Assembly: GCA_964531975.1 (NCBI GenBank) | Contig: CAZHFU010000001.1 | Location: forward strand, 11,051-75,050 | Reading direction: 5' to 3' | Source: an uncultured Anaerolinea sp. | Lineage (GTDB): Bacteria > Chloroflexota > Anaerolineae > Anaerolineales > UBA4823 | DNA length: 64,000 nucleotides | In this document: in pieces, positions 1 to 64,000 of the stretch | Position numbering within the stretch: the first letter of the stretch is position 1 | Layout of the letters: each line of letters opens with the position of its first letter | The notes under the pieces: generated by a model | Databases searched by the model: none | What the model was told of the DNA's origin: nothing | What the model saw: only the letters and a program-made list of their open reading frames with translations | Made by a program: the position numbers and the translations under genes

Positions 1-22
1 TTTCTTGGTTTATAATACTTCC

Positions 23-511
23 ATGAGCGGCGTTTTATTTACCCCCTGGCGGATGGCATACATTTTGAGTAAAAAATACCCCCACTGTGTGTTTTGTTTA
101 GCCCGCGATCATTATGAAGACCCCGAACACCTGGTTGTGGTGCAGGGGGAATATAATATGGTGATCTTAAACCGCTACCCTTATACCAGCGGCCATTTGA
201 TGGTTGTGCCGAAGAGTCATGTGGGTCAGTTAGATGAGCTAGACGCGCCCACGCGCTCGGAAATGATGGAGATGGCCTCGCGGGCGGTGAACGTGCTGCG
301 AAAGATCTACTTGCCCCACGGCTTTAACGTGGGCATCAATGAGGGCACAGCCGCAGGGGCGGGCATTAAAGAGCATTTGCATTTGCATGTGGTGCCGCGC
401 TGGAGCGGCGATACAAATTTCATGTCTAGCGTTGGAGATGTGCGCGTTGTCCCCGAAGCATTAGACGTGACCCTGAGCAAGGTTCGAGTGGGCTGGGAGC
501 GGTTGGAATAG
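23..511 (+). CDS. HIT (histidine triad) family nucleotide hydrolase/transferase
   Basis: ORF 5..511 carries the histidine-triad motif HLHLHVVPR near the C-terminus. The first ATG is at 23. The frame is open to the window edge, so the true start is uncertain. Confidence 0.85.
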   Translation: MSGVLFTPWRMAYILSKKYPHCVFCLARDHYEDPEHLVVVQGEYNMVILNRYPYTSGHLMVVPKSHVGQLDELDAPTRSEMMEMASRAVNVLRKIYLPHGFNVGINEGTAAGAGIKEHLHLHVVPRWSGDTNFMSSVGDVRVVPEALDVTLSKVRVGWERLE

Positions 512-572
512 CGGCCCGCCCGCTGGGGGCTTTTGGAGGAAGCAGTAAATTAATCGATGAAGGAGGGCATGG

Positions 573-1787
573 ATGGGTGAGGCAGCACATCAGCCGGTCA
601 TCTTGAGCGCCGCTCGCACGGCGATTGGGCGCTTCCAGGGCAGTTTGAGCAGCATTCCCGCGCCGCGCTTGGGGGCGATGGCGATTAAAGCCGCGGTAGC
701 GCGGGCGGGCATTTCCGAGTTAGACAAAATTGATGAAGTCATCATGGGCAACGTAGTTACCGCAGGCCTGGGCCAGGCTCCGGCGCGCCAGGCGGCCATT
801 TTTGCCGGGCTGCCCGCCGAGGTGGGGGCGCTCACCATCAACAAGGTATGTGGGTCGGGGTTGAAAGCGGTGATGTTGGCCGCCCAGGCGATTCGCGCCG
901 GCGATGGGGCCTTGTTTGTGGCCGGCGGGCAAGAGAACATGAGCCGGGCGCCTTTTCTGGTGGACGCGCGCACCGGGGGGCTGCGATACGGCAACGCGCA
1001 GCTTACCGACGCTTTGCTGCGCGATGGTCTGTGGGACCCGTTCGAGGACTGGAGCATGGGCGACGCGGCCGAGTTTATCGCCCAAGAGTTCGACATCAGC
1101 CGCCAGGAAATGGATCATTTCGCCTATCAGAGCCACCAGCGCGCCTTGCAGGCGATTGAACAGGGTTGGTTTAAGGATGAAATTGTTCCGGTGGAGCTGG
1201 CTGGCAAGAAAGGGGCGGCGACGGTGTTTGCCCAGGATGAAGGCCCGCGCGCGGATACCAGCCTGGAAGCTTTGGCGGCGCTGCGCCCGGCCTTCCAGAA
1301 AGACGGTCGCGTGACGGCCGGCAACGCCCCAGGGCTAAACGACGGAGCCGCGGCGCTGGTGGTGGCTTCTGAAGCTGAAGCGCAGCGCCAGGGGGCCGCC
1401 CCTATGGCGCGCATCGTGGGCTATGCCCAGGCGGCGGTTGCTCCCAAATATCTGTTTAATGCCCCGGCTGTGGCCCTGCCAAAGCTGCTTGAGCGGGTGG
1501 GTTGGAGCCTGGATGATGTGGATCTGATTGAACTGAACGAAGCCTTTGCCGCTCAAGTTTTGGCGAACGGTAAGGCGCTGACTCAATTGGGTTGGAATTG
1601 GGATAAGGTGAACCGGCAAGGTGGGGCGATTGCCTTAGGCCACCCCATTGGGGCCAGCGGCGCACGCATCCTTACCACGCTGCTGTTCGGCTTGCGCCGC
1701 CTGGGGCTTCGACGGGGGATTGCGGCGCTGTGCCTGGGGGGAGCTGAATCGGTGGCGATAGCTGTAGAAATGTATCCGGAGGCGTAA
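573..1787 (+). CDS. acetyl-CoA C-acetyltransferase (thiolase II)
   Basis: 404 aa. N-terminus VILSAARTAIGRF, active-site Cys context NKVCGSGLKAV, C-terminal GGAIALGHPIGASGARI and CLGG motifs. GAAGGAGGG RBS lies upstream of the ATG at 573. Confidence 0.93.
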   Translation: MGEAAHQPVILSAARTAIGRFQGSLSSIPAPRLGAMAIKAAVARAGISELDKIDEVIMGNVVTAGLGQAPARQAAIFAGLPAEVGALTINKVCGSGLKAVMLAAQAIRAGDGALFVAGGQENMSRAPFLVDARTGGLRYGNAQLTDALLRDGLWDPFEDWSMGDAAEFIAQEFDISRQEMDHFAYQSHQRALQAIEQGWFKDEIVPVELAGKKGAATVFAQDEGPRADTSLEALAALRPAFQKDGRVTAGNAPGLNDGAAALVVASEAEAQRQGAAPMARIVGYAQAAVAPKYLFNAPAVALPKLLERVGWSLDDVDLIELNEAFAAQVLANGKALTQLGWNWDKVNRQGGAIALGHPIGASGARILTTLLFGLRRLGLRRGIAALCLGGAESVAIAVEMYPEA

Positions 1788-2636
1788 ATGCAAATCAACA
1801 AAATTTTTGTCGTGGGGGCGGGAACGATGGGCAGTGGGATTGCTCAAACCGCCGCCATTAGCGGATACGATGTGACGATGATGGATATTGCCCCCGAACA
1901 GTTGGAACGCGCCCGCCAGGGGATTGCCAGATCGGCAGGGCGGCTGCTGGAAAAGGGCCACCTTACCCAGGCGCAGTACGACGCCGCAGTGAATTTGCCG
2001 TGCGTGGTTAACATGGACGCGCTGGCAGAGGCAGACCTGGTGATCGAAGCGGCGGTTGAGAATCCCGAAATCAAGCTCGGTCTCTTCCGCCAGATCGACC
2101 AGGCTGCTCGTCCTGGAGCGGTGCTTGCCAGCAACACTTCGTCGATCAGCATTACGCAGATCGCTGCGGCTACGCACCGTCCGCAAGATGTGATCGGCAT
2201 GCATTTCATGAATCCGGTTCCGCTGATGCGCCTGGTGGAGGTGATTCGCGGCTTAGCTACAGGCGACGAGGCGATGCAAACTGTGCTAGCGGTGTGCCGC
2301 CAGATGGGCAAAGAGCCGGTTGAAGCGATGGATTCGCCGGGGTTTATTTCCAACCGCATTCTATGCCCGATGATTAACGAAGCCATCTTTGCGCTGCAAG
2401 AGGAAGTGGGTACTCCAGAGGCGATAGATACGGTGATGAAGTTGGGGATGAATCATCCGATGGGGCCGCTGGCCCTGGCCGACCTGGTGGGTTTGGATGT
2501 GGTGCTGTTTGTGATGGAAGTGCTGCAGCGTGATTTTGGGGATGATAAATACCGCCCAGCCTATTTGCTGCGCAAAATGGTGCAGGCGGGGCGCTTGGGG
2601 CGCAAAAGCGGACAGGGTTTTTACACTTACACATAG
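1788..2636 (+). CDS. hbd: 3-hydroxybutyryl-CoA dehydrogenase
   Basis: 282 aa. N-terminal Rossmann motif VVGAGTMGSGIAQ and 3-hydroxyacyl-CoA dehydrogenase-like body. The ATG directly abuts the thiolase TAA stop (TAAATG), implying co-transcription. Confidence 0.92.
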   Translation: MQINKIFVVGAGTMGSGIAQTAAISGYDVTMMDIAPEQLERARQGIARSAGRLLEKGHLTQAQYDAAVNLPCVVNMDALAEADLVIEAAVENPEIKLGLFRQIDQAARPGAVLASNTSSISITQIAAATHRPQDVIGMHFMNPVPLMRLVEVIRGLATGDEAMQTVLAVCRQMGKEPVEAMDSPGFISNRILCPMINEAIFALQEEVGTPEAIDTVMKLGMNHPMGPLALADLVGLDVVLFVMEVLQRDFGDDKYRPAYLLRKMVQAGRLGRKSGQGFYTYT

Positions 2637-2698
2637 GGGGCCGTCGCCTGGGCCTGCTCAATCGGCCAGGTGAAGACCGCCCGGATGGAGGTTGTAAG

Positions 2699-2748
2699 AC
2701 AAACGGGATGATTTCGCGCCAGGCGGCGTGAACCATCCCGTTTGTTTT
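2699..2748. terminator. hairpin between convergent genes (candidate bidirectional terminator)
   Basis: 12-bp perfect stem: ACAAACGGGATG (2699-2710) pairs with CATCCCGTTTGT (2734-2745), followed by TTT. It lies between the hbd stop and the stop of the minus-strand gene at 2773. The loop is long (23 nt). Confidence 0.45.
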
Positions 2749-2772
2749 AATCTGACCGATGCGGAGCAAGCT

Positions 2773-3621
2773 CTAAAGCCAGGTCAGCTCCCAAGTCTCG
2801 GTGTGCGCGCACGAACCGTCTACCGCCAGCCTTTCCAGTGGGCCAAGAGTTTCAAGCTCGATCATATCAAAGCGGGTGAAAACCTCGCTGTTGCAACCCA
2901 AATCGGGGTGGGGGCGGCCGGCTTGAGGGGTGAATCGCTTGGTGAAGCGCAGCCCCCGGCGCTGATAGGCCACCCAGCCGTGCGGGTTATACAGCCCGAT
3001 TTTGAGCGGCGGGGCTTCGCCGCCGGCATGGCGGACACGGATGGCCTCGCGACCCATGGACAGGCGCGCATCGCTTAGATCGGTGTAAGCCCACACGGCC
3101 AGGCTCGTGGCGGGCAGCAGGTCGGCGGTGTGCGAGCGGCGATCCGGCAGGGGTAAGATGGCCTCGCCGCCCAGGGCCATCTGGGTGATAGCCCATGGGG
3201 CCAGCTCCACCGGCCAGGCCGAGTGGTTGGTCAGGCGGTGGGTGACGATGGCGCGCTGCTGGTCATCGGGCATGGTGATGTGGATTTCTTTAGCAATGCC
3301 CGTGGCGGCTTCGACTTCTTGATAGAAAGCCACGCCGCCCTCCGGGGTGCGTTCCCAGCGCAGCGGAGCGTTATCGGGGCAGTAGGAGCGGGGCGCAGCT
3401 TCGGGGGCATGCCACAGGCGGTGGCCGCCGTAGGCGCGCCAGGCGTCGCCGCCGCTTTGGCCCACCTCGTTCGGGAATTCGAGAAACTGATTTTCGCCAT
3501 CGCCCAGGGCAAAGCGAATGACCCGCGGCCCCACTTCGAGCGTGACCACCATCTCGATGGCGGCGTTGGATAGGCGTAGGGCGCGCTTCCAACCGTGATA
3601 TGAGATTTCCTGGATGTGCAT
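2773..3621 (-). CDS. conserved hypothetical protein (beta-rich, family not recognised)
   Basis: 282-aa ORF with normal coding composition and a GGHRLWHAPE motif. I cannot assign a family with confidence; a mutarotase-like fold is only a guess. Confidence 0.6.
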   Translation of the reverse strand: MHIQEISYHGWKRALRLSNAAIEMVVTLEVGPRVIRFALGDGENQFLEFPNEVGQSGGDAWRAYGGHRLWHAPEAAPRSYCPDNAPLRWERTPEGGVAFYQEVEAATGIAKEIHITMPDDQQRAIVTHRLTNHSAWPVELAPWAITQMALGGEAILPLPDRRSHTADLLPATSLAVWAYTDLSDARLSMGREAIRVRHAGGEAPPLKIGLYNPHGWVAYQRRGLRFTKRFTPQAGRPHPDLGCNSEVFTRFDMIELETLGPLERLAVDGSCAHTETWELTWL

Positions 3622-3634
3622 AAACGGCGCGCTT

Positions 3635-4474
3635 CTAATTGGTAAAATAGCCTACCCCTAAGATGCCCGGCCCGGCGTGCGTAATAATCGCCGGAGGCAT
3701 CGGTATTACAGGAACGTCTTCCTGACCTAACATGCGTCCCAGGTCTTGAGCAAGCCGAGCGCCTTCGACCTGGTTGCCGGCGTAAAGCACGCTCACGTAT
3801 GCGGTTCCGTCATGGGGGGCATGATCGCAGATCACCTCTTTGAGGCGTTCGACGGCGCGCTTAGAGGTGCGCTCTTTTTCGAACTGATCGATTTTGCCAT
3901 TATGCAGGCGCAAGATGGGCTTGATTTGCAGCACAGTGCCCACCAGGGCGGCGGCCCCGCCGATGCGCCCGCCCTTCGCCAGGTACTCCAGCGTATCGAC
4001 CAAGAAATATAACTTACAGCGGGCCGACATATCCATCACCCGCTTTACGATGCTGTCGGCGTCTGCGCCTTCCTCGGCCCACTGGGCGGCCAACAGAACC
4101 AGCGTGCGCAGCGGGCTGGCGATGAGGCGTGTATCCAGGATGCGGATATCCGCCTCGGGGTAGTCGGCGGCGGCCACGGTGGCTGAGCGCACCGTGCCGC
4201 TGATCTCGCTGGATGGGTGAAGGCACAAAATCGGCTCGCCGGTGGGAACCAGGCGCTCAAATTCTTTCACAAATGTTTCGATCGGCGGCGCGGCGGTCTT
4301 GGGTAATTCGGAAGACGCTTTCAGCCGGGTCAAAAATTGTTCCGTGTCGATGTCGATGCCTTCGAGGAAGGAATCATCGCCAAAGGTAATCATTTGCGGA
4401 ACGACGGGGATATGATAGCGCTCGATGTCTTGCCTGGTCAGGCAAGCCGTGCTGTCGGTGATAATATGAACCAT
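3635..4474 (-). CDS. DegV family fatty-acid-binding protein
   Basis: 279 aa. N-terminus VHIITDSTACL, and the length and architecture are typical of DegV/EDD-fold proteins. Confidence 0.88.
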   Translation of the reverse strand: MVHIITDSTACLTRQDIERYHIPVVPQMITFGDDSFLEGIDIDTEQFLTRLKASSELPKTAAPPIETFVKEFERLVPTGEPILCLHPSSEISGTVRSATVAAADYPEADIRILDTRLIASPLRTLVLLAAQWAEEGADADSIVKRVMDMSARCKLYFLVDTLEYLAKGGRIGGAAALVGTVLQIKPILRLHNGKIDQFEKERTSKRAVERLKEVICDHAPHDGTAYVSVLYAGNQVEGARLAQDLGRMLGQEDVPVIPMPPAIITHAGPGILGVGYFTN

Positions 4475-4505
4475 GGAATAATGCCCTCTTTTTTAAAATA
4501 GATTT

Positions 4506-5777
4506 TTATACGCGCAGAGCGCGAAATAAATCAGGCGTCGGTGGAATCTTGATCCGGCAGGCGGCGGGTGGCGTTGGGGTCGTTGGCGGTGGGGCCGGGT
4601 CTTCTAGCAGGCGGCGGGTGGCGAAGGGGTCGTCGGCGGTGGGGGCGGCCGGGTCTTCGGGCAGGCGGCGGGTGGCGGAGGGGTCGTCGGCGGTGGGGGC
4701 GGCCGGGTCTTCGGGCAGGCGGCGGGTGGCGGAGGGGTCGTCGGCGGTGGGGGCGGCCGGGTCTTCGGGCAGGCGGCGGGTGGCGTTGGGGTCGTTGGCG
4801 GTGGGGGCATCGAACACTTCAGCCGGGAATGAAGCGGCAAAACCTTCGTTTGCCATTTCGACCGGCGAATGGGCCTGGGGGACGGCTCCAACAGCTGCGC
4901 CAGGCGGCATGACCTGTTTGTCTACATCTACCGCGGGTTCGCCGCCGGTAACCGGCTGCGCTATGGCGCGGCCCACCAGGTCATCCTGGGGCGAAGGAGC
5001 GGTATGCGAAACGGAAGGTGAACCGGGGGTGGGCAGGGCGATCTCAAGTTCGAGCGCTCCTTGGCGGTAGATCGCCGCGAATATCGCCCAGGCTACCAGG
5101 CTAATATAAAAGGAAAGCGCCCCTAAGACCAGTGGGGTTAGGAAACATAAGATTACCGACATATATAGGAAAATATAAACAAAATACGTCACCGTTAACA
5201 GCCCCAACATAATCAACCAGGCGATAAAGAGATCACCGGCCTTACGACGCACCAGGCGAGTAATCGTGCGGAAGTCAAACGCTCCCGCCCAGCGCTCCCC
5301 GGCGATGGCATGGTTCATTGCCATGGGCAGGGGGATGGCGCCCAGGAGGGTAAAAAAGAAAGTGAGAAGCATACCGACAAATAACACAATCATGGCTATG
5401 AAGAAAAGAAAGCCTATGGCGGGATCACCATTGCGCTGAAAACTTATCGCGAAGACACCAAATATGTAAAAGGAAATGCTTACAAAATAGATCAGCATCG
5501 CCGGCAGGGTATAGACCAGGTTAATCAGGAGGAATTTTATTCCGTCAACAAATAAATTCCCCCAATCCTCCCACGGGGGCATTTCCAATGCCTGTCCTTG
5601 GATAATGCGCCGCATGAGGCGCTGGTAATAACCAAATACAAGCAGCAAAGGGATGATGGGGATGATAAAAGCCAACGTCATCAGGCCAATCCCAACTAAC
5701 AGATGGTTAACAGAGGCCTTATCCCTGGCGGGAAAAGCTAAAAAAGCTTTAATATTGGAGGTATCAAATGTGGTCAC
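4506..5777 (-). CDS. polytopic membrane protein (DUF4013-like) with C-terminal 18-aa tandem repeats
   Basis: 423 aa. The N-terminal ~240 aa are strongly hydrophobic with multiple TM segments. The C-terminal tail carries repeats PTADDPSATRRLPEDPAA. The family name is from memory of similar proteins. Confidence 0.65.
   Translation of the reverse strand: MTTFDTSNIKAFLAFPARDKASVNHLLVGIGLMTLAFIIPIIPLLLVFGYYQRLMRRIIQGQALEMPPWEDWGNLFVDGIKFLLINLVYTLPAMLIYFVSISFYIFGVFAISFQRNGDPAIGFLFFIAMIVLFVGMLLTFFFTLLGAIPLPMAMNHAIAGERWAGAFDFRTITRLVRRKAGDLFIAWLIMLGLLTVTYFVYIFLYMSVILCFLTPLVLGALSFYISLVAWAIFAAIYRQGALELEIALPTPGSPSVSHTAPSPQDDLVGRAIAQPVTGGEPAVDVDKQVMPPGAAVGAVPQAHSPVEMANEGFAASFPAEVFDAPTANDPNATRRLPEDPAAPTADDPSATRRLPEDPAAPTADDPSATRRLPEDPAAPTADDPFATRRLLEDPAPPPTTPTPPAACRIKIPPTPDLFRALRV
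4558..4811 (-). repeat. 54-bp coding tandem repeat, about 4.7 copies
   Basis: Copies start at 4558 (50 nt), 4608, 4662 and 4716 (54 nt each) and 4770 (partial). Copies 4662 and 4716 are identical. The repeat encodes the 18-aa unit of the 4506..5777 protein. Confidence 0.9.
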
Positions 5778-5883
5778 GAATAATTCCTAACTTTCTACAT
5801 TTTTTATCACGATTTATGAGTATACCATTAAAGGGCGCGGCCTGGCTGCTGAACCATAAAAGTGTCCTGTAAAATCGGCTTTG

Positions 5884-8460
5884 TTACGGATATGCCAGGG
5901 CGGCCTGGACGGCGGCATAGGCGTCTACTACGCCGTATCCGGCGGCAGTGGACGGGTATGATTCGGCTTGCAGGCAACCGGGCAGCGCTCCCGTGTAGGG
6001 GCGGGCTGTGCGGCGCAGAATGGCGGCGGTGGCGTCCACCTGGCCGACCAGGTTGGGGTTCGCCGACCACATTAACGCCACCACGCCGACCACGTGCGGC
6101 CCGCCCATGGATGTTCCGGAAAACCGGGCATAAGAGCCGCCAGGGATAGTGGAGAGGATATAGACACCCGGGGCCAGGATGTCTGGCTTGACTCTTCCAT
6201 CGGGGGTGGGGCCGATGCTGCTGAAAGATGCTAACTCTCCGCTCTGATCGATTGCGCCAACGCTAAACACTTCGTCGTAGATGGCTGGCGGGGTGGTTAA
6301 AGAGCCGCAAGCCGGGCCGTCGTTGCCGCCAGAGACCACAACAAATATCCCGGCGGCTTTAAGCGCCCTGGCCGCCGACAGGAACACATCATTATCGCAG
6401 CCCTCCAAGGGTGGGCAGCCCCACGAATTGTTTAGCACCTGTGCTCCCTGTTCGGGAAGCCCTTGAGTGAGGGCATCGCCGCCCTGAGGGTAGGGGGCCA
6501 GCATAAACTGCCAGCAGTCGAGATACAATGCCGGGTTAGCCAGGTTGCGGGCCAGGTTGGAACAAGCGATGAACTGCGCCTGGGGGGCCACGCCCACCTG
6601 ATCGCCTAAAATCGTGCCGGTGGTGTGGGTTCCATGTCCACCCAAATCGTATGGCTGCGCTTTACCGTACCAGGCGTCTAGCCAATTGGGTGATTGAGGC
6701 TCAACAGCGCCGCGATATTTTGCGCGCAGCGCCGGATGGCTGACCTCTACCCCGCTGTCGGATTGGCCGATGAGGATGCCCTGGCCGCGCACATCAAAGT
6801 CTTCCCATACCGCCTCGGCCCGGATGGCGCGAATGTTCCAGGTGGGTTCTCTGGGGGCAGCGGCGGGAGGCGTAAAGCGGCTGGCATTGGAAGTTGTGGG
6901 CGGCAAAGGGCGCAGGCGCGGGCTATCGAGCACCCGGTCCACTTGCGGTTGCAGCGCCAACCAGGCGCGTAGGGGTGGGTCGGCTTGAATTTCAACTGCG
7001 TTCACCAGGTAATAGGAAGTATAGGCGATGCCGAGTTGATTTAATTGGGCGAGCAGGGGGGCCTGGGTTGTTTGGGCGTGGTCACTAAGGGTGCGGTACA
7101 CCCACGCCCGGCGCTCAGTTGGGTTGGTAAACTCTGCGGCCGCGCTAAGATCGGCTTGATCTTTCAGGATGACGAACAGGCGCTCACCGTTCCAGGTCGA
7201 TTGGCGTGTAGACAGCAAAGGCGTTTGGTTGCACACCACTGCCAAAGCCAGGGCGATCAGGAGGATTGAAATGCAGCCCAGCTGGGCGCGGCGTGCGCCC
7301 AACAGGTGCGGGCGGCGAGCGGCCCATATTAACAGTCCCCCGCTGAATAATCCGGCGACAATCGCTACTCCGGCGCTGTAAAATGACATGCCCAAAGCCA
7401 TGGCCCAGATTTCCGATAGACTGTCGGCCAGGTTGATGTTCAGTTCATCGGGGTCGATCCAGGTCAGCGGGCCGAGGGCCGCCAGGCTGAGCAGGGCCGC
7501 CCACACCCACAGGCGCGGGGCAGCGTGACGCAGATTGGGATAGCTTTCCGGCCCAGGGAAGAGGGCGTTCAACCCCGCCAACAGCAGGGCCAGGGCTGGG
7601 AGGATAATGAACAGAAGCAGCTGCAGCCCTCCGAAAGGGAATGCCAGGGCCGAAGCCATTAAGATGAGCAGGCCGGCGGCTCCGAGCAGGGATAGAAAAT
7701 AGGCTTCGCGGCGGTTTGCCGCCAGGCTGCGAAGGGGGGTGAATAGATGATATTCCAACAGCAGCGCCGCCGACAGCCCTAAGGCAAAGGCCAGGCCCAC
7801 TGCCAGCAGCGTATCGAGCGGCGAACCTAACGCCCCGCGGCTGATGAAGGGGATGATGGCGGCGCAGCCAACCACCAGAGCGGTGAGCATCATCAGCAGG
7901 GGGGCAGATTGCTTGGGTGGGAGCGTAGATGAAAGCAGACGGCCATGGCGGGAGGCCATATCGAACAACGCCTGGGCGGCGTTGGCGGGTGGGAGAGACG
8001 CATCTCCCGCTTCCACCGCCGGGGTGAGGCCCACGGAGGCGGTGGGCGCAGCTGCGCGAAGGCGGCGCGCCAAGAGCCATATCAACCCTCCCACTCCAAC
8101 GATTTGAAGCAGGTAGCGCCCCTGCGCTCCGCTGATCCACCACCACTGCGCCGGTAGGGTGACCAAGGGCCAGGCAATGGCCGCCCAGGCCCAGGCGCGT
8201 GAAATAGTCCGGAAGCGCGCGTCGGGGAGAAAACGCCCGGCCAGCACCAGGGGGGCGCCAATCAGTAAGATTTGAATCAGCTGGCTGATGGCTCCTGAGC
8301 TGGTGAACCATTTCAGGCTGGTGGATTGATCGGATTGCAAGGCTCCCAGCCGAATGAAGGTAACTATGGCGATGAAGACCAGGGTGAACAGCAGTCCAAG
8401 CCAGTTTAGCATGCCGGCGCAGCCGGTGGATTCTTTTTGGGGAGGTGTTGGAGGGGTCAT
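5884..8460 (-). CDS. subtilisin-like (S8) serine peptidase fused to a large N-terminal polytopic membrane domain
   Basis: 858 aa. The catalytic triad contexts are GQSDSGV (Asp), GHGTHTTG (His) and SGTSMGGPHVVG (Ser), all in the C-terminal ~380 aa. The N-terminal ~430 aa form many hydrophobic helices. Confidence 0.85.
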   Translation of the reverse strand: MTPPTPPQKESTGCAGMLNWLGLLFTLVFIAIVTFIRLGALQSDQSTSLKWFTSSGAISQLIQILLIGAPLVLAGRFLPDARFRTISRAWAWAAIAWPLVTLPAQWWWISGAQGRYLLQIVGVGGLIWLLARRLRAAAPTASVGLTPAVEAGDASLPPANAAQALFDMASRHGRLLSSTLPPKQSAPLLMMLTALVVGCAAIIPFISRGALGSPLDTLLAVGLAFALGLSAALLLEYHLFTPLRSLAANRREAYFLSLLGAAGLLILMASALAFPFGGLQLLLFIILPALALLLAGLNALFPGPESYPNLRHAAPRLWVWAALLSLAALGPLTWIDPDELNINLADSLSEIWAMALGMSFYSAGVAIVAGLFSGGLLIWAARRPHLLGARRAQLGCISILLIALALAVVCNQTPLLSTRQSTWNGERLFVILKDQADLSAAAEFTNPTERRAWVYRTLSDHAQTTQAPLLAQLNQLGIAYTSYYLVNAVEIQADPPLRAWLALQPQVDRVLDSPRLRPLPPTTSNASRFTPPAAAPREPTWNIRAIRAEAVWEDFDVRGQGILIGQSDSGVEVSHPALRAKYRGAVEPQSPNWLDAWYGKAQPYDLGGHGTHTTGTILGDQVGVAPQAQFIACSNLARNLANPALYLDCWQFMLAPYPQGGDALTQGLPEQGAQVLNNSWGCPPLEGCDNDVFLSAARALKAAGIFVVVSGGNDGPACGSLTTPPAIYDEVFSVGAIDQSGELASFSSIGPTPDGRVKPDILAPGVYILSTIPGGSYARFSGTSMGGPHVVGVVALMWSANPNLVGQVDATAAILRRTARPYTGALPGCLQAESYPSTAAGYGVVDAYAAVQAALAYP

Positions 8461-8609
8461 AGGTTAAATTATAAACCCACAACCAACAAAAGTCGGAAGT
8501 GGGTTTATAACGCGCCTGCGCCCTCGGCCTGGACGGACACCCGCGAAGGAGAACCGGTCGTCCACCACGCGCGGCAGGCTTATGACGGCAGCCAGCGGGC
8601 GGCGCAGGG

Positions 8610-10001
8610 CTAGCGCGGGAAGAAAGGCTTGCCGGCCATGGGGTCGAAGCCGTTTTCCTGAATCACCTGGCGGTACCAGTATCCGCTGTCTTTTATCATG
8701 CGCCGTTGGGTGGCGAAATCGACATACACCAGGCCAAAACGCATTTCGTAACCATAGGCCCACTCAAAGTTGTCCATCAGGCTCCAGGCGAAGTAACCCT
8801 TTAAAGGCGCTCCATCTTGAATGGCGCGGTGGCATTGGATCAGGTGGTCGCGCAGGAAGCGTGTGCGGCGCACATCGCGGATGCGTTGGTCGGCGTCCAC
8901 GCCGTCGGGCATGGCGGCTCCGTTTTCGGTGACGAAGAGTTTGGGCAGATGGTAATCGTTCCATACCCGCATTAGCGTCTCGTATAGACCTTGCGGGTAG
9001 ATTTCCCACAGCAAGGTATATTCATGTCCTTCAGGGTGAACATCGCTAAAGTTGACCAGGAACATTTCGGGGTTGTAGCGCATGACGGTGCGGTTATAGT
9101 AATTGACGCCTAAGAAATCTAGTTCGGCGCTAATAACGCTCATATCGTCTGCGCCGATGGGCGGCAGGATGGGGCCGAATAGTTCCACCATATCATTCGG
9201 ATATTCAGCGCAGAAGAGGGCGTCTAAAAACATGCGGTTTTGGATACCATCGAAGCGGCGGGCGGCCTGGCGGTCGGCTTCTGCGCCGCTGGCGGAATGG
9301 ACGCTGGTGAGGTTGAGGGTAATGCCCACCTCGACCGGGCGGGCGGCGGCAGTGCGAATGCGCGGCACGGCGTAGCCATGCGCCAACAGCAGATGATGCA
9401 CCGCCTTGACCGCGGCGGTCACATCTTGAATGCCGGGAGCATGTTCGCCGGTAAAATAGCCGGCCATGGCGGCCACAAACGGCTCGTTTAGGGTTGTCCA
9501 ATAGTTAACCCGGTCGCCCAGGCGGCGGGCGACCATCTCGGCAAAGTCGGCGAAGCGCAGGGCGGTATCGCGCACCGTCCAGCCGCCGGCGTCTTGCAGC
9601 ACTTGGGGCAAATCCCAATGATACAGGGTAAGATAAGGGTCAATATCCTTCGCCAGCAGCCCATCCACCAGGCGGTCGTAAAAATCTAGCCCGGCCGGGT
9701 TGGCCGCGCCCATGCCCGCCGGTTGAATGCGCGGCCAGGCGACCGAAAAACGATAGGCGTTATGATTCAGGTCTGAGATAAGCTGAATGTCGTCGCTCAT
9801 TCGGCAGTAGTGGTCGCAGGCCACGTCACCGGTATCGCCATTGCGAGTTTTGCCGGGAGTGTGGCTGAAAGTATCCCAAATCGAAAGGCTTCTTTCGTCG
9901 GTGTTGAAAGAGCCTTCAATCTGGTAGGCGGAGGTGGCGCTGCCCCAAACAAAACCTTCTGGAAATGTAATAAATGATCTAGTGGTCATACCATCCTTCA
10001 A
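8610..10001 (-). CDS. GH1 beta-glucosidase
   Basis: 463 aa. It has the acid/base motif TLNEP, the nucleophile motif FVTENGAA and the N-terminal signature FxWGxATSAYQIEG. Confidence 0.93.
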   Translation of the reverse strand: MKDGMTTRSFITFPEGFVWGSATSAYQIEGSFNTDERSLSIWDTFSHTPGKTRNGDTGDVACDHYCRMSDDIQLISDLNHNAYRFSVAWPRIQPAGMGAANPAGLDFYDRLVDGLLAKDIDPYLTLYHWDLPQVLQDAGGWTVRDTALRFADFAEMVARRLGDRVNYWTTLNEPFVAAMAGYFTGEHAPGIQDVTAAVKAVHHLLLAHGYAVPRIRTAAARPVEVGITLNLTSVHSASGAEADRQAARRFDGIQNRMFLDALFCAEYPNDMVELFGPILPPIGADDMSVISAELDFLGVNYYNRTVMRYNPEMFLVNFSDVHPEGHEYTLLWEIYPQGLYETLMRVWNDYHLPKLFVTENGAAMPDGVDADQRIRDVRRTRFLRDHLIQCHRAIQDGAPLKGYFAWSLMDNFEWAYGYEMRFGLVYVDFATQRRMIKDSGYWYRQVIQENGFDPMAGKPFFPR

Positions 10002-10179
10002 TTCTTAAACTGCGCGATGACGAGGCGGGGGGGTCCCCGGTGTGCCAGTTACTCTGGAGGGGCTCGCCGCGCGAGTGGAGTAGTCAATTTTGTCATTCAC
10101 TCAGGGTATGGCCCAGACCGCTTCCATACCGCCCCCTGCGGAGTGAGACGCCAGGTTCTATATACCATAAAACCAGCCG

Positions 10180-11589
10180 CTAAGCTGTAGGACCAGCGCC
10201 GGGTTTTAGTAGGGTGGGTACTAAGGCCAGCAAGGCAACCCCGGTGGCCGCCAAAAAGGCCATCCGAGCGGCGTATATGATGGCGGTTGGGTTGGGGGGG
10301 GCCATTGCCCCAGAAAGGCTGGTGAAGATTGCCCCGGCCAGGCCCACACCCAGCACCATGCCCAGGTTGCGGGAGGTGGCTTGAATGCCGGCGGCAATGC
10401 CCTGGCGGGGAAGGGGGGCCGCCCCCATCAGGGCGCTGGTGTTGGGGGAAATGAATATGCCTGTGCCCAGGCCCACCAGTCCTAATCGCCAGGCGATGCC
10501 GAGCCGGGTGGTTTCCGCCCCCAGGGTGGACAGCGACCATAAACCCAAAGCCATCATAAACAGCCCCACCAGGCCGGGCAGGCGCGTTCCAATGCGGTCG
10601 GATAGGATGCCGCTGATGGGGGCGGCCACCGCCATGACGATGGGCATGGCGGTGAGCAGCAAACCGGCTTCGGAGGGGCGAAAACCGCGTCCTTGCAGCA
10701 GATAAAACGGCATCAGGAAGGTGATGGTATACAGGCAAACGTAATTGAGAACTGCGCTCAGCGCCGAACCAGAGAAGGTGGCGTTGCTAAACAGACTTAA
10801 GTCTAGCATGGGCGAGGGCAGGCGCCCTTCTAAGTACACGAAGCCGATCAGGATCAGAGCCGAAACCAGCAGGGAACTGAGGATGACTGGCGACAGCCAG
10901 CCTAAAGCATGACCCTGGTTGAGGCCGAAAAGCAGCAAAGACAGCCCGGCCATGAAAGCCACCGCTCCTTGCCAATCGAATCGCTCGGTCGAGTGGTCGG
11001 GGCGGTCGGAGGCGATGAAGCGCAGGCTAAGCAAGAAGGCTATCAGCCCAACGGGAATATTGATGTAGAAGACTGCGCGCCAGGAGAACGCTTCGGCCAA
11101 CCAGCCGCCCAGGGATGGGCCAATGGTGAGGCCCATATAGGTCATGGTGGCTTGTAGGCCCAGGGCCTGGCCGCGCCGGCGGGCGGGAAAACTCTTGGTG
11201 ATGATGGCGGGTGAATTGGCCGAGAGCATGGCTGCACCGATAGCTTGCAAGGCGCGGAAGGCCACCAGCATGGGCACGTTTTGCGCCATCCCGCATAAGG
11301 TGGATGCAACCAAAAACACGGCGAATCCGGCCATGTAGGTGCGTTTGTGGCCCTGCAGGTCGCCCAGGCGGCCAAACGAGAGCAGCAGTCCGCTAAGAAC
11401 CAACAGGTAAACGGTGACGACCCATTCAGAGGAAGCCAGGCTGCTGTTCAGGTTCCTGGTGATGATGGGGAGGGTGGTATTGACGACGGAACCGTCGAGG
11501 GCCGACATAAAAGTGCCAATGCCAACGGCAATCAGCACGGCATAGGGGCTGCGGGAATGGGTGGATGAAGGGGAGGTTTGATTTGACAT
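10180..11589 (-). CDS. MFS transporter, DHA2/EmrB-like (14-TMS type)
   Basis: 469 aa and hydrophobic throughout. It has the MFS motif GRLGDLQGHKR after TM2, and its length fits the 14-TMS drug:H+ antiporter group. Confidence 0.85.
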   Translation of the reverse strand: MSNQTSPSSTHSRSPYAVLIAVGIGTFMSALDGSVVNTTLPIITRNLNSSLASSEWVVTVYLLVLSGLLLSFGRLGDLQGHKRTYMAGFAVFLVASTLCGMAQNVPMLVAFRALQAIGAAMLSANSPAIITKSFPARRRGQALGLQATMTYMGLTIGPSLGGWLAEAFSWRAVFYINIPVGLIAFLLSLRFIASDRPDHSTERFDWQGAVAFMAGLSLLLFGLNQGHALGWLSPVILSSLLVSALILIGFVYLEGRLPSPMLDLSLFSNATFSGSALSAVLNYVCLYTITFLMPFYLLQGRGFRPSEAGLLLTAMPIVMAVAAPISGILSDRIGTRLPGLVGLFMMALGLWSLSTLGAETTRLGIAWRLGLVGLGTGIFISPNTSALMGAAPLPRQGIAAGIQATSRNLGMVLGVGLAGAIFTSLSGAMAPPNPTAIIYAARMAFLAATGVALLALVPTLLKPGAGPTA

Positions 11590-11827
11590 AACGGCAGCAG
11601 GCTAGAGAGAGATATGAGTAAGAAAGACGTGCTTCGAGGGGAAGAGCCGGAGAGCGGGGGGCGAAATGCCTGCGGACGGCGGGGTGCTGCGCATAGCCAC
11701 TGGCCGCCGGTTGGGTCCGTGATAGCCTTCGCCGCCGACTGACTGGGGATGCTGATCGTCGCAATCCAGCCGGCGGAGGGGAGACAGCCGGTGACTTTGG
11801 GATCGAAAGTAAACCCCCATTGAACCG

Positions 11828-12778
11828 TCAGGCCAGGATCAGTTTTTCGGAGATGCTCACGCCGCTGTGGACGCGATTGATGATCTCGGCTAACATTGGG
11901 GCGACCGAAAGGACTTCGATTTTGGGGTGCATCTTCTCCGGTGGAATGGGAATGGTGTTGGTGGTTACCAGTTTGGCTATGCGGTCGTCGCGGTCGAGGA
12001 TTTCCAGGGCGCTGGGCAGCAGAACGGGATGGGTGATGGCAAAGTAGGTTCGACCCACCGCGCCGCGATCATACAGCGCATCGATCTGTTTTAGCACCGA
12101 GCCGCCGGCCATCAGGTCGTCGATGATGATGGGGCGCATGCCGGTAATATCACCCACCACATGGGTGGTCTCGGTGTGAGAGAAACCTGTGCGGCGTTTT
12201 TGCATAATCACCAGGGGCAGATTCAAACGTTCGGCCCAGCGCCCGGCCATACCTGCTCGCCCCACGTCGGGGCTGACTACCACCGAATTGGCGAACTCCG
12301 GTTTGCGGAAATAATCGGCCAACAGCGGAATGGCGGTGAGTGGGTCTACCGGAATTTTGAAGAAGGCCTGCGTGGCGCGGTTGTGAATGTCTACGTAGAT
12401 CACCCGCGCCGCCCCTTGCGATTCGATCAGGTCGGCCACCACGCGGGCGCTGATGGCCTCGCGCCCGCGCGCCATGCGATCTTGCCGGGCATAGGGGAAA
12501 TAGGGGATGACGACGCTGACGCTGTGCGCGCTGGCGCGGCGGAATGCGTCTAAAAAGAGCAGCAGTTCGAGCAGGTTGTCATTAACCGGGATAGAGCAGG
12601 GTTGGATAAAGTAAATATCCTGATCGCGGATCACTTCGTCGATCATTACGTACACTTCGCTATCGGGCAGGTGTTTGGTAGTGGCTTTGCCCACCGGAAG
12701 GTTGAGGATGCCGGCAATTTCTGCTGCCAGCGCAGGGTGAGCCGAGCCGGAAAAGATACGCAGTGGTCGGTAAGGCAT
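11828..12778 (-). CDS. prs: ribose-phosphate diphosphokinase (PRPP synthetase)
   Basis: 316 aa. The N-terminus [13 protein letters not shown], the YARQDR loop ([11 protein letters not shown]) and the PRPP-binding loop [12 protein letters not shown] are all present. Confidence 0.93.
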
Positions 12779-12880
12779 TTGACCTCTTCTTATGTGAAAT
12801 GAACTGACATCGTTTTAGGATTATAACGGCGTTTATCTAAATTTGACCCAAGACTTTCTTTAGATTTGTTGACCGGCAGG

Positions 12881-15319
12881 TTACGGGCGCGGTTTAAGCG
12901 TCAGCAGATGCCTGGTATGCTTGTGCACAGATTGGCGGGAGAACAGCATGGGGTGATAGCCGGCTTTAAACCAGGCTGAAACCTGATCGTCATAATGATG
13001 ACTGGCCGGGTTGCCGGATTGCCCTGGGGCGAGCAAGCTCAGGGAGGCGTCCCAGTCGCTCAGGTCAATCAACATGCGGTAGGGAGGGCCAACCACCTGG
13101 TCATCGGAAAGTTTGTAGTAACTGCCGCCCGTGGCCCACACGGTGGTGTGATCGCCGCCCAGGGGGAATGGGCCGCGGTTAAAGATGGCCGCCATGAGCG
13201 GGCTGCTGGCTAAGGCATGGCGAAACACCAGGCGGTGCAGTCGCCCCCAGGCCCACTGGCGCCTGTCTTTGCCCAAGCGTTTGGTTAAAACGGCCAGGGC
13301 GTCTCTCAGCGCCGAACGGATGAGATCGTCGCGCTGAGGGTGATTGGGTAAGTGATTTAAGACCCATGGCAGCCAGATTTCCCCATACCAGCTTTTCTCG
13401 GCCAGCACCGGGGTTGGGCCGGCGCCCATCAGGCGTTCTAATAAGGTGGGTGAGCGCGGGCCAGGCTGATCTTTTGAGCGGCGAACCAGGCGGTTGTCAT
13501 CCCCCAAATGCTGGCCCATCATGCGCCAGGCCAACCGGCGAATAAAGGCCTGGTAAAGGGCGGCGGCGGCGCTGTCGGCGTTTAACTGGCCGTCCCACTC
13601 TTTGAGCATCCGCACCGCTGCGTGGATTTCCGTTTCGGGGTTTTGCACTTTGTAATCCAGCGGCAGCTGCCCCACCAGGCGCGCCATTACGCGCGCAGAC
13701 GGGGAAAGCAGGTCGAACTGCATGCGCTGCATAAAAGCCAGGTCGATTTTTTCGCTGCCATTGCGCAGGCTGGGGTCGAGGATCATTTCGGAGATGCGCT
13801 GGGCGCGGTCGCCGCTGATGGGTTCAAGCTCAATCGGTAAGGGGTAATCGTCGGCGAAGGCGCGGTTGTTGGCGCTGGCGATGTAGCCCTGTGGGGGGTC
13901 GATCTGATGGGGCAGGCTGTCGTAAAGGAAGTAGCCCAGCCATTCATATTCTTCTGTCCACCCCGGCGCGGGCAAGCGGCCGTGGCCGCCGGCGCGCAGC
14001 GGCAGTTTGCCGGGAAAGGTGTAGGCAATGTGGCCTTGCACATCGGCATAGACCACGTTCTGGGTGGGGCAGGTCCAGGTCTCTAGGGCTTGATGGAATT
14101 CGCTCACGCTGCGGGCGCGCAGCAAGGCAAACACGCCCTGCGCCATGGTGTCTGGCTCGAGGGCGGTCCAGCGCAGCGCCAGGGGTTGTTCGCCGGCTGC
14201 ATCTGGGGCCAGGTTGTTGATGATGGGGCCATGACGGGTGATCACCACTTCCTCAACCGCATCGGGGCGGCCTTTGACGTGGATGACTTCCTTGAGCGTG
14301 ATGCCCGGCAGCCAGCGACCGTTAACTTCCATTTCGACGCCGCCGGTGGGGGTGCGGCGCAAGTGTTCGATGTAGAGGTCTTGAACATCGGGAAAGCCGT
14401 TGGTGAAACCCCAGGCTACATACTGGTTATGACCGGCGATGACGCCGGGCAAGCCGGGAAAGATGACGCCGGTGACGTCGATCTCGGCGGCGCTTAAATG
14501 ATTCTCGTACCATATGGCCGGGGCGCTGAGGCCAAGGTGCATATCGTTGGCAAGCAGGGGTTTGCCGGTGACGCTGCGTTCGCCGCTAATTACCCAGTTA
14601 TTGCTTCCCAGGCCTTCATAGGGCGATGGTCCGGTGAAGGGGCGCGCCCGTTGGGCGCGCTGCAGCGCGGCAGGCCCATCTACGCCGTAATCGCTGCCAG
14701 GCGGAACCACAAAGGGCCAGCGCGGCAGGTCTTGGTTCTCTAGCTCGGCGGCGGCTTCGGGGCCAAGATTTTCGAGCAGCTGCTGCCGCAGCAGCTCGGC
14801 TTCCCAGTTCACCGACAGGCTCCAGGCCATCATCTTAACCCAGGCCAGTGAATCGGCGATGACCCAGGGCTGTGGGCGATAGCGCAGCAAGGCGCATTCT
14901 ACCGGCATTCGCCCGGCAGCCATGAAGGCGTTGACGCCGTTGGCGTAGGCCTGGAAAAAAGCATGGCCTTCTTGGTTAAGCAGAGCAACTTCGGCTTCGG
15001 CCACGCGTCGGATGGTGAGGGTGCGCATCCAGCGATCAAGCTGAAGAGAAGCCGGCCCCAAAATCTCCGACAGGCGGCCCGCGGCCAGGCGGCGGTTAAA
15101 GTCCATTTGAAACAGGCGATCTTGGGCATGCACGAAACCCTGGGCGAAAAAGAGATCGGGCAGGTTTTCGGCGCTAATATGCGGAACGCCCCAGGCATCG
15201 CGGCGCACTTCCACGGGTTGGTGTAAGCCTGCCAGGGTAATTTGCCCGGAAAGCTTGGGCAGGCGCGCCCTGGCGACCATGCGCCCTAACGGTTTGAGCA
15301 GCCACGAGCTTTTGACCAT
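12881..15319 (-). CDS. penicillin/AHL acylase family Ntn-hydrolase
   Basis: 812 aa with an N-terminal hydrophobic segment. The autoprocessing site context is GLGSNNWVISG (nucleophile Ser). Size and layout are typical of the alpha-spacer-beta precursor. Confidence 0.88.
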   Translation of the reverse strand: MVKSSWLLKPLGRMVARARLPKLSGQITLAGLHQPVEVRRDAWGVPHISAENLPDLFFAQGFVHAQDRLFQMDFNRRLAAGRLSEILGPASLQLDRWMRTLTIRRVAEAEVALLNQEGHAFFQAYANGVNAFMAAGRMPVECALLRYRPQPWVIADSLAWVKMMAWSLSVNWEAELLRQQLLENLGPEAAAELENQDLPRWPFVVPPGSDYGVDGPAALQRAQRARPFTGPSPYEGLGSNNWVISGERSVTGKPLLANDMHLGLSAPAIWYENHLSAAEIDVTGVIFPGLPGVIAGHNQYVAWGFTNGFPDVQDLYIEHLRRTPTGGVEMEVNGRWLPGITLKEVIHVKGRPDAVEEVVITRHGPIINNLAPDAAGEQPLALRWTALEPDTMAQGVFALLRARSVSEFHQALETWTCPTQNVVYADVQGHIAYTFPGKLPLRAGGHGRLPAPGWTEEYEWLGYFLYDSLPHQIDPPQGYIASANNRAFADDYPLPIELEPISGDRAQRISEMILDPSLRNGSEKIDLAFMQRMQFDLLSPSARVMARLVGQLPLDYKVQNPETEIHAAVRMLKEWDGQLNADSAAAALYQAFIRRLAWRMMGQHLGDDNRLVRRSKDQPGPRSPTLLERLMGAGPTPVLAEKSWYGEIWLPWVLNHLPNHPQRDDLIRSALRDALAVLTKRLGKDRRQWAWGRLHRLVFRHALASSPLMAAIFNRGPFPLGGDHTTVWATGGSYYKLSDDQVVGPPYRMLIDLSDWDASLSLLAPGQSGNPASHHYDDQVSAWFKAGYHPMLFSRQSVHKHTRHLLTLKPRP

Positions 15320-15412
15320 GGATTAATTCCTGTTGAGATGCCTGGTTGGGGCCAAAATGCACCAGGGTGCTTAGACGGTCGCCCATCTAAACACCCTGGT
15401 AAAAACAACACC

Positions 15413-16057
15413 TTAATCGCCGATAGATTGACTCTTGGCGCGTTCTTTAAGCCCATAGCGATTGACATTCCGTCCAATGCCGCGGCGTTTGGCGTCATTT
15501 TCGGTTTGCATGGCGCGGGCTGCGGCTTTGCGTTCTTGGATTAACTTGTCGATGCGCCGCTGAAGATATGGAGTGAAATGACCTTTGTAACGCTCCCATA
15601 GCTCGGGTCGTTTCCAATCATCACCAGTGATCCGAATGCGACACTTGGGTGAGCCGCATTCACACTCGAACTCGTCGTAATCGGTGCCATCCGTCATGGC
15701 ATAATCAAAGCAGACCTGTTCGCCCGGCTGAATATCGCGCAAGGCGTTGAGGCAAATTTGACCGACGATCCCAGCATTGGGGTCACAGGAGTGGTTAAAA
15801 CAATCCGCCGGACCAACTTCCCGGGGAACCAGGTACAGGCCTTCTTCGACCTGTACACTCAAACTGCGCATTTTATCGGGCTGCTGCATGAACGTTTCGT
15901 GCGTCATGACATCGCCGCCCCAACAAGTGAGCAGTTCACCGGCCTTGACAAATGCGCGGGCGTAAACGCCATCACCTTCAGGGCCGAGGCGCGTCTCCAG
16001 CTTGGGAGAGAGGTAGTGCGTTAGGCGTGTGTTCACTTCATATGGGTTCCTTATCAT
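15413..16057 (-). CDS. SET-domain protein (putative lysine methyltransferase)
   Basis: 214 aa. It has the SET core motif NHSCDPN, a later FDYAM motif, a post-SET-like Cys cluster CECGSPKC, and a basic C-terminal tail. Confidence 0.8.
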   Translation of the reverse strand: MIRNPYEVNTRLTHYLSPKLETRLGPEGDGVYARAFVKAGELLTCWGGDVMTHETFMQQPDKMRSLSVQVEEGLYLVPREVGPADCFNHSCDPNAGIVGQICLNALRDIQPGEQVCFDYAMTDGTDYDEFECECGSPKCRIRITGDDWKRPELWERYKGHFTPYLQRRIDKLIQERKAAARAMQTENDAKRRGIGRNVNRYGLKERAKSQSIGD

Positions 16058-16435
16058 GGGGGTGAAAGAATGGATAGGTAAACAAACCGATCAACGATTA
16101 TACCTCCAAACAAACCGGAAATGCGATAAATCGAGCTTAAATTTTTCATCTTGACCAATGTCCTCGATGGTGTTAAAGTAAGCCTGCGTGACGATATAGA
16201 ATGAGAAGGTGGTGGTGGCATGGATGCCGGCTTAAGGCGTCGGAAAGAGACGCACAAAATTAAGCGAACTGGTTCTGAAGGTTTGGCGCACAACCCATGG
16301 GGTGCGGCGTGCATCATGTCCCCTTCTCCCCAGGAGCGGCGTTTGCGGGGTTAAATCTGCCTTCCCGTCCTTAAGGGCGCACAGCGCCATACAGGGGTTT
16401 TATGACGCCTGACTGCGTTACCCTCACGCCAGTTC

Positions 16436-16476
16436 GCTGCCGGTTATAGGTTTAACCTGGCGGCTTTTTTGTTTTT
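16436..16476 (+). terminator. Rho-independent terminator/attenuator in the leader of the Mg-transport gene pair
   Basis: 8-bp stem: GCTGCCGG (16436-16443) pairs with CCTGGCGGC (16457-16464), including G-U pairs. It is followed directly by TTTTTTGTTTTT (16465-16476) and sits ~40 nt upstream of the ATG at 16514. An alternative pairing uses CGCCAG (16427-16432) with CTGGCG (16457-16462). Confidence 0.6.
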
Positions 16477-16513
16477 ATCTCGGGCGGCAAGATCGATGGA
16501 TGGAGGTGCAGCG

Positions 16514-17764
16514 ATGGCGTTTCTAAGCGAGCTTCTGGGGCGTCCGGTTACGGATAGCGATGGCAGGATGGTTGGCAAGCTGCAGGATGTGGCGGCGCGC
16601 TCTCTGGAGACGATGCCGCACCCGGTGGTGCAGGCGATTGTGATTGACGGCGACCATCAGCGGTTAACTGTGCCCTACAGCCAGGTGGCGGCGCTGCTTT
16701 CTAAAGCGGTGCCTTTGAAGTCGCCAATCGACGGGCTGGAAGCTTACCAACCAGTGGATGGGGATATATTCCTGGTAAGGGATGTATTAGATAAACAGAT
16801 TATCGATACTGATGGGGCGCGCGTGGTACGGGTGAACGATCTGGAATTGCTGCGCGTGAATGGATCGGTGCTCATTAGCAATGTGGATGTGGGGATGACC
16901 GGCATTTTGCGGCGCCTGGGCATGGGTCGCCTGGCAAACATTTTCGGTCGGCGCTTTGAAAGCGCGGTGAGTTATATCTCGTGGGATGATATGGAGCTGC
17001 TGCCACAAGACAGCGCTCTGCAGCTGCGCGTACCGGCCAAGAAAATTCGCGACCTGCACCCGGCGGATGTGGCTGAGATTATTTCAGACTTGAACCGTAT
17101 GCAGGGCATGAAGCTGCTGGAGTCTTTCGATGTGAAGCAGTTGGCCGACGCCCTGGAAGAGGTGGAGCCTGAATTCCAGGCCAACCTGATTGAGAACATG
17201 GATGATGAGCGCGTGGCCGATATGTTGGAAGAGATGGACCCCGACGACGCCGCCGATCTGCTGGCCGAGCTGGACCCGGAGCGCTCGCAGGATTTGCTGG
17301 AGCTGATGGAGGCGGACGAGGCGGAAGACGTGCGCAAGCTGCTTTCGTACGATGAGGACACGGCCGGTGGGTTAATGACCACCGAGTTCGCCGCAATTCC
17401 ACCGGGTCTTACTACTGCCGAGGCCATACAGCATCTGCGCGAACACGCCGACGAAGCCGAGACGATCTTTTATGTTTATGTGATCGACGTGCTGGAGCAT
17501 TTGGTCGGGGTGTGTTCTCTATCCAACCTGGTGCTGGCTGCCCCCGATACACCGGTGGCGGAAATTATGAAAACCAATGTGGTTTCGGTGGAGTTAGACG
17601 CCAGACAGGATGAGGTGGCGCAGCTTATCTCTAAGTACAATCTCCTGGCGGTTCCAGTGGTGGATAATCACCACCGCTTACATGGCATTGTCACCTCTGA
17701 AGACGCCCTGGATAAAATCATCCCCACGGCATGGAAGAAGCGCCTGCCGCGCTTTTATCGTTAG
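16514..17764 (+). CDS. soluble MgtE-N / CBS-pair protein with N-terminal PRC-barrel-like repeats (no membrane pore domain)
   Basis: The acidic MgtE intracellular N-domain (DVAEIISDL...DDERVADMLEEMDPDDAADLLAELDPERSQDLLELM) is followed by a CBS pair. The protein ends at ...KKRLPRFYR with no TM helices. N-terminus: LLGRPVTDSDGRMVGKLQDV. I moved the start to ATG 16514, which has a GGAGG RBS 7 nt upstream; the track uses TTG 16469. Confidence 0.85.
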   Translation: MAFLSELLGRPVTDSDGRMVGKLQDVAARSLETMPHPVVQAIVIDGDHQRLTVPYSQVAALLSKAVPLKSPIDGLEAYQPVDGDIFLVRDVLDKQIIDTDGARVVRVNDLELLRVNGSVLISNVDVGMTGILRRLGMGRLANIFGRRFESAVSYISWDDMELLPQDSALQLRVPAKKIRDLHPADVAEIISDLNRMQGMKLLESFDVKQLADALEEVEPEFQANLIENMDDERVADMLEEMDPDDAADLLAELDPERSQDLLELMEADEAEDVRKLLSYDEDTAGGLMTTEFAAIPPGLTTAEAIQHLREHADEAETIFYVYVIDVLEHLVGVCSLSNLVLAAPDTPVAEIMKTNVVSVELDARQDEVAQLISKYNLLAVPVVDNHHRLHGIVTSEDALDKIIPTAWKKRLPRFYR

Positions 17765-17787
17765 CTTATTGCAGGAGGCGACAACTT

Positions 17788-19089
17788 ATGCAGCCCGTTT
17801 CGTCTTATCCTGGGCGCTCGCCGCGCCGACCGCGCTCCGCATACTCTAATATCCTGCGCAAGCTGGCGCTGTTCTTAACCGTGTTTGGCCCGGCGACAAT
17901 TACCGCCATGGCCGATAACGACGCGGGCGGGGTGGCGACTTATTCGATCGCCGGGGCGGCGCTGGGCTACCCAATATTATTCCTGCTCCTACCGATAACC
18001 ATTCTCCTGGCGATCACCCAAGAGATGGGCATGCGCTTGACGGTGGTCACGCGGCGCGGCCTGGCCGATCTGATTCGCGAGCGTTTTGGGCTGCGCGTGT
18101 CGGTGTTTATTTTTGGCTGCTTGCTGCTGGCGAATATGGGCACGCTGGTTACGGAGCTTTCGGCGGTAAAGACCACCAGTGCTCTGCTTAACATCCCGGC
18201 TGTGCCGGCAGTGTTGGCGATTGTGCTGATTTCCTTTTTGTTCATCACCCGCGGCAGCTATAAGCTTACCCAGAATATTATGCTGCTTTCGAGCATCTTC
18301 TACATCTCGTATATCATCTCGGCGGTCAAGGCGCGGCCCGATTGGGGGATGGCGCTGGGCAATATTTTTTATCCCCACGGCGTGGTATTTGACCAACAAT
18401 ATATGCTCCAATATCTTTTGATCGGGATGGGAGTGCTGGGCACTACTATTACGCCATGGGGGCAGTTTTTTGTGAGCAGCTTTGCTTACGACAAGAATAT
18501 TGACAAGAGCAAGATTTTCTTCGCGCAGATGGAGACGTATTGGGGGGCGTTTCTGACCGACTTCTTCTCATTCTTTATGATTATCGCGACTGCATCCACG
18601 CTCTTTGTGCATTCCATCCTGCTGGTTTCAGGGGAGCAGGCGGCGTTAGCCATCCAACCGTTCGCGGGGCGGCTGGCGGGCGAGTTGTTCGCCCTGGGTA
18701 TTCTTAACGCCGGTTTCATGGGGTTGGTGGTGGTTTCGCTCACCGGAGCATACGCCTTTGCCGAGTTCTTCGGACTTTCGGGCAGTCTTAACGCCACCTT
18801 TGGCGAGAGTAAAACCTTCTACTTGCTGTTTATTATCCAACTGGTGATTGCCACGGCGATTAGTTTGTTTCCGGGCGTCACCCTATTTAAGTTAGCCGTG
18901 GCAACGCAAACCCTGAATGCGATGATGCTGCCATTTGTGTTTTATTATTTGATTAAGCTCACCAGTGACAAGGAATTAATGGGCGGGTATGCCAACAACC
19001 GCTTTCAGAGGTATTTTGCGGTGATTTGCACCGTGGTCATTTTATTGGCTTCGGGCTTCACCCTGGCAGTTACGTTCTGGCCCAGGTAG
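17788..19089 (+). CDS. NRAMP/SLC11-family transporter with non-canonical metal-site residues (NRMT-like, candidate Mg2+ transporter)
   Basis: 433 aa from ATG 17788, with an AGGAGG RBS 9 nt upstream. It has ~11 TM segments. The TM1 motif is DNDAGGV where canonical NRAMPs have DPGN. The TM6 motif is GTTITPWGQ where canonical NRAMPs have GAxIMPHN. Confidence 0.8.
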   Translation: MQPVSSYPGRSPRRPRSAYSNILRKLALFLTVFGPATITAMADNDAGGVATYSIAGAALGYPILFLLLPITILLAITQEMGMRLTVVTRRGLADLIRERFGLRVSVFIFGCLLLANMGTLVTELSAVKTTSALLNIPAVPAVLAIVLISFLFITRGSYKLTQNIMLLSSIFYISYIISAVKARPDWGMALGNIFYPHGVVFDQQYMLQYLLIGMGVLGTTITPWGQFFVSSFAYDKNIDKSKIFFAQMETYWGAFLTDFFSFFMIIATASTLFVHSILLVSGEQAALAIQPFAGRLAGELFALGILNAGFMGLVVVSLTGAYAFAEFFGLSGSLNATFGESKTFYLLFIIQLVIATAISLFPGVTLFKLAVATQTLNAMMLPFVFYYLIKLTSDKELMGGYANNRFQRYFAVICTVVILLASGFTLAVTFWPR

Positions 19090-19185
19090 GGGGGATATGG
19101 CTGTGCAAGCGCGCTGCAACCATCTCCCGGCAGGCTCGGATGGGCCGGAAAGACCCGCCGCCAGAGCTGCCCAACCGCGCCGGGG

Positions 19186-20436
19186 TTACACAAGGGTGCG
19201 CAGCTTCGGGGCTTTGAGCAGCAATCCTAAGGCGAAGAACACCAGCACCGTCCCGCCGACTTGCAGGGCGGCGGGTTCGTTAATGTATTCCGCCAACCAA
19301 CCGATCAGGAGCGAACCCAGCGGCATAAAACTAAAAAAGGTCAAGCTGTACAGGCTGGAGACGCGCCCGCGCAATTCTTCTACTACGCTGGTTTGGATCA
19401 GCGAATTAGACAAATTATTAATCATCACGATAGCCACACCGATACCGGCCAAGAATATGAGGGAAAGGGGTAAACGCCGTGCAAAGGAGAAGGCCAGCAG
19501 CAGCAGTGGGAATGATAGGGTTCCCAGGGTGAGAATTTTCCCCCGGCTGCTGCTGCGCCCCATAGATGCAATCGCCAGCGCTCCCACCAGCGCCCCCACG
19601 CCCTGGCCGGAGCGCAGCAGTCCGTTTGTGGTCACATCCCCTTTTAGCACATCCACCGCCCAGGCCGGCAGCAGCGATTGAAAGGAATAGCCAAAGATGC
19701 TCATGCAAGCCATGATGATGAGCAGCAACAGGACGGTATGATTGCTGTGGATGACATAATCGATGCCCTGGCGAATATCTTTGAGCGCCGAACGGCCTTG
19801 CGACAGGCGTCCTGGTGTGGTGCGAGCGGGGAGCTTCATCAGCGCCAGCGCCAGGATGACGGCCAGAAAAGACACCCCATTGACCACAAAACACCAGGCG
19901 GGGCCAACCCAGGCATACAATAAGCCAGCGATGGTTGGGCCAATGATAGTGGCCAGGTTAAACATAGCGGAATTGAGGGCGATGGCGTTGGTAAGGTCTT
20001 CGGGCGAGACGAGTTCTGGCGCAAGAGACAGGCGGGCGGGCGCATCGAAGGCATTCACCACGCCCAGCACTGCCGAAAGCACTAAGATGTGCCAGGGCTG
20101 TACCAGGTTGGTAAACACCAGCCCGGCTAATATGAAAGCCAACACCAGCATAGCCACCTGGGTGACCAACATCAGCTTGCGCCGCGGCACACGATCGGCA
20201 ACGACCCCACCATACAACATGAGAATGCTGGGCACACCGGCCACAAAGCTGACATAGCCCAGGTAGGCGGGCGATTTGGTTAATTCGTAGATCAGAAAGC
20301 CTTGGGCGGTGTTCTGCATCCAGGTTCCGAACAATGAGACCACCTGACCGATAAACCACAGCCGGTAATTGGGGTGGCGCAGCGCTGCAAAGGTTTGCCC
20401 CATCCGAGATGATGCGGGCCGGGTTGAGATTGACAT
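19186..20436 (-). CDS. MFS transporter (12-TMS)
   Basis: 416 aa and hydrophobic throughout. The loop motif VADRVPRRKLM follows TM2. Confidence 0.85.
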   Translation of the reverse strand: MSISTRPASSRMGQTFAALRHPNYRLWFIGQVVSLFGTWMQNTAQGFLIYELTKSPAYLGYVSFVAGVPSILMLYGGVVADRVPRRKLMLVTQVAMLVLAFILAGLVFTNLVQPWHILVLSAVLGVVNAFDAPARLSLAPELVSPEDLTNAIALNSAMFNLATIIGPTIAGLLYAWVGPAWCFVVNGVSFLAVILALALMKLPARTTPGRLSQGRSALKDIRQGIDYVIHSNHTVLLLLIIMACMSIFGYSFQSLLPAWAVDVLKGDVTTNGLLRSGQGVGALVGALAIASMGRSSSRGKILTLGTLSFPLLLLAFSFARRLPLSLIFLAGIGVAIVMINNLSNSLIQTSVVEELRGRVSSLYSLTFFSFMPLGSLLIGWLAEYINEPAALQVGGTVLVFFALGLLLKAPKLRTLV

Positions 20437-20515
20437 TGGGCCAATTATACGCTTTTATCGGCGTTCACAGCCCGCGGCAAGGCGAAATACGAATATTCTT
20501 ATTCCACCAGGCTTT

Positions 20516-21982
20516 TCAATTGACGAGAACCGCCTGCGGTTTCTTTACCTGGGTGAGCGCCAGGGTGGAAAGCAAGAATAAGGCTGCGTAGATGCCGAAG
20601 ATCAGGGCGTAGCCGAGGCCGGGCAGCTGCGGAGCGACGCGAGTGAAGTGATCGGCGATGGGGCCGCCCAGGTAAGCGCCGCCTGCGCCGGCGCCTGCGC
20701 CGGCCAGATTGGCGATGCCCAGGTAACGCCCGGCTTGCCCTGGTTTAACTAATTCTGTGCCTAAAGCCCAGTTGGCGGTGTAAAAGGCCCCGGTGGCAAC
20801 GCCCACGAACGCGCCGGCCACGTATACCATGGTGAGGTTGGTTGACAAAGCCAATAGCACGCCACCGATGGCGGCTACCAGCCCACTGATGGCAGCCACC
20901 GGCTTACGTCCGATGCGGTCGCACAGCCGTCCAGACAGCGGTGCGGTGATGAGAATTAGCCCGCCGATAACGATAAACAAGTTCGCCACTGCCCCCGCCG
21001 CTGAAGTTTTGCTTAACCCCAGGCGGCCTTGTAAGAAGTAGATCGCAAAACTGGGGATATTGGTGGCTCCGACCAAAAAGGCCAGCCGGTTTATCACCCA
21101 CCAGACGAAAGATGAATTGCGGCGCGCTTCTTCGCCTAACGCCAACCCGGCCCCGGCTAAGACCCCCAGAATTACGGCCGCCGCCATCGCCGCCAGGCCG
21201 GCCAGTCCCATGCCCCACAGCGCCAGGCTAGAGCCGGCTCCGGCGGGGAACAGGCTGCTCAGCCGGCGCACCGCTTCTCCCAGGCCGAGGATAATGAGGG
21301 TGAAGGCGGCGGTCATCAGCGCCAGGCGGGCCAGGGGAGCAAAGTCCAGCGGGGCGGGTTTGTCTTCGAGCTGCTTTTCGGGCGCAAACATTGTAATCAG
21401 CATGGTGGTCAGCAGCACGGCGATGAGCACCCCAATCGCCGGCCAGAAATGTCCACCGGCGATTAGTTTACCGATAGTGAGCGATGTGAATATGAATGGA
21501 ATGGGCACTTCTAAGACGGCCTTGATAGACGAGAACAGCCCGCGCTTGTTTTCGGGAACCAGGTCTGGAATCAGGCCCTGCTGCGCCCCATGGGCGGTGT
21601 TGGAGGTAACCATCATTAAAATGAGCAGGCTGAATAAGGTCCAGTAACCCACGTCGCCTTGCAGGTTAGAGGTCAGGCCAATTGCGATCACCACCACCAC
21701 CGTCGCCAGTGTTCCGGCCATGATGAAGGGACGGCGGCGGCCCCAGGGCAGGCGGCTGCGATCTGAGAGCATGCCCATCATGGCTTGCATAAGCAGGGCG
21801 GTCATCAACGTCCATAAACGGATGGCCCCGTAGGCGCTAGCCTGGCGCTGCTCGCCCACGAACTGCTGCACCAGCAGCGGAACCACCAGGGGCGTCATCG
21901 TTTGGGAGAGGGTGGACAGGCCGGTATAATAAATGTTGATGATGATGGTATCGAACCCACGCAGAGGGCGGCTAGTTAGCAT
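20516..21982 (-). CDS. MFS transporter
   Basis: 488 aa, polytopic, with the loop motif LSDRSRLPWGRRRPF. The substrate is unknown; it has a glycoside/cation-symporter-like flavour. Confidence 0.8.
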   Translation of the reverse strand: MLTSRPLRGFDTIIINIYYTGLSTLSQTMTPLVVPLLVQQFVGEQRQASAYGAIRLWTLMTALLMQAMMGMLSDRSRLPWGRRRPFIMAGTLATVVVVIAIGLTSNLQGDVGYWTLFSLLILMMVTSNTAHGAQQGLIPDLVPENKRGLFSSIKAVLEVPIPFIFTSLTIGKLIAGGHFWPAIGVLIAVLLTTMLITMFAPEKQLEDKPAPLDFAPLARLALMTAAFTLIILGLGEAVRRLSSLFPAGAGSSLALWGMGLAGLAAMAAAVILGVLAGAGLALGEEARRNSSFVWWVINRLAFLVGATNIPSFAIYFLQGRLGLSKTSAAGAVANLFIVIGGLILITAPLSGRLCDRIGRKPVAAISGLVAAIGGVLLALSTNLTMVYVAGAFVGVATGAFYTANWALGTELVKPGQAGRYLGIANLAGAGAGAGGAYLGGPIADHFTRVAPQLPGLGYALIFGIYAALFLLSTLALTQVKKPQAVLVN

Positions 21983-22754
21983 GGTGGTTTCCAGTCTGTG
22001 ATGATGGGTTTAGGTGCAGCCGATGGAGAAATGCCAGGGTGAGGGTTACGGTTTGTTCCCATTCCCTATCGAGGATAATGCAGTGAGCCGATTGATCTAA
22101 CCAGTGGGTTTCGATCACCTCGGATCGAATGGCCGATGCAATTTGCTGCGGCACGTGGGGGTCTACCGTGCGATCCAGCCGACCTTGCAGAATGAGGGCC
22201 GGCTGCGTGACCAGATGCAGCCCCGGCTTAACTTCTTTTTGCAGAGCCAGCAGCTGTTTCACGCCTTTGAGCGGGTTAACCGGGTAGCCTTGCCATGGCG
22301 TATGCGCATCCATGTTGGGCTTGGGAAGCCAGGGAACGAAAGGCGCGGCCAGGCGCAGACGCAGCTCATCCACGGGGCGCATGTTGAGTTTGAGCGCCAC
22401 AGCGTAGAGCAGCAGGGCGGCGATTTCGGGGTGGCGCTGCGCCAGGTAGAGCGAGAGCAGCCCGCCGGTGGATTCGCCGCCGACGATGATTTGCCCGGTA
22501 CGGGAGCGCAGCGCCTGGTAGGCGTCCTCCACCGTTTCGACCCAATCTTGCCAGCGGACACGGTTGAGGTCGGACGGATGAGTGTAATGGCCCGGAAGCA
22601 GGGGGGCGGAAATGCTGTAGCCGGCCTGGTTCAGGCGTTCGGCCAGGGGGCGCACTTCGGCGGTGGTGGCGGTGAAGCCATGAATAAGCAAAATTCCTGG
22701 CGACCCGCCCGGTAAGTCGAACGGGCCGCCTTGAAGGTGTGGGTTGACAATCAT
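21972..22754 (-). CDS. alpha/beta-fold hydrolase (carboxylesterase/lipase-like)
   Basis: 260 aa. It has the oxyanion region LLIHGFT and the nucleophile elbow GGESTGG (GxSxG). Its 3' end overlaps the downstream MFS start by 11 nt. Confidence 0.85.
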   Translation of the reverse strand: MIVNPHLQGGPFDLPGGSPGILLIHGFTATTAEVRPLAERLNQAGYSISAPLLPGHYTHPSDLNRVRWQDWVETVEDAYQALRSRTGQIIVGGESTGGLLSLYLAQRHPEIAALLLYAVALKLNMRPVDELRLRLAAPFVPWLPKPNMDAHTPWQGYPVNPLKGVKQLLALQKEVKPGLHLVTQPALILQGRLDRTVDPHVPQQIASAIRSEVIETHWLDQSAHCIILDREWEQTVTLTLAFLHRLHLNPSSQTGNHHAN

Positions 22755-22758
22755 CGCT

Positions 22759-24105
22759 TTAGCGATAGATCAACATATTGATCCAACCGGCGGCGTCTTG
22801 TCCTTTTTCGGAGTAGCCGCGCACCCGGAAGGTAAACATGACATATTGGTTCGTGAAGTCAAACGCTCCGCCGCTAATCGATTGATCGATCAGGGTGTGG
22901 ATCACGCCGTCATACACTTCATTAAACTCTGGGGTGAGGGGCGTCTTGGCTCCCCCCAGGAATTGGTAGAGAATTTGGAAGGTGACATTGCATTTTTCGT
23001 ACCCGGACAGGCATCCCACTGAAGCCCGGATGCGATCTCCGTTTTGGATGAGAAGAGCAGTGAAAGTGCCGCTAATTTCGCGATTCCCGCTGGTGGGAGG
23101 GCTGGTCCATAACACTCTTGGATAAGTTACGCCGTCTTCCATGGTGGCCGGGAAGTTCTTCTTGCCGATTTTTGCGGGGAGCGAGGCCAGGAAGCCGCTG
23201 TTGCTCAGGAATGGACCAGGGCATTTCAGGTTTTTGCTCCCAACCTTCCAGGAAGCATCGCACAGGCGTTTCTTGTTTGAAAAATCCCAAATTTCTCCGG
23301 TGGTATTTGCAGAAATGAAGTTGACCGAAAAGTAAGCCTCATCGGCGGGGGTGATGAAGTTGGCTTTATCAATGCGAATAATGAAGCCTTCAAAATATTT
23401 GCCTGGTGTAATCGGGGCCACTAAGGTAATGGCGAAATCGGCCTCTTTGCCTGGCTCAACTTCCGTGCCAACAGGGGCGGAGATTCCATCCCACAGGGAG
23501 TTTTTGGTAGATTTTGCCGCCACCATGCGGGTGGTAATGGGCCATGTGCAGCTACCGGTATTTTTAACGCGCCAAATTTTGGTGAAGACGGTTCCGGGGC
23601 GAAGAATTTCCCCATCGGGGATGGTGAGGTTGCGTGAAAGCGCCGCCCGGTAACAGGGCACGGAATTTCCTGTGCCCCCGCTGCCGCCCCCGCTGCCGCC
23701 ACCGCTGCTCGATCCGCCGGATGATGATCCCCCTCCGCCTACGATCCGACCGGTTGGGGTGGGGAAAGGCGTGATGCTAGGGGTGATGGTGGGCGTCTCG
23801 GTTGGGAGAGGCGTTATCATGGGCACTTCTGTATTTGTTGGCGAGGGGGTGACGCCCTCGCTCCACAGTGTTGGAGTGGGCATGGGCGTGTTGGTTGGGG
23901 GTGCGACCGTAAAGGTGGGGGTGGCGGAGAGGAAGGCCATGGTTTCCATAGCAGACCAGGTTCGGGCCGCGGCGGTGGACGGCCAACCGGGTATATCGGC
24001 CACGGGGTTGACCGCGGTGGTAAGGGTGCAGGCCAGGACGGTGAAGAAGCTTAGCGCCAAGAACACCAGGCGTCGCCAGGGTTTAGCCGTGCCGTTTGTA
24101 AACAT
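22759..24105 (-). CDS. lipoprotein with NBR1-FW (N_BRCA1_IG-like) domain plus unknown C-terminal beta-rich domain (paralogue 1)
   Basis: 448 aa. Layers in order: signal peptide with lipobox VLAC, a Pro/Thr linker, a Gly/Ser run (GGGGSSSGGSSSGGGSGGGSGG), then PDGEILRPGTVFTKIWRVKNTGSCTW. Confidence 0.75.
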   Translation of the reverse strand: MFTNGTAKPWRRLVFLALSFFTVLACTLTTAVNPVADIPGWPSTAAARTWSAMETMAFLSATPTFTVAPPTNTPMPTPTLWSEGVTPSPTNTEVPMITPLPTETPTITPSITPFPTPTGRIVGGGGSSSGGSSSGGGSGGGSGGTGNSVPCYRAALSRNLTIPDGEILRPGTVFTKIWRVKNTGSCTWPITTRMVAAKSTKNSLWDGISAPVGTEVEPGKEADFAITLVAPITPGKYFEGFIIRIDKANFITPADEAYFSVNFISANTTGEIWDFSNKKRLCDASWKVGSKNLKCPGPFLSNSGFLASLPAKIGKKNFPATMEDGVTYPRVLWTSPPTSGNREISGTFTALLIQNGDRIRASVGCLSGYEKCNVTFQILYQFLGGAKTPLTPEFNEVYDGVIHTLIDQSISGGAFDFTNQYVMFTFRVRGYSEKGQDAAGWINMLIYR

Positions 24106-24180
24106 CGCGCCTCCTTAAAGTTATATGAATACATCCTTAGTATAGGCAATAAAGCCGTTGATGACAAGGGGTAAAAGCGT

Positions 24181-24219
24181 AAAAAATCCCTGGCCGCCAG
24201 ATGGTAGACCAGGGATTTT
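24181..24219 (-). terminator. Rho-independent terminator after paralogue 2
   Basis: 11-bp stem: AAAATCCCTGG (24183-24193) pairs with CCAGGGATTTT (24209-24219). On the minus strand the hairpin is followed by a T run. It lies ~50 nt downstream of the stop at 24269. Confidence 0.7.
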
Positions 24220-24268
24220 GCACAATCAATGGGGGACGATTTCACGAATCGTATTTTTTGCAGTGCGG

Positions 24269-24922
24269 TCAGGATGGGGGCGCCGGGGTGGGCGGTTTGG
24301 TGACGATGGAGACGGAAATAGGCTGGGAGCCATCGCTCCCCACGCCAAACAGGCTTCCATCGGGGGCTTGCAGCATCCAGCTGCCCACAAATGCGCCGGT
24401 TTCCGCCGGGGTGGTCAGGTTCAGGCGCAGGTCGATGGTGGCGCCGGGCGGTGTTTCGGCGGAAAGCGCCATCGTGGCCGGCCCATTGAAAGCCTGCCCG
24501 GTGATAAACACCAGCTGATAGGCGGTTGTCCAGGTGCAGGTTCCAATGTTCTTGATCTGCCAAATTTTGGCGAAGGTCTGGTTTGCGCTAAGCAGGGTGT
24601 TATCGCTAACCGACAGGTGTTTGATAAATTCGGCGATGTTGGTGCAGCTGGGGGTGGGGGAGGCGCTATCGCTGGAAGGGGCCGAGGCGGTGGGTCGGGG
24701 GGTGAAGGTAGGAAAAGGGGTGGGGGTGGGGGCTGGGGTAAAGGTGGGCGGTATGGCGGTGGGGGGCATGCCGGTTAGCACGGTGTCCAGGTTCAGCATA
24801 CGCACTGCCTCGTCGGTAGGAACATCGCCGCCATCGTTTGCGGGCACAGTCGCCGCCGGCGCACATGCGGCCAGTAAAACCAGTAAGCTAACTATCAGTA
24901 AAGCAATGCGTTTCAAGTTCAA
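24269..24922 (-). CDS. lipoprotein with NBR1-FW-like domain (paralogue 2)
   Basis: 217 aa. Lipobox LLAAC, a Pro/Thr-rich linker, then CTNIAEFIKHLSVSDNTLLSANQTFAKIWQIKNIGTCTW. Confidence 0.8.
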   Translation of the reverse strand: MNLKRIALLIVSLLVLLAACAPAATVPANDGGDVPTDEAVRMLNLDTVLTGMPPTAIPPTFTPAPTPTPFPTFTPRPTASAPSSDSASPTPSCTNIAEFIKHLSVSDNTLLSANQTFAKIWQIKNIGTCTWTTAYQLVFITGQAFNGPATMALSAETPPGATIDLRLNLTTPAETGAFVGSWMLQAPDGSLFGVGSDGSQPISVSIVTKPPTPAPPS

Positions 24923-25068
24923 CCTCCATCATTTATGGAAAAACAAGCCCATTAAACCACACTTTAGCCGTTTTGTTTCAAGCGGTTTAAGGGTTGAACG
25001 GCCTGGCCGATGTTTGGTATCTGTTGTGTTGAGGCGAAGCGGCGCAACGCGCCGCGGGGCGAGCGTTA

Positions 25069-25899
25069 TCAGCCGCAGTTGTAATTGAATGGTTTTGGCC
25101 CGTCGGGGTCGCGCACCACCAGGCTAAGGGTAAGGGGTTGATCGAAGGTTGGGCCAACCCCAAACAGCCTGCCGGCGGCATCTTGCAGCAGCCATTGGCC
25201 AAGGTAATCGCCGGGGGTAAGCGGGGCCGCCAGGCTGAGATGAATGTCTAAAGTTTGCCCTGGCCCGGTTTCACCTGTAAAGTACTGCTGCTGTGGATTG
25301 CGCCAGTCCTCCCCGGACTGCCACACCAGGCTGTAAGATGTGTTCCAGGTGCAATCGCCAACGTTGCGGATGCGCCACACTTTGCCAAAGGCCGTGAGGG
25401 GCATGAGGGCGGTGTGATCGGAGATAGAGAGATGCCGTACAAACTCGGCGCGATTTGAGCAAGTTGATTGCGGGTTTGAACCTGGCCCGATGGGGGAGGG
25501 GGTGAAGGCCGGGGCGACCGGCGCGGCGGCCGTGGGATGGTTGGAGGTGGGCGGTGCGAGAGCGGCCTGCCCGGCAGCGGTGGGCCGGGGCGCGGTTGGA
25601 GTGAGCCGCGCAGCCGGGGGGGCGAACCTCGTCTCGTCTGCGCAGGGCGTCAGGAGGTTGCCAACCTTACACATTCCGCCGGTGGTTGAGGCGTTGGCGG
25701 TGGTAAAAGCATCTTGGGGAGAGGGGGCAGGCGGTTTGGGGTCATCGGCGGGCGAGGGGTGATTAAACAGGCCGCCGGGCTGCTGCATGGCGGCGCTTGT
25801 CCATCCCCCCGGCTGAGCAGTTGGGTCTGTGAGCGCGGCGGAAGAACAGGCCGCCAACGAACCGAGCGCCACGAGCAGCCAAAACAATCGTTTAACCAT
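25069..25899 (-). CDS. lipoprotein with NBR1-FW-like domain (paralogue 3)
   Basis: 276 aa. Lipobox SLAAC, a long Pro/Ala linker, then CSNRAEFVRHLSISDHTALMPLTAFGKVWRIRNVGDCTW. Confidence 0.8.
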   Translation of the reverse strand: MVKRLFWLLVALGSLAACSSAALTDPTAQPGGWTSAAMQQPGGLFNHPSPADDPKPPAPSPQDAFTTANASTTGGMCKVGNLLTPCADETRFAPPAARLTPTAPRPTAAGQAALAPPTSNHPTAAAPVAPAFTPSPIGPGSNPQSTCSNRAEFVRHLSISDHTALMPLTAFGKVWRIRNVGDCTWNTSYSLVWQSGEDWRNPQQQYFTGETGPGQTLDIHLSLAAPLTPGDYLGQWLLQDAAGRLFGVGPTFDQPLTLSLVVRDPDGPKPFNYNCG

Positions 25900-25963
25900 T
25901 CCCGCACCTCGAGTAAATTTTGGTCAACGCACCGGCGTCACGCGCCGGCATGCTTTAGCGTTG

Positions 25964-26668
25964 TCAGCCGCCGCCGCCGCAGAAGCCGCCATTGGGATAC
26001 TGCCCGCCGGCCACTTCTATCGAAACCCAAAAGGCGTTCTGTCCCTCCTTGCCGGTTCCGAAATAGGTTCCTGAAGGATCGCGGAACATCCAATTGCTTT
26101 TATAGGAGCCATCGGCTTCGGGGCAGGCGAAGGGAATAGAGATGTCCACTGTTTTTCCGGGCGGCACTTCTTGCCCCAGCAGCATCATTTCAACCAGGCC
26201 CAAGGGGTCCCCACCAACATACACTAATTGATAATCTTTTGTCCAGGTACAAGAGCCGATGTTTTTGAAACGCCAGGTTTTGATAAAGCTCGATTTGCTT
26301 TTTAGACGTGTGTTATCGGGGATATTGACATCGTCTACGAATTCAGCCGCATTTTCGCAATCAAGATTATCCTGGCGGATTTGATCGTTGATCTTTAAAG
26401 GCGTGGGCTGCGCTGGGGAGGCGGACTCTGGCGGAGGCAAAGGGAGAGACGCCGGCTGAGCGGCGGTGGGTTCCACCCTGCTCGCCGCCGGCGCAGTGGT
26501 GGGTGAGGGTTGGAAGGGCCGCCCGATGCCATGTTGGGCGGTGAGGGTTTGTACTGCCAGGGTGGCTTCCAGGCCTGGAATAGACGGTGGGGCTGTCTTC
26601 TCTCCACTGCATGCGGCTAAAGCCAGCCCCGCCAAAGTTACTAGTAACAGAAAGCGCATCGGTTGCAT
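25964..26668 (-). CDS. lipoprotein with NBR1-FW-like domain (paralogue 4)
   Basis: 234 aa. Lipobox ALAAC, a Pro/Ala linker, then CENAAEFVDDVNIPDNTRLKSKSSFIKTWRFKNIGSCTW...LVYVGGDPLG. Confidence 0.8.
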   Translation of the reverse strand: MQPMRFLLLVTLAGLALAACSGEKTAPPSIPGLEATLAVQTLTAQHGIGRPFQPSPTTAPAASRVEPTAAQPASLPLPPPESASPAQPTPLKINDQIRQDNLDCENAAEFVDDVNIPDNTRLKSKSSFIKTWRFKNIGSCTWTKDYQLVYVGGDPLGLVEMMLLGQEVPPGKTVDISIPFACPEADGSYKSNWMFRDPSGTYFGTGKEGQNAFWVSIEVAGGQYPNGGFCGGGG

Positions 26669-26790
26669 GGCAGGCTCCTCGGGTCAACGAATAAGGGGTT
26701 TCAATAATGGTTTGCGTACTGCTGATATTATACACCCATCTTTGCAGCAGGCAGCGTGTGCCATAAACAGCGGTAGAGCAGCAATTAGCA

Positions 26791-26829
26791 AGAGAGGGGG
26801 CAAGGCCGGTTGGCGCTTGCCCCCTCTCT
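26791..26829 (-). terminator. strong hairpin terminator closing the hydrogenase/FDH operon
   Basis: 14-bp perfect stem: AGAGAGGGGGCAAG (26791-26804) pairs with CTTGCCCCCTCTCT (26816-26829), with an 11-nt loop. It starts ~22 nt after the fdhA stop (26851). The U-tract on the minus strand is weak (TTGCTAATTG). Confidence 0.6.
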
Positions 26830-26850
26830 ACACATTTTATGAGGCGAGGA

Positions 26851-29628
26851 TTACCCTGCGCTCACTTTTACGGCGCAAATCTTGAACTCGGGTATCTTGG
26901 CGGTGGGGTCAAGGGCTGCCAGGGTGAGTTCGTTGGCGCAAGCTTCGGGGAAGTGGAAATTGGCGAAGACCATTCCGGGCGGAACCCGCTCTGTGACCCA
27001 GGCCTGCGCTTCGATTTTACCCCGGCGCGATTCCACACGCACAGGTTGTCCATTATCCAGGCGCAGATGGGCGGCGTCGCTGGGGTTAACTTCTATTAAC
27101 GCTTCTCCATAGACTTCCATCAGGCCCGCAGCGCGGCGGGTCATTTCGCCGCCGTGCCAATGGTACAAAACGCGCCCGGTGGATAGCAGCATGGGGTAGG
27201 CGTCGTCGGGCATCTCTTGCGGAGGAATATGTTCGATGGGGGCAAACTTGCCTTTGCCGCGTGTAAATTGGCCTACATGCAGAATGGGTGTGCCCGGGTG
27301 GGTGACATCTTTCACCGGCCAATGCAGGCGGTCGCCATTTTCCAGGCGCGGATAGGTGACGCCGGCGTAGGAGGGGGTGAGCGCGGCGATCTCGTTCAGC
27401 ATGGCGTCTGGGGCCGGGTAGACCCAACCAGCAAAGGGGGCCGATGGGTCTACCGTGCGGGTGGCGCTTTTTGCCAGGATGCGCTGGGCGATGGAGGCGA
27501 TGATCTGCCAATCGGGCAGCGCCTGGCCGGGAGGAGCCACGGCGGGGCGAACTAGCTGGATGCGCCGCTCGGTATTAGTGAACGTGCCATACTTCTCGGC
27601 GAAACTGGCCCCGGGCAGCAGCAAATCGGCATAGGCGGAGGTTTCGGAGGGGAAGATTTCTTGCAGGGCGATAAACTCGCATTCTTCCAGACATTGGCGA
27701 ATGTGCTGGCTGTTGGGGTCGCTCATCACCGGGTCTTCGCCCAAGATATAGAGGGCTTTGATCTTTCCGGTCTCGATGCCGGGGATCATTTCGGTCATAG
27801 TCAGGCCCACTTTATCCGGCAGGGAGACGCCCCAAGCGGCCTCAAATTTCTGACGAGACGCCTCTGCGGTGACGGGTTGATAACCGGCATAAACGTTCGG
27901 CAAGCCGCCCATGTCGCAGGCGCCTTGCACGTTGTTTTGTCCACGCAAGGGGTTCACGCCGCCGCCGGGAATGCCCAGGTTGCCAAGCAGCATTTGCAAG
28001 TTCGCCAGGTCCATTACATTGCGCACCCCCACAATGTGCTGGGTAATGCCCATCGCCCACATTACCGCCATGGGGCTGTTTAAGGCCAGGATTTCGGCGG
28101 CTTCGTAAAGTTTTTCCACCGGCACACGCGTAATGGCGCTTACGTTTTCAGGGGTGTATTCTTCCAGCACCGCTTGAAATTCCTCAAATCCCTCGGTGCG
28201 GGCATCGATGAAGGCCTGGTCTTGCCAGCCTTTCTTTAAAATGATATGCATGAGGCCGTTGATTAGAGGGATATCTGTGCCGGGGCGATGCCGCAAATGC
28301 AGGGTTGCAAATTCAGTAATATCGATGCGGCGGGGGTCGGCTACTACCAGTTTGACGCCGCGGCGAAGCACCGCCTGGCGGATCATTGCGCCGAACACGG
28401 GGTGTTGTTCGGTGGTATTTGAGCCAATGATGAACATGGAGGCGGCATGCTTAGCGATGTCTTCCATCGTGTTAGTCATTGCGCCCGAACCAAAGGAGGC
28501 GGCCAGACCGGCCACCGTGCTAGAGTGTCAGAGACGAGCGCAGTGATCGATATTGTTCGTACCGATGACTTGCCGCGCCAGTTTGTTCATCAGGTAATTT
28601 TCTTCGTTCAGACATTTGGCAGAGCAGAGCACTCCGATGCTATCGGGGCCATGTTGATCCCTGGCGCCGCCCAGTTTGTCGGCCATCAGGTTGAGAGCGG
28701 TATCCCAATCAATCGCCACCCAATCGCCGCGTCCATGGGGGCGGGGTGTGCCTTCGAGCAGGTAGCGGCGCGCCATCGGCTGGGTGAGGCGTTCGTGGTG
28801 GTGGATAAAATCGTAGCCGTAGCGGCCCTTGACGCATAAGTGATTGCCATTTACGGTTTCGCCAGGATGACTGGTGACCCGAATGACGCGCCCGCCGGGC
28901 ACATCGTCTTTCATGTTCAGGTCTAGCTGGCAGCCCACGCCGCAGTAGGTGCAAGTGGTGGTAACTTTGCGGTCGGCCTGGCCGGCAGACATTGACATTT
29001 TATTGTTGAGCGCGCCGGTGGGGCAGTAGGCTACGCACGCCCCGCACGATTCGCAGCGGGCGTCTAGTAAGGTTTGCCCGGCTCCTGCGGCCACATGTGT
29101 GCCGAAACCGCGCCCCGCCAAGGTCCACACAAAGCGGCCTTGCACTTCGGCGCAGGCGCGAATACAACGTGTACATACAATACATTTGTTTAGATCTACC
29201 CATAAAAATGGGTTGGGGTCGCTATCCACCACATGGATAGGGTGATCGAGCATATAGTCTTTTGGATCGAGGCCATAATAATGCACCCAGTGCATTAGTT
29301 CGGTTTCGCCCTGGCAATCATCGTAGCCCGCGTCGTAATAATTGGAAAGCAGCATTTTTAGGATGACCCGGCGCGAATCTGCCAGGTCTTCATTTTCGGT
29401 CGTGACTTGCATGCCCTCCTGAACCTCCAGGGCGCAGGAGGCCATCGGCGTGCGCCAACCTTTAACATCGACCACACACAGGCGGCAGCCGCCGTAGGGC
29501 GTCAGATCGGGGTGATCGCACAAAGTCGGTATGGTAATGCCCGCCGCTCTGGCGGCGCTTAGCACCGTGGACTTTGGTTCTACTTGGATTGTCTTACCGT
29601 CAATCGTCAATGTAACAAGTTTATCCAT
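26851..29628 (-). CDS. fdhA: selenocysteine-containing formate dehydrogenase alpha subunit (NuoG-type N-terminal Fe-S domain plus Mo/W-bis-PGD domain); UGA-Sec at 28528..28530
   Basis: Track ORFs 28528..29628 and 26851..28515 are in the same frame. The junction reads [29 protein letters not shown], the FDH active-site context. The N-terminus has a 2Fe-2S motif (CDHPDLTPYGGCRLC), two 4Fe-4S motifs (CIVCTRCIRAC, CESCGACVAYCP) and CTYCGVGC. The catalytic Arg context LRGQNNVQGACDMG is present. An AGGAGG RBS precedes ATG 29628. Confidence 0.88.
28498..28516 (-). promoter_or_regulatory. SECIS-like hairpin downstream of the in-frame UGA
   Basis: On the minus strand, 11 nt after the UGA: GGUGGCC (28516-28510), loop GGUCU (28509-28505), GGCCGCC (28504-28498). 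This gives a 7-bp stem including one G-U pair. The loop resembles the GGUC apical loop of the E. coli fdhF SECIS, as I recall it. Confidence 0.7.
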
Positions 29629-29722
29629 GGGACCTCCTAAAACACCGGATGAGTGAATTATATTGTATGTGACCTGGGAAGCCGGGGTTAGTGGTAAAGC
29701 TCCTAATAATAGAGAACAAATA

Positions 29723-30184
29723 TCATATTAGGATCAATTCTAAGGCTTGATCCAGGCGAGCTTGCGCGGTGGGACTAAGGCCGCGTTTGAAACCGAAGTT
29801 TTCGCCCTTAATGGACACCAGGCGTCCGGCGGGGCGGGATTGGAAGACCTGCTGAGTGATGGAAAGCAGCATTTCGGGGGTGAGGTGGTGGGTGAGAGGG
29901 CTGGTTTGTAAGGCCGGCTGCACCTCAACCACGCGTACGTCTTCCGCGTAAGCGCCGGTGTGGGCGTCTACAAAAATCACTTCATCATACGCGGCTATGT
30001 CTTCGCTCATTTCAGGGGTTAATTGGAGAACAAACCATAAGTCGGGGTCTAAGCCAATGGGGGAAAAGCCCTCTTCAACGGTAGAGCTGGGGCGGCCTAA
30101 ACGCTCGGCGATTTGCAGAAGAGCATACCAGGCCAATCCGTCGTCTTCGCGGTCGGGGTTGCCAAAACCAATAATCAGTTTCAT
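29723..30184 (-). CDS. hoxW: [NiFe] hydrogenase maturation endopeptidase
   Basis: N-terminus MKLIIGFGNPDREDDGLA (typical GNxxxxDDG protease motif), ~153 aa. I trimmed the start to ATG 30184; the track's 30286 adds 34 atypical residues. Confidence 0.85.
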   Translation of the reverse strand: MKLIIGFGNPDREDDGLAWYALLQIAERLGRPSSTVEEGFSPIGLDPDLWFVLQLTPEMSEDIAAYDEVIFVDAHTGAYAEDVRVVEVQPALQTSPLTHHLTPEMLLSITQQVFQSRPAGRLVSIKGENFGFKRGLSPTAQARLDQALELILI

Positions 30185-30347
30185 CGCAGCGTATTTATCC
30201 AGATGTGGAAAGCGGCGCAGGCCTATCGGTTGCCTGAACCACTTCCGCTCATTTCCATCGGTTTGCCGGAGTGATTGGCGAGACAAAACGAGTGGGGGCT
30301 GTTCAATATCTGGAAATTGAACAGCCCCGCGGGAAGGTTTTATGAAG

Positions 30348-31772
30348 TTATCGCGCCAGTTCGTCGATCACGCGCCCGGTGGGATCGAGCATTTCGATTT
30401 GGATCGGCATTTGACCAGCGGCATGGGTGGAGCAAGACAGGCAGGGGTCGTAGGCGCGCACCGCCGCCTCAACCCGGTTGAGCATGCCTTCGTGGATCTT
30501 GGGGCCGGTGATGTAGGTTTTGGCGACGCTATCTACGGCTTCGCACATGGCCCAGTTGTTATGGCCGGTGGCTACAATCAGGTTAACTCGTTCGAGCTGG
30601 CCTTGGTCGTTAGCCCAGTAGTGATGGAACAGGGTTCCGCGCGGCGCTTCCAACACCCCTACGCCCACGCCCTGGTAATTTTGCACCGTGTTGAGAATAT
30701 CGGTGCTGAGCGTATCGGGATCGTTCAAGATCGCCTCGATGCGTTCGAGGGCGAAGATCACTTCGATCAGGCGGGCATAGTGGTAGTAGAGCGTATTTTC
30801 CACCGGGCGGCCTGGATTGAGCGCCTTGAATTTTTGCAGCTCGGCGTTCGCCAGGGGTGTGTCGATGCTGTCGCAGGCGTTCAGGCGGCCCAGCGGCCCA
30901 ACCCGGTAGACGCCTTGCGGGAAGCCCATCTTCTTGTAGTAGGGGAACTTGAGGTACGACCAATCTTGCACCCGTTCTGCAATGTAATCCAGGTAGTTAT
31001 CGGCGTTGAATTTCTCTAGCTGAACACCATTTTGATCAACCAGGCGCACATCGCCCTGGTAAAGCTCCAGGCTGTTGTGGGGGGTTACCAGGCCCATATA
31101 GCCGGTAGAGAAGACGGCGAACTTATTGATATCTTCGGCGTTCTTTTCCGCCCAGTCTTTGATAATCTGGACGCCGATTTGGGCAGTGGCAATGTTTTCC
31201 GCCACGTCGGCCAGGAGAAGGTCGCGGTCGGCCTGGCTGAGGGCCTTGTTGACCCCCCCGGTGATGGCGAAGTTGGGGTGAATGCGCCGCCCGCCCAAAA
31301 CGCGGATGACGTTTTGGCCGAATTTGCGCAGGCCGATGGCCTTTTTGGCAAGCTCGGGGTTAATGGAGGCCAGGCCAATCACATTGCGCACGGCCGGGTC
31401 GGCGTCGAAGCCCAGCAGCAGATCGGGGCCGGCCAGCTCGAAGAAGTGCATGCCGTTGGACTGCACAATCTGGCCCATGTGCATCAGCTCGCGCAGCAAG
31501 TTGGCCGGGCGCGGGGGTGGGCAGCCGTACACCTCATCGGCAGCCTTGGCCGCCGCTAGGTGATGGCTCACCGGGCAGATGCCGCAGATGCGAGGGGTGA
31601 TGGAGGGCATTTCGATGACCAGGCGGCCTTCGCAAAACTTTTCGAAGCCGCGGAATTCGTTAATATGCAAGTAAGCATGATCAACCTGGCCGGCGTCATT
31701 CATGCGAATGGTGACCTTGGCGTGCCCTTCGATACGGGTCACGGGTTCAATGGTAATTTTTTGCATCGTCAT
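30348..31772 (-). CDS. hoxH: [NiFe] hydrogenase large subunit, group 3 (Hox-type)
   Basis: The N-terminal Ni-binding motif is [10 protein letters not shown]. The C-terminal motif DPCLSCSTH is followed by a 24-aa extension that serves as the endopeptidase substrate. PVTRIEGH lies near the N-terminus. Start ATG 31772 has an AAGGTGG RBS; the track uses GTG 31781. Confidence 0.92.
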
Positions 31773-31803
31773 AATTTCCACCTTCTCTCAATACCAGTCA
31801 GGT

Positions 31804-32346
31804 TTAGTGCCAGTGGAGCAGCTCGCCCTTGAGTTCGGGCTTGCGACCTTGGGCCAGTTCGCTTAACACATAGAAGATAACATCGGCTTCGGGCGGGCAG
31901 CCCGGCACACTAATGTCTACCGGAACGACTTCGTGAATGGCGCGCACCGGGGTCATTTCGGCTAATTCAGGATCGGAAGGGATTTGCCCCACGCCGTCGG
32001 TGCTTTCTGTCTCCAGGTAAGCGCGGTTGAGCGCTTCTTGCATGCCACAGAAATTGCGCAGCGCAGGCACACCGCCAAACACGGCGCAGTCACCTAAGGC
32101 GACCAGGATCTTGGAGCGGGCGCGCATTTTGCGGGCCACTTCTTCGTTGGCGGAATTGTTGATCCCGCCTTCGAGAATGCCCACGTCCACCCCGTCTTCG
32201 TCCGGCTCTTTCAAATCGGTGATGGGGGTAGCGCGTATATCGGCCAATGCAGCCACTAACAGCAGACGTTCATCCATATCAAGCAGCGACATATGGCAGC
32301 CGGCGCATCCGGCCATCCAGTCGCTTGCAATTTTAGGTTTTGCCAT
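31804..32346 (-). CDS. hoxY: [NiFe] hydrogenase small subunit, group 3 (single proximal 4Fe-4S type)
   Basis: 180 aa. The Cys ligand contexts are GCAGCHMS, GDCAVFGG and PGCPP, and there is no Tat signal. Confidence 0.9.
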   Translation of the reverse strand: MAKPKIASDWMAGCAGCHMSLLDMDERLLLVAALADIRATPITDLKEPDEDGVDVGILEGGINNSANEEVARKMRARSKILVALGDCAVFGGVPALRNFCGMQEALNRAYLETESTDGVGQIPSDPELAEMTPVRAIHEVVPVDISVPGCPPEADVIFYVLSELAQGRKPELKGELLHWH

Positions 32347-32372
32347 GATTTCGGTATCCTTCCTGTTTACCG

Positions 32373-34316
32373 TTAATTGATTTGCAGCGCTACCGGCGAC
32401 ACACGGCGCAGCAAAGCGTTCTTCCAGTCGTCGCGGGTAGGAATATTAAGCATCATGCTCAGGTTGGCGAGCGTTTGGGCGGTGGTGGGCGCATCGTCGG
32501 GAGCTTGAATAACGGCCCTGGCAGCTTGCAAACGTCCATCGAGGTTGAGGTAATGGCCGGTTTGTTCATTCCAGGCGACGGTAGGCAGCACCACATCGGC
32601 CATTTCCGTGGCAGGCGAGGCATAAACAGCCTGAACCACTTTGAAGGGCGCTTTTTCGATGCGGCCCAGCAAGCGGGAGGTAGCGTAGTCGTCGGCCAGG
32701 GCCAGGAACACGGCCTGCTGTCCGTTAATTGAAAAGACTTTATCCAGGCCATATTGTGCAGCAGCCAGGCTGTTGGCTTCGCCCTTCATGCTCAAGAGGG
32801 CGCAAGTTTTGCCCAGGGCGCGCAGATCTTCAACCAGGCCAAACACCGAGCGCAGCGCGTTCATATCGGTTTGAGCGGTGAGGCCCTTGCCGTAGATGAC
32901 CACCGGGCGTTGGGCGGCGAAGATAGCCGCGCCCAGTTTCTCGGCGGTGGTTTGGGCTTCTGCCGCACAACCGGCGGATAGATTTTTGATGTATTGGCGT
33001 ACGCTTTCGATGACGGCTGAATCTTGCCCGGCTTCGGGTTCTAACACCATGCGGGCGACTGCCTTCATGCTGTTCTTGCCGGGGTCAATCACGGCCAGGG
33101 GTACATTGTTGGGCAGCAATCGCTTGATGAAGAAGCCGGCCACCTGGTGGCTGGAGGTTAAGTCGGCGCCAATGACGACCGCCATATCGGTATCTTTCAA
33201 ACTATCGAGGCGGCTTTCGTAGGGGCAGCCCAGGGCTTCAGCCATGCGAGACGCCCCGGCGGTGGGGTAGCCTTCTTCTATGCTGGTGACCATGGCGCTG
33301 CCCAATCCTTCGGCGAACAGATTGCGGAAGGCGAAGAGGGCTTCTGCGGGTAGGCGAGTGGAGGCGATGGCCGCCACGCCATCGCCATTCCGCCCGGCCA
33401 GGGGGGCCAGCCTGGCGGCTACCAGGCTCATGGCTTCATCCCACGTGGCGGGCTGCAGCGCCCCATCCTTACGCACCATGGGGGTGGTAATGCGCTTGCG
33501 CATGTCTTTCATGGGGTCAAAGCGACCTTTTTCGCATATTAACCCCTGGTTGAGGGCTGCGTCCCAATCGCCTTCGATGCGGGTGAGCTGGTTGTCGCGC
33601 GTCCATAGGGTGACCCCGCAGCCCACCGAGCAACCGACGCAGGTGGAGCTTTCGGCTTCCCAATTTCTGCGATGGCCTTTGTAGGCGCTGGCGCGGTCGA
33701 TGATGGCGCCGGTGGGGCACACCTGGGCGCACATGCCGCACGAAATGCACGACGATTGCCCTAAAGGCAGACCGAAATCTGCGGTGATGAGCGTGTCGGT
33801 TCCGCGTTCGCTGGCGGTTAAGGTGAAGTTGCCCACCAGGTCGGAACAGGCGCGGATGCAGCGGCGGCAAAGGATGCAGCGGTTGTGATCCAGCACCAGG
33901 TCGGCGTGGCTGGCGTCTAGTTCGAACTTCTTCCACTGGGGCGGGAAGTCCCAGGAGGTCATGCCTTCATGGTAGGCGGCATTTTGCAATTCGCAATCGC
34001 CGCCAGAGACCTGGCAGAAGGGGCAGAAGTGATTGCGTTCGCTAAACAGCATATCCAGGATGAACTTGCGCGAAGTGCGCAGGTTTACGGTGTCGGTCTC
34101 AACTACCATGCCATTTGCTACCGGAAGTGTGCATGAGGCGGTGGGAGCGCGCCAGCCTGCAATCTCTACGATGCACAAGCGGCAGCCGCCAAAAGGCTTC
34201 ACTGCGGGGTGGTCGCACAGGGTGGGAATTTCGATGCCGGCCTGGCGGGCAGCTTGAAGAACGGTGGTTCCTTCAGTGGCTTCAATTACTTTACCGTTAA
34301 TGGTTATTTGAACCAT
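32373..34316 (-). CDS. NuoG-like Fe-S subunit in the HoxU position (degenerate formate-dehydrogenase-like C-terminal domain)
   Basis: ~647 aa. It has 2Fe-2S (CDHPAVKPFGGCRLC), a His-ligated 4Fe-4S (HFCPFCQVSGGDC), two 4Fe-4S (CILCRRCIRAC, CISCGMCAQVCP) and CVGCSVGC...C. A molybdopterin-oxidoreductase-like domain follows but lacks the CARLUH active-site segment. Start ATG 34316 follows a GAAGGAG RBS. Confidence 0.85.
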   Translation of the reverse strand: MVQITINGKVIEATEGTTVLQAARQAGIEIPTLCDHPAVKPFGGCRLCIVEIAGWRAPTASCTLPVANGMVVETDTVNLRTSRKFILDMLFSERNHFCPFCQVSGGDCELQNAAYHEGMTSWDFPPQWKKFELDASHADLVLDHNRCILCRRCIRACSDLVGNFTLTASERGTDTLITADFGLPLGQSSCISCGMCAQVCPTGAIIDRASAYKGHRRNWEAESSTCVGCSVGCGVTLWTRDNQLTRIEGDWDAALNQGLICEKGRFDPMKDMRKRITTPMVRKDGALQPATWDEAMSLVAARLAPLAGRNGDGVAAIASTRLPAEALFAFRNLFAEGLGSAMVTSIEEGYPTAGASRMAEALGCPYESRLDSLKDTDMAVVIGADLTSSHQVAGFFIKRLLPNNVPLAVIDPGKNSMKAVARMVLEPEAGQDSAVIESVRQYIKNLSAGCAAEAQTTAEKLGAAIFAAQRPVVIYGKGLTAQTDMNALRSVFGLVEDLRALGKTCALLSMKGEANSLAAAQYGLDKVFSINGQQAVFLALADDYATSRLLGRIEKAPFKVVQAVYASPATEMADVVLPTVAWNEQTGHYLNLDGRLQAARAVIQAPDDAPTTAQTLANLSMMLNIPTRDDWKNALLRRVSPVALQIN

Positions 34317-34364
34317 ATGATGCACTCCTTCGACGTGATAAACACTTTGATTAATTTGTTTTAT

Positions 34365-36014
34365 TTAAGCGTGTTGAGGCACGGCCTCTTCGGGCGTCAT
34401 GGCGCATACACCCGTGGGGCAAACGCCCAGGCGAATGTGCGCTTCCACTTCGGTGCGAAAATGCTTGAGCATATCTTTAATCGGGGTGGAGGCGGTTTGG
34501 CCCAGGCCGCAGTTGGAAAGCCGTTCCATCTGCTCAATAATGGGGTTCAGGCTGCCCAAGTCTTCCAGCGTGGCCTGGCCTTCGGTGATGGCCTTAACAA
34601 TATCGAAATTGCGCTGCGTGCCGATGCGGCACGGGGTGCATTTACCGCAGCTTTCAAAGCGGAAGAATTGCAGCAAAGTTTTCACCAGGTCTACCACGCA
34701 GGTCTCGTCATTGCAGATGAGCAGCGCCCCCGAACCAAGCGAAACGCCGGCTTTGCGGTACGATTCGAAGTCCATGGGGGTATCTTGTAAGGCGGCGGGA
34801 ATAAGCGAGCCGCTTGAGCCGCCGGTCTGCGCCAGTTTAAAGGGCGAGTCGCCTTTCATGCCTTTGGCGTAGATGTTGATGACTTCGCGCAAGGTAATGC
34901 CCATGGGGACTTCGATCACGCCGGTGTTGTTGACATTGCCGAAGATCGTGTATACCTTTGTACCTGGGCTGGAAGGGGTTCCAAACTGGCGATACCAGGC
35001 TCCTCCATGACGAAGGATGGGCGGTACGTTGGCGAGGGTTTCGACATTGTTTACCAGGGTGGGTTTACCCCATAAACCATGGGTGGTGGGGTAAGGCGGG
35101 CGAGAACGCGGTTCGCCGCGCTTGCCTTCAATCGATTCGATGAGGGCGGTTTCTTCGCCGCAGACGTATGCGCCGGCCCCTGAATGGACATGCACATGGA
35201 AGTTGAACCCTGAATCGAAGATGTTTTCGCCGAGCAGGCCGTAGGCCTCTGCCTGTTGAATGGCGTGAGCAAAACGCTGCTGCGCCAAGAGATATTCGCC
35301 GCGAATGTAGATATAGCCTTCATCGGCCCCAACACTGTAGCCGGCGATGATGATCGCCTCTAGCACGGCGTGGGGGTCGCTTTCCAAAAGAACGCGGTCT
35401 TTGAAAGTGCCGGGTTCGGATTCGTCGGCGTTGCAGATGACATATTTCTTGCTGCCTGGCGTGCCGGCCACAAACGACCACTTGCGTCCCACGGGGAAGC
35501 CTGCTCCGCCGCGGCCTTGTAGGCCAGAAGCATTGAGTTCATCAATGACTTCCTTGGGGGTCATTTGAGTCAGCGCCTTTGCCAGGGCCTCGTAGCCACT
35601 GTTGGCGATGTAATCGTCTATGTTTTCGGGGTCAATTTTACCGGCGCGTTCGAGGATGATCCGTTGTTCGGCGGGCATTGAACCTTTGCGAGCGTTTAGC
35701 CAGGCAATTCGCCCGGTGAGTTCTCGCTTCGGGGCCAGCAGTTCCTCGGCCACACGACCCTTATAGAGATGTTCTTCGACGATGCGGGTCACATCTTCCG
35801 GTTTGATGGGGCCATATACCACCGCTTCGGGATAAATAATCACCATGGGGGTGGCGTCGCTGCGTCCTACGTCTACGATGGTGGAAAGGGCGATTTCGTC
35901 GCTCAGGCCCAGGCGGTCGATTTCAGACTCTAAGCGGCGGAATACCTCTTCTGAGCCACGCAGCTGACTGCGCGGATCGTTTGAGACTAACACCATTGCG
36001 CGTTTGATTTTCAT
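34365..36014 (-). CDS. hoxF: NuoF-like NAD(H)/FMN/4Fe-4S diaphorase subunit (module 1, no C-terminal ferredoxin domain)
   Basis: It has GLQGRGGAGFPVGRKW (FMN), CNADESEPGTFKDR, ESCGKCTPCRIG and SNCGLG. The N-terminal thioredoxin-like domain has no Cys ligands. Start ATG 36014 has an AAGGAG RBS 5 nt upstream. Confidence 0.9.
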   Translation of the reverse strand: MKIKRAMVLVSNDPRSQLRGSEEVFRRLESEIDRLGLSDEIALSTIVDVGRSDATPMVIIYPEAVVYGPIKPEDVTRIVEEHLYKGRVAEELLAPKRELTGRIAWLNARKGSMPAEQRIILERAGKIDPENIDDYIANSGYEALAKALTQMTPKEVIDELNASGLQGRGGAGFPVGRKWSFVAGTPGSKKYVICNADESEPGTFKDRVLLESDPHAVLEAIIIAGYSVGADEGYIYIRGEYLLAQQRFAHAIQQAEAYGLLGENIFDSGFNFHVHVHSGAGAYVCGEETALIESIEGKRGEPRSRPPYPTTHGLWGKPTLVNNVETLANVPPILRHGGAWYRQFGTPSSPGTKVYTIFGNVNNTGVIEVPMGITLREVINIYAKGMKGDSPFKLAQTGGSSGSLIPAALQDTPMDFESYRKAGVSLGSGALLICNDETCVVDLVKTLLQFFRFESCGKCTPCRIGTQRNFDIVKAITEGQATLEDLGSLNPIIEQMERLSNCGLGQTASTPIKDMLKHFRTEVEAHIRLGVCPTGVCAMTPEEAVPQHA

Positions 36015-36041
36015 GCTCACTCCTTTACCCGTTCTACACCG

Positions 36042-36539
36042 CTAGACGTATTTGCTCAAGATTTCAGGCAGCTGATCTGGCGTGACATTGCCATACATAT
36101 CTTCGTCAATCACTACCACCGGGCCAATGCCGCACACCCCCAGGCAGCTGGTCGTTACCAGGGAGAAGCGGTTATCCGGTGTGGTTTCGCCGGCTTTCAG
36201 GGCGAGGGCGTCTTGCAGGGCTTGCCAAACCTGGCGGCCGCCCATGACGTGGCATGGGGCGCTTTCGCAAAACAGTACCACATGCCGCCCGCGAGGCTTG
36301 GTGGAGAGCATATGATAGAAGCTTGCCAGGCCGTAGAGCAGGCTGGTTTGCACGTGCATCCCGTCTTTGCTCGAAAGCAGTTGACGGCGCATTTCGACCA
36401 GCGCTTCACCAGGAATGTACCCGTAAGTGTTGTTGATCTCTAGCAAGATCGGAATGATCGAATCGTGGTGGCGGCCATTCTTTTCGATGGCGGCTTCTAC
36501 AATCGCAGTGAATCCATCTTTGGTCAACATATCGGTCAT
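36042..36539 (-). CDS. hoxE: NuoE-like 2Fe-2S subunit (module 1)
   Basis: The Cys ligand contexts are CESAPCHVMGG and SCLGVCGIGPVV. I trimmed the start to ATG 36539, because AGGAGG lies 6 nt upstream and the track start at 36647 overlaps the preceding gene. Confidence 0.88.
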   Translation of the reverse strand: MTDMLTKDGFTAIVEAAIEKNGRHHDSIIPILLEINNTYGYIPGEALVEMRRQLLSSKDGMHVQTSLLYGLASFYHMLSTKPRGRHVVLFCESAPCHVMGGRQVWQALQDALALKAGETTPDNRFSLVTTSCLGVCGIGPVVVIDEDMYGNVTPDQLPEILSKYV

Positions 36540-36549
36540 GTGCATCCTC

Positions 36550-38358
36550 CTAAAGAGCCACAGTGAGAGGTTCCGAGACAACTTTAACCGCGTTAAAGTT
36601 GCAGACCTGCAAACAAATGCCACAGCGGATACAGGTATTGATATCAATTACGTGCGTATGGCGGCGTTCGCCGGAAATGGCTTCCACCGGGCAGTTGCGG
36701 GCGCATACGGTGCAGCCGGTGCAGGCTTCCTCGGAGATATCATAGCGAATGAGGGGCTTGCAAACCTTGGCCGGGCAGTATTTGCCGTAGATATGCGCTT
36801 CGTACTCGTGGCGGAAATGTTTAAGGGTGCTGACAACCGGGGCAGGCGCACCCTGGCCCAGGCCGCACAAACTGTTCTTGCTCACTTCGTGGCACAATGT
36901 TTCGAGCTTTTCGATGTCGCCATGTTCGCCATCGCCGTTGCAAATCTTTTCGAGCAGATCGAGAATACGGCGTGTGCCGATGCGGCAAGGGGTGCACTTG
37001 CCGCAGCTTTCATCTTGGGTGAATTCCATGAAGTAGCGGGCGATATCCACCATGCAGGTTTCGTTATCCAAGATCACCAGGCCGCCGGAACCCATCATGG
37101 CGCCTGCAGAGATGAGCGATTCATAATCAATTTGGTAATCGAGGTATTGCTCTGGCAGACAGCCGCCCATTGGGCCGCCGATTTGGGCGGCTTTGAAGCC
37201 TTTATCATCCACAATGCCGCCGCCCACATCGTACACGACTTCGCGCAAGGTGATGCCCATGGGAACTTCGATCAGGCCGGTGTTGCGCACGTCGCCGGCG
37301 ATGGCGAAGGTCTTTGTGCCTTTCGAGCGTTCGGTTCCCATCGATGCAAACCATTCGGGGCCGCGTAAAATGATTTGCGGGACGTTGGCGTAGGTTTCGA
37401 CGTTGTTAACGTTCGACGGCTTTTTCCACAACCCGGCCTGGGCGGGGAAGGGCGGGCGCGGACGGGGTTCGCCGCGGCGGCCTTCGATCGAGGCGATGAG
37501 GGCGGTTTCTTCGCCGCACACAAAGGCGCCTGCGCCCATGCGCACTTCCAGGTCGAATGAGAAATTGCTGCCCATGATGTTTTCGCCCAGCAAGCCCAGC
37601 TCGCGCGCCTGGCGAATGCCGATCCTCAGGCGTTCAACGGCGATGGGATATTCGGCTCGACAGTAGACGAATCCCTGGCTGGCTCCGATGGCGTAGGCGG
37701 CGATGGTCATGCCTTCGATGACCGAATGCGGATCGCTTTCAAGGACGCGCCGGTTCATGAACGCGCCGGGGTCGCCTTCATCGGCGTTGCAGATGACGAA
37801 CTTCTGATCGCCGGGGTTTTGGCGGCACAGCGACCATTTTCTCCCCGTCGGGAACCCGGCTCCGCCGCGCCCGCGCAAGCCGGAACTGCTGACGGTCTCG
37901 ATCACGGTTTCGGGGGTCATCTCGTTGAGCGCCTTCGCCAACGCCATGTAGCCGTCTTCGGCGATATATTCTTCGATATTGGTGGGATCGATTTTGCCGC
38001 AGTTGCGCAGCACGATACGCACTTCTTTTGGCTTAGGCGGGCCAAGCTCTTCATCGGCGGCGGCGGCGGCTTTTAACAGGAATTTACTCACCACCCGCCC
38101 TTTGAGGAAATGTTCTTCCACCAGGTAGGGGATGTCATCTGCAGAGAGATTGATGTAATGCACGTTCTCCGGGTAGACGACCAGGTCTGGCCCGAATTGA
38201 GTGGGTTCGCCCAGGCGAGAGGTTTCCAACACCTGGACCTCGGCAATCAGACCCTGCGCCACCAACTCGTCGTGCAGCGCGTCGATGATCTCGTACGCGC
38301 CTCGCTCCAAACATTCTGGGTCTACCGATACGAGTACATGTGAACGATAAAATGGCAT
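36550..38358 (-). CDS. NuoF/HydB-like subunit with C-terminal 2x[4Fe-4S] ferredoxin domain (module 2, bifurcating-type architecture)
   Basis: 602 aa. It has GLRGRGGAGFPTGRKW, CNADEGDPGAFMNR, ESCGKCTPCRIG and SLCGLG. The C-terminal tail carries CTGCTVCARNCP and CIRCGICLQVC. Confidence 0.88.
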   Translation of the reverse strand: MPFYRSHVLVSVDPECLERGAYEIIDALHDELVAQGLIAEVQVLETSRLGEPTQFGPDLVVYPENVHYINLSADDIPYLVEEHFLKGRVVSKFLLKAAAAADEELGPPKPKEVRIVLRNCGKIDPTNIEEYIAEDGYMALAKALNEMTPETVIETVSSSGLRGRGGAGFPTGRKWSLCRQNPGDQKFVICNADEGDPGAFMNRRVLESDPHSVIEGMTIAAYAIGASQGFVYCRAEYPIAVERLRIGIRQARELGLLGENIMGSNFSFDLEVRMGAGAFVCGEETALIASIEGRRGEPRPRPPFPAQAGLWKKPSNVNNVETYANVPQIILRGPEWFASMGTERSKGTKTFAIAGDVRNTGLIEVPMGITLREVVYDVGGGIVDDKGFKAAQIGGPMGGCLPEQYLDYQIDYESLISAGAMMGSGGLVILDNETCMVDIARYFMEFTQDESCGKCTPCRIGTRRILDLLEKICNGDGEHGDIEKLETLCHEVSKNSLCGLGQGAPAPVVSTLKHFRHEYEAHIYGKYCPAKVCKPLIRYDISEEACTGCTVCARNCPVEAISGERRHTHVIDINTCIRCGICLQVCNFNAVKVVSEPLTVAL

Positions 38359-38402
38359 AATGATCCTTCTTTGTATTCTATGCTATGAAGCGCGCCGTCA
38401 AA

Positions 38403-38765
38403 CTAAATGACGAATTCTTTGACGATTTGGCCGCCAATGACGTGCCGGCGCATAATCTCACGAGCCACTTCGGGGGTAACTTTGCCGTAGGAAACAGCCG
38501 GCTGATCGCCCACGATAACCTGGATGATCGGTTCAAACGAATCGATGCCGATGTTGCCGGTTTGGCGCACCATAATCTGGCTGAGATTTTCGGTTTCGAT
38601 GATTTCCAGGATGGCCTTCATGGTGTCGCGCGCGCCCGCGGCGATGCCAGGTGTGCCCATACCAACCACAATTTGCACGTGCCCAGGCTCGTTTTTGATA
38701 TCGCGTTTTTGCAAAGCCTCTTCGCGAATACGCTTCAGGTCTTCGATTGATTTAATGGTAGGCAT
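38403..38765 (-). CDS. thioredoxin-like [2Fe-2S]-ferredoxin-fold protein with no cysteines (cluster-less)
   Basis: 120 aa. VVGMGTPGIAAGA and QTGNIGIDSFEP align to the canonical C-x-G-T-x-C and T-G-C-x-G-x-C-x-x-x-P patterns of HydB-N/standalone Trx-like ferredoxins. The protein contains zero Cys. Confidence 0.75.
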   Translation of the reverse strand: MPTIKSIEDLKRIREEALQKRDIKNEPGHVQIVVGMGTPGIAAGARDTMKAILEIIETENLSQIMVRQTGNIGIDSFEPIIQVIVGDQPAVSYGKVTPEVAREIMRRHVIGGQIVKEFVI

Positions 38766-38785
38766 TTGTAATCTCCTGTTTATTA

Positions 38786-39406
38786 TTAGCTGCCAGACTG
38801 GCCTGAGCCAATGCGATTGGCGCGGGTCAGATGGGGGTTGAGGTTCGTGCGAATTCGACTTACACCTTCTTGAAGGGTGGTGCGCAGGAAGGCTAGCACG
38901 TCGGGATTAGTTAGCAGATCGGGGTCGCCCAAAGCCAGTTTAATTTCAGCGTCGTCAAAGATGAAAGGCTCCAGGGCCTGGCCGGCGGCGGTGCGGGCCT
39001 GGTATTCCAGCCGCCAGTGAATTTCAGGGTGGCCCACCACCAGGGTGAGCATTAGCCCGGCCACATCGCCCAAGGGCATGCGATCAATGTGGGTATGCTG
39101 GAAATCTACGGCCACGGTGGCGCCCTTGCCCAGGCGCGAGTTGATCGACATTTGACCGCGGCACATTTCGGCGGCGGCTTTTAGAAGCGGCAGACCCAGG
39201 CCCACCTTACGAGTGGTGCGGCTGGTGACAAATGGGTCGAGGGCGGCGCGGGCCGTTTCTTCGCTCATCCCCCGCCCATTATCCTGGACGCGCAGCGTTA
39301 GTCGGTCGGCCAACAAATCCTCTTCGATGAAGATTGTGATTTGGGTGGCGCGCGCCGCAACGCTGTTCTCGGCAATATCCAGGAGGTGCAGGGACAATTC
39401 TTTCAT
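38786..39406 (-). CDS. stand-alone GHKL (histidine-kinase-like) ATPase embedded in the diaphorase module
   Basis: It has an N-box HLLDIAENSVAA, a G1 box VQDNGRGM and a G2 box GLGLPLL. There is no DHp/phospho-acceptor His domain. I trimmed the start to ATG 39404-39406, 5 nt after the upstream stop. Confidence 0.8.
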   Translation of the reverse strand: MKELSLHLLDIAENSVAARATQITIFIEEDLLADRLTLRVQDNGRGMSEETARAALDPFVTSRTTRKVGLGLPLLKAAAEMCRGQMSINSRLGKGATVAVDFQHTHIDRMPLGDVAGLMLTLVVGHPEIHWRLEYQARTAAGQALEPFIFDDAEIKLALGDPDLLTNPDVLAFLRTTLQEGVSRIRTNLNPHLTRANRIGSGQSGS

Positions 39407-39410
39407 GCGC

Positions 39411-39923
39411 TTATTTTGGTTCCTGAACTTTACGCAGAATTTGGGGGAATTTGTTTGGTTTGACGCGCCCTTGAGCTTCGTCATCCACTACCACAACCGG
39501 GGCCTGGCTGCATGCTCCCACGCAGCGGCAGACTTCGAGGGTAATTAGCCCATCGGCGGTGGTCTGTCCTATGTCGATGCCCAGGGCTTGCTTGGCTTTT
39601 TCGATTAGCTGCGGTGTGCCGCCGACATAGCAGGCGGTTCCCATGCAGAACTTGATGACGTGCTTGCCGCGCGGCTGCGTGGTGAAGAAGGAATAGAAAG
39701 TCACCACCCCATGCACAGAGCTGACGGGGACGTGCAGCTTCTGGGCCACGTAAGCTTGCATCGGTTCGGAAATGTGGCCGATGCGATTTTGTAGATCATT
39801 GAGTACCACCATAACTGCACCGGGTAAATGCTCGTTTTCCGCGAGTACCTGGTCGATGATGGCGCGCTGCTCGGGCATGCTAATCGGGTCGTTTACGGGA
39901 ATGTTATCTAGTTGAAGTTTCAT
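39411..39923 (-). CDS. NuoE/HydC-like 2Fe-2S subunit (module 2)
   Basis: 170 aa. The Cys ligand contexts are CMGTACYVGG and CRCVGACSQAPVV. It is the first gene after the AT-rich spacer. Confidence 0.88.
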   Translation of the reverse strand: MKLQLDNIPVNDPISMPEQRAIIDQVLAENEHLPGAVMVVLNDLQNRIGHISEPMQAYVAQKLHVPVSSVHGVVTFYSFFTTQPRGKHVIKFCMGTACYVGGTPQLIEKAKQALGIDIGQTTADGLITLEVCRCVGACSQAPVVVVDDEAQGRVKPNKFPQILRKVQEPK

Positions 39924-40087
39924 TCATCTCTCCAAATGTGAAAAAACGCACAATAAGTTTACCTGAATAGTCTAATATTTGTAATGGCAGAATGTCATCT
40001 TTACGTGTGATAGTTGTCTATGTAACCGACACGGCAGGTAACACGATTACGTCGTTTCCGGCGAAGGATGACGGATTGTTTTTCCTA
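39924..40087 (-). promoter_or_regulatory. AT-rich intergenic spacer, likely promoter/operator of the diaphorase-hydrogenase-FDH operon
   Basis: This is the only gap longer than 100 nt inside the 16.5-kb cluster, and it is much more AT-rich than its surroundings. The minus strand carries TGACAT...TATTAG-like hexamers and a GGAGAG RBS before ATG 39923. No hexamer pair is a clean consensus. Confidence 0.35.
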
Positions 40088-40828
40088 TTATTCAGTGGCG
40101 CGCAATGAGCGTCCTTTGACGCCCATCACCGCCCATTCGATATCTTGCACGGTGAGCGCTTCCACTTGGTAAAGGTTTACAGATTGAAAATCCGCGGCGT
40201 AATGGACATCTCCGCCTAACACAAGCGGGTAACGCTGAATTTGCGGGAAGCGCCGGCGCGCTTCGAGCGGAGGGCAGCGGCGCGAAACCTCCAGCACTTC
40301 GACCTCCAACCCAGGGGGGACAAACCCCAAGGTGGGCAGTAATCCAAACGCCTGGCGGTCTACATGGGCGGGGATGGGCAGCCCACCCAGGGCGCGCACC
40401 CCACTTACGGCTTGTTCGAGCGTCATGTGGCAAGATACGATCAGGAGGCGTTTTTCTTCGCCCAGCAGATCGCCGGTGTAATCGACCAGGTATTGCTCGC
40501 CAATCTTTTCGGGGTCGTTTTCCAGGTGGGGCAATTGGGCGTCTACGATGGCTTGCCAGGCGGCCAACTGGCCGATTGTATCGAACAAGCATAGTAAATG
40601 CACATCCTCGCGGGTTTGTAGCTCCATGCCGGGGAGCACCAACAGGGGTGTGCCTTGGGCGGCTTCCATCACCGCGGCGCAGTTGCCGGTCGCGTTGTGG
40701 TCGGTAATAAAGATGCAATCTAAACCAGTCTCTAAAGCGCGCGTAACGATCACGGGGGGAATCATTTCCACCCCGGCGCACGGGGATAACACCGTATGAA
40801 CGTGCAGCTCGATCCGCGCTGTGATCAT
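40088..40828 (-). CDS. PHP-domain phosphoesterase
   Basis: 246 aa. It has the N-terminal metal motif ELHVHTVLSPCA, then ITDHN and later His/Asp motifs typical of the PHP fold. Confidence 0.8.
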   Translation of the reverse strand: MITARIELHVHTVLSPCAGVEMIPPVIVTRALETGLDCIFITDHNATGNCAAVMEAAQGTPLLVLPGMELQTREDVHLLCLFDTIGQLAAWQAIVDAQLPHLENDPEKIGEQYLVDYTGDLLGEEKRLLIVSCHMTLEQAVSGVRALGGLPIPAHVDRQAFGLLPTLGFVPPGLEVEVLEVSRRCPPLEARRRFPQIQRYPLVLGGDVHYAADFQSVNLYQVEALTVQDIEWAVMGVKGRSLRATE

Positions 40829-40834
40829 GGCCTT

Positions 40835-41182
40835 CTAACCGGCTGGAAGGCCCATCTCGTAAAGCCGACCCACCACTTCATATAATGTCAGGGGGGTAGA
40901 CAGCAAGGTCACTTCTTGATCGGCGGCCTTGGCTAACACGTCGGCTTCGGGCACGCCGTTTTCGGTAATGATCACGGCGCTTTGTTCGAGCAGCGCCGCG
41001 ACCGCCACCACATTGATGTGAGATTGCAGCGTGACCCACACCCCGCCGTTTTTAGCGCCCGCCATAACGCAGCTAAGCAGATCGGAGGCGTAGCCCGAGG
41101 TGGGGAAGGATTGGTTGAAATCTTGCTGATTGGTGAGAACTTTGAGGTCTAAAGCTTCGATTATATTTTGCAGAGTAATCAT
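40835..41182 (-). CDS. DRTGG-domain protein
   Basis: 115 aa. It matches the DRTGG-family pattern (ASDLLSCVMA...VWVTLQSHINVVAVAAL...VTLLSTPLTLYEVVGRLY). Its ATG overlaps the upstream TAA by 1 nt. Confidence 0.8.
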   Translation of the reverse strand: MITLQNIIEALDLKVLTNQQDFNQSFPTSGYASDLLSCVMAGAKNGGVWVTLQSHINVVAVAALLEQSAVIITENGVPEADVLAKAADQEVTLLSTPLTLYEVVGRLYEMGLPAG

Positions 41183-42183
41183 TAGTCGTCTTCTCCACTG
41201 AAATGAGAACTTTCGCGAAAACTTTCATCCGGTTGCAGATAGATTTTCATTTCTAACTTTGTGCCTTTGCCTGCGGTGGATTGAAGGCTCATTTTATCGA
41301 CGCAGCGTTTAATGTTGAGCAGGCCCATGCCGGCCCCAAAGCCTAATTCGCGGATTTGCTCCCCGGCGGTGGAATAGCCCGCTTGCATGGCAAGGGGAAC
41401 ATCGCTAATGCCGGGGCCTTCATCGATGGTTTGCATTAGGATTCGGTGGGGTTCAATTTCGACTCGGATGATGCCGCCGGAGGTGGTGTGAATGATGAGG
41501 TTCATTTCGGCTTCATAGATGGCAATGCCGCAGCGGCGTGCAATTTGCGGGTTCGCGCCCAGGCGCAGCAGCGCGCGCTTAATGTTGCTAGAGGCATCGC
41601 CGCCATGCAAAAAGTCGCCGTTTTTGATGCGGTAGCGTAAGATCAGGCTGGTGCGGTCGGATCGTATGTCTTCGAACAGGTGGCTGGCGCGGTAACGGCG
41701 CACTTCTTCGGTTTGATAGTCGGTTTGCAAGGCGTTCAGCAGGCCGCGGGTTATGTCGCCCTTGGTAATCATGCCCACCAGGGCGCCTTCGTGGTTAATT
41801 ACTGGCAGGCGGCCCACTTTGCGCCGTCCGAAGGTCTCCATCGCTTCCACGGCGGCGTCAAATTCCTGAATGGTGATCAGTTCGGAACTCATATATTGCG
41901 AGATAGGGGCATTAAGATCATTCGCCTGCATGGCGCGAATCAGATCTTCCAGGCTAACCACGCCACACAGCTTTCCTTTGCATACCACCGGTAGGCCTGA
42001 AATGCGGCGCTGTCGCAGCGTTTCGAGGACGTCGTTCATCGTATCGGTTGGCGACGCAGTGCTGAGGTCGGTAGACATGACCTCGCGCACTTTGAGGTCG
42101 TAAGCTAACTCTTCAACACGACTGATGAGGTTGGCGTCTTCATCCGTAACAATTCGCTTACCGGAGGGGGATAAGGCAGCCAT
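41182..42183 (-). CDS. CBS-pair plus GHKL Ser-kinase-like (RsbW/SpoIIAB-type) protein
   Basis: Two CBS motifs lie in the N-terminal half. The C-terminal half has the N-box YEAEMNLIIH, G1 IDEGPGI and G2 GFGAGMGL. I trimmed the start to ATG 42183, directly after the upstream stop at 42185. Confidence 0.8.
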   Translation of the reverse strand: MAALSPSGKRIVTDEDANLISRVEELAYDLKVREVMSTDLSTASPTDTMNDVLETLRQRRISGLPVVCKGKLCGVVSLEDLIRAMQANDLNAPISQYMSSELITIQEFDAAVEAMETFGRRKVGRLPVINHEGALVGMITKGDITRGLLNALQTDYQTEEVRRYRASHLFEDIRSDRTSLILRYRIKNGDFLHGGDASSNIKRALLRLGANPQIARRCGIAIYEAEMNLIIHTTSGGIIRVEIEPHRILMQTIDEGPGISDVPLAMQAGYSTAGEQIRELGFGAGMGLLNIKRCVDKMSLQSTAGKGTKLEMKIYLQPDESFRESSHFSGEDD

Positions 42184-42184
42184 G

Positions 42185-42556
42185 TTATTCTCCCAGGCAT
42201 TCGGGCAGATTGTTCTCGAAACTAGGCAGCCCGGCGCGATAGAGGCGGCCACAGACCTCGAACATGCCATAGGGGGTGGTGATGAGAGGAATGCCTTCGG
42301 CCTCGGCTAGCTCGATGGTTTCTTTGGGGGGCTGTTTGCCGCGCACAAACACAATGGCGCGCACATCGGCCATTTGCGCGGTGCGTACTACCTGCGGATT
42401 GCATAGTCCGGTGAGCAAGACAGCTTCGGGTTGAATGGAGGCCAGCACATCGCTCATTAAATCCGCTCCGCAGCCCCCGGCCACCTCCTGTTCAAGAGAA
42501 ACTTGAGTGGTAAAGCATGTTCCGCGAACGATTTCGATAACATCTTTGATTTTCAT
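42185..42556 (-). CDS. DRTGG-domain protein
   Basis: 123 aa. GADLMSDVLASIQPEAVLLTGLCNPQVVRTAQMADVRAIVFVRGK...IPLITTPYGMFEVCGRLY. Confidence 0.8.
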   Translation of the reverse strand: MKIKDVIEIVRGTCFTTQVSLEQEVAGGCGADLMSDVLASIQPEAVLLTGLCNPQVVRTAQMADVRAIVFVRGKQPPKETIELAEAEGIPLITTPYGMFEVCGRLYRAGLPSFENNLPECLGE

Positions 42557-42568
42557 AGACTATTTCGC

Positions 42569-43381
42569 TTACTTAAAATCGATCCTTTCGGGTATTGTAT
42601 AGACAATGAAGCGTTGTTTGGCGGCATAGCCAATTAAAGTTATGCCGTATTGCTGCGCCAGATTTAGCGATAGGGTAGAGGGGGCGGTGCGCGAAATGAG
42701 CAGGTGCGCGCCAATGCGGTGCGCTTTCTGAAGCATTTCAGAGGAAATGCGCCCGGTGGTTAGCACAACCTGGGCCGGCTGCGGCGGCGGCTGCATGAGC
42801 AGACGGCCGGCGAGCTTATCGAGTGTGTTGTGGCGCCCAATATCATCGGCGCTAAACAGAACGCGTTGGCCGTCGCTTAAAACGGAGGTGTGGATACCGC
42901 CCGCCAATCGATATAAGCTTTGGGATTCGAAGAGAGAATCTACCAGATCGGTGATTTGTTGGGTTGAATAGCGACCGACTTCTTCCGCCGGAATAGCTAA
43001 GGGGGCGGATGCGGGCGAATCTTCCTGAGAGTGTACGCTGGTGGCGCCGCCGGTACAGCCGCTGGTGCGGCGCCAATCGGGGGGTTGGGCGACGGTTTTG
43101 TTGAGCCACACATCGATATTATCGCCGGCGTCGCACACGCGCACCGAGGCGGTTTCATCGTAACGTTGGATCACGCCTTCGTTGAACAGAAAGCCGAGCG
43201 CCAGCGCTTCAAGATCAACCGGGGTACACATTAAGGTCAGCCAGGTGGCGCCGTTGACAGAGAGAGAAACCGGTTGTTCGACAATAACCTGGCCGAGGTT
43301 GGGGCGCGCCCCTTGGGCGTCAACTTGCAGCCAGGTGAAGGGCCGACTGGGGGGGAATGGATTAGAATGAGAGATAGTCAT
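42569..43381 (-). CDS. fdhD: formate dehydrogenase accessory sulfurtransferase FdhD
   Basis: 270 aa. EQPVSLSVNG, LALGFLFNEG, the Cys loop RRTSGCTGG, GGIHTS, IGRHNTLDKL, and a C-terminal ISRTAPSTLSLNLAQQYGITLIGY. Confidence 0.88.
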   Translation of the reverse strand: MTISHSNPFPPSRPFTWLQVDAQGARPNLGQVIVEQPVSLSVNGATWLTLMCTPVDLEALALGFLFNEGVIQRYDETASVRVCDAGDNIDVWLNKTVAQPPDWRRTSGCTGGATSVHSQEDSPASAPLAIPAEEVGRYSTQQITDLVDSLFESQSLYRLAGGIHTSVLSDGQRVLFSADDIGRHNTLDKLAGRLLMQPPPQPAQVVLTTGRISSEMLQKAHRIGAHLLISRTAPSTLSLNLAQQYGITLIGYAAKQRFIVYTIPERIDFK

Positions 43382-43427
43382 GGTGCACCGGTAAGCCGCT
43401 TAGCTCCAAATTTCACAAACGGGCCGT

Positions 43428-43436
43428 ATTATAACA
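43428..43436 (-). promoter_or_regulatory. extended -10 promoter element (TGTTATAAT) upstream of fdhD
   Basis: The minus strand reads TGTTATAAT (the TGnTATAAT form) ~47 nt upstream of the fdhD ATG. No convincing -35 is present, which is compatible with an extended -10 promoter. Confidence 0.4.
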
Positions 43437-43544
43437 GAGAATTGTCGTTGGAAGACTGTTCTCCGCTTCAATGAGAGCATTTTAGTGTTGTGATGTGCGA
43501 TCTGGTGAAGATGTCTGACCACTTGATGATACCATGAGAACGGC

Positions 43545-44036
43545 TTATTCACGCAGCATGATCCACATCATTTCATTAAACACCCGCAGCCGGTAAAGGA
43601 TAGCGGCCACACGCCACAAGCGTTGGAACGCCGGAGGTAGGGTGGGCGGCGTTACGCGCCGGAAACCAAAGCGGAGGTAGAAGCTGCCCATGGATGGGCG
43701 GCAGGTGAGGTAAAGCGGGCCGGGGTGAGTTTCAACCAGGCGCGCAATAATGGCCGAGGCTGCGCCTTGACCACGGGCCTTCTCCACCGTGGCGATGGAA
43801 GCCAGTTCTTGGGTTCCATCGCCATGGCGTTTGACTTGACCACAAGCTAAGATTTGTCCATTGCCATCAACCGCCAGCCAGAAACGCGGCCAGTGCAGCC
43901 CCAGGGGGTTAATATGCACCTGCCGGATGAGGGCGCGGATGGCCGCCTGGTCGGCGGGTGTGGCTGGCCGCAGGATAAATGGCGAGGCGTGGGGCGAAGC
44001 CGCCTCGCCCGGTTGATCTGTCAGGGCAGCGTCCAT
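43545..44036 (-). CDS. GNAT family N-acetyltransferase
   Basis: 163 aa. It has the acetyl-CoA-binding motif ARGQGAASAII (Q/RxxGxG/A) and a C-terminal FYLRFGF. Confidence 0.85.
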   Translation of the reverse strand: MDAALTDQPGEAASPHASPFILRPATPADQAAIRALIRQVHINPLGLHWPRFWLAVDGNGQILACGQVKRHGDGTQELASIATVEKARGQGAASAIIARLVETHPGPLYLTCRPSMGSFYLRFGFRRVTPPTLPPAFQRLWRVAAILYRLRVFNEMMWIMLRE

Positions 44037-45307
44037 AGGCTAAGCTGCCGCAGCCCCACTTGCAGATTGGGTGTGCCGCCGGAACCGATTATCAGCCCAA
44101 ACAGACCGCCCGAGTAGGTGGGGTCATTAAACTGCGCCAGCAGTTGACCATTGGCCGACAGGCTGAGCATTGCTCCCTGGCCGGCGACCTGCATCACATT
44201 TTCTTGATTGGCCCCGGCTCGGATAGAGGGCGCGTTGGTCCAGTTATATAGGCCGGTGTAATTGCCATTATCCATGCGATAGATACGGAATTGTCCATCG
44301 CAATTGAAGGTGAATATATAGCCGCTATCGATGATGTTATCGGGCTGCGAAGGGGCGCGCGCCAGCAAGCCGTAGCTGTCGCGCCCGGCGCACTGCGCTC
44401 CGGTAACGAAGCGTGCTTCGAGAGCGAAGTTGGCGATATACGATCCTTCGGCCACGCGCCACATATCGCCGGTGGTGAAGGCGGTCATGATGAGCATGTT
44501 GTTGTTGACTTTATAGGAAACGCTGCTGTCGTCTCCTAGATAGAAGGGAGCTTTGTTATTGTTGAAGCTCCAGGTTTGGCTGGGCGGCCCCAGGGTGGAG
44601 GCGGAAACTGGTGTGGGGATGGAGGCGGGCGGATTGGCTGCGGTGGGGGCTGGCGCGCCTGGGCTGACTCTGATTTTCACCCAAAAGGCCACGGAGGCGT
44701 TTTGGCCCAGGGCGAAGTCGCCCCCGGCCGGGCTGCGCAGCATCCAAAAGCCTTGGTGTTCGCCGGCAGCCGCCGGGCTGGTTTGGGGCAGGTAAATTTG
44801 AAGGCTGCCGCCGGGGGGCGTGGTCTGCCCAATCGGCTGCGGGCTGGTTCCGCCCATTTGTTCGCCGCGGCTGAATACCAGGGCGTATTCGGGCGTCCAG
44901 GTGCATGTGCCGGCGTTTTGGATTGTCCAGGTCTTCATGAATGGGGTGTTAGGGGGGAAGGCGCTGCCATCCGGAACGGTTTCTCCCACAAACTTTGCCA
45001 GGTTGGTGCAGTTGGCGGGCTGCTGCACGGGGGCGGCGGGCGGCGCGGCGGGGGTTGCCTGGGCCAGCTGTGTGGCCGCGGGGCTGCCGGAGGTGGGGGC
45101 CGCCCCCGCAGTGGAGGCAATGGCCGTGCCGGTGGCCTGCCCGGCGGCTGCAACCGAGGTGACGATTGCCGCCTGGGTTTGCTCAACCATTATTTCTAAA
45201 TCGGGGGTGGGGCTGGTAGCTGCGGCCGGTAGATTGCATGCCCCTAAAAGTAAAACTGCCAACACCAGGAAAATTCGATGGAATTGCATAATAAACCTCC
45301 AATTCAT
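44021..45307 (-). CDS. lipoprotein with NBR1-FW-like domain plus C-terminal concanavalin/LamG-like (DUF1080-type) domain (paralogue 5)
   Basis: 428 aa. Lipobox LLGAC and an Ala/Pro linker are followed by CTNLAKFVGETVPDGSAFPPNTPFMKTWTIQNAGTCTW. The C-terminal ~190 aa follow a jelly-roll-like pattern (FALEARF...YGLLAR...GYIFTFNCDGQFRIYR...GLFGLI). Confidence 0.75.
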   Translation of the reverse strand: MNWRFIMQFHRIFLVLAVLLLGACNLPAAATSPTPDLEIMVEQTQAAIVTSVAAAGQATGTAIASTAGAAPTSGSPAATQLAQATPAAPPAAPVQQPANCTNLAKFVGETVPDGSAFPPNTPFMKTWTIQNAGTCTWTPEYALVFSRGEQMGGTSPQPIGQTTPPGGSLQIYLPQTSPAAAGEHQGFWMLRSPAGGDFALGQNASVAFWVKIRVSPGAPAPTAANPPASIPTPVSASTLGPPSQTWSFNNNKAPFYLGDDSSVSYKVNNNMLIMTAFTTGDMWRVAEGSYIANFALEARFVTGAQCAGRDSYGLLARAPSQPDNIIDSGYIFTFNCDGQFRIYRMDNGNYTGLYNWTNAPSIRAGANQENVMQVAGQGAMLSLSANGQLLAQFNDPTYSGGLFGLIIGSGGTPNLQVGLRQLSLWTLP

Positions 45308-45413
45308 CTATACTTTACCCTAGACTGGCTAGAAAGGCAAATAGTTCCCCGGCGGTGCGGGGTTCGCAACCGGCATAAGATGCGCAGGAGGATGAATGGC
45401 CGGAAAGTGAGGG

Positions 45414-46268
45414 TTAGCCGGCGCTCTTGCCCAACATCTGGTTGACGCTCTCCTCCATACTTATTTCCCCGGCTATCACGGCGCTTTGATAGCGCACCGC
45501 CCACTGGTAGAGCATCGAGTGGGCTTCCAGCAGCTCGATCAAGATCAGCCTGGCTAGCGGGCCGCCTTGGCCCATAAAACCGGATGTTTCAAAGTCGTGG
45601 GCGGCGGCTTGTAGATCGTAGTCTACGCGCGCGATCTGCGCCTGCCAGCGGCCGTCTTCTTGCCAAATTTGGGCATAAGATGGGCGGGTGTCAAGGTCGA
45701 ACGGCATACCGGCCGAGCCGGCGTTGACTACCAGCACGCCTTCGTGCCGGAGGATGAGGGGGCGATGGGTGTGGCCTGCCCCAAACACCGCCAGGCGATG
45801 CGGGGGGTTGCCATGTAAACCGATCAGCTGGTGCAGTTCGGATGGTTGGGTTTTAGGGTAGATGCCTTTTCGCAGCCCTAAAACCGACCCATGGTAGAAG
45901 CGCAGCAGCCGACCGTCGCTATCGGTTAGGGTTACCCTTTCGGGCAGGTCTTTAAGAGGGGCGATGTCGCCTAGTTGCTCATATGTCCAGTAAGAGGCGC
46001 GGTGCGCTTCAAGCGCCGGGCCGCTGTGGGCCGCGCCGGGCAGGTCGTGGGAGACGACGTAATCTTCATGGTTGCCGCGCAAAATGCGCCAGCCGTAGGC
46101 CGCCTGGCCCTCCAGGGCAAGTTCCAGGCATTGGCGCGGGCGCGTGCCGCGATTTACCAGGTCGCCCCCGATGATCACATGATCGGGTCGCCAGGCCTGC
46201 ATGTGCTCGAGGACGGCCTGAAAGGCGAACAGGTTGGCGTGGACATCGGTGATCAAGGCGATTTTCAT
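45414..46268 (-). CDS. metallophosphoesterase
   Basis: It has MKIALITDVHAN, GGDLVNRG and GNHED motifs. I trimmed the start to ATG 46268, which overlaps the upstream stop (ATGA). Confidence 0.85.
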   Translation of the reverse strand: MKIALITDVHANLFAFQAVLEHMQAWRPDHVIIGGDLVNRGTRPRQCLELALEGQAAYGWRILRGNHEDYVVSHDLPGAAHSGPALEAHRASYWTYEQLGDIAPLKDLPERVTLTDSDGRLLRFYHGSVLGLRKGIYPKTQPSELHQLIGLHGNPPHRLAVFGAGHTHRPLILRHEGVLVVNAGSAGMPFDLDTRPSYAQIWQEDGRWQAQIARVDYDLQAAAHDFETSGFMGQGGPLARLILIELLEAHSMLYQWAVRYQSAVIAGEISMEESVNQMLGKSAG

Positions 46269-47545
46269 GATGAGGCTCCGTCCGGCTCGGCCGGCGGCAG
46301 CGCCTCCACGGCGGCCTCCGACGCTAAACGCCGCCGCGACTGGAGATAAAAAGCTAAAAATAACAGGCTGCTCACCGAACCGACGATAAAACCGCCTTGC
46401 CAGGTTGCCAGGGGGCCGAATTGATCGCTCAGAATGCCGCCAAACAGCGGCCCCAGCCCACTGGCGAGCGGCCATGACAGCCCAAACAGGCCGATATAGC
46501 GGCCACGCTTATCGATGGGGGCCAGGTTGGCGGCGTAGGTGCTGGAGATGGGCGCTAAGATGAGTTCTCCCACCGTCATCACCACCATGGCGATCCAAAA
46601 ACCACTAAAACCTACCGCGCGGGCCACCAGGGCCATGGCGGCGGTGTAGAACAAGGCGCCAATCGTCATGGCGGCCAGGGGGTGGTAGCGACGGAAGAAC
46701 CAGGTGATGCCGGTTTGAAACAGCACCACCATGATGGCATTTGTCATAGGTATATAGGCGTACTGCCTTTCGGCTACCCCGTAAATGCGGTTGGCATGCA
46801 CCGGCATAACCGTCCAAATCAGGATGGCGGTGACGGTGATGGCGGCGAAGTTGAACACAAAGCGCATAAATTGCCAATCGCGCAAGATTTCCAGGTAGCC
46901 GCCAAATCGCTCTGGAGGCGCGGCCCGATTGGATTGAGATGTGGGCGCGGGGTGCGCCGGCATCGTTTCCAGGGCGAATATCGCCATCAATACGCCGTAC
47001 GCCGCCAATCCGATGGCTGCGCCGTAAAAGGCTAACGTATAGGATGTGGCCGCCATGGTTCCGCCAATCACCGGGCCGAGGCTGATGCCCAGGTTATTGC
47101 TCAGGCGCATCATAGAATAGCCCTGGACGCGATTTTTGGGTGGGATCATATCGGCCACCATGGTGTCGGCGGCGGTGCGGTAGAGCGGGTTGACAGCCCC
47201 GGTGATGGTTTGCAATAAAGCGAACTGCCACCAGGCGCCGGCATGGCCCATAACGGCGTAGGCGATTCCATTAATCACCAGGCTGAAGACCATAATCCCC
47301 TTGCGACCAACCCGGTCGATGACCGGGCCGCCCAACAAAGAAGCCACCAGCGACGACACGGCGCTGATGGTGAGTAAGCTGGCGGTGACAGTGAGGGGCG
47401 TGTTGAGCTTTTTGCTGATATAGATCATCAGGAACGGCCAAATCATGCTGGAGCCGATGGTGCTGATGAGCATGCCGGCAAACATGAGCCAGAATTGGCG
47501 CGGATAAATAGCGAAGATTTGTGACGCTCGATTGCGGAGAGACAT
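46265..47545 (-). CDS. MFS transporter
   Basis: 426 aa and polytopic, with the loop motif GGPVIDRVGRKG. Confidence 0.85.
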   Translation of the reverse strand: MSLRNRASQIFAIYPRQFWLMFAGMLISTIGSSMIWPFLMIYISKKLNTPLTVTASLLTISAVSSLVASLLGGPVIDRVGRKGIMVFSLVINGIAYAVMGHAGAWWQFALLQTITGAVNPLYRTAADTMVADMIPPKNRVQGYSMMRLSNNLGISLGPVIGGTMAATSYTLAFYGAAIGLAAYGVLMAIFALETMPAHPAPTSQSNRAAPPERFGGYLEILRDWQFMRFVFNFAAITVTAILIWTVMPVHANRIYGVAERQYAYIPMTNAIMVVLFQTGITWFFRRYHPLAAMTIGALFYTAAMALVARAVGFSGFWIAMVVMTVGELILAPISSTYAANLAPIDKRGRYIGLFGLSWPLASGLGPLFGGILSDQFGPLATWQGGFIVGSVSSLLFLAFYLQSRRRLASEAAVEALPPAEPDGASS

Positions 47546-47706
47546 AAGTTCACTCTGCTGCGGTGGATTGATGCGGTTAGATAACGAATCGCAACCGCTT
47601 ATTATACCAGCCTAAAACCTTTGGCTTGGCAGGCGGTGAGGCGGGAAAATGCGGCGAAATTGGAGAGAGGCGCGCCAGGGTGGTAGGGCGCTAACCGCGT
47701 AAAGCG

Positions 47707-47740
47707 CCCCACCTCCAGCGAGCAATCGTCGGAGGTGGGG
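47707..47740 (-). terminator. GC-rich hairpin just after the ABC exporter stop (possible terminator, no clear U-tract)
   Basis: 10-bp perfect stem: CCCCACCTCC (47707-47716) pairs with GGAGGTGGGG (47731-47740). It begins 23 nt downstream of the stop at 47763. Confidence 0.35.
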
Positions 47741-47762
47741 CGGGAAAGGATGGGGCCTGGCG

Positions 47763-49583
47763 CTACGCGGCGGCGGCGCCGGTGAGCTTATCCAGCAGGT
47801 ATTCTTCACCGCGTTGGCGGCGGAACTGCTGGGTGTATAGATTGTAGTAGTGGCCGCGCAGCCGCAGCAGTTCGGCATGTGTGCCCATTTCGGCGATGCG
47901 CCCGTTCTCGATCACGACGATGCGGTCGGCGCGGCGGATGGTGCTGAGGCGGTGGGCGATGACAAAGCTGGTGCGCCCCTGCATCAGGTGTTCCATCCCT
48001 TTTTGGATGAGCGCTTCGGTGAGCGTATCGACCGAGCTGGTGGCCTCATCCATGATGAAGATTTCGGGTTGGGCCAGCACGGCGCGCGCCAGGCTGATGA
48101 GCTGCTTTTGCCCGGTGCTGAGCAAATTGCCGCCTTCGCCCACTTCGGCGTCGTACCCCTTATCGAGTTCGCTGATGAAGGTGTGCGCCCCGGCAAGTTG
48201 CGCGGCCTGCTCCACTTCTGCGTCGGTGGCGTTCAACCGTCCGTAGCGAATGTTCTGGCGGATGTTGCCGGAGAACAGGTGCGGGGTTTGCAGCACGATG
48301 CCCACCCGCGATTGGATGGCGTGTTGGGTGAAATGGGTGTAGTCTTTCCCACCAATGCGCACCTGGCCGTGTTTAGGTTCATAGAAACGACACAGCAGGT
48401 TTACGATGGTGGATTTTCCGCCACCGGTGGGGCCGACCAGGGCGATGGTCTCGCCCTGGCGCACGGTCAGGTTGAAGTCTTCCAACACCGGTTTGCCTTC
48501 TTCATAATAGAAGGTGACGTGATCGAATTCGATATCGCCCGCCAACGTGCCGGGGTCAATGGCATCGGGGGCGTCGCGCACTTCGGGAACGGCGTCGATG
48601 AGTGAGAACATGCGCTCGGCGGAGGCGATGGACTGCTGCATTTCGGCGTAAACCCGGGCCACATCCTGAATCGGCCACATCATGAAGGTAATATATGATA
48701 TGAACGCCTGGATGCCGCCGATGGTGATAAATCCCAGGTTGGCTTGTAAGCCCCCGAACCACACCACCGCGCCTAAAGCCAGCGAACTGATGATTTGCAC
48801 CGCCGGCAAGAACAGCGCCGATAGCCAGGCGGCGCGATAGGAGGCGCGGTACATTTCGTGGCTCAGGTTTCCAAATTCCTCCAGGTTCTTATCTTCACGC
48901 CCCAGGGCTTTAATCACCCGCACACCGGTGATGTTCTCGTTATACGCGCCGGTGATTTTTGAGTTGACTTTGCGCACCTGCCGGAACTCGCTCAGGATGC
49001 GTTTGCGAAACTCCACCGCCACGCGCAGGATGATGGGGATGATAACCATTACCGCCAGGCCAAGCTTCCAGTTGATGCGAATCATGAAGTAGGCTGAGGT
49101 GAGGATGTTGGTTACCGCCCAGCTTACATCTAGCAGCCCCCAGGTCACCAGGTCGGAGACGCGCTCCGTATCCGAGGTGACGCGCGACATGATCCACCCG
49201 ACCGGGGTGCGGCTGTAATAAGACAGCGATAGGTCTTGCAGGTTGTTGAATAGCTTTTTGCGCAGATCGTAACGCAGCCTTTCGCCCAACACTGCTACGA
49301 GGTAGATAAAACCGAACACCAGCACAGCTTGAAGGAGCAGCATTGCCCCGTAGATGGTGGCGATGTGCACCAAAGCAGACTTATCGCGCGCGATGATGCC
49401 TTCGTCAATCATGCGCTTGCTTAGGAAGGTGAAATAGCCATCGAGAAATGAGACAATGGCGATGGTGACCAGGAAGGCGGCAACCTGCTTCCAGTAAGGA
49501 GCGGTTTGGGCGATGATCCGCCGCACGGTCTTGCCGCTGAACTGGGTTGTAAATTCTTCTTCTTCAAAGTAGTTGTCAGTCAT
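47763..49583 (-). CDS. ABC exporter half-transporter (TMD-NBD), consensus Walker B, degenerate signature
   Basis: 606 aa. Walker A is GPTGGGKST. The signature is LSTGQKQL (degenerate). Walker B is IFIMDEATSSVD, with the catalytic Glu present. Confidence 0.9.
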   Translation of the reverse strand: MTDNYFEEEEFTTQFSGKTVRRIIAQTAPYWKQVAAFLVTIAIVSFLDGYFTFLSKRMIDEGIIARDKSALVHIATIYGAMLLLQAVLVFGFIYLVAVLGERLRYDLRKKLFNNLQDLSLSYYSRTPVGWIMSRVTSDTERVSDLVTWGLLDVSWAVTNILTSAYFMIRINWKLGLAVMVIIPIILRVAVEFRKRILSEFRQVRKVNSKITGAYNENITGVRVIKALGREDKNLEEFGNLSHEMYRASYRAAWLSALFLPAVQIISSLALGAVVWFGGLQANLGFITIGGIQAFISYITFMMWPIQDVARVYAEMQQSIASAERMFSLIDAVPEVRDAPDAIDPGTLAGDIEFDHVTFYYEEGKPVLEDFNLTVRQGETIALVGPTGGGKSTIVNLLCRFYEPKHGQVRIGGKDYTHFTQHAIQSRVGIVLQTPHLFSGNIRQNIRYGRLNATDAEVEQAAQLAGAHTFISELDKGYDAEVGEGGNLLSTGQKQLISLARAVLAQPEIFIMDEATSSVDTLTEALIQKGMEHLMQGRTSFVIAHRLSTIRRADRIVVIENGRIAEMGTHAELLRLRGHYYNLYTQQFRRQRGEEYLLDKLTGAAAA

Positions 49584-49592
49584 AAACGCCTC

Positions 49593-51455
49593 TTAATCTT
49601 CCAGCGCCACGTTTTCTAAAGCGCCGGCGAGGGATGCTGCGGTGGGTGCGGCTCCCCCAAGTTCTTGTTCCAGCTCGGTTTCGATGCGCATCTGGATATC
49701 GTAGATGCGGCGGTAGATGCCGGTTTGGTCGGCCAGTAAGTCTTCGTGCCGGCCCATCTGTACCACCTGGCCTTGATCTAACACCAGGATCAGATCGGCG
49801 TTCATGACGCTTTGGATGCGATGGGCGATGATGAAGGTGGTGCGATCTTGCATCAGGTTTTGCAGCGCCGAGCGAATCTCGGCCTCGGTCTCCGTGTCTA
49901 CCGACGAGGTGGAATCGTCGAGGATGAGAATGCGAGGGTTCTTAAGCAGGGTGCGGGCGATTGCCACGCGCTGCTTTTGCCCGCCTGAGAGGGTGACGCC
50001 TTTTTCGCCCACCATGGTGCGGTAGCCTTCGGGGAAGCCGGCGATGACATCGTGAATGGCGGCTGCTTTAGCGGCGGTTTCCACTTCTTCGTCTGAAACC
50101 TGGCGGCCAACGCCGTAGGTAATGTTTTCACGAATGGAGCGCGAGAACAGAAACGGTTCTTGTTCCACAATGCCCATGTGGCGGCGCAGATAGCGGCGCG
50201 GGTATCGCTTTAGCTCGACGCCATCCAGGGTGATGCGCCCGGAGGTGTATTCGTGAAAGCGCGGCAGCAGATTCACCAGGCTGGTCTTGCCGGATCCGGT
50301 AGAGCCGAGCAGAGCGATGGCCTGTCCGGGGGCGCAGGTGAACGAGATGTCGTGCAAAACCGCACATTCATCGTCGGTGTAAACAAAGCTCATATCTTCA
50401 AAGGTGATTGCGCCTTGGGGAGCGCCTTCCGGCAGGTAATCGCCGTCGTCGAGAGGTTCGCGGTCTTCACGAATGATAGCGACCACCCGCCCGAAAGACA
50501 CCATGCCGGTGGAAGTTTGCACGATGAGACGGCCCAGGTTGCGCAACGGCCAGATCAGCCACACCACCAGGCCAATATAGGCCAGGTAGGTTCCTGGGGT
50601 GATGATGCCATCGATAGCCATGAGCGCGCCGGTGATGTATCCGCCGAGCAGCTGCGCCCCGCAAATGATGTCGGAGGCCGGCCAAAACAGCGCATGCATG
50701 AGCATCAATTTGCGCCCCCGCCCCAGCTTCTCGAAGTTTTCTTTCTCGAACTTATCGCGCTCATATTCCTGGCGAGCAAAGGCTTTGACCACGCGCACCC
50801 CGGCCAGGTTCTCTTGCAGGGTGGTGGAAAGGACGGCTTCTTGTTCCTGGTAGGCTTCGTACACCTTGGTGAGCTTGCGGAAGAAGAAGATGGATGTGAC
50901 GAAGATGAACGGCACGGCAATTACCGAAATTAACCCCAGGCGCACGTTCAGGCTGAGCAGGGCGACAAAGTTGATAATGAACAGTAGCAAGATGCGGCCG
51001 ATGCCAATGGCCTGTTCGGCGTAGAAGCGGCGCAGCGCGTCGACATCGGAGGTGACGCGTTCGATCATCTCGCCCGTTTTCGCTTTTGAATGGTAGGCGA
51101 AGCTGAGGCGCTGAATATGATCGAACAAGTAATTGCGCAAGCGGCGGGTGACGCCTTCGGCAGTGAAAGCCGCCATGCGCCCGGCCAGGAAGGTGAAGGC
51201 GCCTTCGGCGGCGGCGAAACCCATAAAGCCCAGGGCAACCAACGGTAAAAGGTTGTTGGAGGCCGGCTTGCCCAATACATTATCGATGAAGTAACGCAGC
51301 AGCAGAAAGGTGAGCGTTTTAAGCAGGGCCGCCATGGCCTGGCCGCCGTTGGCCGCCAGGTAAGCGCCTCGGTAACCGGCGGTCATTCGCCACATACCTT
51401 GGAGGCGGTTGTTGGACACAATCGACTTTAGATCGAAATTTGCATGCTGATCCAT
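49593..51455 (-). CDS. ABC exporter half-transporter (TMD-NBD), consensus signature, Walker B lacking the catalytic Glu
   Basis: Walker A is GSTGSGKTS. The signature is LSGGQKQR. Walker B is ILILDDSTSSVD, with Asp in place of the catalytic Glu. Start ATG 51455 has GGAG 6 nt upstream; the track uses TTG 51473. Confidence 0.9.
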   Translation of the reverse strand: MDQHANFDLKSIVSNNRLQGMWRMTAGYRGAYLAANGGQAMAALLKTLTFLLLRYFIDNVLGKPASNNLLPLVALGFMGFAAAEGAFTFLAGRMAAFTAEGVTRRLRNYLFDHIQRLSFAYHSKAKTGEMIERVTSDVDALRRFYAEQAIGIGRILLLFIINFVALLSLNVRLGLISVIAVPFIFVTSIFFFRKLTKVYEAYQEQEAVLSTTLQENLAGVRVVKAFARQEYERDKFEKENFEKLGRGRKLMLMHALFWPASDIICGAQLLGGYITGALMAIDGIITPGTYLAYIGLVVWLIWPLRNLGRLIVQTSTGMVSFGRVVAIIREDREPLDDGDYLPEGAPQGAITFEDMSFVYTDDECAVLHDISFTCAPGQAIALLGSTGSGKTSLVNLLPRFHEYTSGRITLDGVELKRYPRRYLRRHMGIVEQEPFLFSRSIRENITYGVGRQVSDEEVETAAKAAAIHDVIAGFPEGYRTMVGEKGVTLSGGQKQRVAIARTLLKNPRILILDDSTSSVDTETEAEIRSALQNLMQDRTTFIIAHRIQSVMNADLILVLDQGQVVQMGRHEDLLADQTGIYRRIYDIQMRIETELEQELGGAAPTAASLAGALENVALED

Positions 51456-51500
51456 AAAAAGCTCCGTACTCAAATAGTGAACAGGTTAGGAAAGGGCCAA

Positions 51501-51541
51501 TAAAACAAAAAACCACGGGCTTGTAATGCAGCCCGTGGTTT
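51501..51541 (-). terminator. Rho-independent terminator-like hairpin in the 329-nt spacer upstream of the ABC exporter
   Basis: 8-bp stem: CCACGGGC (51513-51520) pairs with GCCCGTGG (51531-51538). On the minus strand it is followed by TTTTTTTGTTTT. It lies ~260 nt after the stop of the upstream gene (51803) and ~50 nt before the exporter start. Confidence 0.6.
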
Positions 51542-51802
51542 GGAAAGACGATAGGGGTGAGTCTACCGGGCAACAGGCGCAATACGATAAGGCAGCACAG
51601 CGTTCCCGCTATCGACGATAACAGGGGCATATGCGATGTGGCTGGTGAATAATTTGGTCATTGCGCCGTTCTCCTCTCTAAAGATTGCTGCTGCGGAAGG
51701 CAACCCAATAATGTTACCACAGGAATGATTCGGGTGTCAAGGCCATTTGCGTTTGGAAAATTTGGCCGGAGGAATGGCGTTTCTGAATCGATTTTGACCG
51801 GG

Positions 51803-52789
51803 TTAGTTTTTCTTTGGAAATAGTTCCTTTAGCCCAATTCCCATTTTCATCGTCCCCCAGATGCCGAACAGGTTTACAAACACCATTTCGATCACATTCA
51901 TTACCAGGCTGTAGGAAGTCAGCAAGTTACGGTCGTAACCAAGCAAGGTTAATGGGAGCGCCACCGAAATCTGGTACATGCCGGGGAGGCTGGAGGCTGA
52001 GGGGGGGGCCAGGGCCAGTGAGCCGAGCGAGATGGCTAGAATATCGGAACGGGCCAGGCCTGGCATAATCGCTAATAAGGCCAGGTAATGAAAACCCCAG
52101 AAGCACGCCCAGCACAGCACCGAGCTAAACAAGCCTTCGGCCATGCGCCAGGGGCTGGAGAGGGCGGCAAAGCCTTCAATCAGATGGGCCAGGCCAATGC
52201 GGGCGCGCACTTGTGTCAGGCGGGGCAGGCGCGCTAACAGGGGGGGCAGCTTCTTCAAAAGCCAGGTTTGGTTATGGTTTGCCCATATCATAAAAAGATA
52301 AGCCCCGGCCAACGCAGCCACAATCACGCCCATGGAAAGATGCGATACCGGCAGCCCCGATCCAAATAAGACCCCCGCCACGAAGGCAGTTACACGCATG
52401 ACTTGCTCGTACCAACGCTCCACTACCAGGCTGGAGGCGATTTGCATGCCAGATAACCCATTGTGGCCGCGCAGGATAAAGGCGCGCAGGGGGTCGCCGG
52501 GGCGCAGCGGCAGCAGGGTGTTGACCATATTGCCGATGTTATTGGTGTGAAAGGCGGGGAGCATATCGGCCTGGCCTTGCAGCAAGATGCGCCAGCGCCA
52601 GGCCAGGCCAATATAGCCGGCGATTAGTAAGGCGGCGGATACGCCCAGGGTGAGCCAATTGGCGCGGCGCAGCAGTTGCCACACCTGACGCCAATCGATA
52701 AACCAGGCTAAGCCTGCCAACAGGAGAAGGAAAAATATAACAGACGCCAGGTAACGGGCGCGTCCTTGCGCTAACCTGTGCAACCACAT
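51803..52789 (-). CDS. LPG-synthase-TM-like (flippase-like, UPF0104) membrane protein
   Basis: 328 aa with ~8 TM segments. The N-terminal pattern WxxVWxxLRRANW and the conserved RWRILL segment are typical of this family, recalled from memory. Confidence 0.65.
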   Translation of the reverse strand: MWLHRLAQGRARYLASVIFFLLLLAGLAWFIDWRQVWQLLRRANWLTLGVSAALLIAGYIGLAWRWRILLQGQADMLPAFHTNNIGNMVNTLLPLRPGDPLRAFILRGHNGLSGMQIASSLVVERWYEQVMRVTAFVAGVLFGSGLPVSHLSMGVIVAALAGAYLFMIWANHNQTWLLKKLPPLLARLPRLTQVRARIGLAHLIEGFAALSSPWRMAEGLFSSVLCWACFWGFHYLALLAIMPGLARSDILAISLGSLALAPPSASSLPGMYQISVALPLTLLGYDRNLLTSYSLVMNVIEMVFVNLFGIWGTMKMGIGLKELFPKKN

Positions 52790-52827
52790 GGCTGTATGCT
52801 AGTTGAATTATGGGCGTTCGTCAATAT

Positions 52828-53901
52828 TTAGGAGGTGGATTGATTGAATCTCCATACACGAATTAACGGGATGACGGCTGCCAGGGCCACAATGACCCCC
52901 GCCGCCATAGATAAGCCGCCCAAGATGGCAGTGGGTGGGGCCACCACGCTCGCCAGCGCCAGGCCGCCGCCCAACACAAACAGCAGCACTCCCACCGCCA
53001 GGATGATGAGCGCCGAGCGCTGAGCCGCCTGCATCGACGCCCGGCGTACGCCAGTGATGCGGCCACTTTTCCCATCGATCCACACTGGTTGACGGCGCTG
53101 GTCGTCATCGATGTAATAGCTGGTATAGACGGGCTGCAAGAGCAGCGTCCAGTTAAGGTTGGAGAAAGCCGGCGACCATGCAAAAGCGCGGATTTGATCG
53201 GCCTGGCAGGCCAGGCGGCATTCATCGGCGGCGGTTTGCTGCAAAGACGGCTGGACATCGGGCCAGGCGTCGGCGGAAGGGCGGTCGGGCAGACGCACCA
53301 TCGCCTGGAGGGGCTGGCGCGGATGGTAGGGCTGCGCCTGGCTGGGGGCCGGCGGGCCGAGCAGAGGGGCCAGGCGAGCGTGGTCTTCGAGCGCGGGGGC
53401 GGGCCGGTTGGGGTAGCTGCGGGAAAGATTGCCCAAGCGCGGTTCCCAGCGGGTGCGCTGTTCTTCCACCTGGCGGGTGCGCCAACCGCCGCCGTCAAAG
53501 CGTTCCTGGTGGCTCACCACTTGATAGTAAAAACCGGCTTCAGCTTTCCATTCGGCGGTCGCCCAGACATCCACCAGCCACACCGGCAGGTAAAGCGCCT
53601 GCAGCCGGGCCTGGAGGGTGTGGGGGTTGAGATCGGCCGGGGGATAGGGCAGCCCATTGGTAAATGCTTGAACCTGGCTTGCCGCCACGCCGGGGGCCAC
53701 CTGGAAAGGCTGCACTAACTCGGGGGCAGCCAGGAGGGGGATGCTTTCGATTTCCGCCGGTTGGAGGGCGGGGGCGTGGCAGCGCGGGCAGTCTACCGGC
53801 GGAGCGTCTTCTTGCGGGCGAATAAAGCGGGCGTCGCAGTGTTGGCACAGGTAGGTTTGGGGGGTAAACCCCCAGGCAGCGGCAGCGGTTTGGGCGTCCA
53901 T
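52828..53901 (-). CDS. zinc-ribbon protein with C-terminal TM anchors (paralogue of the next gene)
   Basis: 357 aa. It has an N-terminal CQHC...CPRC ribbon. It shares blocks with the neighbour: LYLPVWLVD...WKAEAG and LLLQPVYTSYYIDD...VWIDGKSGRITG. Two C-terminal hydrophobic helices follow. Confidence 0.6.
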   Translation of the reverse strand: MDAQTAAAAWGFTPQTYLCQHCDARFIRPQEDAPPVDCPRCHAPALQPAEIESIPLLAAPELVQPFQVAPGVAASQVQAFTNGLPYPPADLNPHTLQARLQALYLPVWLVDVWATAEWKAEAGFYYQVVSHQERFDGGGWRTRQVEEQRTRWEPRLGNLSRSYPNRPAPALEDHARLAPLLGPPAPSQAQPYHPRQPLQAMVRLPDRPSADAWPDVQPSLQQTAADECRLACQADQIRAFAWSPAFSNLNWTLLLQPVYTSYYIDDDQRRQPVWIDGKSGRITGVRRASMQAAQRSALIILAVGVLLFVLGGGLALASVVAPPTAILGGLSMAAGVIVALAAVIPLIRVWRFNQSTS

Positions 53902-53909
53902 GGTATGTC

Positions 53910-55196
53910 CTAAATATCATCCATTTGGTCGGCTTTTTTGTAAAGCATGATTGCCAGGATAACGCCAATCACCAGCAAAACCAGGCCGAACAGGCCAATG
54001 AATAGGCCAGCTCCGGCTAACGGGAGGGTGATCAGGCCCAATAAACCAAACAAGCCTCCCGGAGCAAGCAAGGCGATGATTGCGAGCCAAACTTTATTCC
54101 AGTCCACCGGTCGTTGACCGGCGATGTGGCCGTTTTGACCGTTAATCATAGCCTGGTAGGGCTGCCCGCCGTATTGGTAAGCCAGGATATACACCGGCAA
54201 GAGCAGATAACGCCAGGTTTCATCGGCAAAATCGAGCTGCATACTAAAGTTGCGCACCAGCGAAGAGCTGGCGCGTTGAATGCATGCCAGGCGCGTGGTT
54301 TCGCGCATGCGGCTGCGGGCAGTTTGCCAGGCGCTCTCGAGGGGCAAGTCATAGGCCTGCGCCCCATAACCGGCCAGGTAATCGGGAGAATAATCCTTGA
54401 GGGCATGTAAATCGAAGGCGGCGCACTCATTCAATAAGCGTTGGCTCAAGTGAGACGCGCCGGGGATCAGTACATCGCGGTGGGGGATTTCCACACGCCC
54501 CGACTCCCAGCGCCAGTGCGTGACGGTGCGGGTCTTCCATTCGCCTCCGGAATAGTATCGCTCGGTTTTGGTGTGCCCCACTTCGGCTTTCCAATCTGCG
54601 GCGGCTTGCGAATCGAAGCACCAATAGGGCAGGTAGAGGGCGGTGAAGCCCCCTAAGGCGGCGCGAGATTTCAGATCGGAGGGGGTTAGCCAACTATTGC
54701 CAAGCCAGGTTTTGGCGATGGCTTCGCAAGCGTCGGCTGGAATGGTGAAAGGAATGAGCATGCGGGGGCGCAGAACATCCTGGGCGGCCTGACGCTGGAG
54801 CACCTTGTTGGAGCCGCAAAACGGGCAGGTGTATGCCAGGCGGGTCTCTTCGACGGTGGCGACTGCGCCGCAGGCTTCGCACGCCATCTCTTTACGGGCG
54901 GCGCCCCAACCCTGTTGGGGGCGATTCTCAGCCGATTGGCGCAGGGTCTCGACGGTAAATTCGAGGCGCTGGGCGGGCAAGGGGGCGGCGGGCTGGGGGA
55001 GCTGCGTGTAGCCACAACTGCGGCAGGTTAGCTCTCCGTTGGCGGCGGAATAAGCCGTGGTATCGCCGCACTGCGGGCACTTGAACTCAACCACCGGCCT
55101 TTCGTCTCCGGCTGGCGTTGGCGCAGGGACGAAAACGGTGACGCCCTCGATAGCCGAGGGAGCGGGGGTATATCCGGATGGAGGAAAGGCGCACAT
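53910..55196 (-). CDS. double zinc-ribbon protein with C-terminal TM anchors
   Basis: 428 aa. It has ribbons CPQC...CRSC and CEAC...CPFC, blocks LYLPYWCFD...WKAEVG and LLLPVYILAYQYGGQPYQAMINGQNGHIAG, and C-terminal hydrophobic helices. Confidence 0.6.
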   Translation of the reverse strand: MCAFPPSGYTPAPSAIEGVTVFVPAPTPAGDERPVVEFKCPQCGDTTAYSAANGELTCRSCGYTQLPQPAAPLPAQRLEFTVETLRQSAENRPQQGWGAARKEMACEACGAVATVEETRLAYTCPFCGSNKVLQRQAAQDVLRPRMLIPFTIPADACEAIAKTWLGNSWLTPSDLKSRAALGGFTALYLPYWCFDSQAAADWKAEVGHTKTERYYSGGEWKTRTVTHWRWESGRVEIPHRDVLIPGASHLSQRLLNECAAFDLHALKDYSPDYLAGYGAQAYDLPLESAWQTARSRMRETTRLACIQRASSSLVRNFSMQLDFADETWRYLLLPVYILAYQYGGQPYQAMINGQNGHIAGQRPVDWNKVWLAIIALLAPGGLFGLLGLITLPLAGAGLFIGLFGLVLLVIGVILAIMLYKKADQMDDI

Positions 55197-55235
55197 AGTC
55201 TCTATTATAACGTTGCGAGCATCGCGAAAGTCGCG

Positions 55236-56540
55236 TTATTTACAGATTAAATCGTCTGCGCCTGGCTGTTTGCCGGCCGCATAAACCTTTTGAAATTCTT
55301 GCTCGTATAAGGCGGCGATGGCAGCGTCATGAATAATCAGCACGTTGTCATCGTTGATCTGTTCGGCGGCTTTGGTAAAGTTATAGGAACCGGTGATAAC
55401 TATTTGTTGATCGATGATGATGACTTTGTGGTGCATGGTATAACGATTGCCGTCTTGGCGCACCGGCAGCCCGGCGCAGAATAAGGTCGGCAGCACCCCC
55501 TGCGATGCGCCTCGGTTCTCGATCACGCCTTGCACCTCCACGCCGGCCTGGGAGCGTGCAATCATGGCGGCCGCCAGGTCGGCGTCGGTATAGGTGAAGG
55601 CCATGAAATGGATCGAGCGCTTGGCGTTGACCACATGGTGGATGAGTTTATCCATGACTCGATCGGGCGGTGAGAAGTAATTTTCCACCTGCACCCCGTT
55701 TAAGATCAGGGCTGAACGCAGCGCGCCCACTTCGGCGCGCGCGCCGAATTGACCGGCGATGAACATCTCGTTAAACTTGGCCTGGTAGTTGGCGATTACT
55801 TCCGGGGCGGTGATGCGCAGCAGGTTATTTTCGTTGCGGTATGTATCATTATACGAGGCGTTCCATGAACCGATGAAAAGTGTTTGGCCGTCGATAATAA
55901 ACAGCTTGTCGTGCATTAACCCATTCGAGCGTCCGCCGTCTACCACGGCAATATTGGCAGCTTGCAGCGCCTTGAGGGCGTCAAAATCGGCCTGTCCATT
56001 ATCGGCGCCGTTTTTAAGTTGGGTGGATCCGTTAAGCTGATCCAATACGGCGCGTACCTGCACCCCGCGGCGGGCGGCGAGGGTGAGGGCGGTGGTGATG
56101 CTGGGCAGGTTGAAGTCGAAGGAGGCCAGGTCGATGGAAGTTTTGGCCTGCGCCAGGGCGCCAATCACCACCGCGTCGATGCCGGGGGTGGTTTCCAGCG
56201 GCGGGGCGGCAGCCCGGTTAGTGAAGCCGAGGGTTGTGATGAGGGGTGTGAAGGCGTTTTCAATTCCTTCTAAAAAGCTGGTTTTGGGTGGTGGAGCTGG
56301 GCTGGTGAAGTACACCTGGAGCCAGGCGGAGGCCCCAACCTGGCTTGCATCTGCGCTGGGCCAGGGGGTGATGGCGGCGGTTGGCAGCGGCTGGAGGGTG
56401 GGCGAGGGTGAGAAGACGCCCAGCAGGTCGCGGCCATTGATGATGAAGATCAGGCCAAAAATGGCTAGCACCGCGGTCAGAACGATGACAGTTGCAGGCG
56501 TTACAGAAGGGTGGGTGGAATCTTTAGGAGATTTCGCCAT
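55236..56540 (-). CDS. membrane-anchored phospholipase D superfamily protein with two HKD motifs
   Basis: 434 aa with an N-terminal TM helix and a Pro-rich linker. HKD-1 is HDKLFIIDGQTLFIGSWN. HKD-2 is HHKVIIIDQQIVITGSYN. Confidence 0.85.
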   Translation of the reverse strand: MAKSPKDSTHPSVTPATVIVLTAVLAIFGLIFIINGRDLLGVFSPSPTLQPLPTAAITPWPSADASQVGASAWLQVYFTSPAPPPKTSFLEGIENAFTPLITTLGFTNRAAAPPLETTPGIDAVVIGALAQAKTSIDLASFDFNLPSITTALTLAARRGVQVRAVLDQLNGSTQLKNGADNGQADFDALKALQAANIAVVDGGRSNGLMHDKLFIIDGQTLFIGSWNASYNDTYRNENNLLRITAPEVIANYQAKFNEMFIAGQFGARAEVGALRSALILNGVQVENYFSPPDRVMDKLIHHVVNAKRSIHFMAFTYTDADLAAAMIARSQAGVEVQGVIENRGASQGVLPTLFCAGLPVRQDGNRYTMHHKVIIIDQQIVITGSYNFTKAAEQINDDNVLIIHDAAIAALYEQEFQKVYAAGKQPGADDLICK

Positions 56541-56597
56541 ATGGATGATCCTTTGAAATTTAAATAAACTGATCTTCGGGAGGGCGGCTCATGCAGC

Positions 56598-57116
56598 CTA
56601 TCCGAATTTCTCTTTTAATAGGTTGCGCAAAGCGGCGATTTTTTCTACCGGCGTGGCGGCCTGGTTAAGCTGATCGAGCAGCATTTGGCGCTGCTGGGGT
56701 GAAATTGTTACGCCGGGCAAGAGCCGCAGGGTTTGATCGAGGATGGTTTGGGATAGGGAAGAATCGGAAGAAGATGAGACCGCCCATTCCGAAATGGAGC
56801 GCAGGGTTTGGCGGGCGGCGTCGAAGCTGCCGGATAATCGCTGCTCCGCCTCCTGGTCATCCAGGGCGGCGGTGGACTGGGCCAGCCGGCGCATCCAGTC
56901 CGCGCCCATATCAACGAGCATGCGCGCCGGATCGTCCTCCAGGTCGGAGGTGAGGCTTTCGTTGTCTAGCAGGCTGTCGATTGCCAGGCGGGCGCGCCGG
57001 GCGGTTTTTTCGTCCATGCCTGTGGTTGGCGATGGCTCCGGGCGCGGCGGGGGAAGTGGCGCGCCTGCGGGCGCGCGGCGTCGAAATCGGGCGATGAGTT
57101 TATCGATCCAGCGCAT
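56598..57116 (-). CDS. hypothetical acidic helical protein
   Basis: 172-aa ORF heading the five-gene minus-strand cluster. No recognisable motif. Confidence 0.5.
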   Translation of the reverse strand: MRWIDKLIARFRRRAPAGAPLPPPRPEPSPTTGMDEKTARRARLAIDSLLDNESLTSDLEDDPARMLVDMGADWMRRLAQSTAALDDQEAEQRLSGSFDAARQTLRSISEWAVSSSSDSSLSQTILDQTLRLLPGVTISPQQRQMLLDQLNQAATPVEKIAALRNLLKEKFG

Positions 57117-57400
57117 TGGGCCTCCTGGGATAGTTTGACAATGTAATCATATACCAAAATTGGCGGGAATGGCGTCCAACTTCATGAGATGATCATATTC
57201 CTGGTGAAAAACATGCTCTTTAAGGAGAAGGATTGGCGAAAGGGCCGATGACATGAATTTTTAGTGACGAAAGTCACAACCTACCGGAAGAAAATCCCTA
57301 AAAAGTGCGATAGAATACAATTGATATGGGCGTTGGCCCACAATGCCGCACAGGCCACGCCTTCTGTTGTTTAGAGCAAACCTAATTCAGGAGGATAAGA

Positions 57401-58237
57401 ATGAAACGAACTATTTTCTCGCTGCTGTTGATTGGCGCGTTTTTGCTAGGTGCATGCGCCAGCCCAGCTACCCCGGCGCAGCCCGCCGCTTCCGAAGCCC
57501 CGGCGCAGCCCGCCGCCCCAACCCATTTGGACAAGATCAAATCCGCCGGAACGATTAAAGTTGGCACATCGGCCGACTACCCTCCGTTTGAATATGTGGA
57601 CGACACGGGTAAGAAGATCGGTTTCGATATTGAGCTGATGGAAGAAATCGCTAAGCGCATGGGCGTGCAGGTTGAATGGGTGGATATGCCCTTCGACAGC
57701 CTGATCGCTGCTGTGCAAGAAGGCAAGATCGACGCCGCGATTTCGGCTTTCAATTATACGGAAGAGCGCGATAAGACGATTGATTTTACCGACGCCTATT
57801 TCACTTCCGAAGACTCTTTTATCGTGGCCGATGGCTTCACTGGTAAGATCGATAAGCCCGAAGATGTGGCCCAGTACCAGGTGGGCGCGCAGACCGGCAC
57901 CACGCAGGATGGTTGGCTGACCGACAACCTCGTGACCCCCGGCACATTGCCCGAGGGCAATTTGTTCCGCTACGACCGGGTTGACCAGGCTGTGTTGGAT
58001 CTCCAAAATGGCCGCATTCAGGTGCTAATGGCCGACTCGGTGGTGGCTGAAGTGCTGGTGAAGCAGCAGAGTGGTTTGAAGATCGTCTACACCGGGGTGC
58101 TTTCCAGCGGCCCCATGAACATTGTTGTTCCCAATGACGATACCGCTCTCGCCCAGGCGTTCAACGATATCATCAAGGCGCTCCAAACTGAAGGCTGGGT
58201 CGATGCGCTAGCCGTCAAATACATCGCAGGAGAGTAA
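57401..58237 (+). CDS. polar amino-acid ABC transporter substrate-binding lipoprotein
   Basis: 278 aa with lipobox LLGAC. The type-3 SBP pattern is GTSADYPPFEY...GFDIELM. An AGGAGG RBS is present. Confidence 0.9.
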   Translation: MKRTIFSLLLIGAFLLGACASPATPAQPAASEAPAQPAAPTHLDKIKSAGTIKVGTSADYPPFEYVDDTGKKIGFDIELMEEIAKRMGVQVEWVDMPFDSLIAAVQEGKIDAAISAFNYTEERDKTIDFTDAYFTSEDSFIVADGFTGKIDKPEDVAQYQVGAQTGTTQDGWLTDNLVTPGTLPEGNLFRYDRVDQAVLDLQNGRIQVLMADSVVAEVLVKQQSGLKIVYTGVLSSGPMNIVVPNDDTALAQAFNDIIKALQTEGWVDALAVKYIAGE

Positions 58238-58337
58238 ATTTCCCTGGTTATAATGAATGGTCGGCTTTGGCCGACCATTCATTATATAGGGCTTAAGCTG
58301 GCATCAACTGATTGAAGGTTAAACAAGAAAGCTTTAT

Positions 58338-58982
58338 ATGCTTCAAAATTTCCTGTTTTATATCGGTCAAGGCACAGCCACTACCCTGGCGGTTACCCTC
58401 ACGGCGCTGCCGATGGGGGTTGTGATCGGGATGATCTTGGCGCTGGTGCACGTCTATTCCAGGCGCTGGATATCGGGCCTGGTGACAGTTTACAGCACGG
58501 TGATGCGCGGTGTGCCCCCCCTGGTCTTGTTATTCATTTTGTATTTTGTGATCTCAGGTTCGATCAACCTGTCGCCTTTCTGGGCGGGGTCGTTGGCGCT
58601 GGGGGTGGTGAGCAGCGCCTATCAACTGGAAATCTTCCGCGGGGCGCTGCAGTCGGTGAGCGGCGGTCAAATGATGGCGGCCCGCGCTTTGGGGATGAGC
58701 CGTTTGACAGCTATCCGCCATGTGATTTTGCCCCAGGCGCTGCGCCTGGCAATTCCGCCGTGGTCGAATGAAGCTTCGATTGTGTTAAAAGATTCTTCAC
58801 TGGTTTACGCCTTGGGTGTGCCGGAGATTTTACGTCGCGCCCAACTGCTAAGCGCATCGACGCAGCAGCCTTTCCTGGCTTATGGAACGGCCACGTTGAT
58901 CTATTTCGTGCTGGTCTTTTCCACCAATCGCCTGCTCGACTGGGTGGATCGTAAGACCCGCATTCCTACTAATTATGCTTGA
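58338..58982 (+). CDS. amino-acid ABC transporter permease
   Basis: 214 aa. It has HisM/GlnP-type permease features, including the EAA-like loop [28 protein letters not shown]. Confidence 0.9.
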
Positions 58983-59800
58983 GGAGCGACCTCGTGGCCC
59001 CTATTCTACGCGCTAAAAACTTGACCAAAATTTACGGCGAAAATGTCATTTTCAAAGACATTTCCATCTCGATTAACGAGGGTGATACGGTGGTTATTAT
59101 TGGCCCCAGCGGTACGGGCAAAAGCACACTGCTGCGCTGCTTTAACCTGCTCACCCGGCCAGATGGCGGCCAAATCTGGCTCGATGAAGAAGAGATCACC
59201 GCCCCACATTGTAATGCGGATAAGGTGCGCCAACACATGGGGATGGTTTTTCAGAACTTTTTGCTCTTCAACCATATGACGGCGCTCGATAATGTTCAAG
59301 TGGGTCTGAGCCGGGTTAAGAAGATGCACAAAGCTGCGGCCCGCGAAAAAGCGATGTATGAATTAGAACGGGTGGGCCTGGGCGACCGGGCCGACCATTA
59401 CCCCGGTCAGCTTTCGGGTGGACAGCAGCAGCGCGTGGCGATTGCACGGGCCTTGGCCATGGATCCACGGGTGATGCTGTTTGATGAGCCAACTTCGGCC
59501 CTGGACCCGGAGCTGATTGGCGAGGTGCTGACGGTGATGCGCGACCTGGCCCTGGCGCATATGACGATGGTGGTGGTTACGCACGAGATGGGTTTTGCCC
59601 GCGAGGTAGCCAACCGCATCGTATTCATGGAAAAGGGCAGCATTGTAGAAGAAGGCTCTCCCGACGATCTCTTCTACCGGCCTAAATTCCCCCGTACACG
59701 CGAATTTTTATGGAAGATCACCGAGTTGTATGGTGGTAAACAAGAGGAAACGCCGCCTTCTACCGAAGACGCGCTGCCGGGGAGTGGTGAAACCGCATGA
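58979..59800 (+). CDS. amino-acid ABC transporter ATP-binding protein
   Basis: 273 aa. Walker A is GPSGTGKST, the signature is LSGGQQQR and Walker B is [12 protein letters not shown]. It overlaps both neighbours by 4 nt. Confidence 0.93.
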
Positions 59801-60456
59801 AAGAATGGCTGGAATTACTCATTCGTTCTCTGCCGGATTTTTGGGCCGGCGCGCTGATTACATTGGAGCTTACCGCCGTGGGCCTGGTTGTTGGCCTGGT
59901 TTTAGGCATGCTGGCGGCGCTGGGGCGGGTGTATGGCGGCAAGGTCGTCAGAGCCATCTCGATTGCCTACATTGAGCTATTCCGGGGGACGCCGCTGCTG
60001 GCGCAGCTGTTCCTGGTGTATTACGGCTTGCCAAGCCTGGGCATTACCTTCTCCCGCATGGGCGCGGCCTTCCTGGCGTTGGGCTTTAACAGCGGCGCTT
60101 ACCAGGCGGAGTATATACGCGGGGCGATTCAGTCGATTGGCGACGGGCAGATGATGGCCGGGCGGGCGATTGGCATGAGCCGCTGGCGCACGATTGTTCA
60201 CATCATTATGCCGCAGGCGCTGCGATTGGTGATCCCGGCCTGGTCGAACGAGCCGATTTCGCTGCTTAAAAGCACAGCAATCGCATTCTTGATTGCCGTG
60301 CCCGACCTGATGACGCGCGCCAAATCTATCGCCGCCCGCACCTACAACCCAATCGGCACGTACCTGGCGGTAGCAGTGGCCTACCTGGCGATGGCCTTCG
60401 TGCTAAATGAAGGGCTTAAGTTCCTGGAACGCAAAGCGCGCATCCCTGGCTTTTAA
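59797..60456 (+). CDS. amino-acid ABC transporter permease
   Basis: 219 aa with the EAA-like loop [28 protein letters not shown]. Confidence 0.9.
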
Positions 60457-60582
60457 GCGGCGCGGCGAAGCACTGCGGCGGTGGGCCACATATCAAATTG
60501 AGGCGAATTTGGATGTGTTCTCTTGAATGGTTTAGCAGCGCCAGCCAGGCTCGCCTGGCGGCTTGAATCCGATCCCTTAAAA

Positions 60583-60615
60583 CAAAAACGCTCCGTTTAC
60601 CGGAGTGTTTTTGTT
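60583..60615. terminator. bidirectional Rho-independent terminator
   Basis: AAAAACG-CTCCG-TTTAC-CGGAG-TGTTTTTGTT: a 5-bp core stem flanked by an A-run and a T-run. It serves the plus-strand ABC operon and the minus-strand tRNA-His. Confidence 0.6.
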
Positions 60616-60617
60616 AG

Positions 60618-60690
60618 GGTAGGCGATGGGGCTCGAACCCACAACCCTCGCATCCACAGTGCGATGCTCTGCCATTGAGCTACGCCCACC
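60618..60690 (-). tRNA. tRNA-His (anticodon GUG) with genome-encoded G(-1)
   Basis: The reverse complement folds as G(-1), acceptor GTGGGCG/CGCCTAC, D arm GCTC/GAGC, anticodon stem TCGCA/TGCGA with loop CTGTGGA, T arm GTGGG/CCCAT with TTCGAGC, and discriminator C pairing with G(-1). The 3' CCA is not fully encoded. Confidence 0.92.
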
Positions 60691-60769
60691 ATAAGCGGGC
60701 TGTATTCTATCATGAAGGTTTTTTTCAGGCAAGGTTAATTTTTTAATTTATTGGACGCCAGATTGCTTG

Positions 60770-60797
60770 TTGATTTTCCGCAGAAAGAGCATACAAT
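60770..60797 (+). promoter_or_regulatory. sigma70-like promoter candidate for panB
   Basis: TTGATT (60770-60775), a 16-nt spacer, then TACAAT (60792-60797), in an AT-rich region ~55 nt upstream of the panB ATG. Confidence 0.4.
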
Positions 60798-60853
60798 AAC
60801 ATAAGCGCAAAATTTCCCCCATCATCAGTTCTAGACCATTTTGGAGGCCTCAT

Positions 60854-61708
60854 ATGACCGATCGAAAAAAAGTGTCCATTCCTGATTTATTCAAGAAGGT
60901 TCAGAATGGCGAGCCGATAAGCTGGCTCACTTGCTATGATTATCCAACTGCCTATTTGCAAGACCAGGCCGGGATGGATATGATCCTGGTGGGCGATAGC
61001 CTGGGGATGACTATGCTGGGCTATGAATCCACTCTGCCGGTGACAATGGAAGATATGATCCGGCACTCGCAGGCGGTGCGGCGCGGCGCGCCGCATGTTC
61101 ATTTGGTAGGCGATATGCCTTATATGAGCTATCAACCTTCAACCGAATCGGCCATTCGCAACGCCGGTCGCTTTATGGCCGAAGCGATGTGCGATTCGAT
61201 CAAACTGGAGGGCGGCGCGGAGATGTGCGGACGCATTGAGGGCATCGTCGCGGCAGGTATTCCGGCCATCGGCCACCTGGGGCTAACGCCGCAGAGCGTA
61301 AGCGCCTTGGGCGGCTTCCGGGTGCAGGGTAAGGGCGCAGCGCAAGCCAAGAAGATCATCGATAACGCTAAGGCGCTTGAGAATGCGGGCGCATTTGCCA
61401 TTTTGCTTGAAATGGTTCCGGACCGGGTGTGCGAGTTGATTACCCAACGCGCCGAGAACTGCATTATTATGAGCTTGGGGTCTGGCCCCAAGGCGCATGG
61501 TCAGCTGCTGATTTATCACGATATGTTTGGGCTTTACCCGCGGTTTAAGCCGCGAATGGCAAAAGTCTTTGGTAATGCCGGCGAAGTGATCTTGAACGGG
61601 TTGAAGCAGTATGTGGCGGAGGTGAACGATGAAAGCTTCCCGCAGCCGGAAAACTGGTTTGGCATGAAAGATGAAGAATACGAAGAATTGCTGGACCTGC
61701 TTGGATAA
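60854..61708 (+). CDS. panB: 3-methyl-2-oxobutanoate hydroxymethyltransferase
   Basis: 284 aa. It has LTCYDYPTA, ILVGDSLGM and KLEGG motifs, typical of PanB. Confidence 0.93.
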   Translation: MTDRKKVSIPDLFKKVQNGEPISWLTCYDYPTAYLQDQAGMDMILVGDSLGMTMLGYESTLPVTMEDMIRHSQAVRRGAPHVHLVGDMPYMSYQPSTESAIRNAGRFMAEAMCDSIKLEGGAEMCGRIEGIVAAGIPAIGHLGLTPQSVSALGGFRVQGKGAAQAKKIIDNAKALENAGAFAILLEMVPDRVCELITQRAENCIIMSLGSGPKAHGQLLIYHDMFGLYPRFKPRMAKVFGNAGEVILNGLKQYVAEVNDESFPQPENWFGMKDEEYEELLDLLG

Positions 61709-61713
61709 ACTCA

Positions 61714-61757
61714 ACCTGCCTGCTGCTAACCGTATGATGGTTTGCGGCAGGTTTTTG
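61714..61757 (+). terminator. weak terminator-like hairpin after panB
   Basis: 7-bp stem: ACCTGCC (61714-61720) pairs with GGCAGGT (61746-61752), followed by TTTT. The loop is long (25 nt). Confidence 0.35.
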
Positions 61758-61785
61758 ATTAGCCGGGATAACTTCGGGAGAATAT

Positions 61786-63057
61786 TTGATGGACGATAAA
61801 ATTCGCCAATTGCTAAAAATACCTTATACTCGCCTGGATGACCTGAACGCGGTGCTGCTCGACCCCAACACCGAAGTGATCAACCGCGTCCTGGCGGTAG
61901 TGGAAAAGTATGGGACGCCTGAAGAGATTAATGAACGGGCGCGTGTGGCGGGGCGGCTGCCCAATTTGCTGAAGCAGGTTGAAGCCACCCAGCCCGAATT
62001 TTTGAAAGACCTGGAATGGCTGGCCGCGCAGCGCGATGCGGGGGCCTTTGTTAGTGTGCCGGAATACCGCCGCGGCGTGCTGGGTGAGCGGGCCGGTGAG
62101 ATGACTTTCGCCGACGAATTCGCGGTGACGCTGGAGATCAGCGCGGCGCAGTATTTCCCGTGGGTGATGGCCGCAGCCAAAAAGGCGCTGGCCGAGCGCA
62201 GCCTGATGCCCGGCCGTTTTATCAAAGTGCGCAAGATGAAAGAGCAAGAAGCCGATGGCGACCTGCCGGCGATTGCGGCGGCGATGCAGATCATCGGGGC
62301 CAGTTATGTGGAAACGCTGGACACCAAAGGCACCGATGGCTCGAACATTCACCTGAATGGCCCGGCCACCATCACCGGCTATTTCGGCGGGGTGGGGCAG
62401 CCTAATCACTATCCGCTCAAATGGCTGGACGAATTTCTATATTATTATACGAAGTTCGGTGTGCGCCAGGTGCTGAATGTCAACCCCGGCACAGTGCTGG
62501 TGGGTTATATCCTCTATCGCCTGGGGGTTGATATTGAGTTCAAGATTTCGGTCTTCATGGGCAACGACAGTCCCTACGCCGCCTTGTGGACCTTGATTGG
62601 GGCCAAGTTGTTCGCGCGTGATGATGGGACTTCGCCGCTGATTGGCTTCAACTGGTCCAATTCGATTAACAATGAGACGATGGAACTAACCGCTCAATTC
62701 CGCAAAGCGTTGGGGTTCGAGGATGTGGTGCGCTTTGAGCACCATATCACCGAAACGTATAAGTCAATCGTGCGCCAGCCGTATAATCGCCGCGCCGAGC
62801 TGATGGAGGTTGCGGACCATGTGAAGAATATCTCGGCCAAGCACGAAGGCGGCGACCCTGAAATCGACCAAACGCGGGACCACCCTTCGGATATCCTGGA
62901 TTACTTCCGCGATAAGAGCGAGATCGTGGCGTCCGGCGATTGGGAAGCGATGCAAGGAAACTTCTTAGATAAGTTTGATGCGGTCAATGCCACGGCCCGA
63001 GCGCTAACCGAATGTGGATTAGCTTTTGTTGCGGCCCAGAAGCTGCATAAAGGGTAA
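61786..63057 (+). CDS. conserved hypothetical protein (family not recognised)
   Basis: 423-aa ORF with normal coding composition and no TM segments. I saw no nucleotide-binding or metal motif that I can name. Confidence 0.55.
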   Translation: MMDDKIRQLLKIPYTRLDDLNAVLLDPNTEVINRVLAVVEKYGTPEEINERARVAGRLPNLLKQVEATQPEFLKDLEWLAAQRDAGAFVSVPEYRRGVLGERAGEMTFADEFAVTLEISAAQYFPWVMAAAKKALAERSLMPGRFIKVRKMKEQEADGDLPAIAAAMQIIGASYVETLDTKGTDGSNIHLNGPATITGYFGGVGQPNHYPLKWLDEFLYYYTKFGVRQVLNVNPGTVLVGYILYRLGVDIEFKISVFMGNDSPYAALWTLIGAKLFARDDGTSPLIGFNWSNSINNETMELTAQFRKALGFEDVVRFEHHITETYKSIVRQPYNRRAELMEVADHVKNISAKHEGGDPEIDQTRDHPSDILDYFRDKSEIVASGDWEAMQGNFLDKFDAVNATARALTECGLAFVAAQKLHKG

Positions 63058-63236
63058 GTTGATGGGCGTGAAATATCCGCCCTGGCGGTAACGCCGCAGC
63101 GTGAAGCGTGGGCGTTAGCGCGCTGCGCCAGCCCTGGGGAGTTTCTCTGGCTGTGCGGCGCGCCAGAAGACCGGTGAAACCTCAGGTTGGGAGATTTTTA
63201 GCTGCTTAGCGGGGCTAAAGGCTCCCGACCTGTTGT

Positions 63237-64000
63237 TTATCGGGTGTGAAGCAGCTTGAGGAGGGCGGCTTCTTTCTCGGGGGCCAGGCCGGCGCGCCAG
63301 GTGTAGCCGGCGGGGCGAGCCTGGGCGAAGGTTAAGGCGTCGCGCACGGTTTGGGCTAGCGGGCGAAAGGTCAGGCCGGCCTTGAGCGCCTTCTCAACCG
63401 ATACCGCGTACAGCCCATGGGTTTCAGGGTCGGAGGCGGGCAGCCATAAGGGCAGCTCAATCCAAGGGCCGACATCGTGCGATAGTAAAAATTCATCATC
63501 GGCCCAGGTGAAGCGCGCGTCTGAGCCGGAGACCCGCCGGCAGGTGTCGAAAAGCGATCCTAAGGGGATCGATTCGGGTTGGGAAGTGGCGTTGAACGCG
63601 CCGCGGTGCTCCGTTTCAAGCAGGTGGATGATCCAGCTTGCCAGGTCGCGCACATCGATAAACTGCACGGCGCGCGCTGGCGAAGCCGGGGCCAGGGTTT
63701 CGCCGCCTTGGGCGATGCGCCACGGCCAATAGGTAAAGCGGTCGCTGAGATCGTGCGGGCCGACGATCAGCCCAGGGCGGATGATGAGATGGTTGGCGGG
63801 GAAAGCGCGGCGCACTTCGGCCTCGCACAGCGCCTTGAGCGGGCCATAGAATTCGCCCACTTCGGTCAGGCTGTCTGGTGATAAACCGGCGGGCAGGCGT
63901 GCCAGCGGCGCGTTCTCATCGACGCCCTTCTGGGCCAGGCTTTCGTAGGCCGAGATGGTGGAGATGAAGGTATATTGGTCGGCGAAAGGCTGCAGCGCGG
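63237..64000 (-). CDS. NAD-dependent epimerase/dehydratase (SDR) family protein, 5'-truncated by the window edge
   Basis: The track ORF 63237..63860 starts at an internal GTG. The same frame stays open upstream to position 64000 (...FISTISAYESLAQKGVDENAPLARLPAGLSPDSLTE-). The C-terminal body is typical of extended SDRs (RPGLIVGPHD). Confidence 0.75.
   Translation of the reverse strand, partial: ALQPFADQYTFISTISAYESLAQKGVDENAPLARLPAGLSPDSLTEVGEFYGPLKALCEAEVRRAFPANHLIIRPGLIVGPHDLSDRFTYWPWRIAQGGETLAPASPARAVQFIDVRDLASWIIHLLETEHRGAFNATSQPESIPLGSLFDTCRRVSGSDARFTWADDEFLLSHDVGPWIELPLWLPASDPETHGLYAVSVEKALKAGLTFRPLAQTVRDALTFAQARPAGYTWRAGLAPEKEAALLKLLHTR

Follow-up and report, generated by a model that had tools for sequence, protein, structure and literature searches.

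The locus occupies the forward strand of a 64,000-nucleotide stretch of Anaerolineae (Chloroflexota) DNA, referred to here as the window, and consists of a leader followed by two closely spaced genes. Gene 1 (CDS 16514..17764, 416 aa) begins at ATG 16514 behind the Shine-Dalgarno (SD) sequence GGAGG (16502-16506), the two together spanning 16502..17764, and its start codon is backed by the arrangement AGGAGGTG-N-ATG, which is conserved among orthologues. Between its stop codon (TAG, 17762-17764) and the ATG of gene 2 (17788) lies a 23-nt spacer with the SD AGGAGG (17773-17778), in agreement with the distance and ribosome binding site given in a preliminary description of this DNA; gene 2 (CDS 17788-19089, 433 aa; 17773..19089 with its SD) completes the pair. 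The synteny is visible in relatives (L142-L144). Taking the best explanation jointly, in all its parts, we consider it probable that the two genes form an operon belonging to the "MgtE-fragment + NrmT" type already known, here in an Anaerolineae genome.

Gene 1 encodes a soluble MgtE-like protein. Pfam assigns an MgtE_N domain to residues 181-282 (7e-27) and two CBS domains (5e-18) to the region of about residues 287-402, and finds a PRC domain at residues 3-26 (24.5 bits; cut-off, 21.2) within a PRC-like region extending from residue 1 to ~125, the second half of which scores weakly (E 0.11). The top PDB sequence match is the cytosolic domain of T. thermophilus MgtE (2yvy, 4.5e-41), and an AF2 model (pLDDT 81.7) superposes on 2yvy with a TM of 0.86 and an rmsd of 1.7 A, so Pfam, the PDB match and the fold all agree with the domain order that had been read from the sequence beforehand. 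The absence of a TM helix, claimed at the same time, is likewise borne out by a hydrophobicity scan, whose sole peak (residues 318-341) belongs to the CBS beta core; after CBS2 the protein runs on for 14 residues, a basic tail IIPTAWKKRLPRFYR (402-416), and ends. Relative to T. thermophilus MgtE (2YVY/2YVX) the N plus CBS-pair fold is the same, but gene 1 has neither the plug helix nor the TM pore, and carries extra PRC-like modules at its N-terminus; its C-terminus, an acidic plug in MgtE, is a conserved basic tail. Because plug helix and pore are absent, the Mg2, Mg3 and Mg6 sites are impossible in gene 1. The cytosolic domain of the T. thermophilus protein reportedly has its source in Hattori 2007.

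The situation differs for the acidic Mg4, Mg5 and Mg7 ligands, which are conserved. In T. thermophilus MgtE these are D91/D247, D226/D250 and E59 (Maruyama 2018, PMC5882242), aligning to D244/D397, N376/D400 and D212 of gene 1. D244, D397 and D400 show no variation among 33 homologues and D212 hardly any, and residue 376 is N in this copy and D in most relatives. By this alignment, the partner retains the acidic residues with which MgtE holds Mg2+ between its N and CBS domains, which argues against the alternative of a Mn2+ (transition-metal) uptake pair whose MgtE-like member senses Mn2+ or a nucleotide instead of Mg2+. We regard this alternative as unlikely on balance, even with the binding of ATP by MgtE CBS pairs, as given in PMC5529423, on its side.

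Gene 2 encodes an NRMT-type SLC11 transporter. It matches the Pfam Nramp family (PF01566) at 6.8e-67 over the full profile, as is found for the LeuT/NRAMP fold, and contains 11 hydrophobic segments, so that the 11-TM NRAMP-fold protein seen earlier stands, as do the readings of its TM1 (MADNDAGG, 17908-17931) and TM6 (GTTITPW, 18439-18459) motifs. Its closest solved relative is EleNRMT (7qia; 1.9e-61, 211 bits, aligned over residues 24-417), followed by a PDB match at 2e-23 (86 bits); MntH/DMT proteins reach 38-54 bits (MntH about 1e-13), and the NCBIfam MntH models score gene 2 far under their cut-offs. This places the protein in the NRMT clade instead of with canonical MntH, as had been suspected. 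In TM1 the Asp is kept (D45) and Gly (G48) stands for the Asn of DPGN; both align to EleNRMT D55/G58 and are invariant in 30 relatives. TM6 reads GTTITPWGQ (T219, T222, W224; GTTIAPWMM in EleNRMT), with Thr for Ala, a small residue for the soft-ligand Met and Trp for the lost TM6b His, and TM10 contributes a Gln, so that the signature D45/G48/T219/T222/Q374 (DGTTQ) compares with DGTAQ in EleNRMT. The substitutions given earlier for EleNRMT (N to G, A to T, M to A) are those reported for the Eggerthella lenta protein (7QIA/7QIC/7QJI/7QJJ; Ramanadane et al. 2022, eLife, PMC8806188), where the roles of the metal-site residues are also described. At the former Met position Thr222 of gene 2 contrasts with Ala227 of EleNRMT, but T (18), A (18) and S (13) are about equally common among 86 diverse family representatives, and Thr is, judging from these sequences, a common NRMT variant. 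The five residues would form a widened all-oxygen metal site, with neither Met nor the TM6b His, of the kind predicted to admit hydrated Mg2+ (and Mn2+) with no proton coupling. EleNRMT does transport Mn2+ too, as the transition-metal alternative would have it; the EleNRMT residue equivalent to T219, however, is required for Mg2+ and not for Mn2+ (PMC8806188), and T219 is invariant among the relatives of gene 2.

The adjacency of the two genes, for which a co-occurrence check had been suggested, is conserved. The partner gene lies directly upstream of the transporter on the same strand in 70 of 80 related loci (it is missing from 9, and the remaining one is uninformative), and transporters of only 40-45% identity, in Patescibacteria and other MAGs, are among the paired ones. 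No described example of the pairing was known to the preliminary description, but Shin et al. 2014 (PLoS Genet, PMC4072509) had already reported that most NrmT genes come after a gene for an MgtE cytoplasmic domain, had proposed feedback regulation by this partner, and had reported M-box control and Mg2+ complementation for an mgtE-fragment/nrmT operon. The gene pair is therefore not new, and the locus represents in Anaerolineae an operon type described before. With the operons of that study (C. acetobutylicum Ca_c0685, A. capsulatum Acp2976/2977) it has in common the gene order, with the gene for the MgtE-like soluble protein first, an NRAMP-related transporter whose TM1/TM6 site is altered, M-box control (in relatives of the locus) and the proposed feedback-sensor role of the partner. 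It differs from them in its Anaerolineae origin, in a partner of 416 aa of which ~175 N-terminal residues are PRC-barrel-like, a feature unmentioned there, and in a putative uORF attenuator in the leader, likewise absent from that description (PMC4072509).

Like the A. capsulatum pair, the locus has no M-box, which speaks for Mn2+ uptake: with the A. capsulatum NrmT homologue (no M-box, partner present), rescue was complete for a Mn2+-uptake mutant and weak for a Mg2+ mutant, and co-expression of the partner, the only experiment on record, left the rescue unchanged (PMC4072509). On the other hand, M-boxes precede orthologues that share the DGTTQ site at 69-72% identity, and the uORF leader type retained in the window also precedes canonical mgtE. 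Returning to the preferred reading of a Mg2+ system, gene 1 would most likely close on cytosolic Mg2+ and throttle the transporter, perhaps docking on it via its invariant basic C-terminal tail. The gene pair itself adds little to the literature. It does extend the MgtE-fragment/NrmT partnership to Chloroflexota and Patescibacteria, with a partner that often carries PRC-barrel modules together with the invariant tail as a candidate docking peptide, and for the role of the partner, a question that dates from 2014, these abundant and well-conserved pairs are good test material.

The leader outweighs the gene pair in importance. One feature of the locus is apparently undescribed, in that a small uORF with a terminator, instead of the usual M-box, seems to control the operon; no description of a uORF attenuator of this kind was found in the searchable literature. 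A promoter-like site from a consensus scan (16151..16179; TTGACC - 17 nt - TG-TAAAGT) predicts a leader start ~30 nt ahead of the uORF, and the TTGACC box and the spacing are kept in the syntenic relatives L142 and L143 (alignment A4). The uORF (16206..16354 including its SD) has an SD-like AAGGTGG at 16206-16212, starts at ATG 16220 and encodes 44 codons (MDAGLRRRKETHKIKRTGSEGLAHNPWGAACIMSPSPQERRLRG) up to a stop at 16352-16354. This candidate shares its position and start context with uORFs at 34 loci from genomes and about 50 from metagenomes, the context in relatives being AAGGAGGTG-N5-[ATG/GTG/TTG] GAC GCN GAT (M/V-D-A-D...). The frame is open for at least 32 codons in 32 of 34 leaders (compared with 12/34 and 4/34 for the two alternative frames), and the variation is of a coding type: most changes in codons 2-9 fall on the wobble position, and for Ala, Gly, Ile, Pro and Leu every synonymous codon occurs. 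The copy in the window is divergent, its D4 being G (MDAG) with loss of the second Asp.

Downstream of the uORF lies the terminator T2 (16436..16476), a stem-loop at 16436-16464 (GCUGCCGGUUA...UAACCUGGCGGC) of -15.7 to -17.1 kcal/mol (-17.1 in local context) followed by the U-tract TTTTTTGTTTTT (16465-16476), which ends 38 nt before the ATG of gene 1. A stem and U-tract ~40 nt before the first start codon had been noted previously, and conservation of the hairpin, raised then as a check, is evident from an equivalent hairpin and T-run in 34/34 uORF-bearing leaders; in L142 and L143 the hairpin is kept and the U-tracts are poor. A strong SD on the ORF and a terminator after it could also be expected if the small ORF were a free-standing small-protein gene with its own terminator and gene 1 had its own promoter, and the stop codon does fall within the hairpin in some relatives. 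We nevertheless hold this to be very unlikely. Conservation across groups is limited to the first 4-8 residues, the ORF varies freely in length (32-67 codons) and in how far its stop lies from the hairpin, the peptide has no Pfam match, and a consensus scan found no promoter-like site in the ~38 nt between U-tract and gene 1. The ORF interior is, moreover, constrained as RNA by pairing with the terminator flank.

This pairing forms the proposed antiterminator, in which AGCGAACUGGU (16263..16273, within uORF codons 15-18) and GCCAGUUCGCU (16428..16438) make a helix of 11 bp with a duplex energy of -21.2 kcal/mol. The 3 nt at 16436-16438 belong both to this helix and to the base of the terminator stem, and between the window and L143/L002/L142 the helix differs by two compensatory changes. 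Across 68 leaders, which like those of alignment A3 are related sequences and not independent samples, the complementarity is specific to this location (-22.5 kcal/mol against -13.6, -13.7 and -15.5 for controls, p 1e-10 to 1e-12); in A3 the antiterminator has 82% of cells paired, compared with 34-58% when slid, and 12 pairs changed on both sides, and the T2 equivalent has 98% of cells paired and 3 compensatory pairs. A different partner had been proposed for the terminator flank, namely a mutually exclusive pairing at 16427-16432, but CGCCAG (16428-33) with CUGGCG yields only -1.3 kcal/mol when forced and is negligible as a competitor; the probable competitor of the terminator is the long-range helix to 16263-16273. 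The leaders of the M-box-bearing relatives described below and of the window share three predicted parts, uORF, antiterminator helix and terminator. In group-A relatives the antiterminator overlaps the 5' arm of the terminator completely, compared with only 3 nt in the window, where the two structures, when forced, have almost the same energy (-108.2 vs -106.7 kcal/mol). For these reasons, together with its MDAG uORF, the window leader is a weak member of its class.

In relatives, a conserved helix joins the SD and start codon of the uORF to a segment lying 55-145 nt further downstream. Over 75 leaders, again related and not independent, this SD-sequestering helix reaches -26.1 kcal/mol, compared with -20.2 for shuffles, and its RNAalifold pairs covary; in the window leader the helix is indistinguishable from shuffles. 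Such a helix, along with the further conserved hairpins between the antiterminator strands in group A, might indicate a structured RNA that senses a ligand or an ion, with the uORF incidental and the SD/start region simply one strand of a helix. That reading appears distinctly doubtful to us, given that start codons alternate between ATG, GTG and TTG in a frame that is kept open, that codons 2-9 show the wobble pattern described above, and that a second, unrelated uORF family with a different and equally conserved peptide (MQLEE..DVPP..) ends exactly on its own antiterminator strand. The two readings are also compatible, as an SD-sequestering helix can gate translation of the uORF.

Known RNA families offer no match either: the leader (16050-16560) has no Rfam match even at E<=10, the whole 64-kb window has no M-box (RF00380) at the gathering threshold, and nhmmer found none in the window. 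Of the earlier proposal of a leader attenuator or riboswitch, the attenuator is favoured by the conserved hairpin and the covarying antiterminator, and the riboswitch is not. In 26 relatives, by contrast, an Rfam-grade M-box (124-134 bits) lies 283-537 nt upstream of gene 1. The M-box (ykoK leader) regulates orthologous operons, with a CCUCC...GGAGG terminator, in at least 26 related genomes, where it precedes the same uORF module, whereas only the downstream uORF/terminator module remains in the window. The uORF-antiterminator-terminator module is found upstream of NRMT operons, of canonical mgtE genes and of an ABC permease, usually just after an M-box, and the full M-box, uORF and terminator leader also stands ahead of full-length mgtE in L048 and L101.

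In this genome, transcription would be gated by a uORF-dependent attenuator in place of an M-box. The promoter ~30 nt upstream would drive the 44-codon uORF, and pairing of its stretch 16263-16273 with the 5' flank and base of the terminator (16428-16438) would prevent termination. Our best guess is that ribosomes translating through the uORF melt the antiterminator, so that the terminator forms and the operon is OFF, and that failed translation lets the antiterminator form and turns the operon ON; as the uORF stop lies at widely differing positions with respect to the terminator, sequence does not reveal which way the switch works. Failure of translation could reflect ribosome destabilisation on the acidic, small-residue N-terminus at low Mg2+, for which enterobacterial MgtL is a precedent (bioRxiv 10.1101/2021.02.02.429294). 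We infer that both the partner and the uORF sense Mg2+. Somewhat short of an even chance, in our view, is the wider possibility that Anaerolineae Mg2+-transporter leaders carry an undescribed composite cis-regulator made of a Mg2+-reporting uORF peptide, an SD-sequestering helix, an antiterminator and a terminator, usually in series with an M-box and alone in the window. The acidic nascent peptide (M/V-D-A-D-G-I-P-L, or MQLEE..DVPP in the second family) would then report Mg2+ via ribosome stability or progress. Should this conserved and covarying module respond to Mg2+, it would represent a second, translation-based Mg2+ checkpoint outside enterobacteria and a tractable system in which to study why one transporter is given two stacked sensors. 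If the composite reading is true, enterobacterial mgtL would have a convergent equivalent in a distant phylum, and the leaders would combine two checkpoints in a naturally occurring "riboswitch AND leader peptide" design.

The mgtL leader peptide of enterobacterial mgtA reportedly has its sources in Park 2010 and Chadani 2017. Both systems place a short uORF ahead of a Mg2+ transporter (bioRxiv 10.1101/2021.02.02.429294), have an acidic or proline-rich N-terminus (MEPDP... in mgtL, M/V-D-A-D-G-I-P-L or MQLEE..DVPP here), let alternative RNA structures overlap the uORF and combine it with a Mg2+-sensing RNA element. There is no sequence relationship between them, however, and the uORF is longer here (32-67 codons), with a putative Mg2+ response. 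The RNA sensor is the M-box in relatives of the locus and the mgtA leader in enterobacteria, and the output is an intrinsic terminator here and Rho-dependent termination there.

In Anaerolineae, a conserved module of an upstream open reading frame (uORF), an antiterminator inside it and an intrinsic terminator lies ahead of Mg2+-transporter genes (16206-16476 in the window; leaders of L001-L062 and L081-L141), usually just past an M-box (a Mg2+ riboswitch). As neither this module nor the combination of an M-box with a leader peptide or uORF was found described in the searchable literature, and no family of Rfam 15 matches it, the leader is the part of the locus worth following up; the gene pair behind it belongs to an already described type. 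Sequence and comparison support the elements of the module, as well as the identities and adjacency of both genes, the conservation of Mg2+-ligand residues in gene 1 and the M-box of the relatives, and the manner in which the module would work is discussed below.

Both open reading frames lie where the preliminary description had placed them. The first (gene 1, 16514-17764) encodes 416 aa, in which Pfam recognises MgtE_N at residues 181-282 (7e-27) and two CBS domains. A PRC-barrel segment at residues 3-26 scores barely above the cut-off and a second PRC-like half at residues ~84-125 gives a weak signal (E 0.11); in the AlphaFold model, residues 11-68 and 95-125 form beta-rich modules. The top solved sequence relative is the cytosolic domain of T. 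thermophilus MgtE (2yvy; 4.5e-41, query 175-402), onto which the model (pLDDT 81.7) superimposes with a TM-score of 0.86 and an rmsd of 1.7 A. As had been proposed, there is no membrane segment: the one hydrophobic peak corresponds to the beta core of the CBS domains, and the chain ends 14 residues past CBS2. The plug-helix and pore Mg2+ sites of MgtE cannot exist in such a protein. In T. thermophilus MgtE, the Mg2+ sites between the N and CBS domains involve D91/D247 (Mg4), D226/D250 (Mg5) and E59 (Mg7) (PMC5882242), and the equivalents in gene 1, according to the alignment with 2yvy, are D244/D397, N376/D400 and D212, respectively. Across 33 homologues D244, D397 and D400 do not vary and D212 hardly does, and position 376, Asn in the window, is occupied by Asp in the majority. 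The comparison indicates that gene 1 retains the acidic residues which in MgtE bind Mg2+ between these domains. A difference from MgtE is found at the C-terminus, where gene 1 has an invariant basic tail, IIPTAWKKRLPRFYR (residues 402-416; window 17717-17761), at the place of the acidic plug helix. Since the CBS-only partner of a paralogous transporter in the metagenomic locus L100 (6056-6571), far shorter with 171 aa, ends in the same tail (IIPVDWKKRLPRFYR), this segment may be a contact with the transporter.

Gene 2 (17788-19089) begins 23 nt past the stop of gene 1, is preceded by AGGAGG and encodes a complete member of the Nramp family (6.8e-67), in which 11 hydrophobic segments are seen and the motifs noted previously (MADNDAGG in TM1, GTTITPW in TM6) were found again. 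Its far best solved match is EleNRMT (7qia; 1.9e-61, 211 bits), the Eggerthella lenta member of the NRAMP-related Mg2+ transporters (NRMT), while the next entry reaches 86 bits and canonical MntH/DMT proteins 38-54 bits. The Mg2+ site of EleNRMT is characterized by the helix 1 Asp, the exchanges Asn to Gly, Ala to Thr and Met to a small residue, the helix 10 Gln, and the loss of the TM6b histidines (PMC8806188). Its counterparts in gene 2 are D45, G48, T219, T222 and Q374, together with W224 where His stood, all invariant in 30 relatives. Among 86 aligned, diverse representatives that a search through 1.84 billion cluster representatives had supplied, the five-site signature DGTTQ (18) is as frequent as the DGTAQ of the EleNRMT type (18), followed by DGTSQ (13), and on these frequencies Thr at the Met position is an ordinary variant of the clade and no peculiarity of gene 2. 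Clade membership, the essential Thr and the M-box control of orthologues suggest that gene 2 imports Mg2+.

The adjacency of the two genes, predicted to be conserved, indeed recurs. Within 80 loci, fetched by alignment of the transporter with one genome per species and then searched for gene 1 homologues by tblastn, the partner lies directly upstream of the transporter on the same strand in 70, and in 65 loci the match extends through the PRC-like N-terminal part as far as residue 1-3. The paired loci include Patescibacteria, Omnitrophota and 'Gammaproteobacteria' MAGs with a transporter only 40-45% identical. Nine loci (e.g. L028, L063, L069, L074 and L026) have the transporter without the partner, and in L026 an M-box immediately precedes it. 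Synteny is complete in the closest relatives, with the order penicillin amidase, SET-domain gene, leader, partner, transporter, MFS_3. In the window, the penicillin-amidase-family gene and the gene of a 214-aa SET-domain protein occupy 12881-16057 on the minus strand, the latter divergent from the leader. Convergent with gene 2 are two MFS transporters (MFS_3 and MFS_1; 19186-21982, minus strand); these flanking genes recur in the relatives L142-L144. A SET-domain protein in a bacterium is mildly unusual.

The pairing itself had been taken as undescribed, and this view had to be given up: a detached MgtE sensor regulating an NRAMP-type Mg2+ transporter is a hypothesis already published by Shin et al., who speculated on cytoplasmic feedback regulation by the MgtE-fragment partner and reported that NrmT proteins of C. 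acetobutylicum rescue Mg2+-transport-deficient B. subtilis (PMC4072509). PRC domains and Chloroflexi are not mentioned in that study. In the case of an M-box-less pair from A. capsulatum, rescue by the transporter was full for Mn2+ uptake and partial for Mg2+, and it was not altered by co-expression of the partner (PMC4072509). This caveat on the substrate (Mn2+ over Mg2+) applies to the M-box-less copy of the window too. We infer Mg2+ sensing by the partner, which would hold the transporter back.

The riboswitch that had been offered as one option for the leader was not detected. Rfam returned no M-box, Mg_sensor or other riboswitch, either in the whole window at gathering threshold or in 16050-16560 at E<=10, where a viral pseudoknot and a snoRNA at chance level were the only matches, and nhmmer with six Rfam-confirmed M-boxes found no match in the window. 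The sole gathering-level Rfam match in the 64 kb is a tRNA gene (60618-60689, minus strand). An Rfam scan of 13 relatives identified an M-box in six (124-134 bits), and with a profile from these six, 29 of the 80 loci proved to have an M-box (L003, L007, L011, L023, L047, L050 and 23 further; e.g. L011:4260-4427), 283-537 nt upstream of gene 1 in 26 of them. The M-box is absent from the window, L001, L019, L035, L037, L039, L043, L142 and L143. Evidently, the riboswitch was repeatedly lost or gained while the uORF module persisted. In blastn of the window leader against the 80 loci nucleotide similarity was at chance level only, and homology of the leaders is detectable solely via the uORF start motif and structure.

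In 34 loci the stretch from the M-box terminator to gene 1 contains a strong Shine-Dalgarno sequence (SD), then ATG, GTG or TTG and a reading frame starting M/V/L-D-A-D-(G/S/H). Searched with a strict regular expression, 933 kb gave 27 matches to this motif (SD + ATG/GTG/TTG + GAC GCN GAT), all on the plus strand and all in leaders. In 32 of the 34 leaders no stop interrupts this frame over at least 32 codons, as compared to 12 and 4 of the 34 for the other two frames. In codons 2-9 (V-D-A-D-G-I-P-L) of group A (31 distinct leaders) variation is mostly at third positions, with entropies of 2.3, 3.1 and 6.0 bits for the three codon positions; every Ala and Pro synonym occurs, and several each for Gly, Ile and Leu. 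The open frame and the third-position variation are evidence for translation of the uORF. Pfam assigned the peptide to no family, and 'NAAFC*', considered as a C-terminal peptide motif, was discarded because frames differ among leaders and the string is actually the terminator 5' arm. The uORF of the window (SD 16206-12, ATG 16220, 44 codons, plus strand) starts MDAG, and those of its nearest relatives VDAG, VDAD and VEAG. About 30 nt upstream lies a promoter-like TTGACC-17-TAAAGT (plus strand), conserved in L142 and L143, and such a site of its own near the uORF fits with the lack of an M-box.

The leader hairpin recognised earlier (16436-16464, with TTTTTTGTTTTT) is real, and a GC-rich hairpin with a T-run is found between uORF and gene 1 in every uORF-bearing leader by a custom hairpin and T-run search, the consensus terminator scan being blind to the leader hairpin (loop limit 3-8 nt). 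In each leader the 5' flank and arm of the hairpin have their best pairing partner within the uORF, mostly from codons 11-16, and the antiterminator pair changes between lineages: GGCAGAAAG/CUUCUGCC in one, GGCGAAG/CUUCGCC in another, and GAGCGAAA/UUUCGCUC, GACGAAGG/CCUUCGUC and CUCCGAAG/CUUCGGAG in further ones. Over 68 distinct leaders, the duplex of uORF nt 25-75 with the terminator 5' side averages -22.5 kcal/mol, against -13.6 for an upstream window, -13.7 for a downstream window and -15.5 for the reversed target (Wilcoxon p 1e-12, 4e-10 and 3e-11, independence being overstated among related sequences). Relative to mononucleotide shuffles the z-scores of the best-duplex energy are weak (mean z -1.0); the positional test with control windows and column-wise pair counts were more informative than such z-scores. 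In the group A alignment, 82% of cells in the specified antiterminator helix are paired versus 34-58% when it is slid, the core is 92% paired and 12 pairs change on both sides, values matched by 0 of 500 shuffles; the terminator is 98% paired with three compensatory pairs. As both helices use the same nucleotides, antiterminator and terminator are mutually exclusive in group A. Covariation between lineages and the slid controls are more robust evidence than the p values.

In the window, AGCGAACUGGU (16263-73) pairs with GCCAGUUCGCU (16428-38), and the helix is kept in L143 and L002, where two double substitutions (A16263-U16438 to G-C and U16270-A16431 to C-G) support it for this small clade. 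A competing pairing suggested at first, CGCCAG/CUGGCG, reached -1.3 kcal/mol when forced and was rejected. In the window, antiterminator and terminator have just 3 nt in common, at the bottom of the terminator stem, forcing one helix or the other gives folds of nearly the same energy (-108.2 and -106.7 kcal/mol), and the switch looks less clean than in group A. These bottom pairs adjoin the U-tract, so their loss should weaken termination. In the two syntenic relatives closest to the window, L142 (1660-1700) and L143 (1640-1690), the hairpin is kept but GAUCCUAUUUU and GAUUGUGUUAUUU, respectively, follow it in place of a clean U-tract; perhaps termination is weak there, or alternatively the hairpin may have another purpose. 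In group A, RNAalifold gives a third helix, between the uORF SD and start codon and a segment inside the uORF, which over 75 leaders averages -26.1 kcal/mol versus -20.2 with the start region shuffled and -20.1 with it reversed (p about 1e-12). It is not separable from shuffles in L001 or in the window (-20.5 vs -21.4 for the shuffled controls), and is not claimed for the window.

The same leader recurs in front of other genes. L048 has an M-box, terminator 1, a uORF (MDSDSHS...), terminator 2 and then full-length mgtE. When metagenome contigs were scanned for exact matches to the uORF start pattern, 61 loci were obtained, about 50 of them real leaders, nearly all with an M-box 100-300 nt upstream. 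Downstream lies the PRC-MgtE_N-CBS + NRMT pair at most loci, full-length MgtE in L101, a DGTA-type NRMT paralogue either alone (e.g. L110, L115) or with a CBS-only partner (e.g. L100), or a 751-aa two-module FtsX-like ABC permease (L121:3221-5476). The paralogous NRMT (L110:750-2018, L115:7812-9080, L100:6655-7923; 422 aa), which follows an M-box + uORF leader, is about 33% identical to gene 2 and has the site VADNDAGG / GTTIAPW as in EleNRMT. The permease is preceded by an M-box + uORF (MDADAHS...) leader in L121, L108 and L112, and is not obviously a Mg2+ transporter. In addition, seven loci (L021, 4379-4640; L024, L027, L030, L034, L038, L049) carry a second leader family before the same operon, with a uORF of 50-63 codons (MQLEE(T/S)G.SKDVPPLS...) unrelated to the D-A-D type. 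Its last codons and stop (GAG GUA CCA GAC UGA) lie on the strand GGUACCAG, which pairs with the terminator 5' arm CUGGUACC. That two unrelated uORFs are each linked to a terminator ahead of this operon speaks for leader attenuation coupled to translation.

Translation of the uORF would then choose between antiterminator and terminator. Ribosomes passing codons ~11-20 would melt the antiterminator, the terminator would form and the operon would be off, and failed translation would leave it on. The acidic, small-residue N-terminus of the uORF could render early elongation Mg2+-sensitive. For E. coli MgtL (MEPDP...) it is documented that N-termini rich in D/E/P and small residues make translation abort more when Mg2+ is low (bioRxiv 10.1101/2021.02.02.429294). 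This direction, off when translated and on when translation fails, is favoured by the analysis, although the uORF stop ranges from 98 nt upstream of the terminator to beyond it, the window uORF lacks the second Asp and the U-tracts of L142 and L143 are poor. In many relatives (L047:4663-4706, L071, L029, L023, L044) a copy of the terminator 5' arm (e.g. GCCUCC, CCGCCAU) recurs directly past the T-run, which hints at an added translational switch, as it could pair with the terminator 3' arm or the GGAGG of gene 1. Where these relatives repeat the arm, the window holds GGGCGGC.

Follow-up and report, generated by a model that had tools for sequence, protein, structure and literature searches.

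How many enzymes are encoded by a locus in which a NiFe hydrogenase, two different NuoEF-type pairs and a formate dehydrogenase subunit follow one another on one strand, and which pair serves which catalytic subunit? The locus belongs to an uncultured Anaerolinea sp. and occupies positions 26851-43381 of the window, the 64-kb stretch of DNA analysed here.

Layout and limits of the locus

Domains were assigned to the 16 co-directional minus-strand ORFs with Pfam and NCBIfam profiles. The ORF starts of the CBS kinase, the GHKL-only protein, E1 and the protease were too long, and were corrected from ortholog lengths and from the beginning of the TIGR00072 match. The features are listed in 5' to 3' order, the SECIS element being given after the gene that contains it.

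42569..43381, minus: fdhD, formate dehydrogenase accessory sulfurtransferase (PF02634, 219 bits; TIGR00129, 160 bits, above cut-off)
42185..42556, minus: DRTGG-domain protein 1 (PF07085, 31.2 bits; position conserved in related loci)
41182..42270, minus: CBS+GHKL protein (PF00571 in two stretches; PF02518 and PF13581, HATPase_c/HATPase_c_2); likely start near 42183, orthologs 325-335 aa
40835..41182, minus: DRTGG-domain protein 2 (PF07085, 23.2 bits, just below cut-off; position conserved), 27% identical to DRTGG-domain protein 1
40088..40828, minus: PHP-domain phosphoesterase (PF02811, 26.0 bits, about at cut-off; position conserved)
39924..40087, minus: AT-rich spacer, 164 nt, at the boundary between regulatory cassette and structural genes
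39411..39923, minus: E2, HydC/NuoE-type [2Fe-2S] subunit, partner of F2 (PF01257, 156 bits)
38786..39484, minus: GHKL-only ATPase-like protein (PF02518, 55.5 bits); likely start 39406, about 206 aa, orthologs 179-194 aa
38403..38765, minus: small thioredoxin-like ferredoxin homologue, 120 aa, without Cys (weak match to NF041612, 2Fe-2S ferredoxin, E 2.5e-8)
36550..38358, minus: F2, HydB/BfuB-type flavoprotein, 602 aa, with a C-terminal 2x[4Fe-4S] ferredoxin domain
36042..36647, minus: E1, second NuoE/HydC-type [2Fe-2S] subunit (PF01257, 134 bits); likely start about 36545, orthologs 155-165 aa
34365..36020, minus: F1, second NuoF-type flavoprotein, 551 aa, no ferredoxin tail, no N-terminal Cys
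32373..34325, minus: HydA (BfuA-type), 650 aa (Pfam; best solved relative 7T2R_A)
31804..32346, minus: HydS, NiFe small subunit, 180 aa (PF01058), proximal [4Fe-4S] only
30348..31781, minus: HydL, NiFe large subunit, 477 aa (7T2R_D, 572 bits)
30295..30328, minus: 13-bp GC-rich hairpin followed by a T-run, directly 3' of the hydL stop
29723..30286, minus: hydrogenase maturation endopeptidase (TIGR00072, 48.4 bits, above cut-off, aligned from residue 37 onwards); likely start ATG 30183, about 153 aa
26851..29628, minus: FdhA, FdsA-type alpha subunit with a NuoG-type Fe-S N-terminus (TIGR01591, Fdh-alpha)
28475..28533, minus: SECIS element at the UGA (Rfam RF01989, SECIS_3, 32.5 bits, E 6e-4), the only Rfam match in 18.5 kb, of full model length and scoring below the gathering score
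26791..26829, minus: terminal hairpin, 14 bp, 3' of the fdhA stop; AGAGAGGGGGCAAG...CTTGCCCCCTCTCT

The initial annotation had described 16 minus-strand genes with these domains, a 14-bp hairpin after the last stop, and a redox operon that combines a NiFe hydrogenase with a Sec-FdhA, a regulatory cassette and two NuoEF pairs that are not equivalent, and all of this holds. Its account of the spacing stands for the 94-nt spacer upstream of fdhA and the 164-nt AT-rich spacer, but these are not the only long gaps, because moving the protease start to ATG 30183 leaves hydL separated from the protease gene by a third one, of about 164 nt. The 13-bp hairpin in this third gap is a candidate attenuator, terminator or mRNA-stabilising element, and the hydL-protease spacers of related loci are likewise structured (median 131 nt). 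The AT-rich spacer contains a promoter-like match (39998-39969) and is a candidate internal promoter; gaps of 106-135 nt are found in the related loci L002 and L003. The two NuoEF modules are tightly linked, with about 4 nt from the end of F2 to the likely beginning of E1. Upstream of fdhA the 94-nt spacer carries a TATAAT-like box and, together with the hydL hairpin, could uncouple fdhA expression. Dozens of species genomes share this gene order, so the arrangement is not due to chance and, judging from gene order and homology, the cluster is a genuine operon that is conserved within Chloroflexota and encodes a cytoplasmic NiFe hydrogenase of the HydABCSL type.

At the 5' end, fdhD holds the same position in L058, L061, L062, L064, L067 and L082. 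The CBS+GHKL protein resembles SpoIIAB-type Ser kinases (TIGR01925, anti-sigma F factor, E 2.5e-12) and the PHP protein is the putative phosphatase of the cassette; together with the DRTGG proteins they form a candidate controller. In the GHKL-only protein, Pfam found no HisKA domain.

The hydrogenase core and its two proposed heads

The NiFe-HydABCSL of Acetomicrobium mobile (PDB 7T2R) is the best solved relative of the L, S, A and B subunits and the second best of the C subunit. HydL is closer to 7T2R_D than to 5XF9_D (427 bits) or MvhA (411 bits), and its RICGIC and DPCLSCSTH motifs are conserved in 71-72 orthologs, while HydS aligns with 7T2R_E along its whole length (163.5 bits). HydA matches 7T2R_A with 299 bits in two stretches (5-420 and 429-607) that cover most of the protein. 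Its Pfam matches are Fer2_4, NADH-G_4Fe-4S_3, Fer4, Molybdop_Fe4S4 and Molybdopterin, with no Molydop_binding match. The predicted clusters comprise a [2Fe-2S], a His-ligated [4Fe-4S], 2x[4Fe-4S] and one [4Fe-4S] in a cofactor-less molybdopterin-like domain, and all the cluster Cys and His residues are invariant across 32 homologues. As for the remaining subunits, F2 corresponds to HydB (841 bits) and E2 to HydC, its best solved relatives being HydC 7Q4V_C and A. mobile 7T2R_C (125 bits to the latter). By homology, the hydrogenase belongs with A. mobile NiFe-HydABCSL in the Bfu type, a recently described electron-bifurcating class. The names HoxY and HoxH, and the description of two complete NuoE/F/G modules, had been interpretations of these genes rather than observations. 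A classical HoxEFUYH identity was considered and does not hold in the strict sense, the A subunit being a 650-aa protein homologous to HydA nearly throughout and not a HoxU of about 240 aa.

The distinction drawn earlier between one bifurcating-type and one non-bifurcating-type NuoF is also seen in the sequences. F2 shares 61% identity with A. mobile HydB along its whole length and keeps AFM, GGPMG, the five B2-site ligands (C438/C476/H525/C531/C536 equivalents) and the 8-Cys tail. Residues A202/M204 and clusters B2-B5 separate bifurcating from non-bifurcating homologues (PMC9304861), and F2 shows the sequence signature of an enzyme that bifurcates electrons at a flavin. However, it lacks three of the four N-terminal B5 Cys, so that F2 of this lineage is without the N-terminal cluster that was called invariant in Bfu enzymes (PMC9304861). 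The loss of Cys from this domain is tracked among orthologs by the small thioredoxin-like protein, which has no Pfam match, lies in an HndB/HydD-like position and has three Cys in 33 orthologs and none in 21. In contrast, F1 has a TFK/GGSSG flavin pocket, with Thr at position 476, and is 48% identical to A. mobile HydB (566 bits) and 49% to F2; E1 and E2 are 32% identical. The F1 signature is invariant in 62 orthologs, save one without the His/Cys pattern, and the signature of F2 and of F3, an FdhA-linked type found at other loci, in about 57, save one truncated F2. F1 keeps the His and Cys ligands of the B2 site, which non-bifurcating homologues lack (PMC9304861), and its non-bifurcating assignment is therefore based on the pocket motifs and on the absence of a tail. 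According to a 2026 preprint, tail-less cyanobacterial HoxF does bifurcate, which counts against the NADH-only reading of F1.

FdhA and the pairs of related loci

The selenocysteine proposed for FdhA is supported by an in-frame TGA (28528-28530; active-site string CARL-U-HSS, ..HCARL*HSS..) located on the SECIS_3 match, whose hairpin, GUGGCC-GGUCU-GGCCGC, has a GGUCU loop. The best solved relatives, 9WXB_B (715 bits) and 6TG9_A (706 bits), match FdhA over its full length. No NuoE/F genes besides the two operon pairs were found in the 64-kb window, and a partner of FdhA could be encoded outside it. Two different NADH-binding modules beside a Sec-FdhA without an NADH module of its own are unusual for a HydABCSL-type operon.

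Of 80 Chloroflexota species genomes compared, 51 have the two pairs together upstream of hydA, eight have E1F1 only, two E2F2 only (L036 and L063) and six none; hydASL can thus have either pair by itself as its neighbour. Downstream sequence was sufficient at 31 of the two-pair loci: 17 of these show no FdhA over at least 6.5 kb, eight place it directly 3' of the protease gene, as does the window, and six add a third NuoEF pair with FdhA. These counts indicate that the hydrogenase owns both pairs, with FdhA as an optional 3' addition. The juxtaposition is not unique to this genome, FdhA being present at 18/52 loci with enough downstream sequence, in several Chloroflexota orders. A neighbour-joining tree of NuoF types resolves three clean clades, namely F1, F2 and a third that holds F3 and A. 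mobile HydB; the F2 of the window groups with the hydrogenase-linked F2 proteins and not with the FdhA-linked F3. At L028 and L080, F3 continues in frame into FdhA, suggesting that this type of FdhA docks on a NuoF-type subunit.

Models of head sharing

The best model, with a probability of about one half, is that one HydASL core would accept either a bifurcating or an NADH-only head, and that FdhA would borrow these heads. HydA, HydS and HydL, with the C-terminal protease, would provide the catalytic core, on which the two heads would assemble alternatively. E2/F2 and the small thioredoxin-like protein, as a HydC/HydB-type module, should couple H2 to NAD(H) and ferredoxin jointly. E1/F1, an old paralogue with a non-bifurcating-type pocket and no ferredoxin-binding domain, should couple H2 to NAD(H) alone. 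Since E1-F1, not E2-F2, lies directly upstream of hydA, a single complex carrying both heads is also possible.

The initial annotation had paired E1F1 with the hydrogenase and E2F2 with FdhA, and a reading along these lines, two separate enzymes from one transcript, is unlikely. E1F1, HydA and HydS/L would form a non-bifurcating NAD-linked hydrogenase and E2F2, with the thioredoxin-like protein, a bifurcating formate dehydrogenase with FdhA. The contiguity of E1-F1-hydA-S-L and the pocket of F1 agree with this division, as do the pair that FdhA owns elsewhere (F3 is of the AFM and tail type, sister to F2) and the confinement of FdhA to E2F2-bearing loci (14/31 two-pair loci vs 0/13 others, Fisher p = 0.003). 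Nevertheless, E2F2 occurs with E1F1 at the 17 loci without FdhA, persists at the six where E3F3 adjoins FdhA and stands alone beside hydASL at two. The placement of F2 in the hydrogenase-linked clade, and its score to A. mobile HydB, higher than that of F1, also argue against this pairing.

A single supercomplex of HydASL, FdhA and one or both NuoEF pairs, interconverting formate and H2 + CO2 directly, is decidedly improbable. It is modelled on FdhFeFe-Bfu (Hyt-Fdh) or HDCR, the former being a described bifunctional complex (PMC9304861), and its version in the window would be NiFe-based. The genes are indeed co-directional and closely spaced, the hydrogenase genes lie between fdhD and fdhA in this locus as in L058 and L067, and FdhA has no diaphorase of its own. 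Yet FdhA is missing from 34/52 loci, where the slot after the protease holds hypothetical or unrelated genes, and has its own pair at seven, as expected of an independent enzyme; moreover, a terminator-like hairpin follows hydL and the operon encodes no extra connecting Fe-S subunit of the HycB/HytE type.

Least probable is an adjacency without functional meaning, with FdhA in a variable slot, under its own promoter and with partners encoded elsewhere, for although that slot may hold hypothetical genes, a cNMP-binding regulator, E3F3-FdhA or nothing, fdhA follows a spacer with a TATAAT-like box and the fdhD-FdhA association is not significant (p = 0.14), FdhA directly follows the protease in at least 11 species genomes of several orders (including Thermoflexales, Anaerolinea and Brevefilum), the window offers no alternative NuoEF, and the N-terminal docking domains of such direct FdhAs are 61-74% identical to that of the window, against 44-49% for split Sec-type E3F3-linked FdhAs, suggesting adaptation to a different partner.

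In the favoured model of alternative heads on one core, the Sec-FdhA, with its NuoG-type docking domain, most likely borrows one of the operon heads, and formate/CO2 and H2/H+ would then share the modules that handle NAD(H) and possibly ferredoxin, with a direction of electron flow that we infer. Formate-H2 coupling through shared modules or a supercomplex is possible. Fermentation with release of H2, and often of formate, is the metabolism of cultured Anaerolineaceae (PMC5481317), an observation counted in favour of the favoured model. If the heads do alternate, the organism would possess a confurcating enzyme for high H2 pressure and an NADH-only enzyme for low H2 pressure.

Layout of the cluster and its spacers

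The 16 co-directional open reading frames described by the initial annotation on the minus strand, from 43381 down to 26851, are borne out, as is their domain content by Pfam and NCBIfam searches, but several starts had been over-extended. They were corrected from ortholog lengths or, for the protease, from the start of its TIGR00072 match. In the list below, E2/F2 and E1/F1 are the two NuoE/NuoF-type pairs, and HydA, HydS and HydL are the NuoG-like protein and the small and large NiFe subunits.

Features of the cluster (genes on the minus strand; domains from Pfam and NCBIfam)
FdhD, followed by DRTGG, CBS+GHKL (the kinase, start about 42183), DRTGG and PHP proteins
E2, NuoE-type; next gene, a GHKL-only protein (start about 39406)
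38403-38765, thioredoxin-like protein of 120 aa without Cys; weak 2Fe-2S ferredoxin match only
38060-38358, N-terminal thioredoxin-like domain of F2, a NuoF-type protein with a Fer4 dicluster tail
E1, NuoE-type (start about 36545); F1, NuoF-type without tail
HydA, NuoG-like protein of 650 aa; Molybdopterin domain present, Molydop_binding absent
HydS and HydL, NiFe small and large subunits
30295-30328, minus strand, 13-bp GC-rich hairpin and T-run directly 3' of the hydL stop
30183, ATG start of the maturation protease
FdhA, formate dehydrogenase with a NuoG-type N-terminus
28528-28530, minus strand, in-frame TGA of fdhA (..HCARL*HSS..)
26791-26829, 14-bp hairpin 3' of the last stop, confirming the earlier observation

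With the protease start moved to 30183, a third long spacer becomes apparent, some 164 nt between hydL and the protease gene; the earlier account of the long spacers had missed it together with its hairpin. The same spacer has a median length of 131 nt and folds strongly in 52 related loci (among L004-L083, from other Chloroflexota genomes), and measures only 4-10 nt in the closest relatives, L004 and L005. The 94-nt spacer before fdhA contains a TATAAT-like box, and an AT-rich spacer with a promoter-like match lies at the boundary between the DRTGG/CBS-GHKL/DRTGG/PHP cassette and E2. The relative amounts of transcript for the structural genes and for the protease and fdhA could be governed by the hydL hairpin and the 94-nt spacer. 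The cassette itself is conserved at the 5' end of related loci. Genes for histidine-kinase-like, DRTGG and PHP proteins adjoin many hydABC operons, and the window cassette presumably resembles the front end of the Firmicutes ones; no description of a DRTGG/PHP cassette beside hydrogenases was found in the literature searched.

Neither hyp genes nor NuoE/F/G genes beyond the cluster's own were found in the 64-kb window. Five paralogous N_BRCA1_IG (Ig-like) proteins are encoded on the minus strand on both flanks (22759-26668 and 44021-45307) and are apparently unrelated to the redox genes.

Type of hydrogenase

Among solved structures, HydL matches best the large subunit of the NiFe-HydABCSL enzyme of Acetomicrobium mobile (7T2R_D, 572 bits, against 427 for 5XF9_D of group 3d and 411 for MvhA); its best NCBIfam match, VhuA, is below cut-off. 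HydS matches 7T2R_E over its full length (163.5 bits), F2 matches 7T2R_B end to end (841 bits, 61% identity), and E2 finds 7Q4V_C first (133 bits) and 7T2R_C second (125 bits). For the 650-aa protein the best solved relative is 7T2R_A (299 bits), in the stretches 5-420 and 429-607. Subunits A, B, C, S and L are all co-encoded, and for each of them a 7T2R chain is the best or second-best solved relative. An architecture unlike that of A. mobile HydA, considered when a first alignment covered 5-420 only, was rejected on the second stretch, which pairs 429-607 with 464-643; homology over nearly the whole protein argues for the A. mobile HydA architecture. Of the 650-aa protein, only residues 8-215 are covered by the short HoxU of 5XF9 (5XF9_B, 242 aa). 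With the best matches falling on 7T2R chains and HoxU covering so little, the window hydrogenase is, judged by its sequence, a relative of NiFe-HydABCSL (NiFe-Bfu) rather than a classical HoxEFUYH. The initial annotation had called it a NiFe Hox hydrogenase; the 650-aa subunit in place of HoxU and the two NuoEF pairs speak against a HoxEFUYH in the strict sense. The Anaerolineae enzyme is likewise labelled HoxEFUHY in MAG papers, and the precomputed Pfam assignment of orthologs is to family PF27537 'HoxH'.

The window enzyme shares with that of A. mobile (7T2R/7T30, PMC8880783) the same five subunits, a single-cluster HydS, a HydA with a cofactor-less C-terminal domain and an extra [4Fe-4S] cluster, and a flavoprotein, F2, with five B2-site ligands including Cys476, the AFM motif and a ferredoxin-type tail. 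Unlike A. mobile, it has a second, divergent pair, E1F1, between F2 and hydA, and F2 lacks the full set of N-terminal B5 [2Fe-2S] ligands; the host phyla also differ (Chloroflexota here, Synergistetes there). The Cys-less thioredoxin-like protein, the GHKL protein, the DRTGG/CBS-kinase/PHP cassette, fdhD and the selenocysteine FdhA are additions that the accessible part of the report on the five-subunit enzyme does not mention (PMC8880783). With the group 3d HoxEFUYH/HoxFUYH enzymes (Hydrogenophilus thermoluteolus 5XF9; Synechocystis Hox) the window enzyme has in common a cytoplasmic NiFe site, a single-cluster small subunit and a NuoE/F-type NAD(H) module, but its connecting subunit is the 650-aa HydA/NuoG-like protein with a molybdopterin-like domain instead of a HoxU of about 240 aa, and it has two NuoEF pairs instead of one.

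HndABCD of Desulfovibrio fructosovorans and the HydABC(D) enzymes of Firmicutes and Thermotogae are encoded in the order NuoE-like protein, small thioredoxin-like ferredoxin, NuoF-like protein with N- and C-terminal Fe-S domains, which we take to be the order found in the window. In those enzymes the catalytic subunit is an [FeFe] hydrogenase and the thioredoxin-like protein binds a [2Fe-2S] cluster, whereas its counterpart in the window has no Cys left.

Related loci in Chloroflexota and the formate dehydrogenase

Homologues of HydA with 52-63% identity are common, and the names they bear are Chloroflexota, Anaerolineae or Thermoflexales. A single-sequence HydA scan of genome contigs gave no matches; an alignment-based pattern scan with one genome per species found a relative in at least 574 genomes. 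The best 80 of these, all Chloroflexota by title, were analysed by tblastn with the 16 window proteins, and the counts that follow refer to these best 80 of at least 574. Upstream of hydA, both E2..F2 and E1-F1 are present at 51 of the 80 loci, E1F1 alone at 8, E2F2 alone at 2 (L036, L063) and neither pair at 6, a contig end cutting the remaining 13. Downstream sequence of 6.5 kb or more is available for 52 loci; FdhA directly follows the protease in 11 of them and is preceded by a third pair, E3F3, in 7; it is absent from 34, so that co-occurrence of formate dehydrogenase and hydrogenase is not obligate. The hydrogenase-FdhA juxtaposition is thus not peculiar to the window. Of the two-pair loci with downstream sequence (n = 31), 8 have FdhA directly, 6 have E3F3 and FdhA, and 17 have none; FdhA was found only at two-pair loci (14/31 against 0/13, Fisher p = 0.003). 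The hypA/hypB genes lie near the cluster in at least 10 of the 80 loci, mostly with further hyp genes, and at L002 they lie 3' of the protease gene.

Some loci depart from the common arrangement. In many relatives (e.g. L002/L044:14736-21255) the slot after the protease gene is occupied by a cNMP-binding regulator and hypA/B/F/D/E. At L010:9995-14694, hydA-hydS-hydL-protease stand alone, divergent from mreB-mreC-PBP2-minC; NuoEF genes are missing within 10 kb, so the enzyme must depend on a diaphorase gene at another site or on a different partner. L009:1-10000 carries DRTGG2, PHP, GHKL and thioredoxin-like genes followed by E1-F1-hydA, E2 and F2 being missing, and seems to derive by deletion from the two-pair arrangement; further downstream, the opposite strand encodes another pair of NiFe small and large subunits. 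L073, a Brevefilum fermentans MAG, carries F2-E1-F1-HydA-S-L-protease-FdhA; the genome paper of this species records no definitive hydrogenase (PMC5481317).

The FdhA of the window has the features of an alpha subunit, namely a NuoG-type N-terminus, a Mo/W-bisPGD domain and the active-site string CARL-U-HSS. Its in-frame TGA sits on a SECIS_3 match that covers the full model (32.5 bits, E 6e-4, below the gathering score), and Rfam matched no other RNA element in 18.5 kb. The loop sequence and spacing of the SECIS hairpin (GUGGCC-GGUCU-GGCCGC) are presumably those of E. coli fdhF. Cys replaces selenocysteine in the FdhA of L016, L067 and L080 (HCARLCHS), most others being TGA-split like that of the window. 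Full-length matches to 6TG9_A and 9WXB_B (706-715 bits) relate the protein to FdsABG of Rhodobacter capsulatus (6TG9/6TGA), with which it shares the whole FdsA alignment, including the NuoG-type N-terminal Fe-S domains, and an FdhD/FdsC-type sulfurtransferase encoded in the cluster. Unlike FdsABG, it has a selenocysteine active site and no dedicated FdsB/FdsG: no NuoE/NuoF pair adjoins fdhA, and the nearby pairs are orthologous to the hydrogenase-linked F1/F2 and not to the FdhA-linked F3. The N-terminal docking domain is 61-74% identical to that of the window in directly attached FdhAs, against 44-49% in the split, Sec-type FdhAs linked to E3F3, whose catalytic parts are 61-66% identical. At L028:16300-18291 and L080:6071-8023 the F3 frame continues into the N-terminal part of FdhA, with about 600 extra residues and 23-25 Cys, in what looks like a natural F3-FdhA fusion; this suggests that this type of FdhA docks on a NuoF-type subunit.

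Two flavoproteins and a proposed sharing of heads

F1 and F2 were each aligned to A. mobile HydB, whose numbering is used below.

F2 and F1 compared with A. mobile HydB
Flavin-pocket motifs: F2, AFM (A202/M204) and GGPMG; F1, TFK and GGSSG
B2-site ligands: F2, C438, C476, H525, C531, C536; F1, C438, Thr476, H525, C531, C536
C-terminal tail: F2, 2x CxxCxxCxxxC; F1, none
N-terminal B5 Cys kept: F2, 1/4; F1, 0/4
Identity to A. mobile HydB: F2, 61%; F1, 48%

In A. mobile HydB the B2 ligands are C438, C476 (or Thr), H525, C531 and C536. Bifurcating homologues are recognised by their AFM residues and clusters B2-B5; A202/M204 are absent from non-bifurcating ones, and B5 is conserved in all Bfu enzymes (PMC9304861). 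F2 has the BfuB domain set (Complex1_51K, SLBB, NADH_4Fe-4S and a Fer4 dicluster with 8 Cys) and the AFM residues; F1 has TFK instead and, being tail-less, is the only one of the two without the C-terminal ferredoxin domain (B3/B4). Neither has the N-terminal B5 [2Fe-2S] feature. By the criteria of PMC9304861, F2 is of Bfu type apart from B5, and F1 is mixed, with a non-bifurcating flavin pocket, no ferredoxin domain and a retained B2 site. The proposal of one bifurcating-type and one non-bifurcating-type module therefore holds in outline, with the reservations that F2 lacks B5 and that F1 keeps B2. A tail-less cyanobacterial HoxF with AFM/GGPSG is reported to bifurcate (2026 preprint), so that the missing tail alone does not settle the non-bifurcating status of F1; F1 likewise lacks the AFM/GGPSG motifs.

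These differences extend to the orthologs of the 80-locus set (best of at least 574 genomes), where every F1 is tail-less with TFK, every full-length F2 or F3 has AFM, and H-x5-C-x4-C is kept in all F1, F2 and F3 proteins but one, an F1. A neighbour-joining tree resolved cleanly into an F1 clade, an F2 clade and a clade of F3 plus A. mobile HydB; the window F2 falls into the hydrogenase-linked F2 clade. A recent duplication was ruled out by the 49% mutual identity of F1 and F2 and their separate deep clades. Three N-terminal Cys are kept in 26 F2 orthologs and one in 19. Among the orthologs in L004-L083, the Cys counts in the thioredoxin-like protein and in the F2 N-terminal thioredoxin-like domain are 0 and 1 at 19 loci and 3 and 3 at 18, with one exception. 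Apparently both [2Fe-2S] sites disappeared in parallel, suggesting that the thioredoxin-like protein and F2 function jointly. Another variant is an F2 homologue of about 1025 aa (L014:4269-7403; likewise L020, L024, L031, L035, L036, L045, L066, L075, L078 and L083), in which Fer4_20 and Pyr_redox_2, a GltD/NfnB-like NAD(P)H-FAD module, follow the B2 site in place of the 2x[4Fe-4S] tail, hinting at NADP(H) as second partner in those species.

Both pairs are kept with or without FdhA, either can be the sole pair, and a pair dedicated to FdhA, where there is one, comes as a third. The two separate, complete modules of the initial annotation, E2F2 for FdhA and E1F1 for 'Hox', are contradicted by this; both pairs belong to the hydrogenase operon whether FdhA is present or not. 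The reading preferred here, with a probability of about 0.5, is of one HydASL core with two alternative heads, one of which FdhA borrows. E2F2 with the thioredoxin-like protein on HydASL would form a confurcating/bifurcating enzyme for NAD(H) and ferredoxin, like that of A. mobile, and E1F1 on HydASL an NADH-only enzyme. Since FdhA in window-type loci has no pair of its own and the 64 kb hold no other NuoE/F, its head would have to be borrowed, most simply from the operon, so that the same NAD(H), and possibly ferredoxin, modules would serve the metabolism of both formate and H2. More tentatively, HydASL may swap a bifurcating E2/F2 head (NAD and ferredoxin) and a non-bifurcating E1/F1 head (NAD only) and lend both to the selenocysteine enzyme, the choice being made post-translationally by the CBS-kinase/DRTGG/PHP cassette according to energy or redox state.

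Two separate enzymes, as first proposed, would give the bifurcating-type and non-bifurcating-type flavoproteins one catalytic partner each, which is unlikely given the distribution of the pairs. A NiFe analogue of the Hyt-Fdh supercomplex is quite improbable. In Fdh-Bfu (Gottschalkia acidurici) and FdhFeFe-Bfu/Hyt-Fdh (Clostridium autoethanogenum; PMC9304861) a pterin formate dehydrogenase is encoded with a BfuBC-type core, as here, and related Chloroflexota loci have a dedicated E3F3-FdhA unit, fused in frame in two; unlike FdhFeFe-Bfu, however, the hydrogenase is NiFe and not FeFe, the window FdhA has no dedicated BfuBC, and the formate dehydrogenase and hydrogenase genes do not strictly co-occur. 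That FdhA is a functionally unrelated neighbour is very unlikely.

The NiFe-Bfu enzymes described in the literature searched form a small sub-clade, with about six members in Synergistetes and a few more in archaea (PMC9304861); the NiFe-HydABCSL type is now found in hundreds of Chloroflexota species genomes, where automatic annotation usually names its members formate dehydrogenase, NuoG or Hox. The literature searched yielded no second characterised NiFe-HydABCSL enzyme besides that of A. mobile, and no description of a Chloroflexota NiFe-Bfu family, of the two-pair arrangement or of an attached FdhA without its own pair. F2, with the bifurcating signature, beside F1, with B2 but neither ferredoxin domain nor AFM, a pairing that runs through the family, offers a comparison for what makes a NuoF-type flavoprotein bifurcate, a question reopened by the 2026 Hox preprint. 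From its gene content, the two-pair NiFe-Bfu operon appears conserved and widespread, and of interest for electron bifurcation and anaerobic syntrophy.

Cultured Anaerolineaceae grow better with H2-consuming partners. The model of a shared HydASL core fits their strictly fermentative physiology, in which H2 and often formate are given off (PMC5481317). For anaerobic digesters and sediments, it is a candidate explanation of how fermentative Anaerolineae get rid of NADH and reduced ferredoxin, in the form of H2 or formate, under differing H2 pressures. Switching of heads by the cassette, if true, would turn the operon into a modular H2/formate redox valve that can be switched, one conserved throughout Chloroflexota.

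Follow-up and report, generated by a model that had tools for sequence, protein, structure and literature searches.

An in-frame UGA in an Anaerolineae formate dehydrogenase gene is predicted to encode selenocysteine through a conserved downstream hairpin

On the minus strand of a 64-kb stretch of DNA from an uncultured Anaerolinea sp. (64,000 nucleotides, hereafter the window), two adjoining open reading frames together read as the alpha subunit of formate dehydrogenase (fdhA), interrupted by a UGA codon. The question that this locus raises is whether the interruption divides two genes, marks a gene that has died, or is read through as selenocysteine (Sec). The initial annotation had proposed a single Sec-containing enzyme of about 925 residues, and this proposal is borne out by the continuity of the domains, the match to TIGR01591, the alignment to Escherichia coli FdhF, the presence of TGA in 60 of 80 related species, and the selection on the hairpin that follows the codon. 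We put the probability that fdhA is one gene, with a predicted Sec at position 367 encoded by the UGA via the downstream hairpin, at roughly 0.93. As a textbook case it is well supported, here in a genome of the Chloroflexota (Anaerolineae), and it involves no new mechanism; the division into two ORFs is an artefact of standard gene calling, which relies on stop codons.

The two ORFs (29628-28528 and 28515-26851) lie in one frame and, as the ORF list confirms, are 12 nt apart, with the UGA (28530-28528) and four codons between the two called products, so that the joined protein has 366 + 1 + 4 + 554 = 925 aa. We re-read the minus strand around this codon, from ATC GAT CAC through CTC TGA CAC to GGT CTG GCC, and it agrees with the initial reading; LRGQNNVQGACDMG, which had been placed in the downstream half, was found in the translation. 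The TGA has 399 codons free of stops before it and 558 after it, the sole such case in the window, and a search of the window's other genes gave no further in-frame UGA candidates. A public Logan contig (13 kb, SRR10083296) has the identical 554-aa downstream product, the same split, and the same ATG start. This contig is the sole public copy of fdhA that we found, and there the gene is stored as fragments of 366 and 554 aa. The features of the locus are collected in Table 1.

Table 1 Features of the fdhA locus, in window coordinates (hairpin positions count the U of the UGA as 1)
Feature	Coordinates	Strand	Basis
fdhA complete CDS, 925 codons + stop, read through the UGA	26851..29628	minus	translation, Pfam, TIGR01591 and PDB matches
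In-frame UGA, predicted to be read as selenocysteine 367	28528..28530	minus	aligned to X140 (Sec) of E. coli FdhF 1AA6; TGA/Cys in relatives
His368 codon CAC, catalytic histidine adjoining Sec	28525..28527	minus	aligned to His141 of FdhF
Arg562 codon in NPLRGQNNVQG, catalytic arginine	27943..27945	minus	aligned to Arg333 of FdhF
Ribosome-binding site AGGAGG (29638-29633) and ATG start (29628-29626)	29626..29638	minus	sequence; Logan contig start agrees
Conserved SECIS apical hairpin, 6-bp stem (16-21 / 27-32), loop GGUCU (28509-28505)	28499..28515	minus	comparative data, RNAalifold
7-bp version of the hairpin, extra outer G-C pair in the window	28498..28516	minus	outer pair not conserved
Sub-threshold full-length Rfam SECIS_3 (RF01989) match	28475..28533	minus	32.5 bits
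TATAAT hexamer in the 94-nt hoxW-fdhA spacer	29657..29662	minus	sequence; unsupported as promoter

As judged from its sequence, the fdhA product is a cytoplasmic NuoG-fused (FdsA/Bfu-type) Mo- or W-pterin formate dehydrogenase catalytic subunit, with a putative NAD(P)-linked or bifurcating activity. It consists of N-terminal NuoG-like 2Fe-2S and 4Fe-4S domains, a Mo/W-bis-pyranopterin catalytic domain and a dinucleotide-binding domain, and the Pfam families Fer2_4, Fer4_Nqo3, Molybdop_Fe4S4 and Molybdopterin are all matched. The Molybdopterin profile is divided between the two ORFs (profile positions 1-81 and 97-352), and a single domain spans the UGA. The joined protein scores 785.7 bits against the NCBIfam Fdh-alpha equivalog TIGR01591, well above the cutoff of 666.25, and covers positions 1-672 of this 672-position profile. 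We also carried out the alignment to FdhF that the initial annotation had called for, using an E. coli query that agrees with 1AA6 at 100% identity and has X at residue 140. BLASTP placed the UGA at Sec140, the next residue at His141, and Arg562 at Arg333, such that Sec140, His141 and the Arg333 of RGQNNVQG are all matched in the window protein. Identity to FdhF (1AA6/1FDO) is 38% over the whole catalytic region, and FdhF has no counterpart of the N-terminal NuoG-like Fe-S region, about 220 residues long, of the window FdhA. The best solved structures are those of Rhodobacter capsulatus FdsA (6TG9/6TGA) and 9WXB, with 9wxb_B and 6tg9_A matching end to end at 706-715 bits, the N-terminal Fe-S domains included. 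These FdsA-type NAD-dependent enzymes carry Cys at the active site, whereas Sec is predicted for the window FdhA.

To place the UGA in its lineage we assembled 80 species-level relatives, all Anaerolineae/Chloroflexota, giving 82 genes including that of the window (62 with TGA and 20 with Cys). The best identity of the related loci to the window in the genome scan was 73-74%. At the Sec position, TGA is found in 61 genes of 60 other species, these being orthologues or paralogues, and a Cys codon in 20 species (15 TGC and 5 TGT); Sec and Cys have been exchanged about nine times within the set. Anaerolinea thermophila (locus L036) has TGC and is Cys-type. The base that follows the UGA is C in all 62 TGA genes, and the catalytic histidine codon is CAC in 62 of 62 Sec-type genes and either CAC or CAT in the Cys-type genes.

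Immediately 3' of the UGA, the initial annotation had described a 7-bp hairpin, GGUGGCC-GGUCU-GGCCGCC. This hairpin is indeed present in the window 11 nt past the UGA (28516-28498), but its seventh, outer pair (G15-C33) forms in just 40% of the Sec-type genes, and we therefore take the 6-bp stem as the conserved element. The stem begins 12 nt and the GGUCU loop 18 nt past the UGA. It can form in 62 of 62 Sec-type genes compared to 2 of 20 Cys-type genes, and the GGUCU loop is invariant throughout the Sec-type set. Synonymous positions 21, 24 and 27, in or beside the loop, do not vary in the Sec genes, whereas in the Cys genes their entropy is 1.0-1.7 bits. The pair 18-30, which joins two wobble positions, is G-C in 45 genes, C-G in 13 and A-U in 4, and is unbroken throughout despite at least 8 independent switches; at pair 20-28, changes from C-G to U-A alter two amino acids together. 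Covariation across the Sec set was 0.236 compared to 0.127 +/- 0.010 for shuffled sets, with none of 500 shuffles as high, and in the 20 Cys genes it was indistinguishable from shuffles. RNAalifold predicted the same 6-bp stem. Single-sequence folding carries no information for a hairpin this short and GC-rich and gave an unremarkable energy for the 66-nt region (z = -0.97); the significance of the hairpin is drawn from the comparative data only. These alignments show RNA-level selection on the hairpin beyond the protein code, acting in TGA genes only.

The analysis supports the assignment of this hairpin as a bacterial-type SECIS and predicted SelB-binding element. The verified SECIS of E. 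coli fdhF has GGUCU at the same positions, 22-26 past the UGA, and encodes the same V-A-G-L peptide. The two elements also differ: the window stem is a continuous 6 bp in which U17 is paired to A or G, unlike that of E. coli fdhF, where U17 is bulged, and the long lower stem seen in E. coli has no conserved counterpart in the window or its relatives. The Rfam model of the bacterial FdhA-type element, SECIS_3 (RF01989), aligns with the window over its full length from the UGA, with flanks UGACAC ... AUGAC; the apical stem-loop is matched, the lower stem is unmatched and its positions are non-canonical. In local searches at permissive settings this alignment scored 32.5 bits compared to a gathering score of 63 (E = 4.5e-6 to 8.9e-6), and an Rfam scan of the window at gathering thresholds returned a tRNA-His only and no SECIS. 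The stem-loop directly 3' of the UGA, with G and U in its loop, fits the spacing of bacterial SECIS elements, which is reported to be 16-37 nt from the UGA to the apical loop (PMC10778597).

In the mechanism that we propose, the 6-bp hairpin with its GGUCU loop would fold in the mRNA while this is being translated. By analogy with the E. coli and Moorella systems, SelB loaded with Sec-tRNA(Sec) and GTP would bind it and, competing with release factor 2, would bring Sec to the UGA. Selenocysteine 367 would then serve as the active-site metal ligand.

We searched for the machinery that such decoding would use. A tRNA-Sec was sought with ARAGORN and found neither in the window nor in the related loci (1.5 Mb), and tblastn at E <= 1e-5 found no selA, selB or selD in either; at E <= 10 nothing meaningful appeared in the window. 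The probes were unverified sequences of E. coli SelA, SelB and SelD; an FdhF sequence of like origin proved exact when compared to the PDB. Because the window lacks all four genes, as do the 10-kb flanks of fdhA in each of the 80 related loci, the sel genes are unlinked to fdhA in this lineage. We infer both that selenium is incorporated at position 367 and that selABCD lie elsewhere in the genome. Sec-type formate dehydrogenases and SelB are reported for Anaerolineales single-cell genomes in the accessible part of Fullerton and Moyer (2016, PMC4959059), which concerns the same order-level lineage and the same enzyme and describes the same mixture of Sec and Cys forms, including a Cys-type enzyme in A. 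thermophila, in agreement with our survey. The Sec-type assignments there are based on annotation, and that part of the report describes neither SECIS elements nor covariation.

As long as the Sec machinery is placed in this genome by inference, the UGA might instead be read through without Sec, by Cys-tRNA(Sec) at scarce selenium, by near-cognate Trp or Cys insertion, or in a lineage that decodes UGA without selenium. The UGA-C context of all 62 genes is compatible with this, UGA-C being a weak termination context. However, a strictly conserved SelB-type hairpin with GGUCU is what SelB-dependent recoding predicts and would have no role in SECIS-independent read-through, and lineages that drop Sec in the FdhA family change the codon to TGC or TGT and lose the hairpin. 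We consider read-through without Sec very improbable.

It could also be argued that a TGC or TGT codon mutated to TGA and killed a Cys-type fdhA, such that translation now ends at ...HCARL. The Cys codons of 20 related species and the lack of Sec machinery in the window would fit such a pseudogene, as would our protein-database search, in which the best 120 full-length relatives of FdhA were all Cys forms. However, that search returned only Cys-type full-length proteins because gene callers split the Sec-type genes; by itself it could not discriminate between Sec and a pseudogene, and it was the DNA-level scan of the loci that decided. The frame downstream of the Sec or Cys codon is at least 500 codons long in 82 of 82 genes, those of the 60 other TGA species included, and conservation is as high after the UGA as before it (about 75% identity to the nearest relatives downstream and about 71% upstream). 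Both the catalytic His and the catalytic Arg are intact, and selection on synonymous sites of the hairpin in TGA genes only is not expected of a dead gene. The pseudogene reading is effectively refuted by this conservation.

We consider it extremely improbable that the ORFs are two genes, a 366-aa N-terminal Fe-S protein and a catalytic subunit initiated separately at the GTG at 28515. In its favour, the gene calls give exactly this split in the window and in the Logan contig. Against this, the break falls within one Pfam Molybdopterin domain, the metal-ligand residue would be lost and the catalytic His left in an untranslated spacer, and the Cys-type orthologues are contiguous. Moreover the GTG is internal, as the initial annotation had recognized: it encodes the conserved Val of VAGL, lies within the hairpin, and is preceded by coding bases with no ribosome-binding site. 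Finally, we reject as having a negligible probability that the UGA is an error of sequencing or assembly, or that the code is reassigned with UGA as a sense codon (table 4 or 25), given that the independent public assembly has the identical product and split, that TGA is common to sixty other species, and that UGA is an ordinary stop elsewhere in the window, where it terminates 11 other ORFs and no other gene contains it in frame.

The initial annotation had suggested that the TATAAT hexamer in the 94-nt spacer might give fdhA its own promoter. The hexamer is where it was reported to be (29662-29657), but the promoter idea found no support: the hexamer has no -35 partner, a scan of 26600-30400 gave 0 sigma-70-like sites, and no TATAAT was seen at the equivalent hoxW-fdhA junctions of those relatives that could be parsed, with start-finding that was crude and several loci left unparsed. 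The case for a separate promoter is weak.

The upstream cluster, which had been named hox, proved nearer to the NiFe hydrogenase of PDB 7T2R (NiFe-HydABCSL) than to the NAD-reducing Hox enzyme. Within the operon are genes for a HydB/BfuB homologue of full length (841 bits to 7t2r_B), for the small and large NiFe subunits (572 bits to 7t2r_D), for a NuoE-like protein and for a HydA-like NuoG protein. Both NuoF- and NuoE-like partners of FdhA are present, and the flavoproteins among them give better matches to subunit B of 7T2R and to the HydB chains of FeFe enzymes than to FdsB. NuoF-like genes adjoin fdhA in 63 of the 80 related loci. Most relatives have two HydB-like genes, one complete and the other truncated at the C-terminal end, together with a NuoE-like gene, and in about a third a hydrogenase module is placed before or after fdhA. 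The gene order favours a link between FdhA and the hydrogenase. We tentatively raise the idea, which we regard as rather unlikely, that Sec-FdhA does not work on its own, and that it and a NiFe hydrogenase HydA-S-L module could be two interchangeable catalytic modules docking on a shared HydB/HydC-type flavin core. When set beside the Fdh-Bfu, NiFe-Bfu (HydABCSL) and FdhFeFe-Bfu enzymes (PMC9304861; Feng et al. 2022, PMC8880783), the window FdhA has a BfuA-like N-terminus with a pterin site. The functional types given in the accessible part of the Bfu survey (Schut et al. 2022, PMC9304861) do not include a combined Fdh and NiFe cluster with two HydB-like genes. If the idea were true, the clostridial FdhFeFe-Bfu complex would have its NiFe-based counterpart in Anaerolineae, in the form of a soluble enzyme, perhaps an electron-bifurcating one, that acts on formate, H2, NAD(P)H and ferredoxin.

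Among bacterial selenoproteins FdhA is the most widespread, and its family is the one most prone to replacement of Sec by Cys (PMC1794560); what the fdhA of the window adds to known biology is little. The 82-gene set is a very clean natural experiment, in which V-A-G-L-A is encoded with a strict hairpin under UGA and with drifting synonymous sites under Cys, and SECIS predictors could be benchmarked on it. The practical meaning of the finding is an annotation fix. Since the best 120 full-length database relatives are all Cys forms, other Sec-type fdhA genes of Anaerolineae are probably also stored as fragments, and annotations of Anaerolineae genomes will therefore under-call formate metabolism or flag its genes as pseudogenes.

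Re-reading the minus strand around the UGA (28620-28400) gave exactly the sequence reported in the initial annotation, which had proposed that fdhA is one gene split at an in-frame UGA. Translation of 29700-26851 (minus strand) in a single frame yielded one continuous frame, with the TGA at 28530-28528 as its sole break. The 12-nt gap between the two ORFs encodes HSST and, as proposed, the GTG 'start' of the second ORF is internal, being the Val codon of VAGL; LRGQNNVQGACDMG is also found in the fdhA translation, and an AGGAGG lies 4 nt ahead of the fdhA ATG (29628). The Pfam Molybdopterin oxidoreductase profile is cut by the UGA, with positions 1-81 ending the first ORF and 97-352 opening the second, and the joined 925-aa FdhA, with Cys put at the UGA, scores 785.7 bits over the whole of NCBIfam TIGR01591 (formate dehydrogenase subunit alpha, an equivalog with a cutoff of 666.25). 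The two ORFs are thus one in-frame gene, mis-split by gene calling.

Features at and around fdhA
Feature	Position	Strand	Remarks
In-frame TGA	28530-28528	minus	direct sequence reading of 28620-28400
ORF 1	28528..29628	minus	366 aa, ATG start
ORF 2	26851..28515	minus	554 aa, GTG start
Hairpin GGUGGCC-GGUCU-GGCCGCC	28516-28498	minus	11 nt past UGA; within minimum-free-energy fold
TATAAT	29662-29657	minus	in 94-nt spacer between upstream protease gene and fdhA
Operon upstream of fdhA	29723-38358	minus	602-aa flavoprotein, 165-aa NuoE-like, 551-aa flavoprotein, 650-aa HydA/NuoG-like, NiFe small, NiFe large, maturation protease
Three genes just upstream of the hydrogenase/FDH operon	38786-39484 and 40088-42270	minus	histidine-kinase ATPase-domain protein (232 aa, short); PHP-type metallohydrolase-like (246 aa); CBS + anti-sigma-F-like kinase domains (362 aa)

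Among solved structures, FdhA aligns end to end with the FdsA-type 9wxb_B (715 bits) and with 6tg9_A (706 bits), while its catalytic part also aligns with the HDCR FdhF subunit (7qv7) and matches E. coli FdhF (1aa6, 497 bits). By BLASTP, FdhA is 38% identical (E = 7e-169) to an E. coli FdhF sequence that is itself 100% identical to 1AA6, in which residue 140 is X. The UGA (Sec367 in window numbering) aligns on FdhF residue 140, the following His (His368) on His141 and the Arg of NPLRGQNNVQG (Arg562) on Arg333, so that all three of the residues earlier equated with E. coli Sec140, His141 and Arg333 are matched.

Scanning one genome per species gave 80 related loci (62-73% identity), all from Anaerolineae, Thermoflexales or other Chloroflexota. 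Read from the DNA, the homologous codon is TGA in 61 genes (60 loci), TGC in 15 and TGT in 5. At least 500 open codons follow the Sec or Cys codon in all 82 genes, the window's included, and FdhA shares ~75% identity with its nearest relatives past the UGA vs ~71% before it, which indicates purifying selection on the downstream part. A private nonsense mutation is ruled out by the TGA in 61 relatives' genes, the open frames and this downstream conservation, and a sequencing error by the comparative TGA evidence. Nor is the code reassigned: this genome uses UGA as a normal stop, which ends 12 of the 52 long ORFs in the window (one of the 12 being the fdhA artefact), and the open stretches of 399 and 558 codons that flank the TGA in fdhA have no comparable counterpart at any other TGA in the window. 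Parsimony on the FdhA tree gave about 9 Sec/Cys switches, with the two forms interleaved; the tree is a midpoint-rooted neighbour-joining tree of proteins, and switch counts are approximate. One related locus, L071, carries two Sec-type fdhA paralogues ~7 kb apart (L071:3680 and L071:11099) that share this hairpin.

Sec and Cys forms alike keep the peptide H-S-S-T-V-A-G-L-A after the Sec or Cys residue. The protein code alone thus accounts for part of the hairpin, and the test must be made at synonymous sites. Counting the U of the UGA as 1, stem 16-21/27-32 is present in all 62 TGA genes (61 from relatives plus the window's) vs 2 of the 20 Cys genes, and loop 22-26 is GGUCU in every TGA gene, with seven variants in the 20 Cys genes. 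Positions 21, 24 and 27, each the third base of a codon, do not vary among the TGA genes, but in the Cys genes they show 1.0-1.7 bits of entropy. Pair 18-30, which joins the wobble base of a Val codon to that of an Ala codon, is G-C in 45 TGA genes, C-G in 13, A-U in 4 and unpaired in none, and is paired in only 35% of Cys genes. At pair 20-28 there are two C-G to U-A changes, each altering two amino acids (Ala to Val, Ala to Thr), as well as two U-G intermediates. Parsimony among the TGA genes, approximate on the neighbour-joining tree, requires at least 8 changes at pair 18-30 and 4 at pair 20-28. The covariation score of the TGA set was 0.236 vs 0.127 +/- 0.010 in shuffles (0/500 as high), with 23 doubly changed cells vs 5.7 +/- 2.0, and 91% were paired in the true register vs 18-57% with slid partners; covariation in the Cys set was no different from its shuffles (287/500 as high). 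RNAalifold independently predicted the same six pairs. Thus, of the 7-bp hairpin originally described, the six inner pairs hold in all 62 TGA genes; the outer pair 15-33 does not, being G-C in the window and paired in 40% of TGA genes.

Codons adjacent to the UGA are also constrained, and this in the Sec-type genes only. The preceding Leu codon (28531-28533, minus strand) is CUC or CUU in 62/62 TGA genes, whereas that ahead of the Cys codon is mostly CUG or UUG and ends in G in 12/20 Cys genes. The following His codon (28525-28527, minus strand) is CAC in 62/62 TGA genes vs CAC or CAT in Cys genes. These codon choices suggest selection on the immediate UGA context, distinct from the hairpin.

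The hairpin resembles known SECIS elements. In E. coli fdhF, GGUCU likewise sits at positions 22-26 and falls within the same V-A-G-L codons; the fdhF sequence used around the UGA occurs in 5,420 of 5,426 E. coli genomes, with the annotation selenocysteine-containing fdhF. At 18 nt, the UGA-to-loop distance falls inside the 16-37 nt reported for bacterial elements (PMC10778597), and the core shared by those of other bacteria is described as an apical hairpin of 5/6 bp (PMC4607533). In a local search, the whole Rfam SECIS_3 model aligned to 28533-28475 (E about 5e-6), scoring 32.5 bits vs a gathering score of 63; its apical hairpin and coding flanks match the window, but its lower helix does not. 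Given the sub-threshold score and the unmatched helix, the hairpin would work like the SECIS_3 family without being a formal member.

Neither the 64-kb window nor the 10 kb on either side of fdhA in the related loci yielded a tRNA-Sec, selA, selB or selD. A study of Anaerolineales single-cell genomes (PMC4959059) reports formate dehydrogenases annotated as Sec-type and elongation factors specific for selenocysteine, and for Anaerolinea thermophila a SelB gene and a Cys-type FDH, the latter in agreement with the TGC that we read in this species (L036).

The TATAAT hexamer and the 94-nt spacer are present as claimed, however the suggestion that fdhA has its own promoter is weak: no sigma-70-like site was found in 26600-30400 (2.5 expected by chance), and TATAAT was not seen at the equivalent junction among relatives with a parsable start. 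The 'hox' label given to the neighbouring genes also fits less well than a NiFe-HydABCSL (NiFe-Bfu) type, since their best structural relatives belong to the NiFe hydrogenase of PDB 7T2R rather than to the NAD-reducing Hox enzyme. For the NiFe large subunit, the score is 572 bits against 7t2r_D vs 427 against NAD-reducing 5xf9_D; the 602-aa flavoprotein is a full-length HydB/BfuB-like protein matching 7t2r_B end to end (841 bits), and the 551-aa one, a second HydB-like protein, matches 7t2r_B without the C-terminal ferredoxin domain. The NuoE-like gene lies between them, in the 36020-36550 gap. Both flavoprotein genes adjoin fdhA in 63/80 relatives, and the hydrogenase module does so, upstream or downstream, in 25/80. 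The types named in the sections available of a Bfu-family survey are Fdh-, NiFe- and FdhFeFe-type enzymes, the combined Fdh + NiFe type not being among them (PMC9304861); we regard this arrangement as a lead, not a finding.

Between the hydrogenase large-subunit and maturation protease genes, a perfect hairpin of 13 bp with a T-rich run after it (30295-30328, minus strand) resembles an intrinsic terminator or attenuator; it lies within the operon, ahead of the protease gene and fdhA. Directly downstream of fdhA (25069-26668, minus strand) are two genes for proteins of 234 and 276 aa, whose N-termini resemble signal peptides or those of lipoproteins and which match Pfam N_BRCA1_IG (PF16158) and no NCBIfam model; homologues follow fdhA in about 10 related loci. 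The histidine-kinase, PHP and CBS genes may form a conserved regulatory set, and the A. mobile HydABCSL operon also holds a hisK gene, according to a figure legend (PMC9304861).

Frame, active-site, comparative and hairpin evidence together support the proposal of one Sec-containing FdhA with a SECIS 3' of the UGA, and sequence comparison supports fdhA as a standard selenoprotein gene of bacteria whose predicted SECIS is likewise standard and very well conserved. No bacterial selenoprotein is more widespread than FdhA, to which almost half of the Sec-to-Cys conversions detected belong (PMC1794560), so the pattern here is an expected one; the gene, previously unannotated as a selenoprotein, is of a known kind and would be of low surprise to a specialist. 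Its exact 554-aa downstream product is public only on a 13-kb Logan contig (SRR10083296; L081), where the gene is likewise split into 366 + 554 aa. In a 5.8-billion-protein database, the 120 top-ranked full-length relatives are all active-site Cys forms. Sec-type genes, found in three quarters of the species that were read at the DNA level, do not appear among them, the probable reason being that gene calling splits them, as it did in L081. Protein-database surveys of the FdhA family would therefore carry a systematic bias against Sec-type genes.
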